DNA from: a virus | Taxonomy: Duplodnaviria > Caudoviricetes | Length of the DNA stretch: 51,682 bases | Direction: 5' to 3' (one strand) | Virus record (IMG/VR): IMGVR_UViG_3300020044_007591 | Span: 1-51,682 of that record | Shown: piece by piece, positions 1-51,682 of the stretch | How positions within the stretch are numbered: the stretch's first letter is position 1 | How the letters are laid out: the number at the start of each line of letters is the position of its first letter | The notes under the pieces: generated by a model | Told to the model about the DNA's origin: nothing | Seen by the model: the letters and a program-made list of their open reading frames with translations, nothing else | Database searches by the model: none | Made by a program: the position numbers and the translations under genes

Positions 1-121
1 CAGCCAGAGCCGAACCACGCGATGAGCCTAGTCACTATGGCGCAAAATGTGTTGGAGGGGAAACATGATTGAAATACCACGCAGATCATTTCTCAAAGTC
101 TTGACTGGCATCATTGCCGCG
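1..121. repeat. Terminal direct repeat, copy 1 (circular assembly overlap)
   Basis: Bases 1-121 are identical to 51562-51682 and ORFs run through the junction. Confidence 0.95.
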
Positions 122-373
122 CCAGCAGTCATCAAAGCTGATCAGTTGATGCAGGTCAAAACAATTGTTCAGCCTGAGAGTTTGGTTAGATTGGTTGAAT
201 ATCAATATGATCACAATAAACAAACTGTAACGCGCAAAATCATAGCGCCTCTAAACAATATGGACGCATTCAAAAGAATTGTCATGGAAGGATTAAAAAA
301 TATCCCGACGGAGATTGATAGGCAATCATTGGACAGAATGTTTACCCCACAACGTAAGGGATTATTCTCATGA
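65..373 (+). CDS. Hypothetical protein with twin-arginine (Tat)-like N-terminus
   Basis: ATG at 65 after GGAGGGG; starts MIEIPRRSFLKVLTGIIAAPAVIKA (RRxFLK plus hydrophobic stretch). Confidence 0.7.
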   Translation: MIEIPRRSFLKVLTGIIAAPAVIKADQLMQVKTIVQPESLVRLVEYQYDHNKQTVTRKIIAPLNNMDAFKRIVMEGLKNIPTEIDRQSLDRMFTPQRKGLFS

Positions 374-711
374 TCGACATCAACAAAAAGTATCGCACCG
401 CTTGGGGTCAAGAGGTGCGCATTTATGCCGTCGATGGAGGCGGATATTGGCCCGTTCACGGAGCTATGAAAAATGGTCGTGATAATATTTGGGTGGTGAC
501 GTCTTGGGACGTAAACGGAAAATATCATTACCCAGAATGTGATCTTATCGAAACCAAACCGCGCATCAAGGAAACTGTATGGATCAATATTTACGATGGT
601 TACAAGTCAATCAGTTCTACTGAAAAGATTGCTGAAGATAGAGCCGATTGTGGCATTATTGCTCGTGTGAAAGTGGATATAGACGTTGAAGAGGGGCATG
701 GCCTTACTTAA
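370..711 (+). CDS. Hypothetical phage protein
   Basis: 113-aa ORF with ATGA overlap to the upstream gene; KKYRT..G.EVRIYAVD start resembles small phage proteins. Confidence 0.75.
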   Translation: MIDINKKYRTAWGQEVRIYAVDGGGYWPVHGAMKNGRDNIWVVTSWDVNGKYHYPECDLIETKPRIKETVWINIYDGYKSISSTEKIAEDRADCGIIARVKVDIDVEEGHGLT

Positions 712-757
712 CGATCATGCCAAATTGTTAAATAGCAGCATGTGCTAATTAAAGGGG

Positions 758-1009
758 ATGAAGATGACTGATGATCTTGTGAAGCGGCTGCAAGACTACC
801 TTGATTGTCGTCCTTGGGCAGCAGGCCGTACATTTGACCCTACGCATCCAGAGTGTCTGATTGCACAAGCAAAAGACCGCATTGAGCAGTTGGAGGCGGC
901 GCTATTCAGCATTTATGTTGCGCCAAATGATCAGCCATTCATCAAGTCTCAAATTGAGTCCGTACTTGATGTTAATGAGTGTCGTCAAAAATGGGTGGGA
1001 GAAAAATGA
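758..1009 (+). CDS. Hypothetical phage protein
   Basis: MTDDLVKRL start and A.DRIEQLEAAL coiled segment, typical of small phage accessory proteins. Confidence 0.7.
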   Translation: MKMTDDLVKRLQDYLDCRPWAAGRTFDPTHPECLIAQAKDRIEQLEAALFSIYVAPNDQPFIKSQIESVLDVNECRQKWVGEK

Positions 1010-1215
1010 TCAACCCTAATCTTCAAAAGATGCTCATTGCGGCGGAGGGCATCGAGGCGCCAGAGCTGATGACGATCTTGGCGCTTCTGATGGCGCACAA
1101 CATTTATGAAAATGTTGACCCGCCTAAAAGGCCAAAAGCTCTTAGGATGCAAGAATCTGCGATAAGAAGTTTATTAAGAAATTTAGAAAACGCAGAAAAT
1201 TCAACAGAACATTAA
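1006..1215 (+). CDS. Hypothetical protein
   Basis: ATG at 1006 overlaps the upstream stop (ATGA), with GGGAG upstream. Confidence 0.6.
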   Translation: MINPNLQKMLIAAEGIEAPELMTILALLMAHNIYENVDPPKRPKALRMQESAIRSLLRNLENAENSTEH

Positions 1216-1224
1216 GGTCAAAAC

Positions 1225-1479
1225 ATGAAATTCGAATTGATCGTCAATTTACCAGTAAGAAGCAAAGACAATCGATCACCAGCTTTAATTCAAAGAATGG
1301 TGGTTGAGTGCAATGCAAAAAGTTTAAAAGAAATAACAAAAATCATATCAAATGAACCATTTATCATAGTAGAGGAGTTTTTTCCTGATGATTTTGGAAA
1401 CTGGAATAACCCTAAAAGCAACGGAGAAATAACAATCAACACAGATCTAATCGGAAAAGTAAGAGTTTGGATACCATAA
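1225..1479 (+). CDS. Hypothetical protein
   Basis: 84-aa ORF in the plus-strand operon, AAGG upstream. Confidence 0.65.
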   Translation: MKFELIVNLPVRSKDNRSPALIQRMVVECNAKSLKEITKIISNEPFIIVEEFFPDDFGNWNNPKSNGEITINTDLIGKVRVWIP

Positions 1480-1493
1480 CAAAGGAGCAAAAA

Positions 1494-1889
1494 ATGGAAT
1501 ACGCATCAATCATGCAAAATGCAGCAAAAACATATAATGAGCGCGGCGAGCAATATGGCGATCTTGAGGGCACTCACTACAGAATTGCTCAAATTGCCAG
1601 TCTGATCTTGGGCAGGCCCATTACGCCATATGATGTTGCAATGATCCTTCATGCTGTTAAACTAGGACGTTTACAGGAGGATCGATCCAACCCTGATAAT
1701 TATATCGATGGCATTAATTATTTTGCCTTTGCCGGATCTTTTATAACAGCGACTCAAGTAGAGGAAGATATTTCCGCCATAGCAAAGCGGTTTGCTCCAA
1801 TCAAAAGGACTGAAAATGAGACAAGTAACAGCAGCTATAATGGCAACAATGCTAACGGTTTCAAGCCTGATACCCCCAGTAATGGCTGA
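1494..1889 (+). CDS. DUF6378-like helical phage protein
   Basis: ERGEQYGD...IAQIASLILG..ITPYDVAMIL..VKLGR......DNYIDGINY pattern; AAGGAG RBS before ATG 1494. Confidence 0.7.
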   Translation: MEYASIMQNAAKTYNERGEQYGDLEGTHYRIAQIASLILGRPITPYDVAMILHAVKLGRLQEDRSNPDNYIDGINYFAFAGSFITATQVEEDISAIAKRFAPIKRTENETSNSSYNGNNANGFKPDTPSNG

Positions 1890-2433
1890 TGAAAGCGCGG
1901 CAGAGTATTTTGCCAAAGACCGCCTGTATTGGTCTAAGGGCTTAAAAGCCCCAGAAAGTGCAGCATGGTCCGGCGGCTTCAACGGAAGTCTCAATAAAAA
2001 GTCTAGCAAGATTGATGTAGCAAAGGCTGTTGCCGATGAAGCAAGATCAAAGTTAGGCTCAGATCACGTTGAAGATGCTTTGCGATTAACGCGCCTTGAG
2101 AGCGGGTTCCAATGTCACGTTCTTGGCCCTAAAACGCGCCACGGGCGGGCCATTGGCCCCCTTCAGGTCATACCAGCCAGCGCATTTGAACTTGGGATCA
2201 CCGCCGCTCAATTGAGCTCTGATTGCAAAGCTCAAATCACGGCTGGTGTTCTTCATATGCAAAAGTGCATCGACAGCGGCGCTAACACCTATAGCAAGAT
2301 GGCAGCGTGTCATGTTGCTGGCTGGCGGGGGTGGAACGTGCGGTTAAGCAAAAAAGCAGAAGCATACAAAAAGAAATACGTTAAAATGGCGCAAGCTTCT
2401 AGCGTTCCATCATGGGTAGGGAGCCTAAGATGA
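1816..2433 (+). CDS. SLT-family lytic transglycosylase with signal peptide
   Basis: Catalytic-Glu motif RLESGF, AIGPLQV (GxxQ) motif and AGV motif; N-terminal MRQVTAAIMATMLTVSSLIPPVMA resembles a Sec signal. Confidence 0.75.
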   Translation: MRQVTAAIMATMLTVSSLIPPVMADESAAEYFAKDRLYWSKGLKAPESAAWSGGFNGSLNKKSSKIDVAKAVADEARSKLGSDHVEDALRLTRLESGFQCHVLGPKTRHGRAIGPLQVIPASAFELGITAAQLSSDCKAQITAGVLHMQKCIDSGANTYSKMAACHVAGWRGWNVRLSKKAEAYKKKYVKMAQASSVPSWVGSLR

Positions 2434-2942
2434 GTAAAACTTTTAAACAGCTTTCAGACCAAGACAAAAAGATCTTGGATCTATGGGAAAATGGCCATTC
2501 CGCAACTGGAATAGGCAATCATTTTAATATGACCCGCAACGCTGTTATGGGGCGGGTTTACCGAGCCAGACAAGCGGGCATGTTAAAAGCCAAATACAAA
2601 ATAGATCCAGAAACAATAAAATCAAAGCCAAAAAAGACCAAAAAAACAAGCCAAAAATATGTAACTTTGAAGAAAAAAACCAAGCCTCTGCCGATCTTGC
2701 CAACTCTTGAACCATCTCCTGAATCAAAAAAGGAGCCGGTTGGGATTTTGGATCTTAAGCCTTCATCGTGTCGGTATATTGTAAATGATAATATATCAAA
2801 ACCGTTGTTTTGCGGATCTCCAAAAAAGATAAGATCATACTGCAAGCAACATGCTGATCTTTGTTATGTGCCATCAAATTGGAGGAAGAAATGGCCGATA
2901 GATTCGTTAGTAGTGGATGGCATTATACTTATGGCTGGTTAA
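2430..2942 (+). CDS. gcrA: GcrA cell-cycle regulator homologue
   Basis: N-terminal LW..G.SA..I......TRNAV.G...R HTH; C-terminal ILDL...CRY.V...FCG......YC..H motif. Confidence 0.85.
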   Translation: MSKTFKQLSDQDKKILDLWENGHSATGIGNHFNMTRNAVMGRVYRARQAGMLKAKYKIDPETIKSKPKKTKKTSQKYVTLKKKTKPLPILPTLEPSPESKKEPVGILDLKPSSCRYIVNDNISKPLFCGSPKKIRSYCKQHADLCYVPSNWRKKWPIDSLVVDGIILMAG

Positions 2943-3118
2943 GGCGACCTGAGCTCGATACTAACGGCTGGCATTGTTATGAAGACGGTGACGGAGATTT
3001 ATATCTTACGGATTATCCCGGTTCAGAAAAGCTACTTTTGCTTGAGTGTCGAGCGGATATTAAAACAAAAGAGAGGTATTTATGCTTCAGCAAATCCAAG
3101 AAAAATGTAAAGAAATGA
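2891..3118 (+). CDS. Hypothetical protein
   Basis: ATG 2891 after GGAGG; MADRFVSSGWHYTYGWLRRPELD. Confidence 0.65.
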   Translation: MADRFVSSGWHYTYGWLRRPELDTNGWHCYEDGDGDLYLTDYPGSEKLLLLECRADIKTKERYLCFSKSKKNVKK

Positions 3119-3528
3119 AAACAAAAGAAGATTTTGTTCAACACTACAAAGAAGTTCGAGCAAGATTGACGGGGCACCAACCAAAAGAAGAGCCAAAGAT
3201 TGAGATGATTCCGGTTATATTGGAATCAAATATAGAGAAACCTCAAGTTGCCCGTGTGACGGTAAAAAAAACAAAATCAAACATTTTGATTCATCACATT
3301 ATTGCCTCCGCTGGAATGACCAGAGAAGAAGTTTTTAGCGTATCTAAGAAAAGAAAGTTTGTGCTGTTAAGATTTAAAATATGGAATGAATTAAGCAAGT
3401 TTGGTTTTTCTTTATTTCAAATTGCTAAGTTCTGTAGGCCAGACAAGCCGTACGATCACGCAACAATTTTGAACGGCATAAGGCAACACAGGAAGATTCA
3501 TAAAAAGATGGAATGCGATTGCGAATAA
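3115..3528 (+). CDS. DnaA C-terminal (domain IV)-like HTH protein
   Basis: C-terminal R...W......FSLFQIAK......DHATILNGIRQ resembles the DnaA SL..IG..F..RDHTTV signature. Confidence 0.65.
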   Translation: MKTKEDFVQHYKEVRARLTGHQPKEEPKIEMIPVILESNIEKPQVARVTVKKTKSNILIHHIIASAGMTREEVFSVSKKRKFVLLRFKIWNELSKFGFSLFQIAKFCRPDKPYDHATILNGIRQHRKIHKKMECDCE

Positions 3529-3552
3529 AGCGGGGATTTACCCCGCTTTTTT
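3527..3552. terminator. Intrinsic terminator between convergent operons
   Basis: AAAGCGGGG-ATTTA-CCCCGCTTT followed by a T-run, lying between the plus-strand stop at 3528 and the minus-strand stop at 3551. Confidence 0.85.
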
Positions 3553-5581
3553 ATTTTCTATTTCTGATTTCTATAAGGGCTTCTTTATCGGCATCAGAAA
3601 GTTGCGGTATCCCGCTATCATCTTTTCCGCCGCTACCTGTGGGAGGTGCAATGGCGGATACGCCGGAAACAGCCATCAACTCATTACGGCCTTTCTTTCT
3701 AAAAGCATCAGCTGAGCTCTTAGAATAATCTTCAATTAATCTAACAGCAGCCCCAACGTCTTTTGGTTCTTTTGACAAAAGACGCTTTGTTAATTCAGCT
3801 GCGACCTCATCATTTAAACCGGGGTTAGCAATAGCAGTAGCAACATTATGGCTTAGTGATTTTGCACCGCCAAGCAAGTTTCCGCTTCCAGCCTGAATAA
3901 TGAAGTTTCCAACAGCGCCAGCGTTCTCAGTCAAGTTTGACTCGGCGCGTTCTTTTGCGCCTTTTTTAGTAGCCCCCATAATGTCTTTGGCATGGTCATG
4001 AAGCTCAACTTCGCGTTTCATTGCAGCTTTAAAAAGATCAAACTTTTCAGGGCTTTCAAATAGCGGAGCAAGTTTTGTTTCATTAAAATCGCCGCTGACT
4101 ACTTTTGCGACGCTAGAGCTTCCCTGTGCTGCTTTTTTGATTTTATCGTAAATATCTCTGGCAACGCCTGTTCTGGCGGCGGTTTTAGCAGCATCGCTTA
4201 AACCATTATAATATTGAGCAATCTCTTCATGATCCATGTTTTTAAAATTTTCTTTCCCTGCCGAGAAAGCATTGGTAATTTCTTTTTCATCTCCGTATTT
4301 CTTGCGTGTTTGAGCATATTTTGAAACGCCCGTCTTTGGGTCAATTGTTACCCTGTCAATTGTTGCAAGAAAAGGGTCTAGCACCTCTTTAAGAGCAGCA
4401 GCTTTAGCCTTGCTCATGCCATTTTGGCTTGAATAGGCAGAATCAATGTTGGCTTGAATCCCGCGCTTGAGATAATCCAGTGTTCTCACATCAGGAACAT
4501 CAACAAGTTTAAATGTAATCTCGCCTTTATCGTTTGTAACTGTTTGATAAAGCTCTTTTAACTTATACTTAGCCGCGTCTTCGCCACGAAGCTCAGCTGC
4601 CAAAGCCTCGGTTTCCGCAATCCCTTTGGCGGTTCTGAAAGCATTGGCAAAATCTGGATGATTTAGGACTTTGGCAATATCGGGGTGCTGAACATCGCCA
4701 AAAGAATATGCATCTTCATACCATTGGGGGGCATCAGAACGCAAGTTGGCAATAGTTTTTGCTTCATCGGTGTAATAATCACCGGCGCGAAGATCTTCTT
4801 TTACGCGCTGTTTAACTTTTCTTGGTTGCTGGTTGAGGGTGTTCTCAGCATCTTTCTGCAACTCACGCGAACCAGCCCTGCCCCGCCCTGCAAGCTTTTG
4901 AGCCAAGGCTCTTAGGTCGTCGCTAGAGTCCGCAAGAGATGACGTCATAACGCCAGCCCTGCGATCTTCAACAAGCCTTTCCATAAGTTGTTGAGGGGTT
5001 AACCCCGTGCCGCGAACTGCCCGCTCAAGAAGCTGTGCAGTTTTTCTTTCAACATTTGGAGCAAAATAATCTTTTATCGTATTCATTGTGCCGATAGCGG
5101 TTCTGTTAACAAGCGGGGTTGCGGCGCCAAAAGCTGTGCCAAAAACCCCATAGTTAGCCACTTCAGCCGGAACATCGCTTAATTCTTTAGCTGCGCCCAT
5201 TCCAGACGCAACGCCGGTTGTAAGGCCAGTTGCCATCGCACGCGCAGTTGGGCTTACCGCAAGCCTAGCAAGAGTGCCAGCACCTTTAGCCGCTGTGATA
5301 GGCGCAGAAGCCCCGCCAGTGAACGCCATAGGAGCAATGCCGCCAGCAAGTTCTAAAGCCGTAGATTCCATAGGGTAATCTTTGGCGTATTGTTCATTCT
5401 GTTTGCGGATCATATCCCTTGCGGATGTGTAATCTTCTTCACTAAGTTGAGACCGAAGATAAGCTTCAATCTCATCAGCGTTATTAAATGTTAACCCGCC
5501 AGCAACAGCTCTAGCGGGTCCATATCCGCGAGGCTCTGGAGGCTTTGGGAAGAAAAATTCTTGTGCATTTTCCTCAGCCAT
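3551..5581 (-). CDS. Internal virion / DNA ejection protein
   Basis: 676 aa, helical and Ala-rich; GLTFNNADEIEA start motif; last gene of the late block, as for podovirus ejection proteins. Confidence 0.6.
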   Translation of the reverse strand: MAEENAQEFFFPKPPEPRGYGPARAVAGGLTFNNADEIEAYLRSQLSEEDYTSARDMIRKQNEQYAKDYPMESTALELAGGIAPMAFTGGASAPITAAKGAGTLARLAVSPTARAMATGLTTGVASGMGAAKELSDVPAEVANYGVFGTAFGAATPLVNRTAIGTMNTIKDYFAPNVERKTAQLLERAVRGTGLTPQQLMERLVEDRRAGVMTSSLADSSDDLRALAQKLAGRGRAGSRELQKDAENTLNQQPRKVKQRVKEDLRAGDYYTDEAKTIANLRSDAPQWYEDAYSFGDVQHPDIAKVLNHPDFANAFRTAKGIAETEALAAELRGEDAAKYKLKELYQTVTNDKGEITFKLVDVPDVRTLDYLKRGIQANIDSAYSSQNGMSKAKAAALKEVLDPFLATIDRVTIDPKTGVSKYAQTRKKYGDEKEITNAFSAGKENFKNMDHEEIAQYYNGLSDAAKTAARTGVARDIYDKIKKAAQGSSSVAKVVSGDFNETKLAPLFESPEKFDLFKAAMKREVELHDHAKDIMGATKKGAKERAESNLTENAGAVGNFIIQAGSGNLLGGAKSLSHNVATAIANPGLNDEVAAELTKRLLSKEPKDVGAAVRLIEDYSKSSADAFRKKGRNELMAVSGVSAIAPPTGSGGKDDSGIPQLSDADKEALIEIRNRK

Positions 5582-7947
5582 TATTCAATCTCCTCAGATC
5601 TTTGACCATATTTACCACTAGAGACCAAATCAAATTCGTCTTTTGTCCGTTTAATATCTCTAAGCAATTTACTACGGGCATTAATGAGAATTTCATCTCT
5701 AGCTGTGGTAGAAGTCACATCCCCGCCCGCAATACTTTTTAAGAAAGCAAGATCTTTGTCACTAAAATTTCCTTTCATTAAGGCCGCGTTTTGAAGCGTA
5801 GCGCTATTAAGCGCCGACATCATAGCTTCAGTTGCCGTAACTCTAGGATCTGCTTTTCCAAATTTGTTTTTTAATCCAAACATAACTAATTTGTCTTTTC
5901 CGCTTCCGGTAAAAGCATTTTCGCTATGTTTGATCGCATTTTCAATTTGAATTAAAGCTTCATTGTAATTGTTAAGCTTGTTATCAATTCCAGCTTTAAG
6001 TGTTATAATTGCTGTTGGAAGATTCTTTTCATTTTTCGCCTTACGCGCATCTTCTGCTCTTTTAGACTCAATATCTTGAACTTCTTTATTTTCTTTAATT
6101 TTATTTAACCTGTTCATTTCAGCTTGAAACGCAGGTGTTCCGGGCTGAAAACCTCTATCAACCAGCTCTTTAGCTGTAGCAGATTGAGGTTCATTTTTCT
6201 TAAGCTCTGCCTCGTATTGTTTTGTAGCGAGTGCGCGGGCAGTAGTTTCACCTTCTTTGTGCTCTTCTTTAAGGTTTGCCAATTCATCCTTGGCAGTTTG
6301 AGCATCGATCTCACCGGTTTTAAGCAGCAATTGAAGTTTTGCTGCCGCAGCCGCTTTTTTGGCGTCAGTGGTGGACTTTTGAAAGTCAGCCAATTCTTTG
6401 GCTGCTAAAGCAAGATTCTCCATGATGCCGCCGGTTTTTGTCGGAGACGCTAAAGCGGCAGCCAGCCGAAAATACATTTCAGACTTAGACGGGGCGTTGT
6501 CGCCAGACTTTTCAGCTTGTTCTTTTAGCAGATCAATTAGTGACTTGTTCTTTTCAGCAACTTTTTGTTCAGCCGCAACAAGCTCTGGGGATCTTGGGCG
6601 TGGGGTATTATATTGGCGATATAGTTGCTCCAGTGTCATAGTTGCGGGCGAAACAGGCTTAACTGCTATAGTCTCTGCACCACCCCCATCGCCTTCTCCC
6701 ATGAGAGGAACTGGTCCTCTTGTCATGGGTGGTACGCCATTCCTCACAGCGCTTGCTTGAAGATCCTGAAGTCTTGCATCGCTCATTGGAACTGCTCCGC
6801 TTGGTGGCGAAACGCTATCATTAACTGGCGCCTTAACAGGGGGAGCCGCATCGGTAGTTGTATTGGTTTCGTTTTGTGCGTAAATAACCGGCAGCTCGGC
6901 AGGATTGTCGAGAGCGTATTTGTCGGCAAGGTCATTTATACCGCCATCAGTGCGATTGACTCCGCCGCCGTAAAAGTGCTTGACCTTGCCGCCATGAGAG
7001 AAAGAACTGTCTGGATTATTAGGGTCTGAATACCCAGCATTTTGGACAACCGAAACGCTATACGGATCTGTTGTATTTGTTAAATTTTGAGCTGTTTGCG
7101 CAGCCTGAGCCGTTTGCGCAGCATTCAATCCCAAATAACCCTGCATGTATTTCGCGACGTTATCGTTGGGGTTTTGACCAACGTATTCTTTAGCGCTGTT
7201 TGCAAAAGTAGAACTAAAGTTGGACGGGTTAACAGCTCCAGTATTGAGCTGGTTCATCCAATAATCATAGCCCGGCTGATCAATGTTGGTCGTGCCAGTG
7301 CCAATACCGCTGCGACCAATTCCTGAATAAGCAGAATTGATAAGAGACTGATAAACAGGGTTAACTGTTGGTTGATAATTTTTCATAACATTTGCTATGG
7401 AATTATCTGAGTTTTTATTGATGTAATCTTTGGCAGAAGAAGAAAACACCGCGTTAAAATCAGCCGGTGAAATTGCGCCAGTCTTTAACTGATTAGCCCA
7501 ATAATCATATCCGGCTTGATCAATATTATTAGCGCCCGCGCCAATTCCTGATCTTCCAACGCCAGCATACGCAGATTTTATAAGTGCGTCGTAATCAGGC
7601 GCTGTCTTGATATTTTTAACGTCCGTGATAGGCGACACAACCGTAGAATAATCAGGAGAAGTTAAAACAGCATCATATGAAGTTTTTTGCTGTGCTTTTG
7701 GCAAAATGTTCATATACGGACTAGAATACAAATCAGTTGAGGTTATGCGGTTTTTATAATCAGCCGTGTATTTATTATAAGCATCCTGATCAGCTTTATA
7801 CCGAGCAAGACCAGCCGCATTAGCTCCTTGCTGTTCAGGTGTTGCGTCAGCCGCAAGCGCAGCAGGAGATGCGTTGCCAGAGTAACCAGCAACCGTAGGT
7901 GTGCTGACCCCGTAAGATTTCATTAAACGATCAAGATTCGCGCCCAT
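5581..7947 (-). CDS. Internal virion protein with two DUF4214-like repeats and coiled coils
   Basis: 788 aa; duplicated Y..LI.SAY.G.GRSGIG.G..NIDQ.GYDYW.NQL.TGA unit; coiled-coil C-terminal half. Confidence 0.6.
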   Translation of the reverse strand: MGANLDRLMKSYGVSTPTVAGYSGNASPAALAADATPEQQGANAAGLARYKADQDAYNKYTADYKNRITSTDLYSSPYMNILPKAQQKTSYDAVLTSPDYSTVVSPITDVKNIKTAPDYDALIKSAYAGVGRSGIGAGANNIDQAGYDYWANQLKTGAISPADFNAVFSSSAKDYINKNSDNSIANVMKNYQPTVNPVYQSLINSAYSGIGRSGIGTGTTNIDQPGYDYWMNQLNTGAVNPSNFSSTFANSAKEYVGQNPNDNVAKYMQGYLGLNAAQTAQAAQTAQNLTNTTDPYSVSVVQNAGYSDPNNPDSSFSHGGKVKHFYGGGVNRTDGGINDLADKYALDNPAELPVIYAQNETNTTTDAAPPVKAPVNDSVSPPSGAVPMSDARLQDLQASAVRNGVPPMTRGPVPLMGEGDGGGAETIAVKPVSPATMTLEQLYRQYNTPRPRSPELVAAEQKVAEKNKSLIDLLKEQAEKSGDNAPSKSEMYFRLAAALASPTKTGGIMENLALAAKELADFQKSTTDAKKAAAAAKLQLLLKTGEIDAQTAKDELANLKEEHKEGETTARALATKQYEAELKKNEPQSATAKELVDRGFQPGTPAFQAEMNRLNKIKENKEVQDIESKRAEDARKAKNEKNLPTAIITLKAGIDNKLNNYNEALIQIENAIKHSENAFTGSGKDKLVMFGLKNKFGKADPRVTATEAMMSALNSATLQNAALMKGNFSDKDLAFLKSIAGGDVTSTTARDEILINARSKLLRDIKRTKDEFDLVSSGKYGQRSEEIE

Positions 7948-7962
7948 AATTGTTACCTTAAG

Positions 7963-9408
7963 TTACATAGAGGAAGCACCCTTGTACAAAGCCAATCCGC
8001 TAGCAAGTTGCGCAAGCGGAGATGCGCTGTAAGAAGCGCCAGACGTTGTACCTTGGTTAGTCGATGTGGTCGGTACACTTGGGGCCATGCCCCGAATTTG
8101 CGTATTGAGCCAATCGAGCTGCTGCTTGGGATAATTTTGCGCATTCTGAAACTCTTGTTGAGCGGCAGTAAGAGTTCTTTGTGCTTGACCCTGCTGAGCC
8201 TGACCGGCAGCTTCCAAAGCCGCAACGTCAGAAGTGCGCATGGCGTTCTGTTGCTGCGTCAAAGTTCCGACATTTGTAAGAGCTTGCATCTGACGAGCAT
8301 AATCTTGGGCCTGAGCTTGTTGAGCAGCTTGCGCAGCTGAAAGACCAAATTGCTGTTGAGCCTGACCAGCGGTGGTCTGCATCTGGCCAAGATTAGCAAG
8401 GTTTTGCATTTGCTGGCCGGTAAGCTGGCCAGCGGTTTGGCCAAGGTTTCCAAGCGATGATGCTTGCTGAGCGGTAAGCTGCCCAGCCGTCTGACCAAGA
8501 TTTCCGTACTGAGCACCACCCTGCAAGACGCGAGATAGATCGGCACCGCTGATGCTACCAACCGTGCCCGCCAATTGCGCCTGACGGGCAAGATCAGCTT
8601 GAGAAGCGCCAAGAGCCTGCCCATAGCCTTGATTGGCCATCTGTGCTTGTTGGTTAAGGATGGCTTCTTGAGTATCACGCAAAGCACGGCTACCGAACTC
8701 GCCCATTCGGCTACCACCAAACTGACCAGCTTTAATAAAAGAGTCAGACACTTGGGGAAGCAAGTTTTCGCTAAGGTTCCTAGCACCTTGTTGGGCAATA
8801 ACATCCATCGCATTTTGCTGATACGGACTCATATACTGGCCAATATTGGCAGCAGATGACTGAGAAGCTGCCTGCAAATAAGGGTTTGCGGCATTTAAAG
8901 CTCTGTCGGATAGCGCCTGAGCGGTTGTAGATCCAGCCTGATTAAGATATGGCTGCGCCGCACCCATGATGTTACCGGCAGAGGCAGCAGCTTGGCTAAG
9001 ATAGGGTTGCGCCGCACCCATTATATCCTGCTGGCCAGCTTGATTAAAATAACCCTGACCCGCATTTAGGTTCTGATCGACAAGACCTTGGCGCAAATAT
9101 TGATCTTGAGCCTGTCTTAGTTGATCTGCTGTGCCTTTTGACGAAAAATCTTTCATTCCGCTTGTGGCAAAATCCATATTAGGTTGCCAAGCGCCCTGAT
9201 TTTTCCGAACATTTTCATAAGCCTGTTTTTGCATTGCAGACAGCGGGGCAACAGTATCTAAACCGTATTCTTGATACGGTGTTTGAGCTGTATTTGTTGC
9301 CCACTGGATTTGATTATAAATTGCATCTTGCATCCACTTTGGCGTTTCGCTGGTGGATGTTGAGTAAGAAGTCGCCGTTTGCGGCGAACCCTGAAAAAGA
9401 CTTGCCAT
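7963..9408 (-). CDS. Gln/Ala/Gly-rich ejection (pilot-like) protein
   Basis: 481 aa; internal repeats IMGAAQPYL x2 and GNLGQTAGQLT x2; GQFGGSR motif; position among ejection genes. Confidence 0.6.
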   Translation of the reverse strand: MASLFQGSPQTATSYSTSTSETPKWMQDAIYNQIQWATNTAQTPYQEYGLDTVAPLSAMQKQAYENVRKNQGAWQPNMDFATSGMKDFSSKGTADQLRQAQDQYLRQGLVDQNLNAGQGYFNQAGQQDIMGAAQPYLSQAAASAGNIMGAAQPYLNQAGSTTAQALSDRALNAANPYLQAASQSSAANIGQYMSPYQQNAMDVIAQQGARNLSENLLPQVSDSFIKAGQFGGSRMGEFGSRALRDTQEAILNQQAQMANQGYGQALGASQADLARQAQLAGTVGSISGADLSRVLQGGAQYGNLGQTAGQLTAQQASSLGNLGQTAGQLTGQQMQNLANLGQMQTTAGQAQQQFGLSAAQAAQQAQAQDYARQMQALTNVGTLTQQQNAMRTSDVAALEAAGQAQQGQAQRTLTAAQQEFQNAQNYPKQQLDWLNTQIRGMAPSVPTTSTNQGTTSGASYSASPLAQLASGLALYKGASSM

Positions 9409-11042
9409 TAAACGGCTCCCTTAAGATAAGACAGAGGAGATTTAGCATTAGGGCTAAACTTGCCTTTAGCTAAAGTTTTGCCCTTTTGTTTGCGGAGTTC
9501 TTTGCGCATTTGGTCTAACCGACGAGCGCCTTCAGCATTAGACCCATCGCCAAGAAGCGCAACCGTCTCTGCATCCATCACATATTCGCCGTCTGATAAC
9601 TTTGCATTTATCGTATCATCTCGGCCAGATCCAGACCCGCGAGCAAGATTTGAAATATGGTTCAACGCCCCGCCATGAGCAGCAAAAGCTGTCTTTGGCT
9701 GAGCAGGTGTGGCGGGTGTCGATTTGTTGTATTGACCGCCAGTAATGTTATTCCAGTTGCTATTCAAATAGTCAGTCAATGACATATTTCTCTGATTAGC
9801 GTCAGCTTGAAGTTTATCCCAATCCCAGTACGTTGATGGGCGATTGAAATATTCTTGCTTATCTGGCGAGAGCGACGACACAGATTGTTGAACAGCTTTA
9901 GGTTGAGTTAATAATGAACCGGCTGTTAATCCTAAAATACCTAATTTTGCATAATCGCCAAATGTAGAGTCTTTATCAGGCACTAAAGATTTCAAGCTTT
10001 GTACAACATAATTTGCGGGACTGTTATAGGCTGCAAACTCTTCAACAGAGGGTCGCATTTTACCTAAATTTTCAAATCCGGGCGGCGTTGGGACATTAGC
10101 CTGATCAATTGCGGCTCTAGCTAACGGGCTTACGTTATCTGCTGCGGCAGTTGTTGTTCCTTCAACAGCCGCAGGGGCTACGTTATCAGCCACCGCATCC
10201 GTAGCGGCTTTTGCCCCAGTTGCGCCAGCTGAAAATAGTCCGTTTTCGCCGGTTAATCCTAGACTGTCAGTTGCTTTTGTAAGAAACCCGCCTTCGCCGG
10301 TTAAACCTAAACTATCTGTAGCTTGCCCGACTAGACCGGCAGGGCCAAGAAGGTAATTCCCTAAACCTGCGGTCAATCCGCCAATTACAGCGCCTTTAGC
10401 GCCTCCGCCCAAAGCCCCCGCGCCAGCCCCAATTACACCAGCACCTAAAGCTGAGGTAGCCGCAGCGCCTAAGCCAAGCCCCAAGCTGCCGCTAATAGCG
10501 CTGCCAATGGCCGTGCCAATACCCGGTGCAATGAATGATAAGGCTATGGGTAGAATAGCGCCCAGAATAGAACCCCAAGAAGATTTAAATTGAGGCAAGC
10601 CCGTTGAGGGGTTGAGCGTTCCCAAGGCGCCACGGCTCATAAGCATCTGAGCTTCTCTGGGGTTTATGTGCGCAAGCATCGTGTCGCCACCACGACCCTC
10701 GCTAGCAATACGCCGACCCGCTACTTTCAGCCCTCCGCGAGCATATCCTTGTTGATTCATGCGATCCTGAAGGCCGTAAAGCGCAACAAGAAGAGAGACA
10801 ACAAAAGTCATGTTAAATTGAGGAGGAAACATGTTTTCGTCAATTTCGCCATCTTTAATGGCGGCGTCGCGAATTTCTGCGTATTTAGACGGGTCTTTAA
10901 GAATATGCTCCAAAAAGCTAATCATCTCGTCCATGTCTTGAGGGACGATAGGTTGCCGAGCCAATTGCTCTTCCATCATATCCACGCTCTTTGAGAACCG
11001 TGGATCTTTGTTGGCGAGCTGAATAATTTGCTCTCTGTTCAT
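9408..11042 (-). CDS. Internal virion protein with Gly/Ala-rich hydrophobic segment
   Basis: 544 aa; GRGGDTMLAHINP.EA...NP.TGLPQF and GSG..DD.I.AKLSDGEYV modules flank a long hydrophobic Gly/Ala tract. Confidence 0.6.
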   Translation of the reverse strand: MNREQIIQLANKDPRFSKSVDMMEEQLARQPIVPQDMDEMISFLEHILKDPSKYAEIRDAAIKDGEIDENMFPPQFNMTFVVSLLVALYGLQDRMNQQGYARGGLKVAGRRIASEGRGGDTMLAHINPREAQMLMSRGALGTLNPSTGLPQFKSSWGSILGAILPIALSFIAPGIGTAIGSAISGSLGLGLGAAATSALGAGVIGAGAGALGGGAKGAVIGGLTAGLGNYLLGPAGLVGQATDSLGLTGEGGFLTKATDSLGLTGENGLFSAGATGAKAATDAVADNVAPAAVEGTTTAAADNVSPLARAAIDQANVPTPPGFENLGKMRPSVEEFAAYNSPANYVVQSLKSLVPDKDSTFGDYAKLGILGLTAGSLLTQPKAVQQSVSSLSPDKQEYFNRPSTYWDWDKLQADANQRNMSLTDYLNSNWNNITGGQYNKSTPATPAQPKTAFAAHGGALNHISNLARGSGSGRDDTINAKLSDGEYVMDAETVALLGDGSNAEGARRLDQMRKELRKQKGKTLAKGKFSPNAKSPLSYLKGAV

Positions 11043-11051
11043 TTTAAAGCC

Positions 11052-11285
11052 CTATTCTACCGTTTGACAGAAACGATCAGCCCATGTCTGCCAATCGTTA
11101 AAATTATATGGAATCGGGATGTTTTCTTTCAAAGAAGCATTATTGACAAACTGCATAGCCCAGTCTTGCCATTTAGTTTCGTCTTGAAGCCGCCCAAAAG
11201 CGCCATATGGATCTAAGTCTAAGGCGATTTGATCTGCCCAATCTCGAAGCTGCATCCCTGCGGGGAGAGTGATTCTTATACTCAT
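11052..11285 (-). CDS. Small Trp-rich virion-associated protein
   Basis: 77 aa with repeated W..WA; stop/start overlap with the nozzle gene. Confidence 0.65.
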   Translation of the reverse strand: MSIRITLPAGMQLRDWADQIALDLDPYGAFGRLQDETKWQDWAMQFVNNASLKENIPIPYNFNDWQTWADRFCQTVE

Positions 11286-12808
11286 GCGAGCACCGTCCCG
11301 TCTCCGGAATCAATATGCCCGATAATCTGACCCATCTGATAATCGCCACCAACTACATTAGACGTAAATCGAACGCGCAACTCTCTGCGCTGTTCTTTCA
11401 GCATTACGATCTGCTCATATGGCAGCGCTGCCTGCTCTGGGAATGTAAAGACAGTTCCATAAACTTCCGGAGCTCTGGCATTAGCGCGGCCAGTAACTTG
11501 CACAGTCATAGCGCCTGATTGGATAAAGTCGGGTTCTATTGTAGAAATTCTCAGGTATTTGTTCTTGCCTTGCGGAAGCGATGATAAGTCGGCTGTTTCA
11601 AAATATGATTCTATCGGATGAACAAACTGTCCATCAACCTCATCAACGCCCTGTTCATGTATCCAAACGCGATAACCGCTATCTGATGGTATGCAATCCG
11701 TCAGCAACGGAGCAGCAAAACCGTTATTATATCCGCCAGAAGCGCGGCCTGAAGCCGGAAGAGCGGTGTCATACCAGCTTTGCTCGCGCACATTGTAAAT
11801 GATGGCGTGTGTGCATTCAGTTGCGTTATCGCGAGGATAGCACCACCAGATTTCGCCAAAGTGCGGAACTTTAAAGGCAAAAACTTTGCTGCGTTGTCTG
11901 GCGTTTAAATTATCAAAGAACCAATTAAGGTTCATTTGATTAGGAACTTCTCTAACAACGCCGTTGAACATCAGAAAACGATCAACGCCGGGCCAGAAAA
12001 ATACACCATCATAGTCAACAACCGAATCGGGTGACATGATTGAGGTGTCGGTAGCGATTGTATCAAATTGAAATACGGTCGCTCCGCCTGTAAATGTGGC
12101 GCGTATAACGGCATCATAGGCCCAAAAAATACCTGCCGGAGCAGTGCCAGAACCGGCACGTAGCGGCATTCCCTTGATGATCTTTTGGCCCCAAACACGC
12201 GCAGCGCCTGAGCCTAAACCAGAAAGATCTGACGGTGTTCCGGCAACTGACCAGCCTATAATGCCAGCCGTGCCGTAATACATGAGATATGGGAACATCA
12301 TAACAATACCGCCGGTCGCATTTGTACCTGCGGGTAATGCTATTTCTGTAAGAGGAGCCGTTCCCAAAACATCGCCATAGAAAATTTGACCGCCGACATC
12401 ATTGCAGACGCAGCTTAAATTGGGAGCAACATGGGCGATGATTGAATTTTCAGAGGTTGAAGCGTCATAAGCCGTTTGGAACATCCATTGATTATAATTT
12501 GAATCAACGAGCGTTGACGGTGTTCTGTCGCTTATGATCGAGCTGTTTCCATTACTGTCAATAGTAAACCGCTCTAACGTGCTATGACCACCAGAATGGC
12601 AGTATTGTACGCTTTGTTGCGTGAAGCTATTGAAGCCTCTAGATATTTCGCTGAGGTATTTGTTAATAGACCGATACCCGCCAACTTTGCGAGGCAAGCC
12701 GCGTTGAAAGCGCACCCACTGACCATCAGTGTAAAATTCTCCATCAAATTTCGTCCCGTCACGTTTAATTCCGGGCTGAGAACGGAGTATTAAAGTGCTT
12801 TCAGGCAT
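11282..12808 (-). CDS. Tail nozzle / packaged-DNA stabilisation protein (P22 gp10-like, by position and fold character)
   Basis: About 508 aa, beta-rich; PGIKRDGT...WVRF..G.P.K.GG start and EIWWCYP motif; lies between adaptor and ejection genes. Confidence 0.6.
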   Translation of the reverse strand: MPESTLILRSQPGIKRDGTKFDGEFYTDGQWVRFQRGLPRKVGGYRSINKYLSEISRGFNSFTQQSVQYCHSGGHSTLERFTIDSNGNSSIISDRTPSTLVDSNYNQWMFQTAYDASTSENSIIAHVAPNLSCVCNDVGGQIFYGDVLGTAPLTEIALPAGTNATGGIVMMFPYLMYYGTAGIIGWSVAGTPSDLSGLGSGAARVWGQKIIKGMPLRAGSGTAPAGIFWAYDAVIRATFTGGATVFQFDTIATDTSIMSPDSVVDYDGVFFWPGVDRFLMFNGVVREVPNQMNLNWFFDNLNARQRSKVFAFKVPHFGEIWWCYPRDNATECTHAIIYNVREQSWYDTALPASGRASGGYNNGFAAPLLTDCIPSDSGYRVWIHEQGVDEVDGQFVHPIESYFETADLSSLPQGKNKYLRISTIEPDFIQSGAMTVQVTGRANARAPEVYGTVFTFPEQAALPYEQIVMLKEQRRELRVRFTSNVVGGDYQMGQIIGHIDSGDGTVLA

Positions 12809-14010
12809 CAAAAATCTCCGCCATCAATATTACCGGCCTGAGCAACGCCTAAAGCTGCCCAAGCAGCCGGTTGATCAACAGCTGTAAACAGCGCTATGCC
12901 TGTAGATGTTCCGCCAAGATTTATGAGCGCCCCACCAGCTGTAGTAGCGCCTGTGCCGCCTTGAGAGACAAGAATAGGATAACTTGCCGTGGCTGTATCG
13001 GCGTCAATTACGTCAGAACCATCGCAGTAATAAATACCGCGCTCGCCTTGAGCAACTTGAACGCCTGTCCCAGCTGAAGTGCGAACAGTCAGAACATATG
13101 CGCCGGTCGTAGAATTATCCAGCCAATACTGTTGAACAGTGCTAGGGACAATTACATCTCGATCACCTGTCAAAACGCCCGTAAATTTGTAAACAATTCT
13201 GTTAAGCTCTGAACCCGTCAAAGTATAATTGCCGGAACCGGCAATATCTATGACGGTGTAATCAAAAACAAAAACAGACGCTTGGCCAAATCCTAGCGTG
13301 TAATAATCAGTTCCATCGCTGATAATTACAGATGATTCTTCCGGCTGATAATCTTTTGTAGCAAGACCATCAATATTTGCGGTTCCATCCGGCTGAACAG
13401 AAACTTGCCCGCCACCGGCATTTCGCAAATACATGAACCAATTATTGCCGACCGTAGCAGGATTGGGGAGCGTAAGCGTTCCGCTGCCACCGCTATTCCA
13501 AACGTACATTTTGGCGCGATCATTAACGCCAGCAACGTAATCTGAGTTAAAAAGGGTAATGGGAACAGATTGGCTGAGCAACGTGCCGACGGCCACAATT
13601 CCCGTTCCAGCTAGGGCTGAAGCATTGGCCTGAGAAACAGACGCGCCAAATTGCAGCGAATCCCATGTTCCAGCTTCGGTTGTGTTATTAGTCAGATAAA
13701 TCTGCCAAACTTCACCAGACCCGATTGAAACAACTTGGACGCCCGTAGCCGTTTTAACAATGAAGGTTTCAGCGCCTTTATTGTTAAAGAGAATTGTTTC
13801 GCCAACGCCAGCTTTCTGGGCGTCAGGCAAAAAGATGCTCAAACCCGAACTAGCCGCCGTAACGTCTATAATCCTAGTCGCCAGATTTTCGCTAGTTGAG
13901 GTTTCTTCCGGCCAGCTAAGGACAATATCGGTTGAAAGCGCGATGGCGCTATAGCTTATCTCAGCAGGATAAATATTAGCGCCGCCAAAAACGCTTGTGT
14001 AAGTTGTCAT
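12808..14010 (-). CDS. Tail / proximal fibre structural protein
   Basis: 400 aa, beta-rich, with repeated TLTLP/IFLP..N modules, a GGTGATTA fibre motif and C-terminal IDGGDF. Confidence 0.6.
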   Translation of the reverse strand: MTTYTSVFGGANIYPAEISYSAIALSTDIVLSWPEETSTSENLATRIIDVTAASSGLSIFLPDAQKAGVGETILFNNKGAETFIVKTATGVQVVSIGSGEVWQIYLTNNTTEAGTWDSLQFGASVSQANASALAGTGIVAVGTLLSQSVPITLFNSDYVAGVNDRAKMYVWNSGGSGTLTLPNPATVGNNWFMYLRNAGGGQVSVQPDGTANIDGLATKDYQPEESSVIISDGTDYYTLGFGQASVFVFDYTVIDIAGSGNYTLTGSELNRIVYKFTGVLTGDRDVIVPSTVQQYWLDNSTTGAYVLTVRTSAGTGVQVAQGERGIYYCDGSDVIDADTATASYPILVSQGGTGATTAGGALINLGGTSTGIALFTAVDQPAAWAALGVAQAGNIDGGDF

Positions 14011-14642
14011 CAGGCTTCGCTCCTATTCGCAGAACGATCCATGATACGTTTCAGATCCTCATTATTGATTGCAGAGGCTGCACGATCATAAAGACCCTGC
14101 CAAGTTTGAATACGTTCGTCATTTTTCAAGAAAGGTGTAGCCTCAAGCAGCGCGGCATACAGAAGCAAATCAGGAGCATATTGCGTGAGCCAATTTGTCT
14201 GGAAATCATCGCCAAGAAAAGCTGGCTGTTGGTAATAGAGAATCTCAAGGGTCTGGGCCGTTTCCGGTGTCGGAACCAGCAACCAATGCTGATAGTCATA
14301 ATCAGCGTAGAATTGAGGCGTTCCAGTCTGTGCCTCATCGGGCCAGTAAGAGCGGCAATATTCGTAAGAACGAGCAAAAATAGGCGTATTATCAACGGTC
14401 ATGCTTACAGTATCGCGCCAGCGGTCTGGCTTCATGTAAACAGCAACGCCCGGCTGAAGCGGGGTTGTAACGGGCTGAATAAAGCCCTCAATCTTCAATT
14501 CACGCGCAATACGCCGCTCAGCCAACGTCACAAGACGAGGCAATTGCTCGTAAACGATAGCGTCACTTTCTACCGTAAACCCGCGTTCGAGATAGCGCCG
14601 CAGATCAACCAGCAGGCTATCGTAGGTCATGGTGTAGCTCAT
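14010..14642 (-). CDS. Head-tail adaptor / tail tubular-like protein
   Basis: 210 aa; MTYDSL, LAERRIAREL, GTPQFYA, PTP and NWLTQYAPDLLLYAALLEA motifs typical of podovirus adaptors. Confidence 0.65.
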   Translation of the reverse strand: MSYTMTYDSLLVDLRRYLERGFTVESDAIVYEQLPRLVTLAERRIARELKIEGFIQPVTTPLQPGVAVYMKPDRWRDTVSMTVDNTPIFARSYEYCRSYWPDEAQTGTPQFYADYDYQHWLLVPTPETAQTLEILYYQQPAFLGDDFQTNWLTQYAPDLLLYAALLEATPFLKNDERIQTWQGLYDRAASAINNEDLKRIMDRSANRSEA

Positions 14643-14697
14643 AAATACCCTCGTAAGTATTTTAGCTGCTGCTACAGCATGCGTCGGCGGTAAACGT

Positions 14698-14727
14698 ATT
14701 ATAGCCTTGAATTAGCTACCAAGGCAA
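14698..14727 (-). promoter_or_regulatory. Sigma70-type promoter for the adaptor/nozzle/ejection genes
   Basis: Minus strand TTGCCT-18 nt-TATAAT. Confidence 0.7.
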
Positions 14728-14937
14728 CCAGTTTTGAGGGCGCTGGGTGTTAGAACACCATCCCTCCCGCCTAGCATTGTTGACTTTTATCTCGGTAATC
14801 GTCTGGTCCGTGTCTTTTTTAGACCAAGATACGGTTTTCCATACGTCACAAACGGCCCCATTAGTCGCGGGCGAACCCGTCAGACTGGCGCAATTTGTCA
14901 GGGGAAGTGCCAACAGCATCACCAGCAGTAAGCGCAT
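14716..14937 (-). CDS. Outer-membrane spanin lipoprotein (Rz1-like)
   Basis: MRLLLVMLLALPLTNC lipobox; AGGAG RBS; overlaps the 3' end of the i-spanin gene. Confidence 0.7.
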   Translation of the reverse strand: MRLLLVMLLALPLTNCASLTGSPATNGAVCDVWKTVSWSKKDTDQTITEIKVNNARREGWCSNTQRPQNWLPW

Positions 14938-15091
14938 TTTGTGTTCTCCTAAGAACGTCAGCTTGCGCCGCCGCTTCAATCTCGGCCACCGCATCAGCCC
15001 TGATCTTCCAATAAATACCCGATGCCGCCATAAAAACAATAATTCCTATGGCGACATATCGGCCTACGGGGGTGAATAAAAAGGCTATCAT
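14861..15091 (-). CDS. Inner-membrane spanin (Rz-like)
   Basis: N-terminal TM helix plus short coiled coil, directly after the endolysin. Confidence 0.7.
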   Translation of the reverse strand: MIAFLFTPVGRYVAIGIIVFMAASGIYWKIRADAVAEIEAAAQADVLRRTQNALTAGDAVGTSPDKLRQSDGFARD

Positions 15092-15819
15092 ACGCCGTAC
15101 TCGTCAAGGTGCTTCTTGCGCCAGTACCAGATGGCAGCACCGATGCCGACCACGGCCACCATGATGAGGAAGTTGGTGTCTTTGAGCATGGACATGACGG
15201 TGGCAAACAGGTCATTTGCCTCTTGAACTTGCGTCACGACTTCCTTGGCGGCCCCGACCGATCCCAAAGCGCCGATAGCAATGGCGCCATTAGCCTGCTT
15301 TGATTCCGTAATGGTCTTTACAGGCACGGGGTCTGGATCGACCCGCTGCTCTTCCTCAACCACGGGCTGGCTAGCCAGATCGCGCCACCATTCTGCCTCT
15401 GCTCTGCGGCGGCGAACCAGCCCCGGCAACTCCTTGCCTTTGGCCTTAGTCCACTTCATCAACTCATTAGGGACGGCATTAAAGTCACCTGCATTGACCC
15501 TCTTGAGCAGGGTTGAGGACTTTAGGTTGCCAACACCAGCGTTGTAGGCAAAGTCCACCAGAACATCGAATTGGTGCTGGCTAAGGGGAACCTTGACCAT
15601 ATCAGCCACGGGCTTCTCGTACTTAACCAAATCACGCTTTAAGATCTCTTCAGCTTCAGCCTGAGTAATTGTCAGACCTTCAGTGACATCAGGCGCACCA
15701 GCGGCAGACGTATGGCCGTAGCCGATAGTCCAAATGGCAACTGGATCTTTGTAGGCTTTCAGCTTACAGCCTTCAAACTTCTTGAGAAGGGCGTCTATGC
15801 CCTGATCTGACATACGCAT
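15088..15819 (-). CDS. Endolysin, GH24 lysozyme with C-terminal hydrophobic helices
   Basis: FEG...KAYKD....WTIGYGHT, FD.LV.FAYN.G and GLVRRRRAE motifs. Confidence 0.9.
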   Translation of the reverse strand: MRMSDQGIDALLKKFEGCKLKAYKDPVAIWTIGYGHTSAAGAPDVTEGLTITQAEAEEILKRDLVKYEKPVADMVKVPLSQHQFDVLVDFAYNAGVGNLKSSTLLKRVNAGDFNAVPNELMKWTKAKGKELPGLVRRRRAEAEWWRDLASQPVVEEEQRVDPDPVPVKTITESKQANGAIAIGALGSVGAAKEVVTQVQEANDLFATVMSMLKDTNFLIMVAVVGIGAAIWYWRKKHLDEYGV

Positions 15820-15821
15820 GA

Positions 15822-16292
15822 TTATCTGCCCTCAATATTGAAATTCAAGTTCTTATGGTCTGGGTAGGCAATGATGACATTGCCTTCTGGACACTTGTAG
15901 GTAATTCGGGCAATCAGCTTTGCGCTGCCCTGAGCCAAACTTTCAGGCTTCTCAATCGTCATTGTGTAGCCAAACTTGTCCACCGTAGGGCTGGCTGGGC
16001 CAGAGAACGTGGAGACAGATGAATTTGCTTTATGGACAATGAAATCAGCATCCCGAACTTCAAGACCAAAGGCCTCAACTGTGCAGTCATCGCGGATCTT
16101 TTGCCGTGCAACAACTACTTTGAACTCACCTGAAGCTGGGCCATTTGAAATGCTGAAGTGGTCTGCATCCCATTCTAGGATATTTTTGGGTCCGGGCTTC
16201 ATCTTTTCATACAAAGAATAACCACCACCAAGCAGCGTGACGATTGCGGTTGCCGCCGCAATAGGCTTGATAATGGAATCCGCAGCAATCAT
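15822..16292 (-). CDS. Membrane-anchored hypothetical protein in the lysis cassette
   Basis: N-terminal hydrophobic helix followed by a beta-rich domain with two Cys. Confidence 0.65.
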   Translation of the reverse strand: MIAADSIIKPIAAATAIVTLLGGGYSLYEKMKPGPKNILEWDADHFSISNGPASGEFKVVVARQKIRDDCTVEAFGLEVRDADFIVHKANSSVSTFSGPASPTVDKFGYTMTIEKPESLAQGSAKLIARITYKCPEGNVIIAYPDHKNLNFNIEGR

Positions 16293-16522
16293 TTGTCGGC
16301 CTTATTGTCTAGTTTGTCATAGATCCGCTGAAACATCGTTTCGATATGATCCATGCGCTTGTCTAGGTCTAATTTGCTGACGTAGGACTTGGGAAGATCA
16401 ATCTCGATGTCGTGAAGATCTTTTCGAAGGTCTTTAACAGCACCCCATAATTCTCTGGCAAACCAGCCGCCCGAGGCTATAGCCGCCACAGTAACAATGT
16501 TTATGATGTTCTGGGTGTCCAT
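16289..16522 (-). CDS. Putative holin-like membrane protein
   Basis: 77 aa with a single N-terminal TM helix and coiled coil, upstream of the endolysin. Confidence 0.5.
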   Translation of the reverse strand: MDTQNIINIVTVAAIASGGWFARELWGAVKDLRKDLHDIEIDLPKSYVSKLDLDKRMDHIETMFQRIYDKLDNKADK

Positions 16523-16523
16523 T

Positions 16524-16751
16524 TTATGTTTCGCTATTAATTACGGCTGTGGATGTGTCCCTATCTATAACAAGAACACCCTCGCAGGCCAAGTTCCACT
16601 CGCCATAAGCAAACTCATTGTGGCACGGCACATTCACTTTGAAGTTCTTGAAAAGGTATTCCTTACCATCTTCAAACACACGCCACTTGTGGTCTTGGGT
16701 GCCGCGCAAAGGCTCACCAGCACTTTTGTTGTATCTGATGTGATACTTCAT
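16524..16751 (-). CDS. Hypothetical protein
   Basis: 75 aa, translationally coupled to the oxygenase gene. Confidence 0.65.
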   Translation of the reverse strand: MKYHIRYNKSAGEPLRGTQDHKWRVFEDGKEYLFKNFKVNVPCHNEFAYGEWNLACEGVLVIDRDTSTAVINSET

Positions 16752-17386
16752 CAGATCACCTCAGCCGCCGGAGCAGGAGGATTGGCAATGACGCTCAGAT
16801 TGAAATGGATGAACGTCACTGGATCTTCTGAGCTGTTGCGCGTGAATGAGTGCGGCAACCAAGCATTTGTAAAGATCATGGTTCCGGCCTCTGGGGCCAC
16901 ATTGATCTGATTACTAGCGCCGCTGATCTGGGCTATATCAAACTCAGGCAGACTGGCCTGTACTTTGCCAGCGCGGGGGTCATGGAATGTGGCCGCAGAG
17001 CCGCCCTGTGGTGATCTGAGGAAGTAAAAGCCGATAATCTGCGAACCGTAGGGATGAACGTGTTGGTCCATGCCTGAGTATTTGTAGTGGTGCTGGCCCC
17101 ACATTTCTGTGAATGAGGTGCTGAACTTTGGCATGTCGTAGCCCTGACCGCCCAGAATGTTCCACGCCGTGCTGCCGATATATCCGCAGAAATCTTCTAG
17201 GCGCGGATCTTCAAAGAGATTGTCAGTCATGTAGACAGGGTAAACTTCGTTATGTTGACCCTGCTCTTTCTTGCGCTTTTCGATGTATTCATCGACGACT
17301 GGACGAACCGTATCCAAGAATTGCGGCTTTTTGACTACATAAATAGTCGTAGGAAAGCAGTGTATTTGCTCAAGTTCGTCAGTCAT
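16751..17386 (-). CDS. Putative 2OG-Fe(II) oxygenase (TIGR02466-like)
   Basis: F.T.IY start, W......HxH.....GFYFL, F.DPR and F..WLPH motifs of the double-stranded beta-helix fold. Confidence 0.75.
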   Translation of the reverse strand: MTDELEQIHCFPTTIYVVKKPQFLDTVRPVVDEYIEKRKKEQGQHNEVYPVYMTDNLFEDPRLEDFCGYIGSTAWNILGGQGYDMPKFSTSFTEMWGQHHYKYSGMDQHVHPYGSQIIGFYFLRSPQGGSAATFHDPRAGKVQASLPEFDIAQISGASNQINVAPEAGTMIFTNAWLPHSFTRNSSEDPVTFIHFNLSVIANPPAPAAEVI

Positions 17387-17395
17387 AGTTCCCCC

Positions 17396-17737
17396 TCAAG
17401 GACGACGAAGTTCTGCCTGCATCTTCTCCATGTTGGCAATTTCTTCTGGTGTCAGGTCACGGACAATCCATGAGAAGACCCACTTACCATCACGAACAAA
17501 CGGCTCAGGCGAACGGGATACCGTTTGCGTCTTACCGTCATAAGTTGGATCGGCATCAATTTCAACATAGCTAATGCGAAATCCATGCAGTTTATATGCG
17601 TCAGTGTTGGGGAATATCTCAACAAAGTCGGAGTATGGCGTGTAGCCGAGGCCGGGGTTGTCCCGCATCAGCTCTTCAGCGCCATAGGGGTATTCGACAA
17701 ACTGATTGGCAGTTGTTGTCTTAACGTATCCAGTCAC
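17396..17737 (-). CDS. Tail-fibre assembly/chaperone-like protein
   Basis: YPY...L..DNP, P.YD..TQ and W...W.V.DLT.EEI motifs typical of phage fibre-associated small proteins. Confidence 0.55.
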   Translation of the reverse strand: MTGYVKTTTANQFVEYPYGAEELMRDNPGLGYTPYSDFVEIFPNTDAYKLHGFRISYVEIDADPTYDGKTQTVSRSPEPFVRDGKWVFSWIVRDLTPEEIANMEKMQAELRRP

Positions 17738-18348
17738 GATTTATCCTCCAAGAATATGGGAGCCTGACGAGTAAGAAGATCCAGACGCTCACTTTTGCCA
17801 GCCAGAGCAGTGAACACCTGCTTGATGTGCGGCACGATCTTTGTCTCAAAGTCTGGGTGGCAGCGCATGGTGTTTAGGTGGTCGTGCGGGATATTGCCCT
17901 GAGACAGAATGAAGTTCTCCACACGGCCCTGCAATTCACCAAGCCACTCGTCGCGCTGGTGGGCCTCATTGGCCTCCAACATGGGAAGGTGGCCGTATTT
18001 GCGCTGTGGCTCAAGTTCAGCCATCAGGTCATTGATGGTCTTCAGTTCCATGATGGCGGCCTCATGGTTATTGCGCCATGTGTCTTCAGCCGACTTGCAC
18101 TCAATGATGGTAGCCTCAGCGACCATCTTTTCCCACGGCTTTTTGTCGGGGTCAGCGATGATTGCCTCATTCTCCATGATCTTGGCTTCGCGCTTCATCT
18201 TCTGCGCTTTGGAGTGTTCGACCTTCACTTCCATGTCTATACGTTGTCCATACAACAACGCCCAAGCGCCGTCAGGCGTGTAGCAAGAGCCAGCCATGAA
18301 GTAGCGAAGCTGAAAGTCTGAATTGTTTCGGTGTGGTTTGCTGTTCAT
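17734..18348 (-). CDS. Coiled-coil protein associated with the propeller genes
   Basis: 204 aa, helical; SDFQLRYF...CYTPD start and MRCHPDF near the end; start abuts the propeller stop. Confidence 0.7.
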   Translation of the reverse strand: MNSKPHRNNSDFQLRYFMAGSCYTPDGAWALLYGQRIDMEVKVEHSKAQKMKREAKIMENEAIIADPDKKPWEKMVAEATIIECKSAEDTWRNNHEAAIMELKTINDLMAELEPQRKYGHLPMLEANEAHQRDEWLGELQGRVENFILSQGNIPHDHLNTMRCHPDFETKIVPHIKQVFTALAGKSERLDLLTRQAPIFLEDKS

Positions 18349-19383
18349 TTAAATGTTGACCCCTGTAGTTCCATTTGATGCGGCTGAACCTCGCGATGAA
18401 ATACTTCCAGCCGCAGTTGCTGATGAACTTACACATCCAGAATATATATATTTATTTCTACAAGCACTGGCTGGTGAAGTACAACCAAGTGCAAATATTC
18501 CAACGGTACTATTTCCAGCAGCAGATAAAAGATAACTAGCTTTAGTGGCAGATGTTGCTGTAGCGTTTACATCACCAGAATAAGTGTATTTATTTCTATA
18601 CACAGATCTTCCAAAACCAGCTGTATATCCAAAAGCAAATATACCAACCGTACTATTACCAGTTGCTGCTCCACAAGTATTGCCGTTTGATGCTGCTGTT
18701 GCAGCTGTGGTTGAACACGAAGCATAAGTATATTTTTTTCGTACTGCACATGGCACAAAACCACAACAAGATTGATAAATACTCCCATAAGCAAATATGC
18801 CAACTGTACTATTTCCAGTCGCTGATAACCCTAAAGTATAATCAGCAGTTGTTGTTAAAGTGGTATTTACATCGCCAGAATATGTATATTTTGACCTATA
18901 TTGCTGACCGTTACCATTATAGAAAATACCCGTTGTGCTGTTCCCAGTTGCCGTGCCATTACCTGAAACATTTGAAGAAGCAGTTGCAGAACCATTTGTT
19001 CCACTAGAATATGTATACTTATTTCTTGTTGTACTTACGCCTACGCAGGAAATAGAACCTAAAGCAAATATACCAACCGTAGAATTTCCCGCAGCTGCGC
19101 CGTAGCTAGATGCAACGCTAGATGATGCCGCAAACGTGACAACGCACCCTGAAAATATATACTTTTCTCTTGTTGTTGATTGTACCCCCCCACTAACTCC
19201 TAAAGCAAAAATGGCAAACGTCCCCGGCGCTAAACCACCAGAAGCCAAAGGCCACACCCCAGCCTTCTGCCAAGCCAGCATCTGGTCGATTGTCCATATT
19301 CCGGGGGCCGTTCCGCATTGGAATGGGCCAGTCGGCGTTGCTGGGCTGTTGGTGATTATGCCACCTTGATATGTGCGGGACAT
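18349..19383 (-). CDS. Six-repeat kelch-like beta-propeller, putative receptor-binding protein 3
   Basis: ATG 19383 (MSRTYQGG) coupled to the upstream stop; six IF(A/Y)xG...R.KY.(Y/F) repeats. Confidence 0.75.
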   Translation of the reverse strand: MSRTYQGGIITNSPATPTGPFQCGTAPGIWTIDQMLAWQKAGVWPLASGGLAPGTFAIFALGVSGGVQSTTREKYIFSGCVVTFAASSSVASSYGAAAGNSTVGIFALGSISCVGVSTTRNKYTYSSGTNGSATASSNVSGNGTATGNSTTGIFYNGNGQQYRSKYTYSGDVNTTLTTTADYTLGLSATGNSTVGIFAYGSIYQSCCGFVPCAVRKKYTYASCSTTAATAASNGNTCGAATGNSTVGIFAFGYTAGFGRSVYRNKYTYSGDVNATATSATKASYLLSAAGNSTVGIFALGCTSPASACRNKYIYSGCVSSSATAAGSISSRGSAASNGTTGVNI

Positions 19384-20342
19384 TAGATGTTGACCCCTGT
19401 TGTACCGTTGGAGGCGGCAGCGCCAGAATAAGAAGCAGAAGTTGCTGCTCCTCCGGTAGTTACTACGCATCCAGAATATACATATTTATTTCGAATTGTA
19501 GAACCGCTAGAACTTACAAAACCCAAAGCAAAAATACCTGTTGTTGAATTTCCTGCCGCAGACCCAGAATAACTTGCGGAAGTTGCCGCAGTTGCAGAGG
19601 CATTTGTATCCCCAGAATATGTATATTTATTGCGTGTTGTTGTACCTACGCAACTAACAAGCCCTAAAGCAAATATACCAACCGTGCTATTTCCTGTTGC
19701 TGATTGGCTGCAAGATGCAACAGAAGCAGACGTTGCAGATGCAACAGCGCAACTTGAATATGTTAATTTGTTGCGGGTTGTGGAACCTCCAGAACCGCAT
19801 ATGTATCCCAATGCAAAAATACCAATTGTACTAGTTCCAGCAGCTGATCCAATAAAAGAATTACATGTAGCAGCACCTCCAGAAGCAACTACGCAACCAG
19901 AATATGTGTATTTATCGCGGGTCGTTACTGGCCCTGACGAAGTAAACCCTAACGCAAATATTCCTCTAGTCGAATTTCCTGTTGCTGAACCCCAAGTAGA
20001 TGCAGATGTTGCCGCAGTTGCAGAGGCATTTGCGCAACTTGCATAAGTATATTTATTTCTGTTAGCTGTCCTGACACCACAAGTACTTGACCCCAAAGCA
20101 AAAATACCAATTGTACAATTTCCAGCAGCCGATCCTCTTTGTGTAACTGCACTGGAAGCCGTTCCGGCAGAAACAGCACAACTTGAAAAAATATATTTAT
20201 CCCTTGTTATTGTACCTGTGCTGCCTGATGCTCCAAGCGCAAATATAGCCAGTGTACCTGAGCCAAGGTATCCCGTCCAATTCCCCGCCGCCACAGCCTG
20301 CATCTGCTGCGCTAGGCTCCAAACTCCAGAGTAATTAGGCAT
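19383..20342 (-). CDS. Six-repeat kelch-like beta-propeller, putative receptor-binding protein 2
   Basis: Six IFALG repeats of about 48 aa; N-terminal SGVWSL...W. Confidence 0.75.
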   Translation of the reverse strand: MPNYSGVWSLAQQMQAVAAGNWTGYLGSGTLAIFALGASGSTGTITRDKYIFSSCAVSAGTASSAVTQRGSAAGNCTIGIFALGSSTCGVRTANRNKYTYASCANASATAATSASTWGSATGNSTRGIFALGFTSSGPVTTRDKYTYSGCVVASGGAATCNSFIGSAAGTSTIGIFALGYICGSGGSTTRNKLTYSSCAVASATSASVASCSQSATGNSTVGIFALGLVSCVGTTTRNKYTYSGDTNASATAATSASYSGSAAGNSTTGIFALGFVSSSGSTIRNKYVYSGCVVTTGGAATSASYSGAAASNGTTGVNI

Positions 20343-21532
20343 CAGACGTTCACTCCCGTTGTGCCGTTGGAGGCGGCGGAGCCGAAATTATTTGTTGCTG
20401 ACGAAGCTGTCGCTGATGCATTTACGCATCCAGAATATGTGTATTTGTTACGGGTGGTTGAAGCACCAGAAGAGCAGCCTAAAGCAAAGATGCCAACGGT
20501 TGAATTACCGGCCGCAGAAGCATTGTTCGATACCGCGCTAGAAGCTGTTGCTACTACATTTGTATCGCCAGAATAAGTGTATTTATTACGAGTTGTCGTT
20601 GCTCCACCTAAAGCAAATATTCCAACCGTACTATTTCCAGTTGCAGCTCCATTAGCCTTACACGTTGATGCGGCTGTTGCAGACCCACTAGTGCAACTAG
20701 AATATGTATATTTATCGCGGGTAGAAATAGGATAGTAACCACCACAACAACAAATAGCACCGAGAGCAAATATTCCAACAGAACAACTACCCACTGCTGA
20801 TCCCATTGCAGTCGACAAACCAGCTGCCGCTGCTGCTCCACTTGTATCTCCAGAATATGTGTATTTATTTCTTGTTGTTGAAGTTTGATTACCGCAGTTA
20901 TATCCTAATGCAAATATTCCACGAGTGCTGTTGCCAGTCGCAGATCCTTTAGCGTTTTGATTACTTGCGTTTGTACCCGCGGATACAGTACACCCCGCAT
21001 AAGTATATTTATTGCGTGTGTATGTTTGAAAACATCCAGAAAAACCTAAAGCAAATATTCCTCTTGTAGAATTACCTGCTGCCGCACCATAATATGATGC
21101 TGCCGTCAATGATGTTGCTACAGCGTTCACATCACCAGAATATGTGTATTTATTTGTAGTAGTTCGTCCAGTCGGGCAAATACCTAATTTAAATATAGCA
21201 AAGCTACCAACTGGGGTCGGCGTCACGCTTGAACTTGCCGCGCTAAAAACAGACGGCCCAAAGACATTGGTGGCATTAACTCTAAACGTATACGCTGTGC
21301 AATTGGTCAAACACGCCACAGTAATGGGCGATGTCGTTCCAGTTCCAGTCTTAAAGCCGGGGCAAGAGACAGCCGTATAGCCAGTGACAGCACCGCCACC
21401 GACACATGATGGGGCCGTAAACGTCACGCAGACTTGCGTGTTCCCAGCCGTAGCCGTCCCGATAGTCGGCGCATTAGCGACCTTCAACGTATTAAAGGCG
21501 TCTATCAAGCTGCCTATGTAGCGCCTGCTCAT
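20342..21532 (-). CDS. FN3 domain plus six-repeat beta-propeller, putative receptor-binding protein 1
   Basis: APTIGTATAG...VTFTAP...Y.FRV.ATN..G.S..S..VTP fibronectin-III pattern, then six repeats. Confidence 0.75.
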   Translation of the reverse strand: MSRRYIGSLIDAFNTLKVANAPTIGTATAGNTQVCVTFTAPSCVGGGAVTGYTAVSCPGFKTGTGTTSPITVACLTNCTAYTFRVNATNVFGPSVFSAASSSVTPTPVGSFAIFKLGICPTGRTTTNKYTYSGDVNAVATSLTAASYYGAAAGNSTRGIFALGFSGCFQTYTRNKYTYAGCTVSAGTNASNQNAKGSATGNSTRGIFALGYNCGNQTSTTRNKYTYSGDTSGAAAAAGLSTAMGSAVGSCSVGIFALGAICCCGGYYPISTRDKYTYSSCTSGSATAASTCKANGAATGNSTVGIFALGGATTTRNKYTYSGDTNVVATASSAVSNNASAAGNSTVGIFALGCSSGASTTRNKYTYSGCVNASATASSATNNFGSAASNGTTGVNV

Positions 21533-21541
21533 GGGTTAATC

Positions 21542-21937
21542 CTAACTTATGACTTCATATGAGATGCTATAAGTAATACCACTGGCCGTGCCGCTCGTCA
21601 CTGTGATCGACGTTCCTTCCATCAGATAGATGGCGGTGGTCTTGTCAGTAACAATCAGCGAAGCATTGGCCGGAACCGATACTGTCGAGACAACCGGATA
21701 GGCCGTGCCGCCAGAGGGAGCCGAACCCTGAGCAACCGCACCATTGCTGTAAATCGACACAGTGGCGTTGACTGCCGCAGATCCGTTCACATTGGCTGCG
21801 ACGATCTGATTGATCTTCATAACCGTTCCGCTGGAGGCTGCGTTAGGCAACAAGACTACAGCAGATGTGCCAGAGGGCGTGTAGTAGGTGGTTGTGCCGA
21901 GGATCGAAGTGACGTTAACAATATTCGGATTGGCCAT
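21542..21937 (-). CDS. Tail-fibre-associated beta-sandwich protein
   Basis: 131 aa, MANPNIVNV...ISYEVIS; beta-rich; inside the fibre block. Confidence 0.65.
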   Translation of the reverse strand: MANPNIVNVTSILGTTTYYTPSGTSAVVLLPNAASSGTVMKINQIVAANVNGSAAVNATVSIYSNGAVAQGSAPSGGTAYPVVSTVSVPANASLIVTDKTTAIYLMEGTSITVTSGTASGITYSISYEVIS

Positions 21938-21946
21938 GATAGCTCC

Positions 21947-22264
21947 TTACAGACCGAAAATGATAGAAAAGGCTATTGCTTGGCCTTTAGTTGCCCCGCT
22001 AGAAGCAGTGACGAAAGATAGAGTCCCAGCGCCGTCTGTTTTGATAATCTGGTTTGCGGTTCCGTCTGCCGTGGGGTATTTCAAACCTGCCGGATTGTTT
22101 ATCAACCGCTTGACGGTTCCTGTATTGTTTTTGGCGTATAACGCCATGTCAGCATCAGCAATGTTGATTGCCAACTCACCAGCGGACAAATTTCCAGACG
22201 AAGGAGCAGCCGCAGCTGTCGTCGTGCGGTAAAGCTGAATTGGGGTATAGCCAGATTGAGCCAT
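21947..22264 (-). CDS. Short tail-fibre adaptor (Mtd-N-like N-terminus)
   Basis: IQLYR...AP....L..GELAIN..D...Y.K start; YPTADGTANQ..KTDG.G.LSF; C-terminal KGQAIAFSIIFGL. Confidence 0.6.
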   Translation of the reverse strand: MAQSGYTPIQLYRTTTAAAAPSSGNLSAGELAINIADADMALYAKNNTGTVKRLINNPAGLKYPTADGTANQIIKTDGAGTLSFVTASSGATKGQAIAFSIIFGL

Positions 22265-22268
22265 GTTC

Positions 22269-22613
22269 TTACCTCAAATTTTCAAGTTTATAGAGAGTTT
22301 TCATATGTAACCCGCTGAGATCATCAATAAGATTTTCAAGCGCTGGGACATTTTTAGCAATTTCCTCGCGGTTTTCAGCCAGCCAAAGCATTTCATCTTT
22401 AACTAATTCTTTAGCGTCTTTTGCCTCATCAGGCAAACCGTCAATTAGCCCAAAACCGCCCTGATAGGCCTCCACAATAGCGTCAAGCTTATCAATGACG
22501 CCGTCATAATAATGGCCCAGAGCTTTATGCTCAGAATAAGAATCTGTTTTCCAGTGCAGCATGTGTGCTTGGTTGCGGGCCTTAAAGATCCGAATGATCA
22601 ACTCCTCAATCAT
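22269..22613 (-). CDS. Ferritin/Dps-like helical protein (DUF5856-like)
   Basis: AH..HW.T.SY.EH.AL..YY......D...E.YQG and TLYKL..L motifs. Confidence 0.7.
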   Translation of the reverse strand: MIEELIIRIFKARNQAHMLHWKTDSYSEHKALGHYYDGVIDKLDAIVEAYQGGFGLIDGLPDEAKDAKELVKDEMLWLAENREEIAKNVPALENLIDDLSGLHMKTLYKLENLR

Positions 22614-22903
22614 CAGAACGTGCCTCCTGATATTCCGCCGGGAACTTGTAACACTGTGCCGTCAAATGTCAGTGCCGCTCCCATGACTAATTGATTAGAC
22701 ACATTTTGATAGGCGACGCCACCTGCTGTCCCGTTGAGGGCATACAGTTCTGTAATGTCGCTATTAGTGCCTGACTTGGCTGCAACTAGGTTTGTCCTAG
22801 CAGTAGCGGCTGTTGTGGCTCCTGTGCCGCCATTGGTCACGGCTAAAATACCGCTTGAACTAGCGCCTTCAGCTAAAATGGATAAATTGCGGGGTATAGA
22901 CAT
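22613..22903 (-). CDS. Short tail-fibre adaptor
   Basis: 96 aa; MSIPRNLS start, GGTGATTA..ARTNL and GTNSDIT.L motifs; ends ISGGTF. Confidence 0.6.
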   Translation of the reverse strand: MSIPRNLSILAEGASSSGILAVTNGGTGATTAATARTNLVAAKSGTNSDITELYALNGTAGGVAYQNVSNQLVMGAALTFDGTVLQVPGGISGGTF

Positions 22904-22908
22904 AATGG

Positions 22909-23103
22909 TTAACCCTTATTCGCAAATTGTTGTATTTGCTCAGTCAAAGAAGCCAACTGTGCTTGGAGTTGCTCAAGCGTAGGACTTTGCTTCTCTTCTG
23001 GTGGCAAAGAGGCTGCGTAAGCCAATGCAGCAGCCTCCTCTTCTGGAGTGTATTGGATGACTTTTACCTCACCAGTTTCAACATTAACCTCGATGCGTTC
23101 CAT
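22909..23103 (-). CDS. Small tail-fibre chaperone-like protein
   Basis: RIEVNV.TGE......TPEE and PTLEQLQAQL; directly after the long fibre. Confidence 0.55.
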   Translation of the reverse strand: MERIEVNVETGEVKVIQYTPEEEAAALAYAASLPPEEKQSPTLEQLQAQLASLTEQIQQFANKG

Positions 23104-23112
23104 ATGAGGCTC

Positions 23113-25959
23113 CTATTCGTACAAAATGTTGATAGAACCAGCATCAAAACTGTCAACTCCAGCATTGACAGTGTTGAGACGAAGTCTGTCAAGAGTGCCA
23201 CTTAAAGTAACATCACCACCCCCCGATGCGGTATATGTAGAAGATAACTTCATAGCATGACTGGAAACCCATATATTACCGCTTATGTTAGTCAAAACCA
23301 TAATCCCAGACATAATTTCTGCCGCAGAGTTCGAAGCCATTACAAAACCTTGTGTGTAACTGGTAGCTCCTGCGGTAGCGCCAGCGAATGACCCAGTGGA
23401 AAGATAGCCGCTAGTTTGAATGCTACCCGAACCTATTTGGATAATTTTATAATTTGTTCCGTTGGTTGACACGCCTTGAAACATAATTGTGATGCGTTTT
23501 ACCCAAGAAGGTATGCTTGTGAAATCAATGCTTGTGCCGCTAGTTGTTGCAACTGCCGTGCCTCTTGCCACCTTTGCAGCAGATGACCAAGTTGTGCCAT
23601 CTGCGGTAAATACTACGTTACCAGCGGTTGTAGGCGAAACACTTGCTGCCAAACCGCCATTTGCAAGTGGCAACAGACCCGTAACGCCTGTTGTTAATGG
23701 CAAACCAGTAGCATTCGTCAACGTACCTGATGAAGGAGTGCCAAGCACACCACCATTGACAACAAATGCCCCAGCAGATCCAACATTAACTGCCAAAGCT
23801 GTTGCAGTATTAGTTCCAAGACCGGAGATGCCGGTACTGACAGGAAGGCCAGTGGCACTAGTAAGTGTACCTGATGATGGCGTACCAAGCGCGCCGCCAT
23901 TAACTACGAACGCTCCGGCGGAGCCTGTATTGACACCCAATGCGGTGACAACGCCAGTGCCAGTTGTTGTGCCCGAAACAGCGGTCCCTGTTGCTGCGTA
24001 ATATGTAAGCTGGCCGGATGTCCCAGAATTAACAGTGCCAGTGCCGCCAGCAAAAGTGACATAAAGCGCAATGACTTCAACGATGTCATTTAATGACGCC
24101 GCTGTTGCTAGAACAATGTCTGTCCCACTGCTGGCCGTATAGTCCGTGCTGTTAAGCAGGACACCATTCAGGAAGACTTGAACATAACCAACTGTGTATG
24201 TGGCTGTAAATGTTGTCTGACCAGCCGTAGCTGTAAAGCTGGTGCGGGTATAATTTCCAGCCGCTGCTGGGGTAGTCGATGCCCAAGTTGTACCATTACT
24301 GGTTAATACATTTCCAGAAGCTCCCGGTGCTACAACTTGCAAGGCAGACGTACCGTTGCCAAGCAAGACATTATTTGCAGTCAGGGTAGTCGAACCAGTG
24401 CCGCCATACCCAACGGCCAACGTACCACCCAACGAGATCGCACCCGTTGTTGCTGTATTGGGCGTCAGACCCGTTGATCCGCCAGAGAATGACGTAACGC
24501 CACCTGTAGACGGGGCCCAAGAGGCTGTCGTTCCGTTGGAAGTTAGCAGATAACCGTTCGTGCCAATAGCGAGGCGCGTGGCGCTGTTAGTCCCATTCCC
24601 AATGATCAAGTCACCAGTTGAGGTGACAGGCGACAGAGCATTAAAAGCGGCTGAAGATGTGGTCTGGCCTGTGCCGCCAGAGGCGACGGCTAGAGTCGCA
24701 GACAACCCAGCGGCTGTGCCGGAGGTGTTTTGATTCCAAGTTGGAATAGCACCCGCCAGATCTGCGTAGGCAATGCTAACAACACCAACCTGACCGTTAA
24801 CCGAGCTGACAAGGTTCGTTTGGTCAATTTTCTGCCAAGTTGAGCCGTTAAAGATAGCCCAGTCGCCAACTTGCCAGTCAGTCACACCATTAAGATTGGT
24901 CGAGCCAGCAACGGAAACAATGTAATAATAACCGTTTGTTCCAACGCTAGAAGTGAGTGTGGGTGTGTTGGTCGATGCGTTCCAAGAACCCTGATACGAC
25001 AATCCGCCCGTAAAGCTTGCCGTTGTAGCGCTTGTGATCACACCCTTGGAGTTCACGGTCACCACAGGGATTGCAGTCGATGATCCATAAGTGTTAGCAG
25101 TCACGCCAGATGCTGGCAGGTCTGCGTTAACCAAGGCGCGGAAAGCTGTAGGTGCGGCGGCTCCAGCGGCAGGGCCAGCATAGACCACATTGGCAGGCTG
25201 ATCCACCACCAACAACGCAGAACCCCATGTCGGGGCTCCAGCGCCGCCTGACACCAGCACCTGACCTGCAAGCCCGACAGGGCCGATGTACAGGCCATCG
25301 GCGCCAGACCATACAATGGCTCCCGCTGCGGCTACCAAACTCTTTGCTGTGCCGCCGCTGTTTAGGCCGAGGATTCCGTCAACCTCGTCATCTAATGCCA
25401 GATTGACTGCGGGATGCTTGTGGTCTGACCGGCTAATTGATGTGGCACTGCCCGCAGAGCCGCTCTGGAACCCAGCTAGAGGCGTAGAGCTAGATAGGTT
25501 GGCATTTAGCGTCACATTGGCGCTAAGTGCCCCGCCACCTGTCAGGCCAGTTCCAGCTATCACTTGTCGCGTTGTCGGGACATAGCCAGAGATTGTCGCG
25601 GGTATTGAGGTCGCGGCCATTACGCGGCCAGTGGAATCAACTGTGAAAACCGGAATGTCTGTTGCCGTTCCGTAAGTTCCGGGTGTCACGCCCGATGCCG
25701 CTAATTGCGATGTACCAATCCCGCCATTAGCAACACTGAGCGTGACGTTCCCCGTAAGCGGACCGCCTCCGGTCATAGATGTTCCAGCAATGACTTGCGT
25801 CGAAGTTGGAACACCGGCGACAGAAAGTAAGTCGCCAACACGAATTTGATAGTTATTGCCCTGATAAACAATCATCATCAGGCTATTTTCATCGGCAACC
25901 GGAGCAAGCGGAAGCTGGGTGACTCGCGTAGGGATCAGATTGCTGGGTACGTCAGTCAT
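23113..25959 (-). CDS. Long tail fibre protein
   Basis: 948 aa, Gly/Thr/Ser-rich; duplicated AGT..TGGG.L..NVTL, SGVT..TYG....IPV.TV...G and NGG.LGTPSSGTLT.ATGLP modules. Confidence 0.85.
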   Translation of the reverse strand: MTDVPSNLIPTRVTQLPLAPVADENSLMMIVYQGNNYQIRVGDLLSVAGVPTSTQVIAGTSMTGGGPLTGNVTLSVANGGIGTSQLAASGVTPGTYGTATDIPVFTVDSTGRVMAATSIPATISGYVPTTRQVIAGTGLTGGGALSANVTLNANLSSSTPLAGFQSGSAGSATSISRSDHKHPAVNLALDDEVDGILGLNSGGTAKSLVAAAGAIVWSGADGLYIGPVGLAGQVLVSGGAGAPTWGSALLVVDQPANVVYAGPAAGAAAPTAFRALVNADLPASGVTANTYGSSTAIPVVTVNSKGVITSATTASFTGGLSYQGSWNASTNTPTLTSSVGTNGYYYIVSVAGSTNLNGVTDWQVGDWAIFNGSTWQKIDQTNLVSSVNGQVGVVSIAYADLAGAIPTWNQNTSGTAAGLSATLAVASGGTGQTTSSAAFNALSPVTSTGDLIIGNGTNSATRLAIGTNGYLLTSNGTTASWAPSTGGVTSFSGGSTGLTPNTATTGAISLGGTLAVGYGGTGSTTLTANNVLLGNGTSALQVVAPGASGNVLTSNGTTWASTTPAAAGNYTRTSFTATAGQTTFTATYTVGYVQVFLNGVLLNSTDYTASSGTDIVLATAASLNDIVEVIALYVTFAGGTGTVNSGTSGQLTYYAATGTAVSGTTTGTGVVTALGVNTGSAGAFVVNGGALGTPSSGTLTSATGLPVSTGISGLGTNTATALAVNVGSAGAFVVNGGVLGTPSSGTLTNATGLPLTTGVTGLLPLANGGLAASVSPTTAGNVVFTADGTTWSSAAKVARGTAVATTSGTSIDFTSIPSWVKRITIMFQGVSTNGTNYKIIQIGSGSIQTSGYLSTGSFAGATAGATSYTQGFVMASNSAAEIMSGIMVLTNISGNIWVSSHAMKLSSTYTASGGGDVTLSGTLDRLRLNTVNAGVDSFDAGSINILYE

Positions 25960-25962
25960 TCA

Positions 25963-26268
25963 TCAGATCTCCAAATACCCTTCACCGTCTTCAGTGATAA
26001 TAAACTCATCACCCGCTTCCTGTATAAGGCCAGCCGGATGCGTGTTTATGGGCGTGTCAGGTCGCGTAAAAGGCAAGACAATCTGGTCTGGGGCTCTGGG
26101 AGCAAGACGATAGGGGTCGTATTGGTCTGTATCGGCATCACAAACCATCAAATTAGGGTAATTTGGGTCTGGGTGAAGGTCGGCAAGCAGCATTTTACGC
26201 GAGCAACGAGCACAAATCCCAATCCCAAAGGTAGATTCTCCGCGAACATCAAGATACGGACCGCTCAT
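25963..26268 (-). CDS. Small Cys-containing neck/fibre-attachment protein
   Basis: ICARC...LMVC...D..DP; C-terminal FIITEDG. Confidence 0.6.
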   Translation of the reverse strand: MSGPYLDVRGESTFGIGICARCSRKMLLADLHPDPNYPNLMVCDADTDQYDPYRLAPRAPDQIVLPFTRPDTPINTHPAGLIQEAGDEFIITEDGEGYLEI

Positions 26269-27245
26269 TTTGTATAAACTCCGATTCCGGGGTTAATCTG
26301 GATCGGAGAACCGTCGTTATCGCCATCCCAAGCTCTTTGAACGGTCATTGCAGCGCGTTGCTCAAGAATTGGTATCAAATTCATATCAACCGCAGCAGTT
26401 TCGGACGCAACTTTCGCCGCTAAGCCGTTAACAATAGCCTCGATCCAACGCTGGGGGATCTCAACTTCTTGCTGAAGATTCTGCGTATCCATGATTTGAC
26501 GGTGGCGCCACACGATTAACTGTGCTTGTTCCGCAGCTAAGAATGGCGCAGGCCAAATGTTAACAACAGGTTCTGGAATATCGCGCTGGAACCAATAACT
26601 GTTAGGTCTGCCGGGGAAAACCTTGTTGCTTTGTTGAACGTACGCATCGCGGTTCAGGTTCCCAAGGGGAATTTCCTGCGGCATGTTGCCGAGGGTTATA
26701 ACCGAGTAATTTATTGCGCTTGCGGCAGTGATCCTGAAATATTGATACGCCAACGCGCCGGATATATCTGTCCACGTTATTTCGCCGGAAGAAGCAACAA
26801 CCGAGCTGGACCCTACCGTTACCCACACAGTGCCATTCGTGCTGACCTGAAATGTTAATGGTACTGAAGCGCCGGACCATTCTACGCCAACCGTGTTAAC
26901 GGTAGTTTGGCTTGTAAAATTAACGGTGTACGCCAATGAGGTCGATACCGTAGATCCAGTCACTGGCTGAATGGTTCTGTAGTTGAGATTTAATACCTCA
27001 ACGGTTCCGAGAGGAAGCGTTACAATCGGCTGATTCTCGTACATTGGCAAAATCAGCTTTTCAATACACCAGCTTGGTGTCTTTGTATTAGCCAACTCTG
27101 ACAGCATTAAGTACAGGGATTCAAGCGCGTAGGTTTGCATTTCAGCAGTTATGGCTTGAGCAGGCAAGCGGCAACGACGGAAAGCGTGATCAACCACTTT
27201 CAGTGCGTTAAATGTTGTGCCGCTAATGCTGCCAGAAAAAGCCAT
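26265..27245 (-). CDS. Head-tail adaptor with inserted beta-sandwich domain
   Basis: Helical N-terminus (AFRRC...ESL.LML.E.AN), GRP..YW.QR, IWP.P and P.RW..A...GLA; central FQVSTNG..W / YQYFRI insert. Confidence 0.65.
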   Translation of the reverse strand: MAFSGSISGTTFNALKVVDHAFRRCRLPAQAITAEMQTYALESLYLMLSELANTKTPSWCIEKLILPMYENQPIVTLPLGTVEVLNLNYRTIQPVTGSTVSTSLAYTVNFTSQTTVNTVGVEWSGASVPLTFQVSTNGTVWVTVGSSSVVASSGEITWTDISGALAYQYFRITAASAINYSVITLGNMPQEIPLGNLNRDAYVQQSNKVFPGRPNSYWFQRDIPEPVVNIWPAPFLAAEQAQLIVWRHRQIMDTQNLQQEVEIPQRWIEAIVNGLAAKVASETAAVDMNLIPILEQRAAMTVQRAWDGDNDGSPIQINPGIGVYTK

Positions 27246-27298
27246 ACCAGCTCCGCCTATTTCTCGGATGGCCGCTGGTCCAGCACGCCCGTTGAGGT

Positions 27299-27327
27299 AT
27301 TATAGTTCAAGAAGTTAAAGAAGGCAA
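27299..27327 (-). promoter_or_regulatory. Sigma70-type promoter for the adaptor/fibre block
   Basis: Minus strand TTGCCT-17 nt-TATAAT. Confidence 0.75.
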
Positions 27328-27328
27328 T

Positions 27329-27931
27329 TTACTTCTTGCCCATGGTCATGCCACCTTTTTTCATCATCTTGCTGTCAGGCATCATTTTACCATCAGGCAT
27401 TTTATGCATACCGACTTTGCCGCCCTTCTTATAAGGCACATTGCCGGTCTTTGTAGCCATAGTAGGCTTGCCGTTCATCTCACCGGGGTTCTTATTGCCC
27501 TTGATGCCCAAGGTGCCTTCAGGCTTCAGCATACCCTTGCCGCCCTCTACAAAACCGCCCTTTTTCATAGCGCTAGGCTGAATCATAGGAGCCATAGGCG
27601 CCACAGGCATAGCGCGGCGCATGGGGGCCTTAACCATGCGGCTTTGCATGATCTCGTCTTTCTTCATGCTAGGCGTTTCCATCGACTCATGTTTCATCAT
27701 GGCGCGGCGGCTGGGATATTTCTCGCCAGTAGCAGGCTCTTTCATGCCGCCCTTGGCGTAATACCCACCGCTAGCCATCTTGGTCATTTTCTGCCCGACC
27801 AGAGACTTTTCAACAGCCTTAGATTTGGCCATCTGAACGTCCTGACCAGCCTTTGCAGACCCGCCATAGCTGTAGTTGCAAGGCTTTGCACTAAAGTCAA
27901 AATCTTTGACATACATTGGACCTTTTGCCAT
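27329..27931 (-). CDS. Met/Lys-rich basic low-complexity protein with seven xxxGG motifs
   Basis: ATG 27931 (MAKGPMY) after AAGGGGA; contains YSYGG, MASGG, YAKGG, MKKGG, FVEGG, YKKGG, MKKGG. Confidence 0.7.
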   Translation of the reverse strand: MAKGPMYVKDFDFSAKPCNYSYGGSAKAGQDVQMAKSKAVEKSLVGQKMTKMASGGYYAKGGMKEPATGEKYPSRRAMMKHESMETPSMKKDEIMQSRMVKAPMRRAMPVAPMAPMIQPSAMKKGGFVEGGKGMLKPEGTLGIKGNKNPGEMNGKPTMATKTGNVPYKKGGKVGMHKMPDGKMMPDSKMMKKGGMTMGKK

Positions 27932-27942
27932 TTCCCGTCCCC

Positions 27943-28353
27943 TTAAGCCGTTGCGTAGGTTTTGATGCACTCGATGACGATAGTATACATATCGCCAGAT
28001 GATGCGTCAGATGTCGTGAAGGCCACATTTCCTGTTTTCCCCGCGCCAGCGTTGTTGGTCAACCCGCCAAAGTCAGAGAAATCCATGGAATAACTTACGT
28101 TCTGCGGGATCATCCACGTAAGCAAGTCAGTTGTCGCATCCCAGAGAATGCGGACCTCCATGCCATGGGTGTTAGCCCAGATCCGATTGATCTTTACGCC
28201 ATTACATGCAAAACCTGCGGCACTAGCTGCAAGACCGGAAACAATTATCTTATTGACAGCGGTTTCGCCCGTTCCATCAGAAATGTTCGTGAATTTCTGA
28301 ATGACAAGACGCTCACCGTCGAGCAGCGTCTGTGTGGCTACAGCATCAGCCAT
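27943..28353 (-). CDS. Virion structural protein
   Basis: 136 aa, MADAV..Q...DG.......TN.SDGTGE; AGGAGG RBS; downstream of the capsid gene. Confidence 0.65.
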   Translation of the reverse strand: MADAVATQTLLDGERLVIQKFTNISDGTGETAVNKIIVSGLAASAAGFACNGVKINRIWANTHGMEVRILWDATTDLLTWMIPQNVSYSMDFSDFGGLTNNAGAGKTGNVAFTTSDASSGDMYTIVIECIKTYATA

Positions 28354-28365
28354 GTCTACCTCCTG

Positions 28366-28390
28366 TGAAAATGAGGGCCGAAGCCCCCAT
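28366..28390 (-). terminator. UUCG hairpin / weak terminator
   Basis: Minus strand ATGGGGGC-TTCG-GCCCTCAT-TTTC. Confidence 0.55.
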
Positions 28391-28394
28391 TAAA

Positions 28395-28790
28395 TTAAGC
28401 AATCGTCACGCCGCGAGAGCCGACAACCGCCCAACCAGTGGCAGTGTAGATCATGTAGACAGCATCTCCGACAGCCGTGAACGTGATGGTGGAGTACCCA
28501 ATCTTCGTCGTCGGAGTCAAAACGGCGCTACCGCCATCAACCGTATGAACGATGATCTTGACCTGTCCAGCGGTGCCATTGGCAAGCGTCAAAGCCTGCG
28601 AAGCGCCCGTCGTGGTCAACTGCGTGAGCATATCTGTGATGTTTACAGCGCCCGCACCAGAGAGGCTCTGGCTGGTGGCAAACACATCGCCAGTAAGATT
28701 GCCGGTCACATTGCCGGTGATGTTGCCAGTCACGGCACCAATGAAGCCGTTGGTCGAGGTAACTGGACCAGAAAAAGTAGTAGAAGCCAT
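28395..28790 (-). CDS. Head decoration / head fibre protein
   Basis: MASTTFSGPV.S.NGF start and GN(I/V/L)TG repeats; follows the capsid gene. Confidence 0.6.
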   Translation of the reverse strand: MASTTFSGPVTSTNGFIGAVTGNITGNVTGNLTGDVFATSQSLSGAGAVNITDMLTQLTTTGASQALTLANGTAGQVKIIVHTVDGGSAVLTPTTKIGYSTITFTAVGDAVYMIYTATGWAVVGSRGVTIA

Positions 28791-28797
28791 TTTTAGA

Positions 28798-28873
28798 TCC
28801 TCACATGCGAGTTAAGCGCATCAGTCTGCATGTCGTCAGCCGGAACTGTCTAATACGCTGAATAAAATCCGGT
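28798..28873 (-). ncRNA. Pseudoknotted structured RNA downstream of the capsid gene (candidate Mu-gpT-DE-like motif)
   Basis: Three interleaved helices: 28868-72/28840-44, 28850-59/28815-24 and 28828-33/28803-08. Confidence 0.6.
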
Positions 28874-28877
28874 ATTT

Positions 28878-28920
28878 ATATTCCCCGCCCATAGGGGGAC
28901 AGACTACAGGCGGGGAACAG
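28878..28920 (-). other. Long GC-rich hairpin immediately after the capsid stop codon
   Basis: TTCCCCGCC (28881-89) pairs with GGCGGGGAA (28909-17) and extends with G-U pairs; no strong U-tract. Confidence 0.6.
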
Positions 28921-28924
28921 TTAA

Positions 28925-29839
28925 TTAGACGCCGGGTGTGCCGAAGAGGCCACGAGGATCAGTCCAACCAACGGTGTAACGCTCGGTTGCCTTGTAGCGC
29001 ATGGAGTCGGTTTCGAAATCGCCTTCCATGCTCTTTTCAAGACCACGACGCATCAAGAGCTTCATGCCTTCTGGCGCATCAGTCTGCACCCACCAAGCGG
29101 TGGTTGAGGTGATACGAGAAAGGTTAGCTTGACCCTTAGCCAACAGGCCCATCGACTTGATCGGGTTGATGTCGTTGTCAGCTGTGCCAGTACGAAGAAC
29201 GCTCTTCAGCAGAACTTCGGCTTGGAACACGTTTGACGGACCTGACACGATCTGAGTCGGGTTCAGACGGATACGCTTGCCGTTGTTGTCAACAGCGTTG
29301 CGGATCTGAACCAGCATCTGCTCAAGCGATGTCTGAGACAATGCAGCAGCAGTTGCGAGCTGGTTGCTGAAAGTGCCGCTGACAATCGGGTGGTTCGTAG
29401 CAATCAGAGACACGCCGTCACCGCCGACATACGAGCTATTAAAAGCACGATTTAGGACGTTAGCGGAGAGAGTCTCCTTTGTTTCGATCAGCGACTGAGC
29501 CAAGTGCTTGGCATAGGTCTGGCCGATACGAATGTGATCGCCGTCCTCAACGAGAACTTTGGTCAGCGCGAAGGCAAGACCATAGACCTTGTAGAGGTAA
29601 CGCTGCAAGAACAGCACGCCGCCGGACTGGTAGCTGACTGCCATGCCATCGGGGAGTTCCGGCGCAGCACCAAAGCCGTACAAGACGGGCTCTTCATGGT
29701 AATTGCGGGGAATGCCCTTCTGCTCACGGAAGACCATCTTCCATTCATCAGAACGCTGATCATAAACACCATCAAAAACTTCGTTCAGGATGGGCTCAAC
29801 TACCGACCGGAAGTCGGTACTACGCATAGGAGTAGCCAT
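28925..29839 (-). CDS. Major capsid protein (Mu gpT-like, HK97 fold)
   Basis: 304 aa; GFG.A....G, ED......Y...LA.S...TKE..A.VLN.AF, GGDG..L....HP and ERY..GW.DPR...G motifs. Confidence 0.85.
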   Translation of the reverse strand: MATPMRSTDFRSVVEPILNEVFDGVYDQRSDEWKMVFREQKGIPRNYHEEPVLYGFGAAPELPDGMAVSYQSGGVLFLQRYLYKVYGLAFALTKVLVEDGDHIRIGQTYAKHLAQSLIETKETLSANVLNRAFNSSYVGGDGVSLIATNHPIVSGTFSNQLATAAALSQTSLEQMLVQIRNAVDNNGKRIRLNPTQIVSGPSNVFQAEVLLKSVLRTGTADNDINPIKSMGLLAKGQANLSRITSTTAWWVQTDAPEGMKLLMRRGLEKSMEGDFETDSMRYKATERYTVGWTDPRGLFGTPGV

Positions 29840-29853
29840 AGTCTAAGCCTCCC

Positions 29854-30462
29854 TTAAACAGAGTTGACGGCTGCTTTGTAATGGTGCTCGTTAATACGAA
29901 CGGTAACCACAACATAAGCATCGGTGAGGGAATCAGTGACGTTGTACTGGAACCCAGTAATCTGGAACTGACCAGATGTAGCTTGGATAGCAGTCAAGTA
30001 CGAGTTTGACAGGCCTGTCGAGGTGGAACCACCGGGAGAAGCAACTGTCCAATCGCACTCTTCGCCCACAGCAGACTGCACTGAATCAGTGCCGGGAGTG
30101 CCGGGGTTGTTGTACTGAACGTCAAACAACGTTTCCGGATCATCATAGACCCAGATTGTTGCGCCTTCACTGTTGTAAGTGGAGGTGCCGCCAGTCCAGA
30201 AGGGTGAAATTGTGGGCTTGCCGGTAGAATCGCGATATTCGACACCAGCCATGATGCCGAGCAAAGAAACTCCATCGACAGTGCCCGAACGGGTACCGTC
30301 AGAAGTGCCGAGCTGGACAGTACCAGCATCGACAAGTTTTACAGGATCGCCAGAGAAAATGCTTGTCGCATATGTGCTGGCGATTACGTAGGCTTTCGGA
30401 CGCATTTGACCACTGTTGTGGAAAGACGCCCGGAAGCCAAAAGGTGCGCTAGTCGAAGACAT
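29854..30462 (-). CDS. Capsid-associated (cement/decoration) protein
   Basis: APFG.R, IF.GD.V, V.DDP...F and G...TG.S motifs; directly upstream of the capsid gene. Confidence 0.6.
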   Translation of the reverse strand: MSSTSAPFGFRASFHNSGQMRPKAYVIASTYATSIFSGDPVKLVDAGTVQLGTSDGTRSGTVDGVSLLGIMAGVEYRDSTGKPTISPFWTGGTSTYNSEGATIWVYDDPETLFDVQYNNPGTPGTDSVQSAVGEECDWTVASPGGSTSTGLSNSYLTAIQATSGQFQITGFQYNVTDSLTDAYVVVTVRINEHHYKAAVNSV

Positions 30463-30489
30463 AGTGGCTCCTAGTGGATTGAGGGGTGA

Positions 30490-31020
30490 TTAGGAAAGAT
30501 CAAACTGAGCTTCCCTACGTTGCCCAATCTCCATATTGCCATCGCCCATTGTTAACCGCGACTTTGAAGATTTAGCCTGCTGCTCAAGAAACTCTGCGGT
30601 GTCGGTAAGTTTTTCTTCCTCACGCAAAGGCGCATCGTGATGCGCTTCTGTCATATATCTCTCGTAAAGAGAGATTGGCAGCTTGAATGCAAGCATTTCA
30701 TTCACCCCAATAAGGCCCTGCCAATCACCTGTTTTCAGGGTGGCATATTCCCAGCCGGGAACGTCTTCCGGCTTCACTGGCTCATAGCCCAAACGAATCC
30801 TCGTCTGGATGGAATCACGGGGGTTAGTCGTGGTCAGCCAGCACATGTGCCAGCCGGGTATCTTAGGCAAGTCCGGTAAACTGGACTGGAAAAATTGTTG
30901 ACGGAACATTGCAACTCGCTCATCGTCAGAAATCTCGCGATTTTCTGTTACAGCGCGATCTTTCATCGCACGGTTTTCGCGTTCTACGCCTGCAAGTTTT
31001 TTAAAGCGTTCGTCGTTCAT
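30490..31020 (-). CDS. Conserved head-region protein
   Basis: LP..P..PG....W.......R...GYEPV pattern between scaffold and capsid genes. Confidence 0.65.
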   Translation of the reverse strand: MNDERFKKLAGVERENRAMKDRAVTENREISDDERVAMFRQQFFQSSLPDLPKIPGWHMCWLTTTNPRDSIQTRIRLGYEPVKPEDVPGWEYATLKTGDWQGLIGVNEMLAFKLPISLYERYMTEAHHDAPLREEEKLTDTAEFLEQQAKSSKSRLTMGDGNMEIGQRREAQFDLS

Positions 31021-31048
31021 ATCTCGCTCCCTTCAGCGATTAGAATTA

Positions 31049-31077
31049 GGTATATGATAATTTAAGGTAAAACACAA
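31049..31077 (-). promoter_or_regulatory. Possible promoter for the capsid genes
   Basis: Minus strand TTGTGT-17 nt-TATACC in an AT-rich intergenic gap. Confidence 0.4.
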
Positions 31078-31083
31078 GATGCG

Positions 31084-32004
31084 TTATGTCCGGTTGTTTT
31101 TATCGTATTCAGCGTATCGTCTGGCGTACTTTTCCCGCAAGACGGGGTCATCCCAAACGCCAGCATCAATTAGCGCCTGTTTACGCTTGTCGTTTATAAA
31201 GAACTCTTTATGAGTATTTGCTGAGCTATTATCCCTGCCGGAGCTTATGGTTGGCCCACCCCTAGGCGAACGCGCAGGGGGAGCCGGTTCTTTGCCAAAC
31301 CGCTCAGGCAAGCGCCTTGCGGATCGTGTGCGCAGCTCGTCCCAATACTCTTCAGTATGGGGATTGTAACCGTCCTTTGACAGTGCGTTATCAATCGCAA
31401 GCACGATAGCCGACTCTTCATCACGCCCTTGGGCATCGTACCAAGGGTTCTCCTTGATAAACTCCCTAGCGTGTTGCAACGCCATATCGTCAAGCGCCGG
31501 TTGGGGGGCTGGGCGATTCTGAGCGTTTTGTTTTTCAAAGGCAAGCTGCTGTGCCTTAGCCATAGCCTGATCGCGGTAGCGCATAGCCTGAGTAACGTCA
31601 GAACCATTACCAGATTCAATGGCTTTGGCTATAACGCGCTCGGCTAATTCAGCTTCCTGCCGAGCCTTAACAATCTGATTATCTATCCCGTTAAGATCAG
31701 ATTGAAATGCTCGCTGTTCTTGGGCATATATACGGCGCTCAAGATCGTCATTGCGTTTACGCAAAAAGTCTAATTCGACCTTGTCGCGGGTAATAGCCTT
31801 CCCCCGCCGCTCTTTGCGGTCTTGCTTTTCCTGCCGTCGGCGCTCTCGGATTGCTTCGCGCTCATCATCGTTATTGTCAGATCGGGCTGAAACACGCTCG
31901 TCATCAGCATTATCATCTTCGGAATCTGGTTCTTCCTCGATGATTACCAATTTTTCTTTATCATTGTCTTTTACATCGTCGTCTTCTTTTAATACGTCAG
32001 CCAT
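31084..32004 (-). CDS. Scaffolding-like protein
   Basis: 306 aa; acidic N-terminus, coiled coil, ENPWY and EEYWDEL; upstream of the capsid gene. Confidence 0.65.
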   Translation of the reverse strand: MADVLKEDDDVKDNDKEKLVIIEEEPDSEDDNADDERVSARSDNNDDEREAIRERRRQEKQDRKERRGKAITRDKVELDFLRKRNDDLERRIYAQEQRAFQSDLNGIDNQIVKARQEAELAERVIAKAIESGNGSDVTQAMRYRDQAMAKAQQLAFEKQNAQNRPAPQPALDDMALQHAREFIKENPWYDAQGRDEESAIVLAIDNALSKDGYNPHTEEYWDELRTRSARRLPERFGKEPAPPARSPRGGPTISSGRDNSSANTHKEFFINDKRKQALIDAGVWDDPVLREKYARRYAEYDKNNRT

Positions 32005-32017
32005 CTCTCATCTCCCT

Positions 32018-32431
32018 TCAGATGAATGCTTTAACCACAAGTGGATTGCCTGTTACGTCACCAAGAACATCTAAGTCATTGAAAATAACAAACATTGCCT
32101 TTTCGCCATCGTCGCCAAAAGCAACTTCCCAACGGTCGCCGCCGTATTTGGCAACCCTAATGAAATCGCCGGGCTTGCACCAAGCGCCTTCTGGCCATGG
32201 CTCCATTGTGGTTCTATTTTTAAACGCCAGCGGACCTACTGTGATCACCTTAGCAACCTGAGTGTTCCACTTTTCTGTATCGCGGGTGTCCTCAACGATT
32301 AAGATTCCGCCCCTCGATTTCTTTCTTGGTGTTCGAATCTGTACCAGAACGCGGCTACCAAAAGGCCGAACGCCAGCATCTACTGCTGGAAAGGCCTCTA
32401 CCAATGCGTCCTCAGAGATCTTTCTCTCCAT
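32018..32431 (-). CDS. GroES-like co-chaperonin
   Basis: RP.G.RVLV......S.GGI.........A.V..VGP....K.GD.....YGG.......ND.DVLG. Confidence 0.8.
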   Translation of the reverse strand: MERKISEDALVEAFPAVDAGVRPFGSRVLVQIRTPRKKSRGGILIVEDTRDTEKWNTQVAKVITVGPLAFKNRTTMEPWPEGAWCKPGDFIRVAKYGGDRWEVAFGDDGEKAMFVIFNDLDVLGDVTGNPLVVKAFI

Positions 32432-32609
32432 ATTTGTCCTCACTTATAAGACTAAGAAGTACGTTAATTGCTGCCTCGTAACCCTCTACGATGCCCACAC
32501 GATACCCGTACTCGAAAGCATCGCGGTTCTGAGGCCGCTTCAAAGCCTCAAGAGCGAACTCTTGTTGGGCGGCTTTGAGGCGAACCAGAAGTTGTGTTTC
32601 AAAGTTCAT
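32412..32609 (-). CDS. Small helical protein after the portal gene
   Basis: 65 aa; EY...VG...G motif; overlaps both neighbours. Confidence 0.65.
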   Translation of the reverse strand: MNFETQLLVRLKAAQQEFALEALKRPQNRDAFEYGYRVGIVEGYEAAINVLLSLISEDKYGEKDL

Positions 32610-32752
32610 GCGTTAGTCTTTGACTCTTTTCCAGTTTTAGGCGCCGGAGGAAGCGTCTGGCCGTTAACTGGCAGGCCAGCGGCGAGGCGATGCTTCTGCT
32701 TTACAGCGGCATCATTGAGCGAGACGGTTCCTGTTGTGGGCTTATCGTTCAT
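32606..32752 (-). CDS. Small protein (48 aa, not in ORF track)
   Basis: AGGAG RBS; MNDKPTTGTVSLNDAAVKQKHRLAAGLPVNGQTLPPAPKTGKESKTNA; ATGA overlap with the next gene. Confidence 0.6.
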   Translation of the reverse strand: MNDKPTTGTVSLNDAAVKQKHRLAAGLPVNGQTLPPAPKTGKESKTNA

Positions 32753-32768
32753 TGTGTTCTCCTATTTA

Positions 32769-35261
32769 TTAACCACCGGGGTTGACGCCGGTTCCAGTAG
32801 AGACGGAGAACTTCTCCCCCGTCGCAATCTCAAGTTGGGCAAGATTCATGGCCGTTTGGTTGTCGGCGCTGTTCATACGCTCGCGGGTTGCAAGGTCAGC
32901 CGCTGTGCGCTGGTCATCGCCTTGTTGACGGATCTGTTCTCTGGCCAGATCCAGATCCAGTTGCTTCTGGCGAGCCGCCAATTCAGCTTGCTTGATCTGA
33001 ATATCTTGCTGCGCCTTAGCCTGATCATTTTGCAGACGAGCCTGATCGATCTGCGCACGCTGCTGAAGGGCTTGACCTTGCAGTTGAGCATTGAGCTGGG
33101 CAATCTGCATACTATTATCGGGGGGCATCTGAGGCTGCGGCTTGAACTGCTGAGCCGCTTGGTCAAGCTGCGTGAGATCTTGCCCAAACGATCCAAGTTG
33201 CTTTTCAATGAACTGCTGAACCTGAACAATTATCTTTGCTTGCTCGTTGGCATCTTCTTTGATCAGTTGTTGTTTCTGAGCCATGTCAACCGCGTTATGC
33301 GACTCGACAAGGTAGTAATTCAGCAAATGGTCCCGCAGATGGGTAGCGATTGGGTACATATACGTCTTGGCAATCACCGGGTTGCTGCCAAATAGCGGCG
33401 ATTTAAGAAACGCCATGTGCGTCATAATATGCGCCATATGATCTTGGTGCGGCAGAACGTATATAGGGCGGCTCATAGTTGCGGCCACGTTCTCAGACAC
33501 CGGGTCCATGTTTTCGCTGCCCGGCTTTGGCTGTAAAACCTCGGCTTCGGGCACTTTCATGTCGCGTAGAAAACGTTCCTCAACTTTTCTAGCGTCATAC
33601 ATTTGCGGCATAAGCGTTGCACGCTGCATAATTGCTTGAGTTTGGGCAAAACGCTGCGTATCGCTGAAAATAGCCGGATCGCTGACCGGAATAACGTCCA
33701 AAGGCCCGTCAAAATCAGACGGATCAATATCGAGGCCTGATTCTTGGGCTTTTATGTCCTCAATCGTCAAATATGCCGAGTTAATACGGTGCAGAATCTT
33801 TAAACACCGCGCCATTGAGCTATGAAGGCGCGAGTGGATGCTGCTAAACACCACCATCCCCTGCTCAATAAGCGCCATTGTAGTGCCGACAGGCTGTGCT
33901 GTGCTAGAATCAGACAGTTTTTCAAAGGATGTTTGAACAACGCCCTTACCTGCATCAACCAAAAAGCCCAAAAGCTGGAAAAGCGTCGGACTTGGGCCAT
34001 TAAATGGCAAAGGCATAGCAATTTTACGCACATCGTCGATCATCGCGCCGCCTTCAAGCTCGATAATCTCGGTCGGCTGTACGTTAATCGTCTGCCCGCC
34101 GGGGCCGCCTTTGAGCTTCAAGAGGGTTGGGACGTTCTGAATGTGCGCCGAATCTAGCAAAGCACGCAGTGCGCCGGTGGCCGCGCCACTCAGGCCACCA
34201 ATCATATGGGTGAGGCCGATTGGGTAGGCGCCGCGCCAAGGCACGAACGGAAACTCTACAATCCAATCTAGCTCCTTACGGCGCTCGTCATCGGGTTCCC
34301 AGTTTCTATATACGCTGAGAGCCTTACTGCTGCTTTTATCAATGCTGATAATATAGGGCTCTGTGTCATCGCCAAAATCTAGGCTCGTATAAATCTCGTA
34401 TACGGTTCGAAGGCCATCCTCGTTGTAACCAAGATCTTTGCGCCCCTCGATCTTGTCGTTAGCTTTAGAGCTTTCGCTAAAATCTGGATCATCAGGCGAG
34501 CCAACGTCTATATCCCGATACATGCCGGACTTAACGCGGTTTTGGAACTCCATCTCGGTTATGTACTGAACGTGTGTCTTGCGCTCCGCCGTATAGAAAT
34601 TGGTGGCCGAGAATGGAAGATATATATCGTCAATCGGGATAAACTCTGACGTTGGGCGAGAGTACTTAGAGCTCCACATGAACTTCATGTATTGCCCGCC
34701 ACCCAGCGGGAGTTGGGTGCTTAGTTGCTCAAGCTCGCCTCTGAACTCAGCCATCTGTTCAGTGAGCTGCCAGTTCATAAATGCTGACTTGCGTTGCCCT
34801 TTTTGAACTTTCTCGTGATCTTGAATACCAAGGATTTTGCTCTTCACCGGCCCATTTGGCGGAAAGACTTCTTTCATAAAGCGAGCGGAGAAATCTACGC
34901 AAGCTTCAACAAGCATTGGGTGCACAACCTTGTTGGCGCCAGTAAACTGAGCGCCTCCGGGGGCGTCATCGCCTAAGCCTGTACGGCGCAAACCCTCTTC
35001 GTATTGTTTGTCGCGCTTTTCACGGGCTTCTTTGTCTCTGTCGATTTTATCAAGAAGATCGTTTACTGCGGTCTTTAACATCGCCTGATCGACTTCATCA
35101 ACGATGTTTGCGAAATGCTCTAGGTGAACGCGCTCGTCTTTGTCGTTCTTCATGCGGATGATAGCGCCGCCATCTTCGGTATCTTCAATTTCGTTATCAA
35201 CATCCTCAAGCTGAATGTTTTCGCCTTCGGTTTGGTCGTCATCATTCAAGTTATCAGGCAT
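32769..35261 (-). CDS. Portal protein with long Gln-rich C-terminal barrel
   Basis: About 830 aa; HFAN, V.HP.L.EA.V.F, MNWQLTE.M.E, PVGTT.AL.E and PVSDP motifs; Q-rich coiled-coil tail as in P22-type portals. Confidence 0.85.
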   Translation of the reverse strand: MPDNLNDDDQTEGENIQLEDVDNEIEDTEDGGAIIRMKNDKDERVHLEHFANIVDEVDQAMLKTAVNDLLDKIDRDKEAREKRDKQYEEGLRRTGLGDDAPGGAQFTGANKVVHPMLVEACVDFSARFMKEVFPPNGPVKSKILGIQDHEKVQKGQRKSAFMNWQLTEQMAEFRGELEQLSTQLPLGGGQYMKFMWSSKYSRPTSEFIPIDDIYLPFSATNFYTAERKTHVQYITEMEFQNRVKSGMYRDIDVGSPDDPDFSESSKANDKIEGRKDLGYNEDGLRTVYEIYTSLDFGDDTEPYIISIDKSSSKALSVYRNWEPDDERRKELDWIVEFPFVPWRGAYPIGLTHMIGGLSGAATGALRALLDSAHIQNVPTLLKLKGGPGGQTINVQPTEIIELEGGAMIDDVRKIAMPLPFNGPSPTLFQLLGFLVDAGKGVVQTSFEKLSDSSTAQPVGTTMALIEQGMVVFSSIHSRLHSSMARCLKILHRINSAYLTIEDIKAQESGLDIDPSDFDGPLDVIPVSDPAIFSDTQRFAQTQAIMQRATLMPQMYDARKVEERFLRDMKVPEAEVLQPKPGSENMDPVSENVAATMSRPIYVLPHQDHMAHIMTHMAFLKSPLFGSNPVIAKTYMYPIATHLRDHLLNYYLVESHNAVDMAQKQQLIKEDANEQAKIIVQVQQFIEKQLGSFGQDLTQLDQAAQQFKPQPQMPPDNSMQIAQLNAQLQGQALQQRAQIDQARLQNDQAKAQQDIQIKQAELAARQKQLDLDLAREQIRQQGDDQRTAADLATRERMNSADNQTAMNLAQLEIATGEKFSVSTGTGVNPGG

Positions 35262-37920
35262 AATTTCCCTCACGGATGCTTGCTGCGATAGCGTCTATCT
35301 CTGCGGGGTCATAAACTGCAACAGGTCCGCCCTGCGCGTATTTACGACTCTTCTTTGAATACTTGCGATAGAGCTTCATAAGATTTTTGTTAACTGTGCC
35401 GCCGAGAGCGTAGTCGCCGTCTCCGCCGTCGCTGCTGTCGTTTTCTGGGCCTCCATCTTCAGGGCCTCCGTCTTCAGGACCGCCATCTTCAGGGCCTTCA
35501 GATTCAGACGCAGCTTCTTGCTGATCTTGCATTTCTTGAATGGCGTTTGAAAGTCCCATTGGACCACTCAACCCGAATGTTCCGTAGTTTATGTCGCCCA
35601 AAACATCAAGAGAGTCTAGCGGATCAAATGTGCCAGCAGGGTTTGTGCCCGCGACTAAGCCGTTAAAGTTTTCTTGGGGTGCGCCAACATTAGGCATTTG
35701 GCCCTCGCCAAACAAAGACAAGTCGCCGTTAATAATTCCTTGAGCAATAGCGGCGGCTCTTTCGTCACCAAACATTTCTTGTTGAACGGCAAGCCAGTCA
35801 GCCAACTGCTCAGGAGGGATTGAAACATTTGTTACAGACGATGGGAGTTGGCCATATGCACCCGCCAATGCTCTTGATTCATCAACAAAAGTAGATCTTC
35901 CAGCCCCAAGATAGCCGGGCAATGTTTCGTCAGCGCGGCTCGCAATTTTGCCGCTATCCGTAAACCCCGGCGAAACAAGATTGCCAACACCTCTCGATGA
36001 TGGCGCAAAACCCTCAATTGGTGACGGAAGCGCAGCCACGTTTGTGTTTGTAATTGGCGTGGTCGCCGCCGTCTGGGTTGATGTTGGGTTTGTTTGAGAA
36101 GACGTAATGACAGCCGCCTGCTGGGATGGCGATAGGTTTGACAAATTATAAGACTGCACAGCACCCGGTTGGTAGTTTGCATTGCTGTACGGAACCAGAT
36201 CATTGGTGTGAGGATCATACGCAACAGTCGCAGGGGTGTTTGTCGTAAAGTTTGTGCTTGTTGGTGTTTGCTGACTTGTATTGTCACCACGGGTAACACC
36301 CGCATTCATGGCCGAAACCATTTCGGCATATCTATCAGCTGCATCTTGACTCTGCGCGTCATCGGCAACCTTGTAACGCCGCGCCATTTCATTGAGCAGG
36401 TCTATGTTAGTTTGCGCAATGTCGGCTTGGCCACCAAGTGCGTAGCCTTTAACGGAGCCGCCGTGACTTTTAGTTATGTCTGGATTTTTCATATCGAAAG
36501 TTCCACGGTTGCCTGTAGCAGATTTAATTTGGCTAGGATCAAATACAACATAGTGAGTATGGTCTTGGCCCGTAGGATAAAATTGTTTTGTACGGTCATC
36601 CCATAATGTGTACGGACGTTGAATCATCACTCCGTCATACCCAGCGTTACGAGCGTTTTTTACGGCATCAGAATCTGTTGCTCCGCCGAACCTTTCCCAA
36701 AATTCTGCTGGATCTTTAACTACGAAAGGCTGTTCCATCCTAACGTGCAAAGGCATAACATTACGACCGCCCTGATGCGTTCCTGCATATGAGGATGCTT
36801 CATCAGTTAAATCGGTTGCGTAAACTCCCGGCCCAAACTCTCCGGTATTTGAAGGTTTGAACGTGCTAATGTCGGAAGCGGTGCCATGGTAAATTGTTTT
36901 AGGGCTACCGTCTTTATTCCGCACTACGCTGTAACCAAGCCAATCCTCAAGGTTTTTTGCACGTTCCGGACTATCATGCGGTATATATTTATCTTGATGA
37001 ATTTCATCTGCCAATTTACGCAAAGGCTCAGACCCGCCGCCGGATTTTTTATTTACTTTGTTAAGATGATTCCATATTTCATTTAATGTTTTATTTGTAA
37101 AAAAAACAGGAATTGATGATGCATTTTCATTTAACGCAGCAATTGTTCGGTGATGTCCATCAAGAACCATTGATCTATATTTGGTATCATATGGAGATCC
37201 CTCCACCAAAATAGGCGGAAGAGGCTCATTCTTTTGAATAACTGATTGCACTTCTTGTATTTGCTTTGCAGATTGAGGGCTTAATACGTCATTCCAAGAT
37301 TCCATTTCAAATGGATCAAGGGATTTGGGGTTATATTCATAATGCGCAGGAAGCTTTTTTTGCTTTTCTGCTATTTTAAGCAAATCCTCATGGGACGCTT
37401 TAGCTGGGTTATTTGGCTCAATTGCATATTTATCTAAAAAATCATTTTTGTTTAATTTTTTTGCATCTTCAAAAAAATTCCAACTAACTCCATTATGTGT
37501 TTTAACTGGTCCTGAACCTAACACCATTTCACCAGCGCGAACTGGAGCGCCAACAATACCGCCCATTACATTGCCAAGCTGGTTAATAAGATACTTGGTT
37601 GCACTCATCCGTTCCCAGTCTAGTGGATTGCCTTCCATGTCAACCGGAATTGGACCTTGATCAGTGTTGATAATATTGCTTGCCATCTTCGGCAGCTCGA
37701 CGCCAGTCTGATCGAGCTGCGCAAGCGTTGCTTCATCCATCAAGGATTTAAGGCGGTCTCTTGGGCGCTGCGTAAACGGCTCGGCTATTGCCCCGCCGAT
37801 AACGCTCATAGCTTTATTATACCAATCTGGTGTCTCGACCTCGCCAGTGTATTCGCCGCCGCTAGCGGGATACTTGCTCAGCATGTTTCTCAGGTCATCT
37901 TCCGTCATGTCTATCACCAC
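35254..37920 (-). CDS. Polyvalent protein: ParB-like domain, ADP-ribosyltransferase (ART-PolyVal-like) domain and low-complexity tail
   Basis: PPILV...VLDGHHR..A; V...DG.P...YHGT, G.GVY.T, A..YA, GYDG and VVF.PSQIKSA.GN.G.F motifs. Confidence 0.7.
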   Translation of the reverse strand: MVIDMTEDDLRNMLSKYPASGGEYTGEVETPDWYNKAMSVIGGAIAEPFTQRPRDRLKSLMDEATLAQLDQTGVELPKMASNIINTDQGPIPVDMEGNPLDWERMSATKYLINQLGNVMGGIVGAPVRAGEMVLGSGPVKTHNGVSWNFFEDAKKLNKNDFLDKYAIEPNNPAKASHEDLLKIAEKQKKLPAHYEYNPKSLDPFEMESWNDVLSPQSAKQIQEVQSVIQKNEPLPPILVEGSPYDTKYRSMVLDGHHRTIAALNENASSIPVFFTNKTLNEIWNHLNKVNKKSGGGSEPLRKLADEIHQDKYIPHDSPERAKNLEDWLGYSVVRNKDGSPKTIYHGTASDISTFKPSNTGEFGPGVYATDLTDEASSYAGTHQGGRNVMPLHVRMEQPFVVKDPAEFWERFGGATDSDAVKNARNAGYDGVMIQRPYTLWDDRTKQFYPTGQDHTHYVVFDPSQIKSATGNRGTFDMKNPDITKSHGGSVKGYALGGQADIAQTNIDLLNEMARRYKVADDAQSQDAADRYAEMVSAMNAGVTRGDNTSQQTPTSTNFTTNTPATVAYDPHTNDLVPYSNANYQPGAVQSYNLSNLSPSQQAAVITSSQTNPTSTQTAATTPITNTNVAALPSPIEGFAPSSRGVGNLVSPGFTDSGKIASRADETLPGYLGAGRSTFVDESRALAGAYGQLPSSVTNVSIPPEQLADWLAVQQEMFGDERAAAIAQGIINGDLSLFGEGQMPNVGAPQENFNGLVAGTNPAGTFDPLDSLDVLGDINYGTFGLSGPMGLSNAIQEMQDQQEAASESEGPEDGGPEDGGPEDGGPENDSSDGGDGDYALGGTVNKNLMKLYRKYSKKSRKYAQGGPVAVYDPAEIDAIAASIREGNYA
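35442..35498 (-). repeat. Coding tandem repeat (GPEDG)n
   Basis: GPEDGGPEDGGPEDGGPEN, degenerate 15-bp units. Confidence 0.7.
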
Positions 37921-38189
37921 TTAACCTTGTTGGCCCAATATGCAGCTGACTCTGGACCTCTAGCGATATTGCGAGCGTGACGAGCTTTGAACGATGCCCG
38001 CTTGGCTTTCATGCGATCAGACTCGCCCTCTTTGGGCTTGCCCGCTGTGCTTGCGCCTTGCTCGCCAAAATGGATGATCTTCTCTTTGCCGTCGTAGCAA
38101 GCTTTGACCACATGCGACTTGTTAGGGTTGCTAGGCGTGCGCTTGGGCTTATTGCAAGCCATCGCGTTTTTATCAATCTGCTTAGCCAT
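37914..38189 (-). CDS. Small basic protein
   Basis: K.H.V......K.IHFG..G, R.SF.ARH and SA.YWA....W pattern. Confidence 0.7.
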   Translation of the reverse strand: MAKQIDKNAMACNKPKRTPSNPNKSHVVKACYDGKEKIIHFGEQGASTAGKPKEGESDRMKAKRASFKARHARNIARGPESAAYWANKVKW

Positions 38190-38353
38190 CACTTGCCCCT
38201 CGCGGCACGCATATTGTCAACCAGATTTGGATAAGCGCGACCAGCTTTCTTTGCTGCCGCCTTGGCGCTTGCCTTCTTGCTTGACGACAGCTCTTTGCTT
38301 TCGCCAAGACCTTTAGGCCGTTTCTTATCCCAAATCGGTTTCTTTGCCATCAT
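38189..38353 (-). CDS. Small basic protein (54 aa, not in ORF track)
   Basis: AGGAG RBS; MMAKKPIWDKKRPKGLGESKELSSSKKASAKAAAKKAGRAYPNLVDNMRAARGK; TGATG coupling to the next gene. Confidence 0.7.
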   Translation of the reverse strand: MMAKKPIWDKKRPKGLGESKELSSSKKASAKAAAKKAGRAYPNLVDNMRAARGK

Positions 38354-38359
38354 CAGCTC

Positions 38360-39928
38360 CTAGGCTGCATAGGGGTTGGCATACTCACGCTTGAACTTCT
38401 TTTGCCCGTCTGGGTCTTTGGCTGTCGGCAGCTCAAACCACCCGTCGTTCTTCAAGTATATGATAGCCTGCGTAAACGTATCCACATAATCGTCGTGCTC
38501 AGCCACCGGAAACTTTGACAGCTGTTTTAGGAAAGCCGCCGCCCAGCTGACCGATTGTCCGGGATTCTTTTTTGACTCTGGAATCCACAATAGTCCTAGC
38601 TCTAGCGTCGGCGCAGCTTGATGAGCGCGGCTCGTCTTACTTGCGTTACCGGGATTATAGCCGATAGCGGGCACTTTTGCCAAACGAAAATCTTGAAGCA
38701 GACTCTGGCCGCTTGCCTTGGCTTCGACCAGCACTCGATCAGGCCTCCGAGCCCGACCGTAAGGAGAGTCCTTGGACATGCCACCGTACTCTGTCTGCCA
38801 ATCTTTGATTGCCCTTGCCCGCAAGTCAGGATAGCTCAAATGCTCGTCCCAAGCGTCGATCAGCATCACGTTACGCTCGCCCTTGATGCTGAACACCGCC
38901 CAGACGGTGCAGGCTGTCGGGTCTCCGGTCGTGTGCTCGGTGAACGCGCAATCGTATGACTGGAGAATGTATTCGAACGGCGGCAGAGCCTTGTCGGCTG
39001 GCCAGAGCTGGAATCGGCTAACGTCAAGGATTCCGCCCTCGGATGGCACCGGATCTTGCTGGAGCTGCCCAGCTGATCCGTAGGCGCCGAGGCTTTGCTT
39101 AAGGCTCGTGATCTCAGCCTCGCCAAATCGCGCTGGGCAGATCAACTCGCCCTTGGTCCGGCGCGGATCGTACGGCCCTAGCAACGTCTGGCGCGACTTA
39201 CCGTCCCATTCGGCAGGAATGCAGACGTGCTCCCAGCCGAGCTGCTCCAAGATGATGCCGCTAGCATCTCGTTCGTGCAGGCGCTGCATCACAGTTACCA
39301 TAGCGTCGCGCTTAGGATCGTTGAGCCGGGTAGCCCAGACCATGTTGAACCATTCAATAGTGGATTCGCGGATAACATCAGATTGGGCGTCTTTGGCCGA
39401 ATGCGGGTCATCGAGGATAAGGCGCGATCCGCCTTCGCCCGTAGCCGTGCCGCCAACCGAGGTGGCGATGCGATAGCCGGTTTTATCGTTCTCAAACCGT
39501 TGCTTAGCGTTTTGATCGCCTGCCAGCGAGAACAGATGACCCCAGCGGTCCTGATACCACGGGGACTGAATCAGCCGCCGCGCAGAAAGGTTGTCGCGGA
39601 TGCTGAGCGTGCTGGAATAAGACGCGCAGAGGTATTTGTGGTGCGGCGACGACAACCATTCCCACATCGGCCACATAACGCTTACAATCAAAGACTTAGA
39701 GTGCCGTGGCGGGATATTGATCAACAGCCTTCGGATCTCGCCCGCACTGACGGCTTCGAGATGCTCGCAGATAACCTCGATGTGCCAGCTGGGGACGAAC
39801 GTAACGCCCGGCTCAACCACGTGCCAAGCCTGTTTTACGAACTCATATAGCGACGCGCTCGCGGCGCGGCGGGACAACTCCTCCTCGACAATAACCCTCA
39901 TAGCTGCCGGAGAGACTGGGCCGTTCAT
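38360..39928 (-). CDS. terL: Terminase large subunit
   Basis: Walker A INIPPRHSKS, Walker B LILDDP, MQRLHE.D, nuclease SYD.A, E.KASG and HDD.VD. Confidence 0.93.
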   Translation of the reverse strand: MNGPVSPAAMRVIVEEELSRRAASASLYEFVKQAWHVVEPGVTFVPSWHIEVICEHLEAVSAGEIRRLLINIPPRHSKSLIVSVMWPMWEWLSSPHHKYLCASYSSTLSIRDNLSARRLIQSPWYQDRWGHLFSLAGDQNAKQRFENDKTGYRIATSVGGTATGEGGSRLILDDPHSAKDAQSDVIRESTIEWFNMVWATRLNDPKRDAMVTVMQRLHERDASGIILEQLGWEHVCIPAEWDGKSRQTLLGPYDPRRTKGELICPARFGEAEITSLKQSLGAYGSAGQLQQDPVPSEGGILDVSRFQLWPADKALPPFEYILQSYDCAFTEHTTGDPTACTVWAVFSIKGERNVMLIDAWDEHLSYPDLRARAIKDWQTEYGGMSKDSPYGRARRPDRVLVEAKASGQSLLQDFRLAKVPAIGYNPGNASKTSRAHQAAPTLELGLLWIPESKKNPGQSVSWAAAFLKQLSKFPVAEHDDYVDTFTQAIIYLKNDGWFELPTAKDPDGQKKFKREYANPYAA

Positions 39929-40326
39929 TTCTTTTCTTCGGCCTTGATCAACAGAGCCTGCATGGTCGCCAGCTCTGCATCGCTCAGACCGCGCAGATTG
40001 GCATCCGTAATAGCCAATGGTCCGCCGTTAGCTCCAGTGATTTCTCTGCGATCAACCTCGCGCCAACCGCCTCGCGTTTTCATCCAAAAGATAGCCGAAG
40101 CTACGGCGCCTGCGCCTTTACTTGTCGCTATTCGAAACAGGTTCTGAGCCACCTGCGCATTCATTATCGACGTAGCAGTGTCCAGCTCGGAGCTATAATA
40201 CTTGCGCAAAGTCTCATCGCTAACGCCAATGATTTTGGCAATTTGGTCTTGCGTAAGGCCGATTCCGGCCATAAGCGTAACCTGATTCCGATCTTTCTCA
40301 TTCGGTTCATGAGGTTTGCGGGACAT
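39925..40326 (-). CDS. terS: Terminase small subunit
   Basis: HTH (QIAKIIGVSDETLRKYY..EL), IFW.K.R.GW.E and EITGANGGP; directly upstream of terL. Confidence 0.8.
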   Translation of the reverse strand: MSRKPHEPNEKDRNQVTLMAGIGLTQDQIAKIIGVSDETLRKYYSSELDTATSIMNAQVAQNLFRIATSKGAGAVASAIFWMKTRGGWREVDRREITGANGGPLAITDANLRGLSDAELATMQALLIKAEEKK

Positions 40327-41590
40327 GTTTCATCTCATCAAAGGTTTTTCCAGTGGCTTCGTGGACAGCCTTCTGGCCGGTGAAGTCTTGCCAGCGGGTA
40401 ATAATAACATCGCAATACTTAGGGTCCAGCTCCATGAGGCGGGAGTAGCGTCCGTTCTTTTCAGCGGCGATCATTGTTGTGCCGGACCCGCCGAAGCTGT
40501 CGAGGACAATATCTCCGCCTTTGGTGTTGTTGAGGAGCTGATACTCGAACAGCGCCACCGGCTTCATGGTCGGGTGTTCGCCGTTGCGGGACGGCTTGTC
40601 GAACTCAAGGATCGTGGTCTGCTTACGGTCGGCAGCCCAAAGATGCCCGGCACCGTCCTTCCAGCCGTACAGGCACGGTTCGTGCTTCCAGTGGTAGTCC
40701 TGCCGCCCCATGACCAGCGATGATTTCTTCCAGATCAGGCATTGGCGGACAACCCAACCCGCATCCTTTGCCGCGCCCCGAAAGTTGTAGCCCTCCGAGT
40801 CGGCGTGCCAGATATAAAAGACGGCGCCCGGCTTCATAACCGCGTCGGCAGCAACGTAGGAATCTCGGAGGAACTGGCGAAACTGATCGTCACCCATGCT
40901 ATCGTTCTGGATCGTCAGCTTTTCTTTAGTACCGCCCTCATATGCTACGTTATATGGCGGGTCGGTTAACCACATATCCACGCGCTGCCCGGCGGCCAGC
41001 TTCTCAAGCTCTGCAATGCTAGTCGAGTCCCCGCACATCAAACGATGGTTCCCCATCACCCAAACGTCGCCCAGCACAGTCACGGGCTCGGCAGGCGGCT
41101 CCGGCACGGCATCCGGGTCCGTCAGGCCATCGGTCGGCTCAGCCAACAAATCGGCCAGCAACTTATCATCAAACCCAATTAGGCCAAGATCAAACCCAGA
41201 GAGATCAAGATCGCCAACCTCAACTTTGAGCAAGTCAATATCCCAGCCAGCATTTAGCGCCAGCTGGTTGTCCGCCAGCACATAAGCCCGTTTCTGGGCC
41301 TCGGACCAGCCGGACGCAACCATGACCGGCACATCGGTTAACCCCAGCTTACGGGCCGCCATAACGCGACCGTGGCCCGCTATAATACTTCCAGCTTCAT
41401 CAACCAGCACCGGCGTAGTCCAACCCCACTCTTTGACGGAGGCGGCAATTTGCGCGACCTGCGCATCGGAGTGAGTCCGGGCGTTGCGGGCATATGGAAT
41501 CAGGTCAGCAACCGGTCGGCGCTCAACCTTGTCCGCGGGCCACGCAACTTTATTTTTAGGGTCAAAATTAATCTTTTCCGCTGTCTTCAT
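40307..41590 (-). CDS. ParB-like domain fused to N4/N6 DNA methyltransferase
   Basis: PYARNAR.H...IIAGHGR...ADN; TDPPYN, HPTMKPV and DSFGGSGTT. Confidence 0.9.
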   Translation of the reverse strand: MKTAEKINFDPKNKVAWPADKVERRPVADLIPYARNARTHSDAQVAQIAASVKEWGWTTPVLVDEAGSIIAGHGRVMAARKLGLTDVPVMVASGWSEAQKRAYVLADNQLALNAGWDIDLLKVEVGDLDLSGFDLGLIGFDDKLLADLLAEPTDGLTDPDAVPEPPAEPVTVLGDVWVMGNHRLMCGDSTSIAELEKLAAGQRVDMWLTDPPYNVAYEGGTKEKLTIQNDSMGDDQFRQFLRDSYVAADAVMKPGAVFYIWHADSEGYNFRGAAKDAGWVVRQCLIWKKSSLVMGRQDYHWKHEPCLYGWKDGAGHLWAADRKQTTILEFDKPSRNGEHPTMKPVALFEYQLLNNTKGGDIVLDSFGGSGTTMIAAEKNGRYSRLMELDPKYCDVIITRWQDFTGQKAVHEATGKTFDEMKHVPQTS

Positions 41591-41616
41591 TTACAGACCT
41601 CGATGTTTATCCGGCG

Positions 41617-41645
41617 ACTTTAAGCTAAATAATCCTAATTCGCAA
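41617..41645 (-). promoter_or_regulatory. Promoter of the packaging/late operon
   Basis: Minus strand TTGCGA-17 nt-TAAAGT, ending 27 nt before the ATG at 41590. Confidence 0.6.
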
Positions 41646-41648
41646 GAA

Positions 41649-41684
41649 CCCTCGAAATTCCCCTCAAAATTCCCCTCGAAATTA
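41649..41684. repeat. Three tandem 12-bp direct repeats
   Basis: CCCTCGAAATTC / CCCTCAAAATTC / CCCTCGAAATTA. Confidence 0.85.
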
Positions 41685-41774
41685 AATCGCATATTCGCGG
41701 CGATTTTTAAGTTACTGAAATCATTAACAAATTAAATGCCCGAAAATATTTTTGCATTTTGTGCACTTTTCTTG

Positions 41775-41803
41775 TTGCAACCGGAAAAAAGTTCCGGTAT
41801 AAG
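41775..41803 (+). promoter_or_regulatory. Early promoter 1 with palindromic operator
   Basis: TTGCAA-17-TATAAG; ACCGGAA-N5-TTCCGGT at 41780-41798. Confidence 0.7.
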
Positions 41804-41854
41804 TATATTCATTGAAGCAAACCAACCCAAACCAAACCAACGGAGAACAAATCA

Positions 41855-42199
41855 ATGACCATCAAGATCCTCAACGAGACTTTTACCTCCACCGGCATCA
41901 GCGTTTACGGTGACATCGTCGGCACCGTTCAAATCGACCTTGGTTATGGCCGAGTCGTCACCGCCAAGGCCTGCAACTCTGTTCGGGGCGGCCTGTTGGT
42001 TGCTGGTTTCATTGGCCGCTACCGCACCAGCCAAAAGCCTTGGATCGCCAGTGTTAAGGGAACGAACGACAAGCTCTGGGTTGACTTTGGCCGCGACGAC
42101 CGTTCGGGCCGTTTCCATAAGCAAAACATGATCTCTTGGCAGCCTGACCTCTACGAGCAGATCGGCAATCCTAAGGCTTGGAACCCAATCGAAATTTAA
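41855..42199 (+). CDS. Early hypothetical protein
   Basis: 114 aa; GGAGA RBS after an (AAACC)n leader. Confidence 0.75.
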   Translation: MTIKILNETFTSTGISVYGDIVGTVQIDLGYGRVVTAKACNSVRGGLLVAGFIGRYRTSQKPWIASVKGTNDKLWVDFGRDDRSGRFHKQNMISWQPDLYEQIGNPKAWNPIEI

Positions 42200-42253
42200 T
42201 CCTAACGGGGGCTTCGGCCCCCACCCCTTCAACCCAAACCAAACCAACGGAGA
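42197..42253 (+). repeat. Intergenic cassette spacer, copy A (hairpin plus AAACC leader)
   Basis: GGGGGC-TTCG-GCCCCC, then CAACCCAAACCAAACCAACGGAGA (identical to 41823-41846). Confidence 0.8.
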
Positions 42254-42258
42254 CCACC

Positions 42259-42570
42259 ATGTCAAACATTGCAACTTTCGTAGACAAATACGCCGAACTT
42301 GACCTTCAAATCAAATCTTTGACCAAACAGCGCGACGCCCTGAAAAAAGACATTTTCGGTGCCGCCATTTACTCGATTGGCAAAGACGGGGTCGAAAGGG
42401 CAATTGTAAGCGGTGAAAAAGCCGACATTGCCATCACAAAAACCTATCCCAACAAATTCTCAAAAGATCTGGCCGAGACGCTCCTGAGCGCCGAAGATTT
42501 CCGTCGCTGCCACGCCAAAGCTATCGAACCAACCGTGACGCCCAAAGTCACCATCAAATCTTTCGCTTAA
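42259..42570 (+). CDS. Early hypothetical protein
   Basis: ATG 42259 after GGAGA; VDKYAEL..QIK.L......LK coiled start. Confidence 0.75.
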   Translation: MSNIATFVDKYAELDLQIKSLTKQRDALKKDIFGAAIYSIGKDGVERAIVSGEKADIAITKTYPNKFSKDLAETLLSAEDFRRCHAKAIEPTVTPKVTIKSFA

Positions 42571-42613
42571 TCAAACGGGGGCTCCGGCCCCCTCCCACCC
42601 CAAACCAAAGAGA
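42568..42613 (+). repeat. Intergenic cassette spacer, copy B
   Basis: TAATCAAAC-GGGGGC-TCCG-GCCCCC...CCCCAAACCAAAGAGA. Confidence 0.8.
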
Positions 42614-42619
42614 ACCGAC

Positions 42620-42703
42620 ATGATCAAGCAAACCATCGAAACAATCATCGAAATCGCCGCGCTGGGATTATTTCTTGCCGCAATCGGAATTTGGGCAATT
42701 TAA
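42620..42703 (+). CDS. 27-aa single-TM peptide (not in ORF track)
   Basis: MIKQTIETIIEIAALGLFLAAIGIWAI, placed after spacer copy B like the other cassette genes. Confidence 0.6.
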   Translation: MIKQTIETIIEIAALGLFLAAIGIWAI

Positions 42704-42717
42704 TTTAAAATAATCGG

Positions 42718-42746
42718 TTGACACCGGAAATAAGTTCCGGTAAGAC
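42718..42746 (+). promoter_or_regulatory. Early promoter 2 with the same operator
   Basis: TTGACA-17-TAAGAC; ACCGGAA-N5-TTCCGGT at 42723-42741. Confidence 0.75.
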
Positions 42747-42793
42747 TATAATTGTTAAAACAAACCAAACCAAACCAAACGGAGACCAAACCA

Positions 42794-43096
42794 ATGACAC
42801 ATATCGCCCCATTCTCCCTGCCGATCTACAAAAAAGGCCATTACCCCAACCAATACGTTTGCGAAGCAGAGCTCATGACATCGATAGACGTATGCAAAAT
42901 GATTGTAGGCGGTCACATCAACCCAAAAGAGCTGGAAGCCATCTTGTTTATTGACCCTGAGAATAACGTGGTCATAGACAAAACCAAAAGCGTCGCCACC
43001 CTTGTTTTTGATCATTGCTTCGTCCGTGAGATCAAACCAGATTCCGATACAATGCTCTGGCTCGACGAGCATGGCCAAGACATTTACGAATTGTAA
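42794..43096 (+). CDS. Early hypothetical protein
   Basis: ATG 42794 after (CAAAC)4-GGAGA. Confidence 0.7.
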   Translation: MTHIAPFSLPIYKKGHYPNQYVCEAELMTSIDVCKMIVGGHINPKELEAILFIDPENNVVIDKTKSVATLVFDHCFVREIKPDSDTMLWLDEHGQDIYEL

Positions 43097-43119
43097 TTTA
43101 ATTGACGGGAGCGGGAATT

Positions 43120-43317
43120 ATGGAAGAGACAGTCATAATCGTTACCAAAGAACCGTCCGGCCTGTACATTGAGACGGCCTTCAAAAACCTCCAAGAAGCG
43201 ACGCAGTTTGCCCAGCACGAAGAGAAGCATGGCCGTAAAGTCATCAGCCGCGCCAGAATCTTAACTTTTGAAACCGCAGCTAAAGCAATCGAGGAGGCCG
43301 CACAATGGCGCAAGTAA
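43120..43317 (+). CDS. Hypothetical protein
   Basis: ATG 43120 after GGGAG; 65 aa. Confidence 0.6.
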   Translation: MEETVIIVTKEPSGLYIETAFKNLQEATQFAQHEEKHGRKVISRARILTFETAAKAIEEAAQWRK

Positions 43318-43472
43318 TCGAGATCTACGACGCAGAAGGCAAGATGCTCGGCTGGGTAAGCCAATCTATTATGTCAGGCAGCTGGCGGGCTCTCAGCTTA
43401 GACGGGTGGGTAATTTACTGCACAAGTCAGGCTTCGGCAGAAACAGCCCTGAGAGAGGGACAGCGGGTATGA
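43305..43472 (+). CDS. Hypothetical protein (55 aa, not in ORF track)
   Basis: GAGGAGG RBS; MAQVIEIYDAEGKMLGWV...; ATGA overlap with the HTH gene. Confidence 0.65.
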   Translation: MAQVIEIYDAEGKMLGWVSQSIMSGSWRALSLDGWVIYCTSQASAETALREGQRV

Positions 43473-43678
43473 CCCCCGCCGAACTTAACGAGATCCTAAA
43501 CCGCCTCAAGATCCGCCACGCCGATCTGGCGGTCTTGGGTGCGGTCACACCCCGCTGCGTACATAACTGGTCTTCGGGCTATCGTCCTGTTCCTAGACCT
43601 ATGGCAATCCTCCTTCGCGCCATTGACCAAAACATCATCCCCGATGAATGGCTCTTTGAGCAGGTTGCGACGACCTAA
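43469..43678 (+). CDS. XRE-family HTH regulator
   Basis: MTPAEL...L......ADLA....VTPR.V.NW.SG.RPVP. Confidence 0.75.
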   Translation: MTPAELNEILNRLKIRHADLAVLGAVTPRCVHNWSSGYRPVPRPMAILLRAIDQNIIPDEWLFEQVATT

Positions 43679-43878
43679 AAAACGTCCGAACTCCCCGCCG
43701 CACCGACCGTACCACCGTACCCCTCCTATAGGAGGGGGGTACGGTACGGTACGTTTTCGGACGTTTTGCCCCTAAACGTACCGGTACGAAAAAGTACGGT
43801 ACGGTACGCCGGTACGTTTTATACCAAAACGTACCAAAACGTACCAGTACGCCAAAAGTACGGTACGGTACGGTACGC
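43679..43878. other. Putative replication origin (palindrome plus GTAC-core iterons)
   Basis: 18-bp perfect palindrome at 43720-37 inside a larger inverted repeat; about 18 GTAC cores; abuts the primase-helicase stop. Confidence 0.65.
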
Positions 43879-43880
43879 CA

Positions 43881-45893
43881 TCACCGTTCACCCTTAGCCA
43901 TAAGCAAAGCGGTCGCGTGAACTTCATTACTGACAACCCACCCCGACGCGGTGGGGCTGATGATCTCGGCAATGATCAACGCGCCAATAAGCTGGTCGGC
44001 GGATCCCGGCTTGAGCTTCTTGTCTGCCGTCGCCTCGCTGCACCCGTCTGAGATCAGCTTGGCCCTGAGAGCTGATCTGCTCAGGTACGGCAGGCCATTG
44101 CGCTCATCAGCCCCAGAGGCGTACCACGCCGATTCAAACTGCTTGCGCAGCCCATCAACCTTGCTCTCCTTCTTGACGGCCGCAGGAGCCTCCACAAGGG
44201 CAACAACAGCGCTCGTAACGGGCTGCTCGTCCTCGTCTAGCCAGCCGGGGATCGTGACTGACTGAAGCTCAGCGTAGACCGGCTCGGCCATCTCGGAATC
44301 TTTGCTTTTTCTCTGGACGATCTGCATGGGCGAGCCTTCTTTGCCGGGCACGATGCTGATCTCAATATCGAGCGCCCCGCGCCACGCTGAGGATCCTCGT
44401 GCCCTATGCTGCGCCTCATCGCTGACGCCGGTGTGGTGGACGAGCAGGACCGAACACTGGAACTCGCTCATCAAGGCCCCGCAGGCGTCGAGCATGGTCT
44501 TGGCGTCTTGGGCGCTGTTTTCGTCGCCCAGCAGAAACCTGTGCAAGGTATCGACCACAATGAGGTTTGGCCGCTTGGGCAGAGCCCTGATATTGTCCAC
44601 CACCCGCATGTAACCGGCGGGGGTGTTGAGGTCGCAACCGTCGCGGGAGAGCCACATGGATAGCGGCCCGGCGTTCTGGTGGACCTTCCAAGCGGCTACA
44701 CGGCCCCGTAGGCCGTGATGGCCCTCGCCAGCAAGATATACAACAGATCCAGTCTTGACCCTGTTCCCCGCCCACTCTGGCAAGCCGGAGGACATGCGCA
44801 GGCACCAGTCAAGGACGACGAATGTTTTGCCGCCACCTGACGGGCCGTGGACCATGATCAAGGCGCGGTCTTGCAGCCAACGCTTGACTAACCACGATAT
44901 GGGGGCGGGCTGTGAGCAGAAGTCGTCGGCTGGTATCAGCCAATCGTCTTTGGGCGGCACGAGGAGGGCGGCAAGGTCATGCCCAGATTGACGGTAATCG
45001 TTTGCGTCCCCAAGCTCAGGCGGCATGACAAACCTCGCGCCGTGTTTGGCGGATGCCTGCTCGGCATATCGCTGGCCAACGCCGGAGGCGTCATTATCCG
45101 CGACAATCACAATATCCTGCGCGGCCCCGAAGACCTCGCGCATTGTGCCGGTGACGGGAACGAGGTTCGATGCCGAATAGGCTACAATACAGGGGCGTCC
45201 GGTAGCTTCATGGATTGTCGCGGCAGTGGCAAATCCCTCGGCAACGTAAAGGGTGCCGGGCTCATCAAGAGTGCCGATCTGCCAAAAGCGCCCTCCCGTC
45301 TGTGCCCCTGAGTGGTAAAGTTTACCGCCGTCTGCGGCGATGTATTGTAGGCTGCTCAAGGCTCCGTCGCTATCAAACAGCGGCACAACCAGCCGCCCGT
45401 CTCCCGTCACTCTGGCGCCATGGGTCTTGATGCCCTTACGGGTCAGGTAGGGATGATCGGGACTAGCAGCAGTGCAATCAACCCAGATTTTCTCCACAAC
45501 ATTCGATGCGATTTCGTGCTTTCTGGCCGCTTCGGCATCCCGCATTGCCTTTGCCTCGGCTAACCGGCGGGCGTGGGCCATCTCTTCGGTATGGGAAAGC
45601 TTTCTTCCTAAATCAGCTCGCCAAGGCGACTCAAAACCTGATCGCCAGCAACCGAATCTACCGGCTGGAACCCCGTCGCCGAAAGCGACATACCAGCCCG
45701 GCTTATCCCCGTGACCGCCCTGCCCTTTGGTCCCAGAGGCGAAGCGGTGAAGCTTGCCATCTAATAAGATTTCACGGGGCGGCGTCAGGCCGGATGCTAT
45801 TATTGCGTCTCGAAGCTGATCTTCTGGTGGCAGGACGGGAGAATTGCTTGGTGGGGACCACGGACCCCCTAAAATACCAGTTAAATCAGCCAT
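43881..45893 (-). CDS. Primase-helicase (Toprim plus RecA-like/AAA_25 helicase)
   Basis: HPYL..KGI, VAEGFATA, ADND and DAND Toprim motifs; GPSGGGKT, YLAGEG, VVDTL, VHH.G and RGSS. Confidence 0.88.
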   Translation of the reverse strand: MADLTGILGGPWSPPSNSPVLPPEDQLRDAIIASGLTPPREILLDGKLHRFASGTKGQGGHGDKPGWYVAFGDGVPAGRFGCWRSGFESPWRADLGRKLSHTEEMAHARRLAEAKAMRDAEAARKHEIASNVVEKIWVDCTAASPDHPYLTRKGIKTHGARVTGDGRLVVPLFDSDGALSSLQYIAADGGKLYHSGAQTGGRFWQIGTLDEPGTLYVAEGFATAATIHEATGRPCIVAYSASNLVPVTGTMREVFGAAQDIVIVADNDASGVGQRYAEQASAKHGARFVMPPELGDANDYRQSGHDLAALLVPPKDDWLIPADDFCSQPAPISWLVKRWLQDRALIMVHGPSGGGKTFVVLDWCLRMSSGLPEWAGNRVKTGSVVYLAGEGHHGLRGRVAAWKVHQNAGPLSMWLSRDGCDLNTPAGYMRVVDNIRALPKRPNLIVVDTLHRFLLGDENSAQDAKTMLDACGALMSEFQCSVLLVHHTGVSDEAQHRARGSSAWRGALDIEISIVPGKEGSPMQIVQRKSKDSEMAEPVYAELQSVTIPGWLDEDEQPVTSAVVALVEAPAAVKKESKVDGLRKQFESAWYASGADERNGLPYLSRSALRAKLISDGCSEATADKKLKPGSADQLIGALIIAEIISPTASGWVVSNEVHATALLMAKGER

Positions 45894-46065
45894 TTTTAGT
45901 TTCCTCAAAATAATCGCTTAAAGCTTTGATAACTTTATATTTTGGGTTATTTGTACGGCTATCCCGCAAATTTCTAATGGTATTATGATGCAGCTTTGTT
46001 GCCGCCGCAACCATGCTGATTCGTCGATCTCTCAGGGCAAGTCGAATCTGCTCTATTGTTAACAT
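45886..46065 (-). CDS. Cro-like HTH protein (59 aa, not in ORF track)
   Basis: MLTIEQIRLALRDRRISMVAAATKLHHNTIRNLRDSRTNNPKYKVIKALSDYFEETKNG; overlaps the primase start. Confidence 0.75.
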   Translation of the reverse strand: MLTIEQIRLALRDRRISMVAAATKLHHNTIRNLRDSRTNNPKYKVIKALSDYFEETKNG

Positions 46066-46100
46066 TTTTGATTCCAGTGTGCGTTTTTGCTATTTCGATG

Positions 46101-46133
46101 TTGCAATCTGCCACGAAGCAAGTTAGATTGCAA
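46101..46133. promoter_or_regulatory. Overlapping divergent promoters forming an inverted repeat
   Basis: TTGCAATCT-N15-AGATTGCAA; rightward TTGCAA-17-TAGATT, leftward TTGCAA-17-CAGATT. Confidence 0.6.
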
Positions 46134-46179
46134 GCGTGATCGAACGGATTATCCGACCGATTAAATCAAGGAGGCCTTC

Positions 46180-46854
46180 GTGGCTATAAACGTGAAAAAT
46201 ACTAGCGGGTTGTCCGCTAGCGGCGTCAAAATGCTTGTCTATGGACAGGCTGGCGCTGGCAAGACCAGTTTGATCAGAACCCTTCCCGATCCAATTGTGT
46301 TGTCGGCTGAGGGCGGTTTGTTGTCTATTCAGGACGCCAACCTGCCTTACATCGAGATCAACTCGATGGATGATCTCAAAGAAGCCTACACTTGGATGGG
46401 AACTCCAGAGGGATTGCGGTACAAAAGCGTGGCGCTTGATAGCATCAGCGAAATTGCTGAGGTTGTCCTGAACCACGAAAAGAAGATCGCAAAAGACCCC
46501 CGTCAGGCTTACGGCGCGATGCAAGAGCAGATGGCAGACATCATTCGAGCCTTCCGCGACTTGCCGGAGCGCCACATTTACATGAGCGCCAAGCTGGAAA
46601 AAACCCAAGATGAAATGGGCCGTGTTCTTTATGCCCCCTCAATGCCGGGCAATAAGACTGGCCAAAGCCTGCCCTACTTCTTTGACGAAGTATTGGCCCT
46701 CCGCGTCGAAAAGGACGCAGACGGCAACACCCAGCGGGCTATCATGTGCGACTCGGACGGGCTTTGGCTGGCTAAGGATCGTTCCGGCAAACTTTCGGCA
46801 TGGGAAGCGCCAGACCTTGGGGAGATCATCGCAAAGATCGGGGGCGCATCGTGA
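46180..46854 (+). CDS. Sak4-like ssDNA-annealing ATPase (AAA_24)
   Basis: YGQAGAGKT, SAEGG, ALDSISE and KDRSG; AAGGAGG RBS. Confidence 0.8.
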   Translation: MAINVKNTSGLSASGVKMLVYGQAGAGKTSLIRTLPDPIVLSAEGGLLSIQDANLPYIEINSMDDLKEAYTWMGTPEGLRYKSVALDSISEIAEVVLNHEKKIAKDPRQAYGAMQEQMADIIRAFRDLPERHIYMSAKLEKTQDEMGRVLYAPSMPGNKTGQSLPYFFDEVLALRVEKDADGNTQRAIMCDSDGLWLAKDRSGKLSAWEAPDLGEIIAKIGGAS

Positions 46855-47234
46855 CGCCGCTGGTTAAATTATCTAGCGAGTGGATTGACGCCAAGAACGC
46901 TGAAAAAGAAGCCACCGACCGGCGGCGACTGATTGAGGATGAGATCTGTCGGATTCTTGAAATTCAAGAATCGGACGAACGAACCCGCAGGCTTGAGGCT
47001 GAAATATTTACGATCAAAATAACTTGCCGGATCAATCGTAAAGTTGATGGCGATTTAGCTCAAGAAATTGCAGCGGAAAATGGCATGGAAGACTATCTGC
47101 CTATGTTGTTTCGCTGGAAACCAGAACTCAACATGACTGCATGGGATGCTGTTGGCGACAACGTCAAACAGGTATTCTCACGCGCAATAACCGCGACGCC
47201 CGGAAGGCCGTCTTTCAACATCACAAAGGATTAA
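46851..47234 (+). CDS. Conserved protein of the Sak4-SSB module
   Basis: GTG at 46851 overlaps the upstream stop; W..AK..E......R..IE, FRWKPE and PGRPSF. Confidence 0.7.
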   Translation: MTPLVKLSSEWIDAKNAEKEATDRRRLIEDEICRILEIQESDERTRRLEAEIFTIKITCRINRKVDGDLAQEIAAENGMEDYLPMLFRWKPELNMTAWDAVGDNVKQVFSRAITATPGRPSFNITKD

Positions 47235-47238
47235 TAAC

Positions 47239-47727
47239 ATGGCGCATTTAGGTGAAACATTCGACGTACAGACATTACCGCAGGGTAACTCAGGAACTTT
47301 TGAACCCCTGCCGCCCGGTTGGTATAGCGCGACTATCATGGCAGCAGAGCTGAAGGCTACAAAGAGTGGAACGGGTCAGTACGTTGCCATTCGTTACGAC
47401 ATCAGCGGGCCTACACATCAGGGCCGCGTTGTCTTTGGCAATTTGAATATCCGCAATCAGTCACCAAAAGCTGAAGAAATTGGTCGGCAGCAATTGGGTG
47501 AAATCATGCGAGCCACAGGAATTGGCCGCGTTGATGATACTGACCAGCTGATTGGCAATAGTCTTCAGATTAAACTGGAGATTGAAAAATCCGAACAGTA
47601 CGGGGACAAGAACCAAATTAAAGGGTTCAAGGCAATTGGCGGCGGAGCACCGCCCAAGATTGCAACGGCCTCTGTTGCGCCTTCTGCTGCTCCCGTCAAA
47701 GCAGCACCGCCGTGGGCTAAGAAGTAA
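47239..47727 (+). CDS. DUF669-like single-stranded DNA-binding protein
   Basis: PLP.GWY...I..AE...TK.G.G, GR.VF...N and N.IKG; ends PPWAKK. Confidence 0.8.
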   Translation: MAHLGETFDVQTLPQGNSGTFEPLPPGWYSATIMAAELKATKSGTGQYVAIRYDISGPTHQGRVVFGNLNIRNQSPKAEEIGRQQLGEIMRATGIGRVDDTDQLIGNSLQIKLEIEKSEQYGDKNQIKGFKAIGGGAPPKIATASVAPSAAPVKAAPPWAKK

Positions 47728-47743
47728 GATTTAAACCTTACCA

Positions 47744-47773
47744 CCCCCAGTCAGAAATGGCTGGGGGATTTCT
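47744..47773 (+). terminator. GAAA-tetraloop hairpin / weak terminator
   Basis: CCCCCAGTCA-GAAA-TGGCTGGGGG-ATTTCT. Confidence 0.5.
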
Positions 47774-47782
47774 GGAGATAAT

Positions 47783-48802
47783 ATGAAAATCCCAAGCCGC
47801 GAAAACACTATTGAAAACCTGATCGACAAAACGCACGAGAACCGTGCGCAAAAACCACGTCCACATATGGGCGCGTCTATGCTCGGCAGCGCTTGCGAGC
47901 GTTGGATGTGGCTGTCGTTTCGCTGGGCAGTGCAACCAGTGTTTCCGGGGCGGATCTTGCGCCTGTTTCGTCGCGGCCATCAGGAAGAACCAAACATCAT
48001 CAACGATCTTCGATCAATTGGCGTAATGGTGCAGAATCTTGAAACGCAAACAAACGTCAATTTTGGTTCTCATGTGTCTGGCAGCGTTGACGCGGTGATT
48101 GAGGGCGGCGTCCCAGAGGCTATGCAAAAGCGGCACATTGGTGAGTTCAAGACGCACTCGCTGAAATCATTCAATGATGTGGAGGCAAAGGGTGTCGAGA
48201 AATCAAAGCCGGAACATTACGCCCAGATGCAAGTCTATATGCACGGCACTGGGATTGATCGCGCTCTTTATGTGGCGGTATGCAAAGACAATGACCGTAT
48301 TTATACTGAGCGTGTACGTTACAACAAAGAAATTGCGGAGACGCTGGTCGAGAGGGGCAAGCGCATTGCATTATCTGACAGAATGCCTCCGCCTGTATCG
48401 ACAGACCCAAGCTGGTATCAATGCAAGTTCTGCGCGGCGCAATCGTTTTGCCACGAAACGAACTTGACCGAGCACGTCAATTGCCGCACTTGCGCACACA
48501 GCACGTCAAAGGATGACAGCACATGGCACTGCGAGCGGTGGAATAATGAAATCGCGCTTGAGTACCAGTATGACGGCTGCGAGTCGCACACGCTCCACCC
48601 AGACCTTGTGCCTTGGCAAATGAAAGACAGCTCGCGGGACTGGACCGCGATCTATGAGATCGACGGCAAAGATGTTGCCAACGGCGAGCCGGATGCAAAC
48701 ATTTATTCAAGCAAAGAAATATTGGCCAACCCAACTGGATGCACCGACACGACGGCGGCAGCCGTCAGAACAATGTGGAAAGGGGCAACGGTAATAAAAT
48801 GA
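47783..48802 (+). CDS. Cas4-like PD-(D/E)XK exonuclease
   Basis: R.H.GAS.LG..C.R, GS.D, EFKT, HYAQMQ.YM and C.FC; additional CRTC.H. Confidence 0.8.
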   Translation: MKIPSRENTIENLIDKTHENRAQKPRPHMGASMLGSACERWMWLSFRWAVQPVFPGRILRLFRRGHQEEPNIINDLRSIGVMVQNLETQTNVNFGSHVSGSVDAVIEGGVPEAMQKRHIGEFKTHSLKSFNDVEAKGVEKSKPEHYAQMQVYMHGTGIDRALYVAVCKDNDRIYTERVRYNKEIAETLVERGKRIALSDRMPPPVSTDPSWYQCKFCAAQSFCHETNLTEHVNCRTCAHSTSKDDSTWHCERWNNEIALEYQYDGCESHTLHPDLVPWQMKDSSRDWTAIYEIDGKDVANGEPDANIYSSKEILANPTGCTDTTAAAVRTMWKGATVIK

Positions 48803-49239
48803 GGCCCATTTACGAAACTCCCGTAGACTTAGAAAACGAACGTGAGGTAGCGGATTATTTGTCCGCCAAATGGGAATGCGATTTTGTAAAGTTGAAAATT
48901 TCGTATGGCTTGGATTTCGGGGTTGTGAAGGACGGCGTTCTTGTGGCGACGGCAGAAATCAAATGCCGCAATTATACAAGTAAACAAATCGACGGGTGGG
49001 GTGGCCTTATGTTAAGTGCCAGCAAATCGCACCGGGCAGCGGAATGGACTGTGCCGTTTGTGCTTGCGGCAAAACTAACAGATGGTTTGTTTGTGGCTAC
49101 GATTAACCATTGGGCTCCATATACAATCAAAATTACAGGCCGAAAAGATCGGGGAGATTGGCAAGATATAGAGCCTTGTTGCATCATCCCAATGAGCGAA
49201 TTTGAAAAAATGGAAATGAATAATGACCCAGCTCCGTGA
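48799..49239 (+). CDS. PD-(D/E)XK-fold nuclease-like protein
   Basis: LDF.........AEIKCR motif; R.D..DIEP. Confidence 0.6.
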   Translation: MRPIYETPVDLENEREVADYLSAKWECDFVKLKISYGLDFGVVKDGVLVATAEIKCRNYTSKQIDGWGGLMLSASKSHRAAEWTVPFVLAAKLTDGLFVATINHWAPYTIKITGRKDRGDWQDIEPCCIIPMSEFEKMEMNNDPAP

Positions 49240-50815
49240 ATATCAACAAAGAGCAATCGACCAGCTTTATAAATGGTTTGAAGATGGCAACAAAGGCAAC
49301 CCATGCATTGTTATGCCGACTGGATCGGGCAAGAGCCACATCGTGGCGGCCCTTTGTAAAGATGCTTTGCAAACGTGGCCAGAGACACAGATCCTGATGT
49401 TGACCCATGTAAAAGAACTGATTGAACAGAACGCGCAGAAGATGCGCGAGCATTGGCCAAATGCACCGATGGGAATTTACTCAGCAAGCATCGGCAAGAA
49501 GCAGCTTGGCGAGCCCATTACGTTTGCTGGCATTCAGTCGATTGGCAAAAAAGCAGCTGATGTTGGCCACATTGATTTGGTCATCATCGATGAGTGCCAT
49601 TTGGTGAACCACAAAGAGACAGGCGAATACCGCACGTTCCTTCAAGATCTATTGAGTATTAATCCGGCGTTGCGCGTGGTTGGGTTGACCGCCACGCCCT
49701 TCAGACTGGGCCACGGCTACATCACCGACAAGCCAGCAATGTTTGACGCAATCTTGGAGCCGGTCAGCATCGAGGAGCTGATCTATAAGAATTTTCTTGC
49801 CACATTGCGTAGCAAGCACACTAAAGAAAAATTGGACGTTTCTGGCGTTAAAAAGCGCGGCGGGGAATATATTGAAAGCGAGTTGCAAGCGGCGGTGGAC
49901 ACCGACCCAAAGAACCGGGCAATTGTCGATGAGGTCATCGATATGGCTTGGGATCGCAAGGCTTGGCTGTTCTTTTGCGCTGGCGTTGACCATGCGTACA
50001 ATGTGGCTAAGATTCTGCGTGAAAAAAACATTCCTGCGGCTTGCGTGACCGGAAAAACGCCAAAGAAAGAACGTGAGCAGATATTAACTGACTTCAAATC
50101 TGGTAAATTACGGGCACTTACAAATGCCAATGTGCTGACAACTGGGTTTGACTATCCTGACATTGACCTGATTGCTATGCTGCGCCCTACCATGAGCGCT
50201 GGTTTGTATGTACAAATGGCTGGCCGTGGGATGCGTCTAAAGTCGCATACTGATCACTGTATGGTGCTAGACTTCGCTGGCGTTGTGGCCACGCACGGGC
50301 CTATTACGGCGGTACAACCGCCCAAAAAAGCCAAGCCGGGGCAAGATGGCGAAGCGCCAGTCAAGGCTTGTCCTGAGTGCCATGAGCTGGTGCCACCAAA
50401 CACCAAAGAATGCCCGTGCTGCAAATACCAGTTCCCTATTGCGCAAAAAAAATTGGAACTGCGTTACGATGACATCATGGGGTTGGACGGCAATGAGATG
50501 AAAGTGACGGACTGGCGTTGGCGCAAGCACATCAGCCGCACAAGCGGCAAGGAAATGTTGTCTGTTTCGTATTACGGTGGCTTGTCTGATCCCGCAATTA
50601 CCGAGTATTTTCCTGTGACGCATGATGGTTATGCGGGACAGAAAGCGGCGCAGAAAATTTATTACCTTAGCAACCTTTCAAAAGCAAAAATTAACGTGAT
50701 GGAAACCAACCTTGATGCAATGTCTGATGCCTTAAATACTGGCAGACCGCCGCACACCATCAAATATGAGAAAGACGGCAAGTTCTATCGAGTCACAGAC
50801 AGGAGCTGGGAATGA
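49223..50815 (+). CDS. SF2 helicase (RadD/YejH-like) with zinc ribbon
   Basis: LREYQ, PTGSGKS, DECH, TATP, LTTGFD, QMAGRG.R and CPEC...CPCC. Confidence 0.9.
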   Translation: MTQLREYQQRAIDQLYKWFEDGNKGNPCIVMPTGSGKSHIVAALCKDALQTWPETQILMLTHVKELIEQNAQKMREHWPNAPMGIYSASIGKKQLGEPITFAGIQSIGKKAADVGHIDLVIIDECHLVNHKETGEYRTFLQDLLSINPALRVVGLTATPFRLGHGYITDKPAMFDAILEPVSIEELIYKNFLATLRSKHTKEKLDVSGVKKRGGEYIESELQAAVDTDPKNRAIVDEVIDMAWDRKAWLFFCAGVDHAYNVAKILREKNIPAACVTGKTPKKEREQILTDFKSGKLRALTNANVLTTGFDYPDIDLIAMLRPTMSAGLYVQMAGRGMRLKSHTDHCMVLDFAGVVATHGPITAVQPPKKAKPGQDGEAPVKACPECHELVPPNTKECPCCKYQFPIAQKKLELRYDDIMGLDGNEMKVTDWRWRKHISRTSGKEMLSVSYYGGLSDPAITEYFPVTHDGYAGQKAAQKIYYLSNLSKAKINVMETNLDAMSDALNTGRPPHTIKYEKDGKFYRVTDRSWE

Positions 50816-51018
50816 AGAAGGAAGAGCCACAAGAGCTTAAAGTTTACAGAGAATGGCTTGATGCAATTATAGCTAAGGGGCCGCCTCGGTATTGCTATAA
50901 CTGCATACATTATGATCGTCGTCTTGGCCAATGCGATAAATTTGACATGGAGCCGCCGGTAGAATTTACTCAAACGGCAAATCAATGCGATGATTGGTTT
51001 ATGGAGCCGCCGTTTTGA
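50812..51018 (+). CDS. Small Cys-rich protein
   Basis: C.NC.H......C..F...PP........C..W. Confidence 0.7.
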   Translation: MKKEEPQELKVYREWLDAIIAKGPPRYCYNCIHYDRRLGQCDKFDMEPPVEFTQTANQCDDWFMEPPF

Positions 51019-51410
51019 CAGACAATATTCCTTCAGAACATTTTGAGCAGCGCGAATTAGTTAAATGGTTTCGCCAGACTTTTAAAGGCGTTCGCATATT
51101 TGCTATCCCAAATGGCGGGGCTAGAAACATTACTACAGCGGCCAGATTGAAAGTTGAAGGGGTTAGCGCAGGTGTGCCGGATCTTTACGTTCCAGCATGG
51201 AAGCTCTGGATTGAGATGAAAAGAACAGAAGGCGGCGTAGTTGATAAAAATCAAAAAGATTGGCATCAATATTTGACATCTATCGGAGATGTGGTAATTA
51301 TAGGTTATGGAGCAGACGGCGCAAAAAGTTTGATCCTAAAAATAGCCCAAACCAAACCAAACCAAGAGAATTACAATGAAAAAACTATCAGACCTCAAGA
51401 AGATCATTGA
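50994..51410 (+). CDS. VRR-NUC domain nuclease (start may be TTG 51015)
   Basis: E..EQ...V.WF, AIPNGG.R, GV..GVPDL, IEMK and Q..W. Confidence 0.85.
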   Translation: MVYGAAVLTDNIPSEHFEQRELVKWFRQTFKGVRIFAIPNGGARNITTAARLKVEGVSAGVPDLYVPAWKLWIEMKRTEGGVVDKNQKDWHQYLTSIGDVVIIGYGADGAKSLILKIAQTKPNQENYNEKTIRPQEDH

Positions 51411-51633
51411 TACGCTTGTTGAAACATATCCAGACATGGAGCTGGATGTTGTTTACCGTTACATTAGCGACAGTGAACGCATCGCAAAACTTGAAGGCGT
51501 AATTCAAGAGCTGATTGAATTTGTTGAAAAATATTCTGACGTTGTTGATGGCGATGATGGTCAGCCAGAGCCGAACCACGCGATGAGCCTAGTCACTATG
51601 GCGCAAAATGTGTTGGAGGGGAAACATGATTGA
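51376..51633 (+). CDS. Hypothetical protein
   Basis: 85 aa, preceded by an (AAACC)n-GAGA leader; DVVDGD.G.P.PN.AM motif. Confidence 0.7.
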   Translation: MKKLSDLKKIIDTLVETYPDMELDVVYRYISDSERIAKLEGVIQELIEFVEKYSDVVDGDDGQPEPNHAMSLVTMAQNVLEGKHD

Positions 51634-51682
51634 AATACCACGCAGATCATTTCTCAAAGTCTTGACTGGCATCATTGCCGCG
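51562..51682. repeat. Terminal direct repeat, copy 2
   Basis: Identical to 1-121. Confidence 0.95.

Follow-up and report, generated by a model that had tools for sequence, protein, structure and literature searches.

A short peptide with the conserved core [F/Y/M]-A-x-G-G-x-V, limited to a few late proteins of one phage lineage, was shown by sequence comparison to occur in two settings, namely in a tail module that spans about 30 residues at the C-terminus and at joints between protein domains. Its most likely role, put forward tentatively and at somewhat less than an even chance, is to dock proteins that are kept in the virion lumen, and candidate partners for such a joint are named below. 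No published description of such a loading or release tag was found, and the available part of a review on ejection proteins does not mention such a motif.

Phage genome and relatives

The window (the whole stretch of DNA analysed, 51,682 nucleotides) is a 51.7-kb record that represents a complete phage genome. The phage appears to be of the short-tailed type and a distant relative of roseophages CRP-901 and CRP-902; the available part of the paper on these two contains neither morphology nor proteome data. Family scans of the late ORFs matched no family of tail tubes, sheaths, or long tape measure proteins, and matches to SU10-type adaptors and to ejection proteins indicate a short tail; the gene at 7963–9408 gave a weak family match to the phrog "DNA ejection protein". 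Within the limits of HMM sensitivity, none of the ORFs scanned in this complete genome matched a peptidase family, which agrees with the earlier statement that no prohead protease is evident; since a scaffold-like protein is present and a protease is not, the prohead is presumably assembled with no proteolytic step. The 30490–31020 protein was considered as a cysteine protease and rejected, because its His and Cys residues are not kept in phage DSL-LC04 or in CRP-902.

From gene order and family matches we infer that the four motif-bearing proteins described below probably lie inside the capsid. Phage DSL-LC04, a distant relative whose terminase is 31 % identical and whose head genes stand in the same order, has nine copies of the motif, all within late proteins of the same classes; Caulobacter phages of the GB2A/RW group carry the motif as well. 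Only scattered matches were present in CRP-902, none in the 2986-aa internal protein of Octadecabacter virus BD1 despite the same ART domain, and none in P22, its ejection proteins included, in the scan of model phages. Since related head genes thus occur in phages with few or no copies, a conserved head protein is improbable as the reader of the motif.

Motif definition, chance tests, and conservation

The preliminary description had noted the loose pattern [FYMK]xxGG in four otherwise unrelated late proteins. The shared motif is real and conserved, and the quoted strings were found where they had been placed. Chance frequencies were estimated from 5000 shuffles per ORF (66 ORFs, 16,284 aa) with the composition of each protein kept. 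The loose pattern was observed 28 times against 16.7 expected (p=0.007), and thus exceeds chance, but its enrichment is only mild (1.7-fold); tighter forms stood out more clearly, with eight copies of [FY][AS]xGG against 1.53 expected (p=0.0002) and five of YAxGG against 0.50 (p=0.0002), so that the motif is more frequent than a Gly-rich background would provide. The five YAxGG copies are all accounted for by three of the four late proteins. Because the shuffle-tested patterns were picked after inspection of the data, conservation in homologues serves as the independent test, and it was passed: the GG pairs show little or no variation among 22 homologues of the 5581–7947 protein and 21 of the 9408–11042 protein, even beside differing neighbour domains and in families with an overall identity of 27–50 %, and the copies in the small basic protein recur across 13 related loci. 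Codon usage differs from copy to copy, which indicates selection on the protein and excludes a DNA repeat or a recombination joint acting at the DNA level.

A logo was compiled from 166 distinct contexts. At position −3, which the search pattern restricts to F/Y/M, Y or F accounts for 97 %; G is found at −4 in 46 %, S at +1 in 45 %, V at +2 in 78 %, and S at +3 in 30 %. Positions +1 and +3 are chiefly S, P, or polar, and the residue directly after GG varies, proline included. In the joint form a short helix (L-x-x-L-Y-x-K-Y) precedes A-x-G-G-x-V between domains that are shuffled among relatives, and in the tail module of about 30 residues G-Y-A-x-G-G-S-V is followed, after 1–4 residues, by Y-D-P-x-x-(I/V)-D-x-(I/L). 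The preliminary description, partly supported overall, had missed these larger modules to which the motif belongs. AlphaFold2 assigned pLDDT values below 50 to every motif region, although its columns rank among the best conserved, as is usual for peptides that become ordered when they bind a partner.

Motif-bearing proteins

All features given in this section are encoded on the minus strand. The late protein at 5581..7947 (788 aa) consists of a DUF4214-like N-terminal part, a conserved joint for which no fold is predicted, and a long helical C-terminal half. Pfam gave a single DUF4214 match (residues 142–172), and the confident AlphaFold2 blocks at about 119–272 may be read as two DUF4214-like repeats. 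The joint (FSHGGKVKHFYGGGVN, 6955..7002) carries FSHGGKV at 7002–6982 and HFYGGGV at 6978–6958; the family consensus at this place is YAHGGPVRHFYGGG..IDGGI.DLADKYAL.NPAELP. Its motif (residues 316–330) lies within the low-confidence stretch 273–389 ahead of the helical half, and the position at a domain border claimed earlier for this protein was thereby confirmed by Pfam and AlphaFold2. A search for related loci in viral contigs and a tblastn search of isolate phages gave no match to this protein.

The polyvalent cargo protein at 35254..37920 comprises 888 aa when counted from GTG, and its homologues start at ATG 37908 ("MTEDDL"). Its gene is always located between those of the large terminase and the portal, here and in the related loci, and the product is referred to as the slot protein. 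Several unrelated domains are combined in one chain: a DGHHR region, ART-PolyVal (residues 335–475), and a long tail made up of a low-complexity region and the C-terminal tail module. No Pfam or PHROG match to MuF, to another known head-anchor domain, or to an embedded peptidase was obtained in this protein. An N-terminal helix-plus-GG unit (DDLRNMLSKYPASGGEY, 37849..37869) is also N-terminal in the homologues P0064, P0065, and P0070; by eye, the C-terminus of the scaffold-like protein (REKYARRYAEYD) resembles this helix unit. KKSGGGS (37027..37050, with KKSGGG at 37050–37027), a weak, non-canonical copy, separates the DGHHR region from the ART domain. Right behind the latter follows the double copy KSHGGSVKGYALGGQA (36424..36471), with KSHGGSV at 36471–36451 and YALGGQA at 36444–36424; the KSHGG/YALGG pair corresponds to residues 484–497, and homology with P0064–P0066 begins at this double copy. 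Of the borders between ParB, ART, and low-complexity tail proposed earlier, the one behind ART was recovered, because the pair follows the ART-PolyVal match, whereas the ParB label was not: Pfam is silent for residues 151–329 at E≤1, and the DGHHR string is the sole basis of that label. The tail module forms the last 61 aa (35257..35439) and comprises YALGGTV (35412–35392), a basic helix, and YAQGGPV (35340–35320)-AVYDPAEIDAIAASI. A separate 92-aa ORF (37914..38192) equals the N-terminal domain of the relatives' slot proteins; it ends with KVKW-stop where the relatives go on with W-[AN]-[DA]-GGSV, so that the split of the gene coincides exactly with a motif site.

The small basic protein at 27329..27931 is rich in K, M, and G, has a pI of 10.15 (213-aa GTG form), and contains seven GG copies at 27874–27344, as had been counted before; all seven GG pairs, counted over 27329–27970, are preceded by [FYMK]xx. 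A tblastn search of isolate phages with this protein gave no match.

The ejection-type, tape-measure-like protein at 9408..11042 is composed of an N-terminal helical domain, YARGG, the conserved block GDTMLAHINP...NPSTGLPQF, a Gly-rich hydrophobic core, and a C-terminal module. YARGGLK (10725..10745) marks the end of the helical domain, and G99, G103, G104, and L105 are invariant among the 21 sequences of the family. The C-terminal module FAAHGGAL...GSGSGRDDTINAKLSDGEYVMDAETV... (9411..9695, with (F)AAHGGAL at 9686–9663) is shared with proteins annotated as tape measure. The protein matches phrog_3547 and phrog_6090, PHROG tape measure families at about 9e−5, and annotated tape measure proteins in tblastn at 3e−20. 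Mycobacteriophage Douge gp16 was matched by the family profile at E=4.8e−4 and, in two copies, by the profile of the C-terminal module at 9e−9, the lambda sequence being included in the latter profile. Lambda gpH contains FATGGF and LYRLMRGYATGGYV, the only two strict copies in the lambda ORFs; MAFFT aligns A, GG, G, GE.V, and G.G with the module, the profile-profile comparison by hhalign gives a probability of 0.6 %, and the likeness can be placed at motif level only. In the scans of model phages the tape measure protein of HK97 had no copy, and neither tape measure proteins nor ejection proteins carry the motif as a rule. Pfam at E≤10 returned no family for either the tail module or the tape-measure-like module.

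Distribution over related loci and within slot proteins

Portal relatives numbered 515, and 80 loci, picked by portal homology alone, were scanned for the motif over the head half (up to 10 kb to either side of the portal gene; 885 ORFs). All 220 strict copies fell in two gene classes, the variable polyvalent slot protein, encoded between terminase and portal, and the small basic protein whose gene takes the position of 27329–27931. In the other ORFs of these loci (approximately 164,000 aa) there was no strict copy, even though the other protein classes hold 1152 GG pairs, among them 546 in the portal (54,858 aa), 135 in the large terminase, and 84 in the scaffold-like protein; the capsid protein, the tail protein, and the early-side ORFs were likewise free of strict copies. 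Both motif-bearing classes are plausibly virion-internal, and the motif is therefore confined to plausibly internal proteins when these are compared with the others in the head half of the 80 loci.

Among 49 slot proteins picked by position only, 48 carry the motif, with 147 copies in total. The last 80 aa hold 63 of these copies (43 %, against 8.5 % expected) and the first 60 aa nine (6.4 % expected), so that the enrichment is C-terminal and not N-terminal; these copy counts, like the breakpoint counts below, come from related, non-independent proteins. A copy lies in the last 60 aa of 41 slot proteins, and in 28 of the 49 the full YDP tail module is terminal. The earlier reading of the motif as an address label for the prohead gains from this strong bias; copies that occur in tape measure proteins, among them lambda gpH, do not fit it, because a module common to proteins that are not loaded into proheads shows that a prohead address is not the whole story.

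When the last 61 aa were used as a phmmer query, 18 proteins were retrieved among 1.84 billion representatives. In the 11 sequences inspected the tail module ends the protein or comes close to its end, is often repeated in tandem, and is borne by proteins that otherwise differ; P0205 and P0198 appear to be fragments of longer proteins. Of 364 breakpoints of homology, 51 lie no more than 5 aa from a copy, where permutation gives 9.5 on average, and 56 lie equally near another GG pair (permutation mean 26.6); 313 are away from any copy. A predicted complex of the portal with the 61-aa tail, run as a single pair without controls, scored 0.00 and carries no weight for or against binding.

Proposed role and alternatives

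As a docking joint, the motif would consist of a tight Gly-Gly turn flanked by strand-forming residues that folds only once bound, and would pin unrelated cargo domains to a common putative partner within the virion lumen. This partner may be a portal-proximal core, a channel-forming ejection protein, or other motif-bearing chains. Cargo would be taken up during assembly, held extended, and let out through the tail channel in an ordered sequence; the address would be supplied by the terminal tail module, with internal copies acting as hinges between independently folding effector domains and the multi-copy 27329–27931 protein as multivalent glue or filler.

A passive hinge or shuffling joint, that is, a favoured turn-plus-strand linker that spreads with recombining modules and has no specific reader, is possible but on the whole unlikely. 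The enrichment of breakpoints near copies, the gene split at a motif site, the low pLDDT, the patchy occurrence across phages, and the flexibility of GG, which unfolded passage through a narrow channel needs, are all compatible with it. Conservation, however, exceeds that of plain linkers, as is evident from V at +2, G at −4, and GG pairs that do not vary in families of low overall identity; moreover, a module that ends the protein, and the 43 % of copies concentrated near the C-terminus, cannot be linkers, and the differing codons speak against swaps driven by DNA homology. By-production of the motif by Gly-rich low-complexity sequence is refuted: the mild enrichment of the loose pattern and the K-, M-, and G-rich composition of the small basic protein would suit it, but the excess of YAxGG over composition-keeping shuffles, the many GG pairs elsewhere without a strict copy, and the conservation of copies in homologues do not. 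Recruitment of the host chaperonin by mimicry of the co-chaperonin mobile loop is very improbable. A GroES-like protein of the phage (Cpn10 match, E=2.6e−7) has a loop, KKSRGGILIV, that fits the loose pattern; binding of the GroES loop requires three hydrophobic residues after GG, however, which this loop has in ILIV and the motif lacks, and the loop in turn is without the aromatic-Ala pair of the motif.

Cleavage at or near GG, by a host protease, an unrecognised phage protease, or self-cleavage, would free effector domains or shed a targeting tail; we consider it improbable. Nearly every recognisable domain is flanked by copies, and the domain encoded by its own gene that ends at the motif site implies that separated domains are viable. 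P0199 has, by eye, a JAB/MPN-like domain (HTHPGQG...S..D) with the tail module at both ends, and the note in the database record of P22 gp7 states that a host protease trims this protein. In lambda gpH, as described in the available part of PMC12617516, a Gly-rich region just upstream of the two copies is cut by an unknown catalyst; the estimated cut at about residue 710 is nevertheless 20–30 residues upstream of the first copy (733) and not at a copy. Further points against cleavage are the absence of peptidase families from the scanned ORFs of the complete genome, the scaffold-like protein without protease, the variable residue after GG, and the tandem copies at the extreme C-terminus, which would free only short peptides. 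The cleavage site offered as a second reading in the preliminary description is thus unsupported, since no protease match is available to read it.

Returning to the docking joint, it is doubtful, though conceivable, that the tail of about 30 residues is a portable loading and injection tag of a large aquatic group of short-tailed phages, and that the same core, where tape measure proteins such as lambda gpH have it, marks an ancient handle shared by all proteins that leave a tailed phage before its DNA. Any domain bearing the tail module would then be packaged and delivered to the host. If the module is an address, it would allow injected phage effectors to be recognised by sequence in metagenomes, with the slot proteins as a highly varied store of effector domains, and chosen proteins could be loaded into phage particles by means of a small tag. 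The shared peptide connects ejection proteins of short-tailed phages with tape measure proteins of long-tailed phages, and places a defined element beside the still unexplained cut of lambda gpH. Should the motif be a hinge only, it would still mark module borders in these proteins.

Comparison with known systems

The C-termini of tape measure proteins (lambda gpH 733–788, Douge gp16, the chain of PDB 8rk3) have the same core as the 9408–11042 protein, followed in both by a block of the type G-x-G-T-G-x-S-D-S-I-x-A-x-L-S-x-G-E-F-V. Tape measure proteins are likewise kept in the virion lumen and expelled first, but they reside in tail tubes, for which no family was matched in this phage. The module region is unresolved in the structures of lambda (available part of PMC12617516) and Douge.

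Polyvalent proteins combine several effector domains; their genes lie next to those of portal and terminase, and the proteins are predicted to enter the particle and be injected, as set out in the available part of Iyer et al. 2017 (PMC5512222). The 35254–37920 protein carries their ART-PolyVal domain, its gene likewise adjoins the packaging genes, and the slot proteins of the relatives combine PcfJ, ART, DUF4214, and tail lysozyme domains. Processing by embedded metallopeptidases, as proposed for polyvalent proteins in that source, has no counterpart here, such peptidases being absent from this phage; "linker" or "glycine" is not mentioned in its available part (PMC5512222). T7 gp6.7 and gp7.3, both ejected from the T7 virion, resemble the small basic protein in size, basic charge, GG content, and position among head and tail genes, and gp6.7 is injected according to the note of its database record; the aromatic residue adjoins GG in the T7 proteins, whereas it is three residues before GG in this phage.

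Double-glycine leaders are encoded alongside a dedicated C39 peptidase domain, and no C39-type or other peptidase family was matched in any scanned ORF of this phage. The internal proteins of T4 bear an N-terminal capsid targeting sequence that is removed by the prohead protease; unlike this signal, the present motif shows no N-terminal enrichment (9 of 147 copies), is accompanied by no protease gene, and has internal copies as well. The cargo-loading peptides of encapsulins are C-terminal and glycine-containing and, like the T4 signal, direct cargo into a shell of HK97 fold. Both the encapsulin and the T4 peptides differ from the motif in consensus, but share with it the principle of a short terminal tag on unrelated cargo, and the encapsulin peptides are C-terminal, as is the copy in the last 60 aa of most slot proteins (41 of 49).

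Genome organisation

The window (51,682 bases) is a complete virus record with direct terminal repeats and a completeness rating of 100%. Its long minus-strand block starts with a ParB-methyltransferase gene (40307-41590 (-); ParB-like N-terminal domain fused to an N6/N4 DNA methylase), directly upstream of the small and large terminase genes, followed by the polyvalent protein 35254-37920, an 834-aa portal and, ahead of the scaffold-like gene, a GroES-like protein (32018-32443 (-), Cpn10 match E=2.6e-7). Next come an acidic, coiled scaffold-like protein, a pair of small conserved proteins, a Mu-gpT-like capsid protein and the small basic protein 27329-27931, and after these the adaptor, tail and endolysin genes; a match to the 2OG-Fe(II) oxygenase family (16751-17386 (-), phrog_81, E=1.5e-19) lies amid the tail and lysis genes. 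The block ends, in order, with 9408-11042, 7963-9408 (product matching the phrog "DNA ejection protein"), 5581-7947 and 3551-5581.

The phage is probably short-tailed, because SU10-type adaptor matches and ejection-protein matches were obtained and family scans of the late ORFs returned no tube, sheath or long tape measure family. The closest isolates by terminase are the roseophages CRP-901/902 (44% identity), and a GcrA cell-cycle regulator homologue (2412-2942 (+), E=1e-16) hints at an alphaproteobacterial host. The loop of the GroES-like protein reads KKSRGGILIV, and its gene is also kept in CRP-902 and in the distant relative DSL-LC04. No head-module protein in the loci displayed is better conserved than the 176-aa protein 30490-31020 (-) (85-93% identical), whose homologues hold 0 GG pairs in 6,123 aa.

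Occurrence and conservation of the motif

The strings quoted in the preliminary description, which had proposed a shared [FYMK]xxGG motif in four late proteins, were all located in the translated ORFs with their coordinates correct. When 66 ORFs (16,284 aa) were subjected to 5000 composition-keeping shuffles per protein, this loose pattern was observed 28 times vs 16.7 expected (p=0.007), [FY][AS]xGG 8 times vs 1.53 (p=0.0002) and YAxGG 5 times vs 0.50 (p=0.0002). In the small protein 27329-27931, all 7 of 7 GG pairs are preceded by [FYMK]xx. Codons differ among the copies, and the motif is therefore not a DNA repeat.

Conservation in homologues was found for three families. The 5581-7947 family (n=22, 27-63% identical) carries the block YA[HK]GGPV[RK]HFYGGG..IDGGI.DLADKYAL.NPAELP, the best-kept part of its N-terminal half, with G319 and G320 kept in at least 90% of members; YRAHGG...DLADKYAMGGPV is retained by distant members whose N-terminal region differs. 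In the 9408-11042 family (2176 matches, 21 members aligned), G99, G103, G104, L105, G457, G458 and L460 are invariant. Among 13 IMG/VR loci encoding the small basic protein, YAKGG, MKKGGFVKGG and KKYA[DEA]GGP recur despite very different protein lengths. The preliminary description had named lack of conservation in homologues as a refuting outcome, and these families do not bear it out.

Several further features of these families were recorded. Downstream of YARGG, 9408-11042 has another conserved block, GRGGDTMLAHINPREAQML...G.G.NP.TGLPQF (10560-10700 (-), residues about 115-160), which is also present in DSL-LC04 and in the proteins P0202 and P0209. The profile of module 9411-9695 (-) gave a non-significant match, which may be due to chance, to the cyclophilin segment ..QGG-DFT.G.GTGG.SIYG..F.DEEF.. 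(E=0.35). Small basic protein relatives in loci L002-L009 have long Q/M/P/G-rich tails (up to about 500 aa in total), and the C-terminal end of more remote relatives (L010, L012, L014) is a DUF6496 domain (L012 E=5e-9).

Distribution across relatives

From 515 related stretches returned by a portal query, 80 loci (portal 74-86% identical), spanning up to 10 kb either side of the portal, were retained; ORFs of at least 60 aa (n=885) were classed by blastp against the window, and distinct sequences were counted. The strict pattern [FYM]AxGG occurred 220 times: 27 copies in 35254-37920 homologues, 77 in slot proteins (the variable polyvalent proteins encoded between large terminase and portal) whose N-terminus matches the 92-aa ORF of the window, 19 in small basic protein homologues, and 97 in ORFs that have no homologue in the window. 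The slot upstream of the portal accounts for 86 of the 97; the other 11 are in four ORFs downstream of the portal, which were taken, judged by place alone, to occupy the position of the small basic protein. All other ORFs in these loci (about 164,000 aa within 10 kb of the portal) contained 0 strict copies, including the portal (546 GG pairs), large terminase (135), scaffold-like (84) and capsid (48) proteins, a 948-aa tail protein family (167) and early-side ORFs (19,037 aa).

In DSL-LC04, whose terminase is 31% identical and whose head genes keep the same order, 9 copies were counted, in late proteins only. Among them, three are at the slot protein N-terminus, a single copy is in a 114-aa protein encoded behind the portal, and the 9408-11042 homologue (annotated as tape measure protein) has three, with one more two genes further on. 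CRP-902 gave scattered matches only and no 5581-7947 homologue. Octadecabacter virus BD1 has 0 copies; its 2986-aa internal protein has the same ART domain.

Position, longer units and predicted structure

When 49 distinct slot proteins were selected by position alone, 48 contained the motif. The last 80 residues held 63 of the 147 copies (8.5% expected) and the first 60 held 9 (6.4% expected); 41 of the 49 have a copy within 60 residues of the C-terminus, and a full tail module closes 28 of the 49. Together with 11 further proteins from the C-terminal query, 166 distinct contexts gave the logo G(46%)-[Y69/F28/M3]-A-[E47]-G-G-[S45]-V(78%). Of 364 ends of blastp matches between slot proteins, 51 lie within 5 aa of a copy (permutation mean 9.5, maximum 23), and 56 lie within 5 aa of other GG pairs vs 26.6 permuted, counts drawn from related proteins in which events are not independent.

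Longer units are built around the motif. When the last 61 residues of 35254-37920 were used as a phmmer query, 18 proteins were matched among 1.84 billion representatives, some short rows being evident fragments. In the 11 examined, the tail module Y-A-x-G-G-S-V, 1-4 residues, Y-D-P-x-x-(I/V)-D-x-(I/L) stands at or near the C-terminus, frequently in tandem; its carriers are unrelated polyvalent proteins, a protein with a putative JAB/MPN-like domain assigned by eye, and others that share the architecture of 9408-11042. A second unit, a helix L-x-x-L-Y-x-K-Y plus A-x-G-G, is found at the N-terminus of 35254-37920 and relatives, between its two C-terminal copies, and in the 5581-7947 family. Downstream of ART domains the string GN.GTFD..NP.I.K..GGSVKGYA.GG recurs.

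The 92-aa ORF (37914-38192 (-)) corresponds to the N-terminal domain that slot proteins carry in relatives (67-75% identical) and ends where these continue with W-[AN]-[DA]-GGSV. In the window it is a separate gene with a 7-base overlap with the next start; either a natural split or a frameshift may explain this, and a weak DUF5754 hint was all that Pfam gave.

AlphaFold2 models from family alignments were low in confidence overall (mean pLDDT 48 and 56), and their predicted folded parts end at the motif. The 9408-11042 model has a helical domain (1-98), with 99-152 and 441-502 at pLDDT <50; the 5581-7947 model has confident blocks at about 119-272, read as predicted DUF4214-like repeats, then 273-389 at pLDDT 26-37, within which its conserved motif block falls, and then a helical half.

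Interpretation

The peptide element is conserved, limited to few late proteins and concentrated at C-termini and module borders, and in the models it proves unfoldable on its own. Most likely, if still tentatively, it is a docking joint of proteins that the virion stores in its lumen, and the tail module would act as the address. A passive hinge and shuffling joint is a less probable reading.

Cleavage at the motif, considered in the preliminary description together with the remark that no prohead protease was evident, is more doubtful still; that remark held, with no peptidase family match in any scanned ORF, and a conserved His/Cys pair is absent from the conserved 30490-31020 protein. Mimicry of a chaperonin loop is very improbable, and chance, for a pattern in excess over shuffled sequences and kept in homologues, slightly more so. 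Among freely readable main texts, full-text searches for literal motif strings returned an unrelated plant paper only, and word searches found no such motif, so an earlier description may exist elsewhere; "linker" and "glycine" are absent from the main text of the polyvalent-protein paper (Iyer et al. 2017, PMC5512222).

Comparison with tape measure proteins and lambda gpH

The C-terminal part of 9408-11042 matches PHROG tape measure families and annotated tape measure proteins of Caulobacter phages (3e-20), whose genes share its end-of-module gene order; mycobacteriophage Douge gp16 matched the family profile at E=4.8e-4. A module-only profile, in which lambda was included, detected the module twice in Douge gp16 and once in the 8rk3 chain, each time beginning with [YF]A.GG. 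This link points to storage in the lumen and exit via the tail before the DNA as the common trait, and because of it an address for the prohead only, as proposed earlier, is unlikely.

Both of the only two strict copies in the lambda ORFs lie in gpH 733-788, FHFATGGFTGTGGKYEPAGIVHRGEFVFTKEATSRIGVGNLYRLMRGYATGGYVG; homology of the module with lambda was unsupported by profile-profile comparison. Passages of a published account (PMC12617516) describe a cut by an unknown catalyst within a glycine-rich region of gpH, which yields gpH* (about 1-710) and a C-terminal fragment, and give residues about 690-817 as unresolved. The Pfam lambda C-terminal family spans gpH 627-701 only. Strict copies are absent from P22 and from the HK97 tape measure protein; HK97 (L106) has two in its gpI-like (lambda-I-like tail) protein (13834-14442) and one in J, lambda protein I being the partner of the gpH C-terminus.

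Follow-up and report, generated by a model that had tools for sequence, protein, structure and literature searches.

Small pseudoknotted RNAs that sequester the Shine–Dalgarno sequence (SD) are familiar from riboswitches such as preQ1-II/III and SAM-II/V. Pseudoknots also serve as operators at the ribosome-binding site (RBS), as in the E. coli alpha operon (S4, a double pseudoknot), rpsO (S15) and the T4 gene 32 leader, where they exert autogenous translational control. Structured leaders controlling phage structural genes are, to our knowledge, barely known beyond a few classic cases. One described phage motif, Mu-gpT-DE (RF03012, a model of 53 positions), is found downstream of gpT-like major capsid genes. 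Fremin et al. 2023 (PMC10690425) mined IMG/VR viral contigs for conserved structures beside phage genes and reported 10,006 unnamed candidate RNAs, five of them upstream of a major capsid protein family. As far as its main text goes, that study names no motif in the context considered here, and its capsid-linked candidates lie upstream of the capsid gene, not downstream. The element that we describe may be among the 10,006 candidates, which are given in the supplementary tables of that study.

This element is a 75-nt RNA motif directly upstream of the gene that follows the capsid gene in the window, the whole stretch of DNA analysed. The window spans all 51,682 bp of an IMG/VR virus record that is complete and carries terminal repeats. 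Like preQ1-II/III and SAM-II/V, it is a small pseudoknotted leader with SD bases in its 3'-most helix and conserved unpaired junction bases. Unlike them, it is built on a three-way junction with two hairpin-loop-to-strand helices, matches no Rfam riboswitch, and stands in a phage late structural gene context rather than in metabolism. As in the S4, S15 and gene 32 operators, the pseudoknots of the element include or adjoin the RBS of the putatively regulated gene, as expected of an autogenous operator, and they are double, as in S4; unlike these operators, the element is kept across much wider protein divergence than the neighbouring genes. It is a new architecture of pseudoknotted leader at the RBS that is not in Rfam 15.

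Layout of the element and its comparative support

The gene upstream encodes a gpT-like major capsid protein (Pfam Phage_capsid_4, E 7.3e-10; Mu-like_gpT, E 2.9e-06), and its PHROG matches are major head protein families. The spacer between the capsid ORF and the next ORF is exactly 28791–28924 (Table 1). It begins, on the coding strand, with a terminator-like stem after the capsid stop codon. In the window this hairpin has no U-run (its tail is AAUAUAAAU), and a terminator scan did not call it as an intrinsic terminator. The element follows. A sequence-only reading of this stretch had quoted the minus-strand string after the long hairpin, and that string is present letter for letter.

Table 1. 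Coordinates of the element, its parts and the flanking features in the window
Feature	Position	Strand	Basis or remark
Major capsid protein gene (gpT-like), 304 aa	28925-29839	minus	Pfam and PHROG
Post-capsid hairpin, 16 bp	28879-28919	minus	MFE and centroid fold
Whole RNA motif, 75 nt, P1a to SD end	28798-28872	minus	covariance model R1
P1a CCGGA	28868-28872	minus	pairs with P1b in the P4 loop (pseudoknot 1)
P2a AGCGUAUUAG	28850-28859	minus	pairs with P2b
ACAG	28846-28849	minus	A28849 is J2/4; CAG 28846-28848 is the P4 5' strand
P4 hairpin CAG/CUG	28837-28848	minus	CAG 28846-28848, loop 28840-28845, CUG 28837-28839
P4 loop UUCCGG	28840-28845	minus	holds P1b UCCGG 28840-28844
CUGAC and G	28835-28839 and 28834	minus	string quoted in the sequence-only reading
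Junction J4/3 ACG	28834-28836	minus	conserved unpaired core with J2/4 and J3/2
P3a ACAUGC	28828-28833	minus	pairs with P3b (pseudoknot 2)
Junction J3/2 AGA	28825-28827	minus	conserved unpaired core
P2b CUGAUGCGCU	28815-28824	minus	pairs with P2a
UAAC-UC	28809-28814	minus	between P2b and P3b
P5 hairpin CUC/GAG	28800-28811	minus	CUC 28809-28811, loop P3b, GAG 28800-28802
P3b GCAUGU	28803-28808	minus	is the P5 loop
Shine–Dalgarno GAGGA	28798-28802	minus	first three bases are P5b
AUG of downstream gene	28788-28790	minus	7 nt after the SD
Downstream gene, 131 aa	28395-28790	minus	ORF

Three helices had been proposed from the window alone: P1 (5 bp), P2 (10 bp with two G-U pairs) and P3 (6 bp), interleaved in the order a-b-a'-c-b'-c', with P3 adjoining a GAGGA that ends 7 nt before the AUG. 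The coordinates agree with every part of this scheme, and compensatory changes in relatives bear out the helices. Alignment revealed two further 3-bp hairpin stems, P4 and P5, which that scheme lacked. Because P4 closes around P1b and P5 around P3b, P1 and P3 are 6-nt hairpin loops docking on upstream single strands. P2, P4 and P3 converge on a three-way junction, with P2 closing the domain, and an unpaired, A/U-rich spacer separates the SD from the AUG. The fold of the single sequence is modest (z = −2.04 over 151 nt; 7 of 200 shuffles were as stable), and much of that signal comes from the upstream hairpin.

Comparative evidence was drawn from a first set of 80 IMG/VR loci whose capsids are 84–97% identical to that of the window (the best 80 of 597 confirmed). 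By a simple pattern search, 48 of these loci have the element, as does the window. After five exact duplicates were dropped, 44 distinct sequences were aligned with MAFFT, blind to structure. In this alignment 96.3% of 957 cells pair, against 17–45% in controls slid by 1–3 columns; 16 of 22 pairs changed on both sides, and the covariation score was 0.616, against 0.219 for shuffles. None of 500 shuffles reached 0.616.

A covariance model, R1, was then built from P2, P4 and P5 only. It scores 87.3 bits over 28788–28882, the sole match at E ≤ 1 in the 51.7-kb genome, and it added two of the 32 loci that the pattern had missed (L064 and L026), bringing the capsid-related loci with the motif to 50 of 80. 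Among 55 distinct model-aligned sequences, 96.7% of cells pair (19–42% in slid controls) and double changes occur in 19 of 22 pairs. P2 pairs in 93.9% of cells, with double changes in all 10 pairs. P3 pairs in 98.5%, with double changes in all six; since P3 lies outside R1, the alignment gives it no advantage. P4 pairs in 100% of cells, its middle pair being AU in 35 sequences, CG in 13, GC in 6 and UA in 1, and its outer pair GC in 54 and UA in 1. P5 pairs in 98.8%, with an inner pair of CG (35), UA (15), UG (3) or AU (1). L026 and L064 show compensatory changes even in closing pairs that are otherwise fixed, and RNAalifold recovered P2, P4 and P5.

G-U cells number 41 across the 55 sequences against 12 A-C cells, eight of the latter at a doubtful outermost pair. 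This imbalance means that the strand that folds is the sense strand, as RNA, and it agrees with the preference for RNA over a DNA palindrome that had been voiced on the G-U pairs of the window.

Of the unpaired junction bases, J2/4 is A in 55 of 55 sequences, J4/3 is ACG in 51 (ACU in three, GCG in one) and J3/2 is AGA in 55. All seven bases are near-invariant, none being shared by fewer than 51 of the 55 sequences. Every one of the 55 has an NAGG, SD bases fall within P5b in all 55 canonical sequences, and the gap from P5b to the AUG is 6–11 nt. The element thus has a conserved aptamer-like fold with invariant unpaired bases, as expected of a riboswitch. Judged by this comparison of sequences, it is a real and strongly supported structured RNA family.

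P1 could not be tested by alignment tools because the position of P1a shifts between sequences, and shuffles within single sequences were by themselves not significant for P1. Among 130 distinct relatives, 126 have a best complementary match of at least 5 bp between the P4 loop and the strand upstream of it, and P1a and P1b form at least 15 different complementary types. These include CCGGA/UCCGG, CUGGG/CCCAG, CCGAG/CUCGG, CCCGA/UCGGG, CUAGGU/GCCUAG, UCAGGC/GCCUGA and GGGACGAA/UUUGUCCC. When loops were swapped between sequences, loops scored 5.41 with their own partner and 4.74 with a swapped one (Wilcoxon p 2.6e-4, on rows that are not independent). The case for P1 rests on the variety of complementary types. 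Two loci, L034 and L048, have a short loop on P4 and no P1.

P1a may also take part in a second state. A crude search found a local hairpin of at least 4 bp between P1a and a segment overlapping the distal part of P2a in 97 of the 130 sequences, and L129 has a change in P1a to which both partners, that of P1 and that of the local hairpin, are adjusted. This local hairpin is absent from the window.

Distribution and the tie to the downstream gene

A second set was obtained by searching IMG/VR for the exact core pattern, which gave at least 120 stretches. All 80 of the listed stretches examined match R1 (56–92 bits). A capsid gene lies upstream in 77, the other three having too little upstream sequence, and in 75 of the 77 the capsid is only 33–60% identical to that of the window. 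The RNA core is therefore better conserved than the capsid protein. By a simple parse, an ORF starting Mxx-T-T/H-F/Y-x-G-P (TTFSGP-type) follows the motif in 75 of the 80; in the other five the parse took the wrong AUG.

The first set also contains 30 motif-less loci. No TTFSGP-type gene lies within the flank in 24, and one is cut. In the remaining five a related gene (MSQTT[FW]SGPLASGD) stands behind a plain strong SD, which indicates that the element is dispensable for such genes. At no fewer than eight first-set loci (L035, L036, L044, L061, L064, L066, L068 and L071) an extra ORF separates the capsid gene from the motif, and the motif still adjoins the next AUG. The element is tied to the downstream gene, not to the capsid gene.

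Like Mu-gpT-DE, the element lies downstream of a gpT-like major capsid gene. Its tie to the next gene separates it from that motif, which the sequence-only reading had mentioned while declining to equate the two. That caution was justified: the best RF03012 match in the genome, compared by the score of the Rfam covariance model and not by consensus, has 12.9 bits (E 0.093) against a cut-off of 49, and it lies elsewhere, at 28351–28377 (minus). The place of this match is between the 131-aa ORF and a 136-aa ORF, outside the element. The end of the 136-aa ORF is overlapped by 28 nt by a 213-aa ORF (27329–27970, minus), which is Lys/Met/Gly-rich, of low complexity and without a Pfam or PHROG family.

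The extra ORFs in the spacer resemble nuclease genes. Pfam identified GIY-YIG or Endonuclease_7 in six of seven inserts scanned, three of the seven coming from motif-less loci (GIY-YIG in L002 and L017; Endonuclease_7 in L035, L058, L064 and L068). By eye, inserts are also seen in L018, L024, L030, L042, L075, L076, L036, L037, L039, L061, L066, L071 and L063. The short stretch from the capsid gene to its neighbour is a hot spot for the insertion of free-standing nuclease genes of homing type; at motif-bearing loci they are placed between the post-capsid hairpin and the motif, and in L035 the longest nuclease ORF extends through most of the motif.

A signal at the DNA level might be a site for recombination or homing where an exchangeable module begins, a promoter, or a structure in single-stranded DNA. 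Such a signal would suit both the insertion of these genes right beside the motif and a downstream gene whose 5' end is conserved while its 3' parts are exchanged. We nevertheless consider it very improbable, since compensatory changes in five helices, long-range pseudoknots among them, are unexpected for a site in duplex DNA, and the G-U to A-C asymmetry distinguishes the strands. The motif also occurs once per genome, hence it is no repeated promoter, and the scan called no sigma-70-like site at the element. A TATAAAT noticed by eye before P1a was likewise set aside: no site was called there and the sequence is not kept in relatives.

The same scan found no promoter or terminator of the element's own around it, which weighs against an RNA that is freed from the mRNA to act in trans or in packaging. 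The loop–strand pairings could in principle form between molecules, and nothing else speaks for such an RNA; the element is always at the RBS, on the coding strand and at a set distance from the AUG. The packaging role that had been suggested for it found no support, and we regard this whole class of explanation as scarcely credible.

A constitutive element that senses nothing deserves more weight. It might be a 5' stabiliser, a block to RNase E or to a 5'–3' exonuclease, or a holder of the RBS context. The element comes directly after the post-capsid hairpin. Of the distinct stretches upstream in relatives, 20 of 54 and 53 of 75 combine a hairpin with a T-run by a crude rule, and a hairpin and T-run upstream would make the element the first structure on read-through RNA. 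The unpaired, A/U-rich spacer before the AUG suits a context holder as well. Yet a stabiliser needs neither invariant unpaired junction bases nor an identical core in phages whose capsids have diverged as far as those of the second set, and the competing P1a hairpin hints at two states. We therefore hold this explanation to be unlikely.

The motif is frequent in uncultivated phages, which are most probably from freshwater by their run and metagenome-assembled genome (MAG) labels. A blastn search of the motif against 50,697 GenBank phage records found no canonical carrier, and R1 did not match Caulobacter phage RW, MW202545 or Roseobacter phage CRP-902. Eleven of 12 pattern matches in GTDB genomes were true motifs by R1; the twelfth, in Streptomyces, had no R1 match. 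The eleven (among L085–L096) lie on short MAG contigs whose labels name nine unrelated bacterial lineages (Nitrosomonadales, Crocinitomicaceae, Chloroflexota, Nanopelagicales and others), and these are probably mis-binned phage contigs. Core 14–16-mers of the motif occur in none of the full texts searched, and the Minerva preprint holds nothing on the motif. The motif core of relatives is represented in Logan contigs of four metatranscriptome libraries, and one such contig bridges capsid gene, motif and downstream gene. Contigs do not give ends, strand or level, and since DNA carry-over is possible we take this cover as no more than a weak hint.

The downstream protein of 131 aa has a conserved N-terminus of about 20 aa (MASTTFSGPVTSTNGFIG), a Gly/Thr-rich repeat and a C-terminal beta-sandwich. 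ORFs after the motif (L001–L080 and L097–L176) share the N-terminus and have unrelated C-terminal parts, with lengths of 69–239 aa where complete. The protein thus has the look of a constant anchor that carries an exchangeable distal module. We found no Pfam or PHROG family for it. It has 3777 homologues at E ≤ 0.001, and the best 120 of these are named only 'hypothetical protein' or are evidently misannotated. An AlphaFold2 model (pLDDT 90.3) has an extended N-terminal stretch of 39 residues and a beta-sandwich. Foldseek matched this model to tailspike N-terminal modules (24qj, E 2.6e-4; CBA120 TSP4), to the phage Pa223 capsid spike at rank 14 and to T4 gp9/gp10, and in BFVD to uncharacterised, minor-tail and tail-fibre proteins. 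As modelled, the protein resembles a small fibre/spike-like module on a conserved anchor. The name 'decoration' gene given to it in the sequence-only reading was not borne out. The fold is like that of small fibre or spike modules, and capsid decoration is plausible from the position of the gene. What stood of that reading is an RNA-level double pseudoknot ending at the RBS, upheld by covariation.

Diverged and reduced leaders

A third set consisted of 80 loci (L217–L296) with relatives of a gene of Roseobacter phage CRP-902 whose product has the same N-terminus. Six of the 80 carry the canonical element (at least 73 bits), and 21 carry diverged forms that are still significant to R1 (18–32 bits). 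One of the diverged leaders (L234) keeps all helices on other junction bases (ACU, UUA). Three (L265, L279 and L232) are without P5, and a script check showed that their P3b (CUAGG) contains the SD bases AGG. In L231 and L280, P5 is GUG/CAC and, by eye, the SD lies directly 3' of P5b, not inside it. Leaders of the L224 type keep P1, P2 and P4 and have no clear P3 partner. In this type (L224, L229, L230, L241, L245, L251, L252 and L259) the AGA junction is also kept; the third strand reads AAGCCA, AACCCA or UUGCCA with no complementary P3b downstream, and a UCC..GGA pairing near the SD is possible.

A further form, type B, occurs at 25 of the 80 loci (15 distinct), in marine relatives. It runs C(C)CUGAC, a hairpin of variable sequence, GAC, 7–9 nt, GAC and AGGAG; as an example, CCUGAC, hairpin, GAC, NNUAGCCNN, GAC, AGGAG. 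By eye, the cultured phage CRP-902 has a type B leader (L084, 2690–2765). The CCU that precedes the first GAC is able to pair with the SD; being invariant, it makes covariation uninformative. We found no pairing partner for a conserved UAGCC stretch in type B leaders. Common to all leader forms are three GAC words around the junction and an SD in, or touching, the last helix.

The behaviour of the reduced forms bears on a catalytic reading, namely that the element is a new small self-cleaving ribozyme or an RNase processing site that cuts the polycistronic late transcript after the capsid gene and ahead of its neighbour, leaving a structured 5' end on the downstream mRNA. Several small ribozyme classes look alike in compactness, and many occur in phages. 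A compact double pseudoknot of about 75 nt with seven near-invariant unpaired junction bases would fit among them, and the site between two genes of one operon would suit processing. The reduced variants, however, keep the link to the SD while losing P3 or P5, and in 55 of 55 sequences the fold keeps its 3' end on the SD, at a fixed distance from the AUG, which catalysis does not require.

Rfam adds nothing to the catalytic reading either. The Infernal check that had been proposed was run, and at gathering score no Rfam 15 family was found in the window or in 20 related loci, and RF03012 was unmatched at the element. A search of 301 nt (28700–29000) at E ≤ 10 gave three chance matches only (E 2.3–6.9; a CRISPR repeat and two snoRNAs). 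No Rfam 15 ribozyme family matched in the window, the 301-nt stretch or the 20 related loci. CUGACGA resembles the hammerhead core; the hammerhead was rejected because the U of CUGACGA and the A of GACAG change together as a base pair. In all, we rate cleavage at the element as quite unlikely.

A leader peptide starting from the AUG in P3a was also considered and rejected, as it is not conserved among 128 distinct sequences: its frame stops before the main AUG in 53 (after 5–15 codons), runs past it in 60 and has no stop within 150 nt in 11, and four sequences have no AUG there.

A proposed role in translation

We favour translational control of the downstream gene, since the element follows that gene and several of its architectures place the SD in or beside a helix. 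On balance, the element probably acts in cis to control the translation of a modular fibre/spike-like protein, through SD occlusion. The 75-nt stretch would form a structured leader on the mRNA of the gene after the capsid gene, with the P5 loop docking on the single strand of the junction (P3) and the P4 loop on the upstream strand (P1). Because P5b is the 5' half of the SD, formation of P3 and P5 hides part of the RBS. The folded state would lower initiation on the gene for the fibre/spike-like protein and would leave the upstream capsid gene unaffected, and variants would hide the SD in P3 or P2 instead of P5. The near-invariant junction bases (A, ACG and AGA, that is, the three GAC words and their neighbours) could be the site for a ligand or a protein, a factor acting in trans to stabilise or open the fold. 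Our inference is that translation is repressed or tuned by the fold, which such a factor would stabilise or open; between a small ligand and a protein as the trigger, our judgement is split about evenly.

The recurrence of SD occlusion by different routes (P5b, P3b and the CCU of type B) counts for control of translation. Against occlusion stand the length of P5, only 3 bp, the GA of the SD, which stays free, and the two diverged leaders with the SD outside P5 (L231 and L280). Around the SD, no conserved alternative 'ON' structure was seen. Structure at an RBS could also be coincidence, because phage genomes are compact.

A more specific proposal, which we put forward tentatively and hold to be possible at best, is a new sensing RNA on a pseudo-threefold 'triple-GAC' three-way junction: either a riboswitch for a small molecule within a phage late operon, or an operator read by the fibre protein, which is probably trimeric, or by the capsid protein. 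The co-conservation of the motif with the N-terminal ~20 aa, as a sign of protein binding, is only suggestive, because the N-terminal peptide also occurs without the motif. If a triple-GAC operator were at work, unassembled fibre or capsid protein would shut off its own synthesis, and if the triple-GAC device is real, the GAC-hairpin-GAC-GAC-SD leaders of the marine relatives and of CRP-902 would be its reduced forms.

As a five-helix double pseudoknot with an invariant junction, the element is a good candidate for a new class of riboswitch, ribozyme or operator. R1 provides a ready covariance model for it, and the type B leader of CRP-902 offers a cultured system for the reduced form. The element gives a handle on how phages dose a hypervariable, probably surface-exposed protein.
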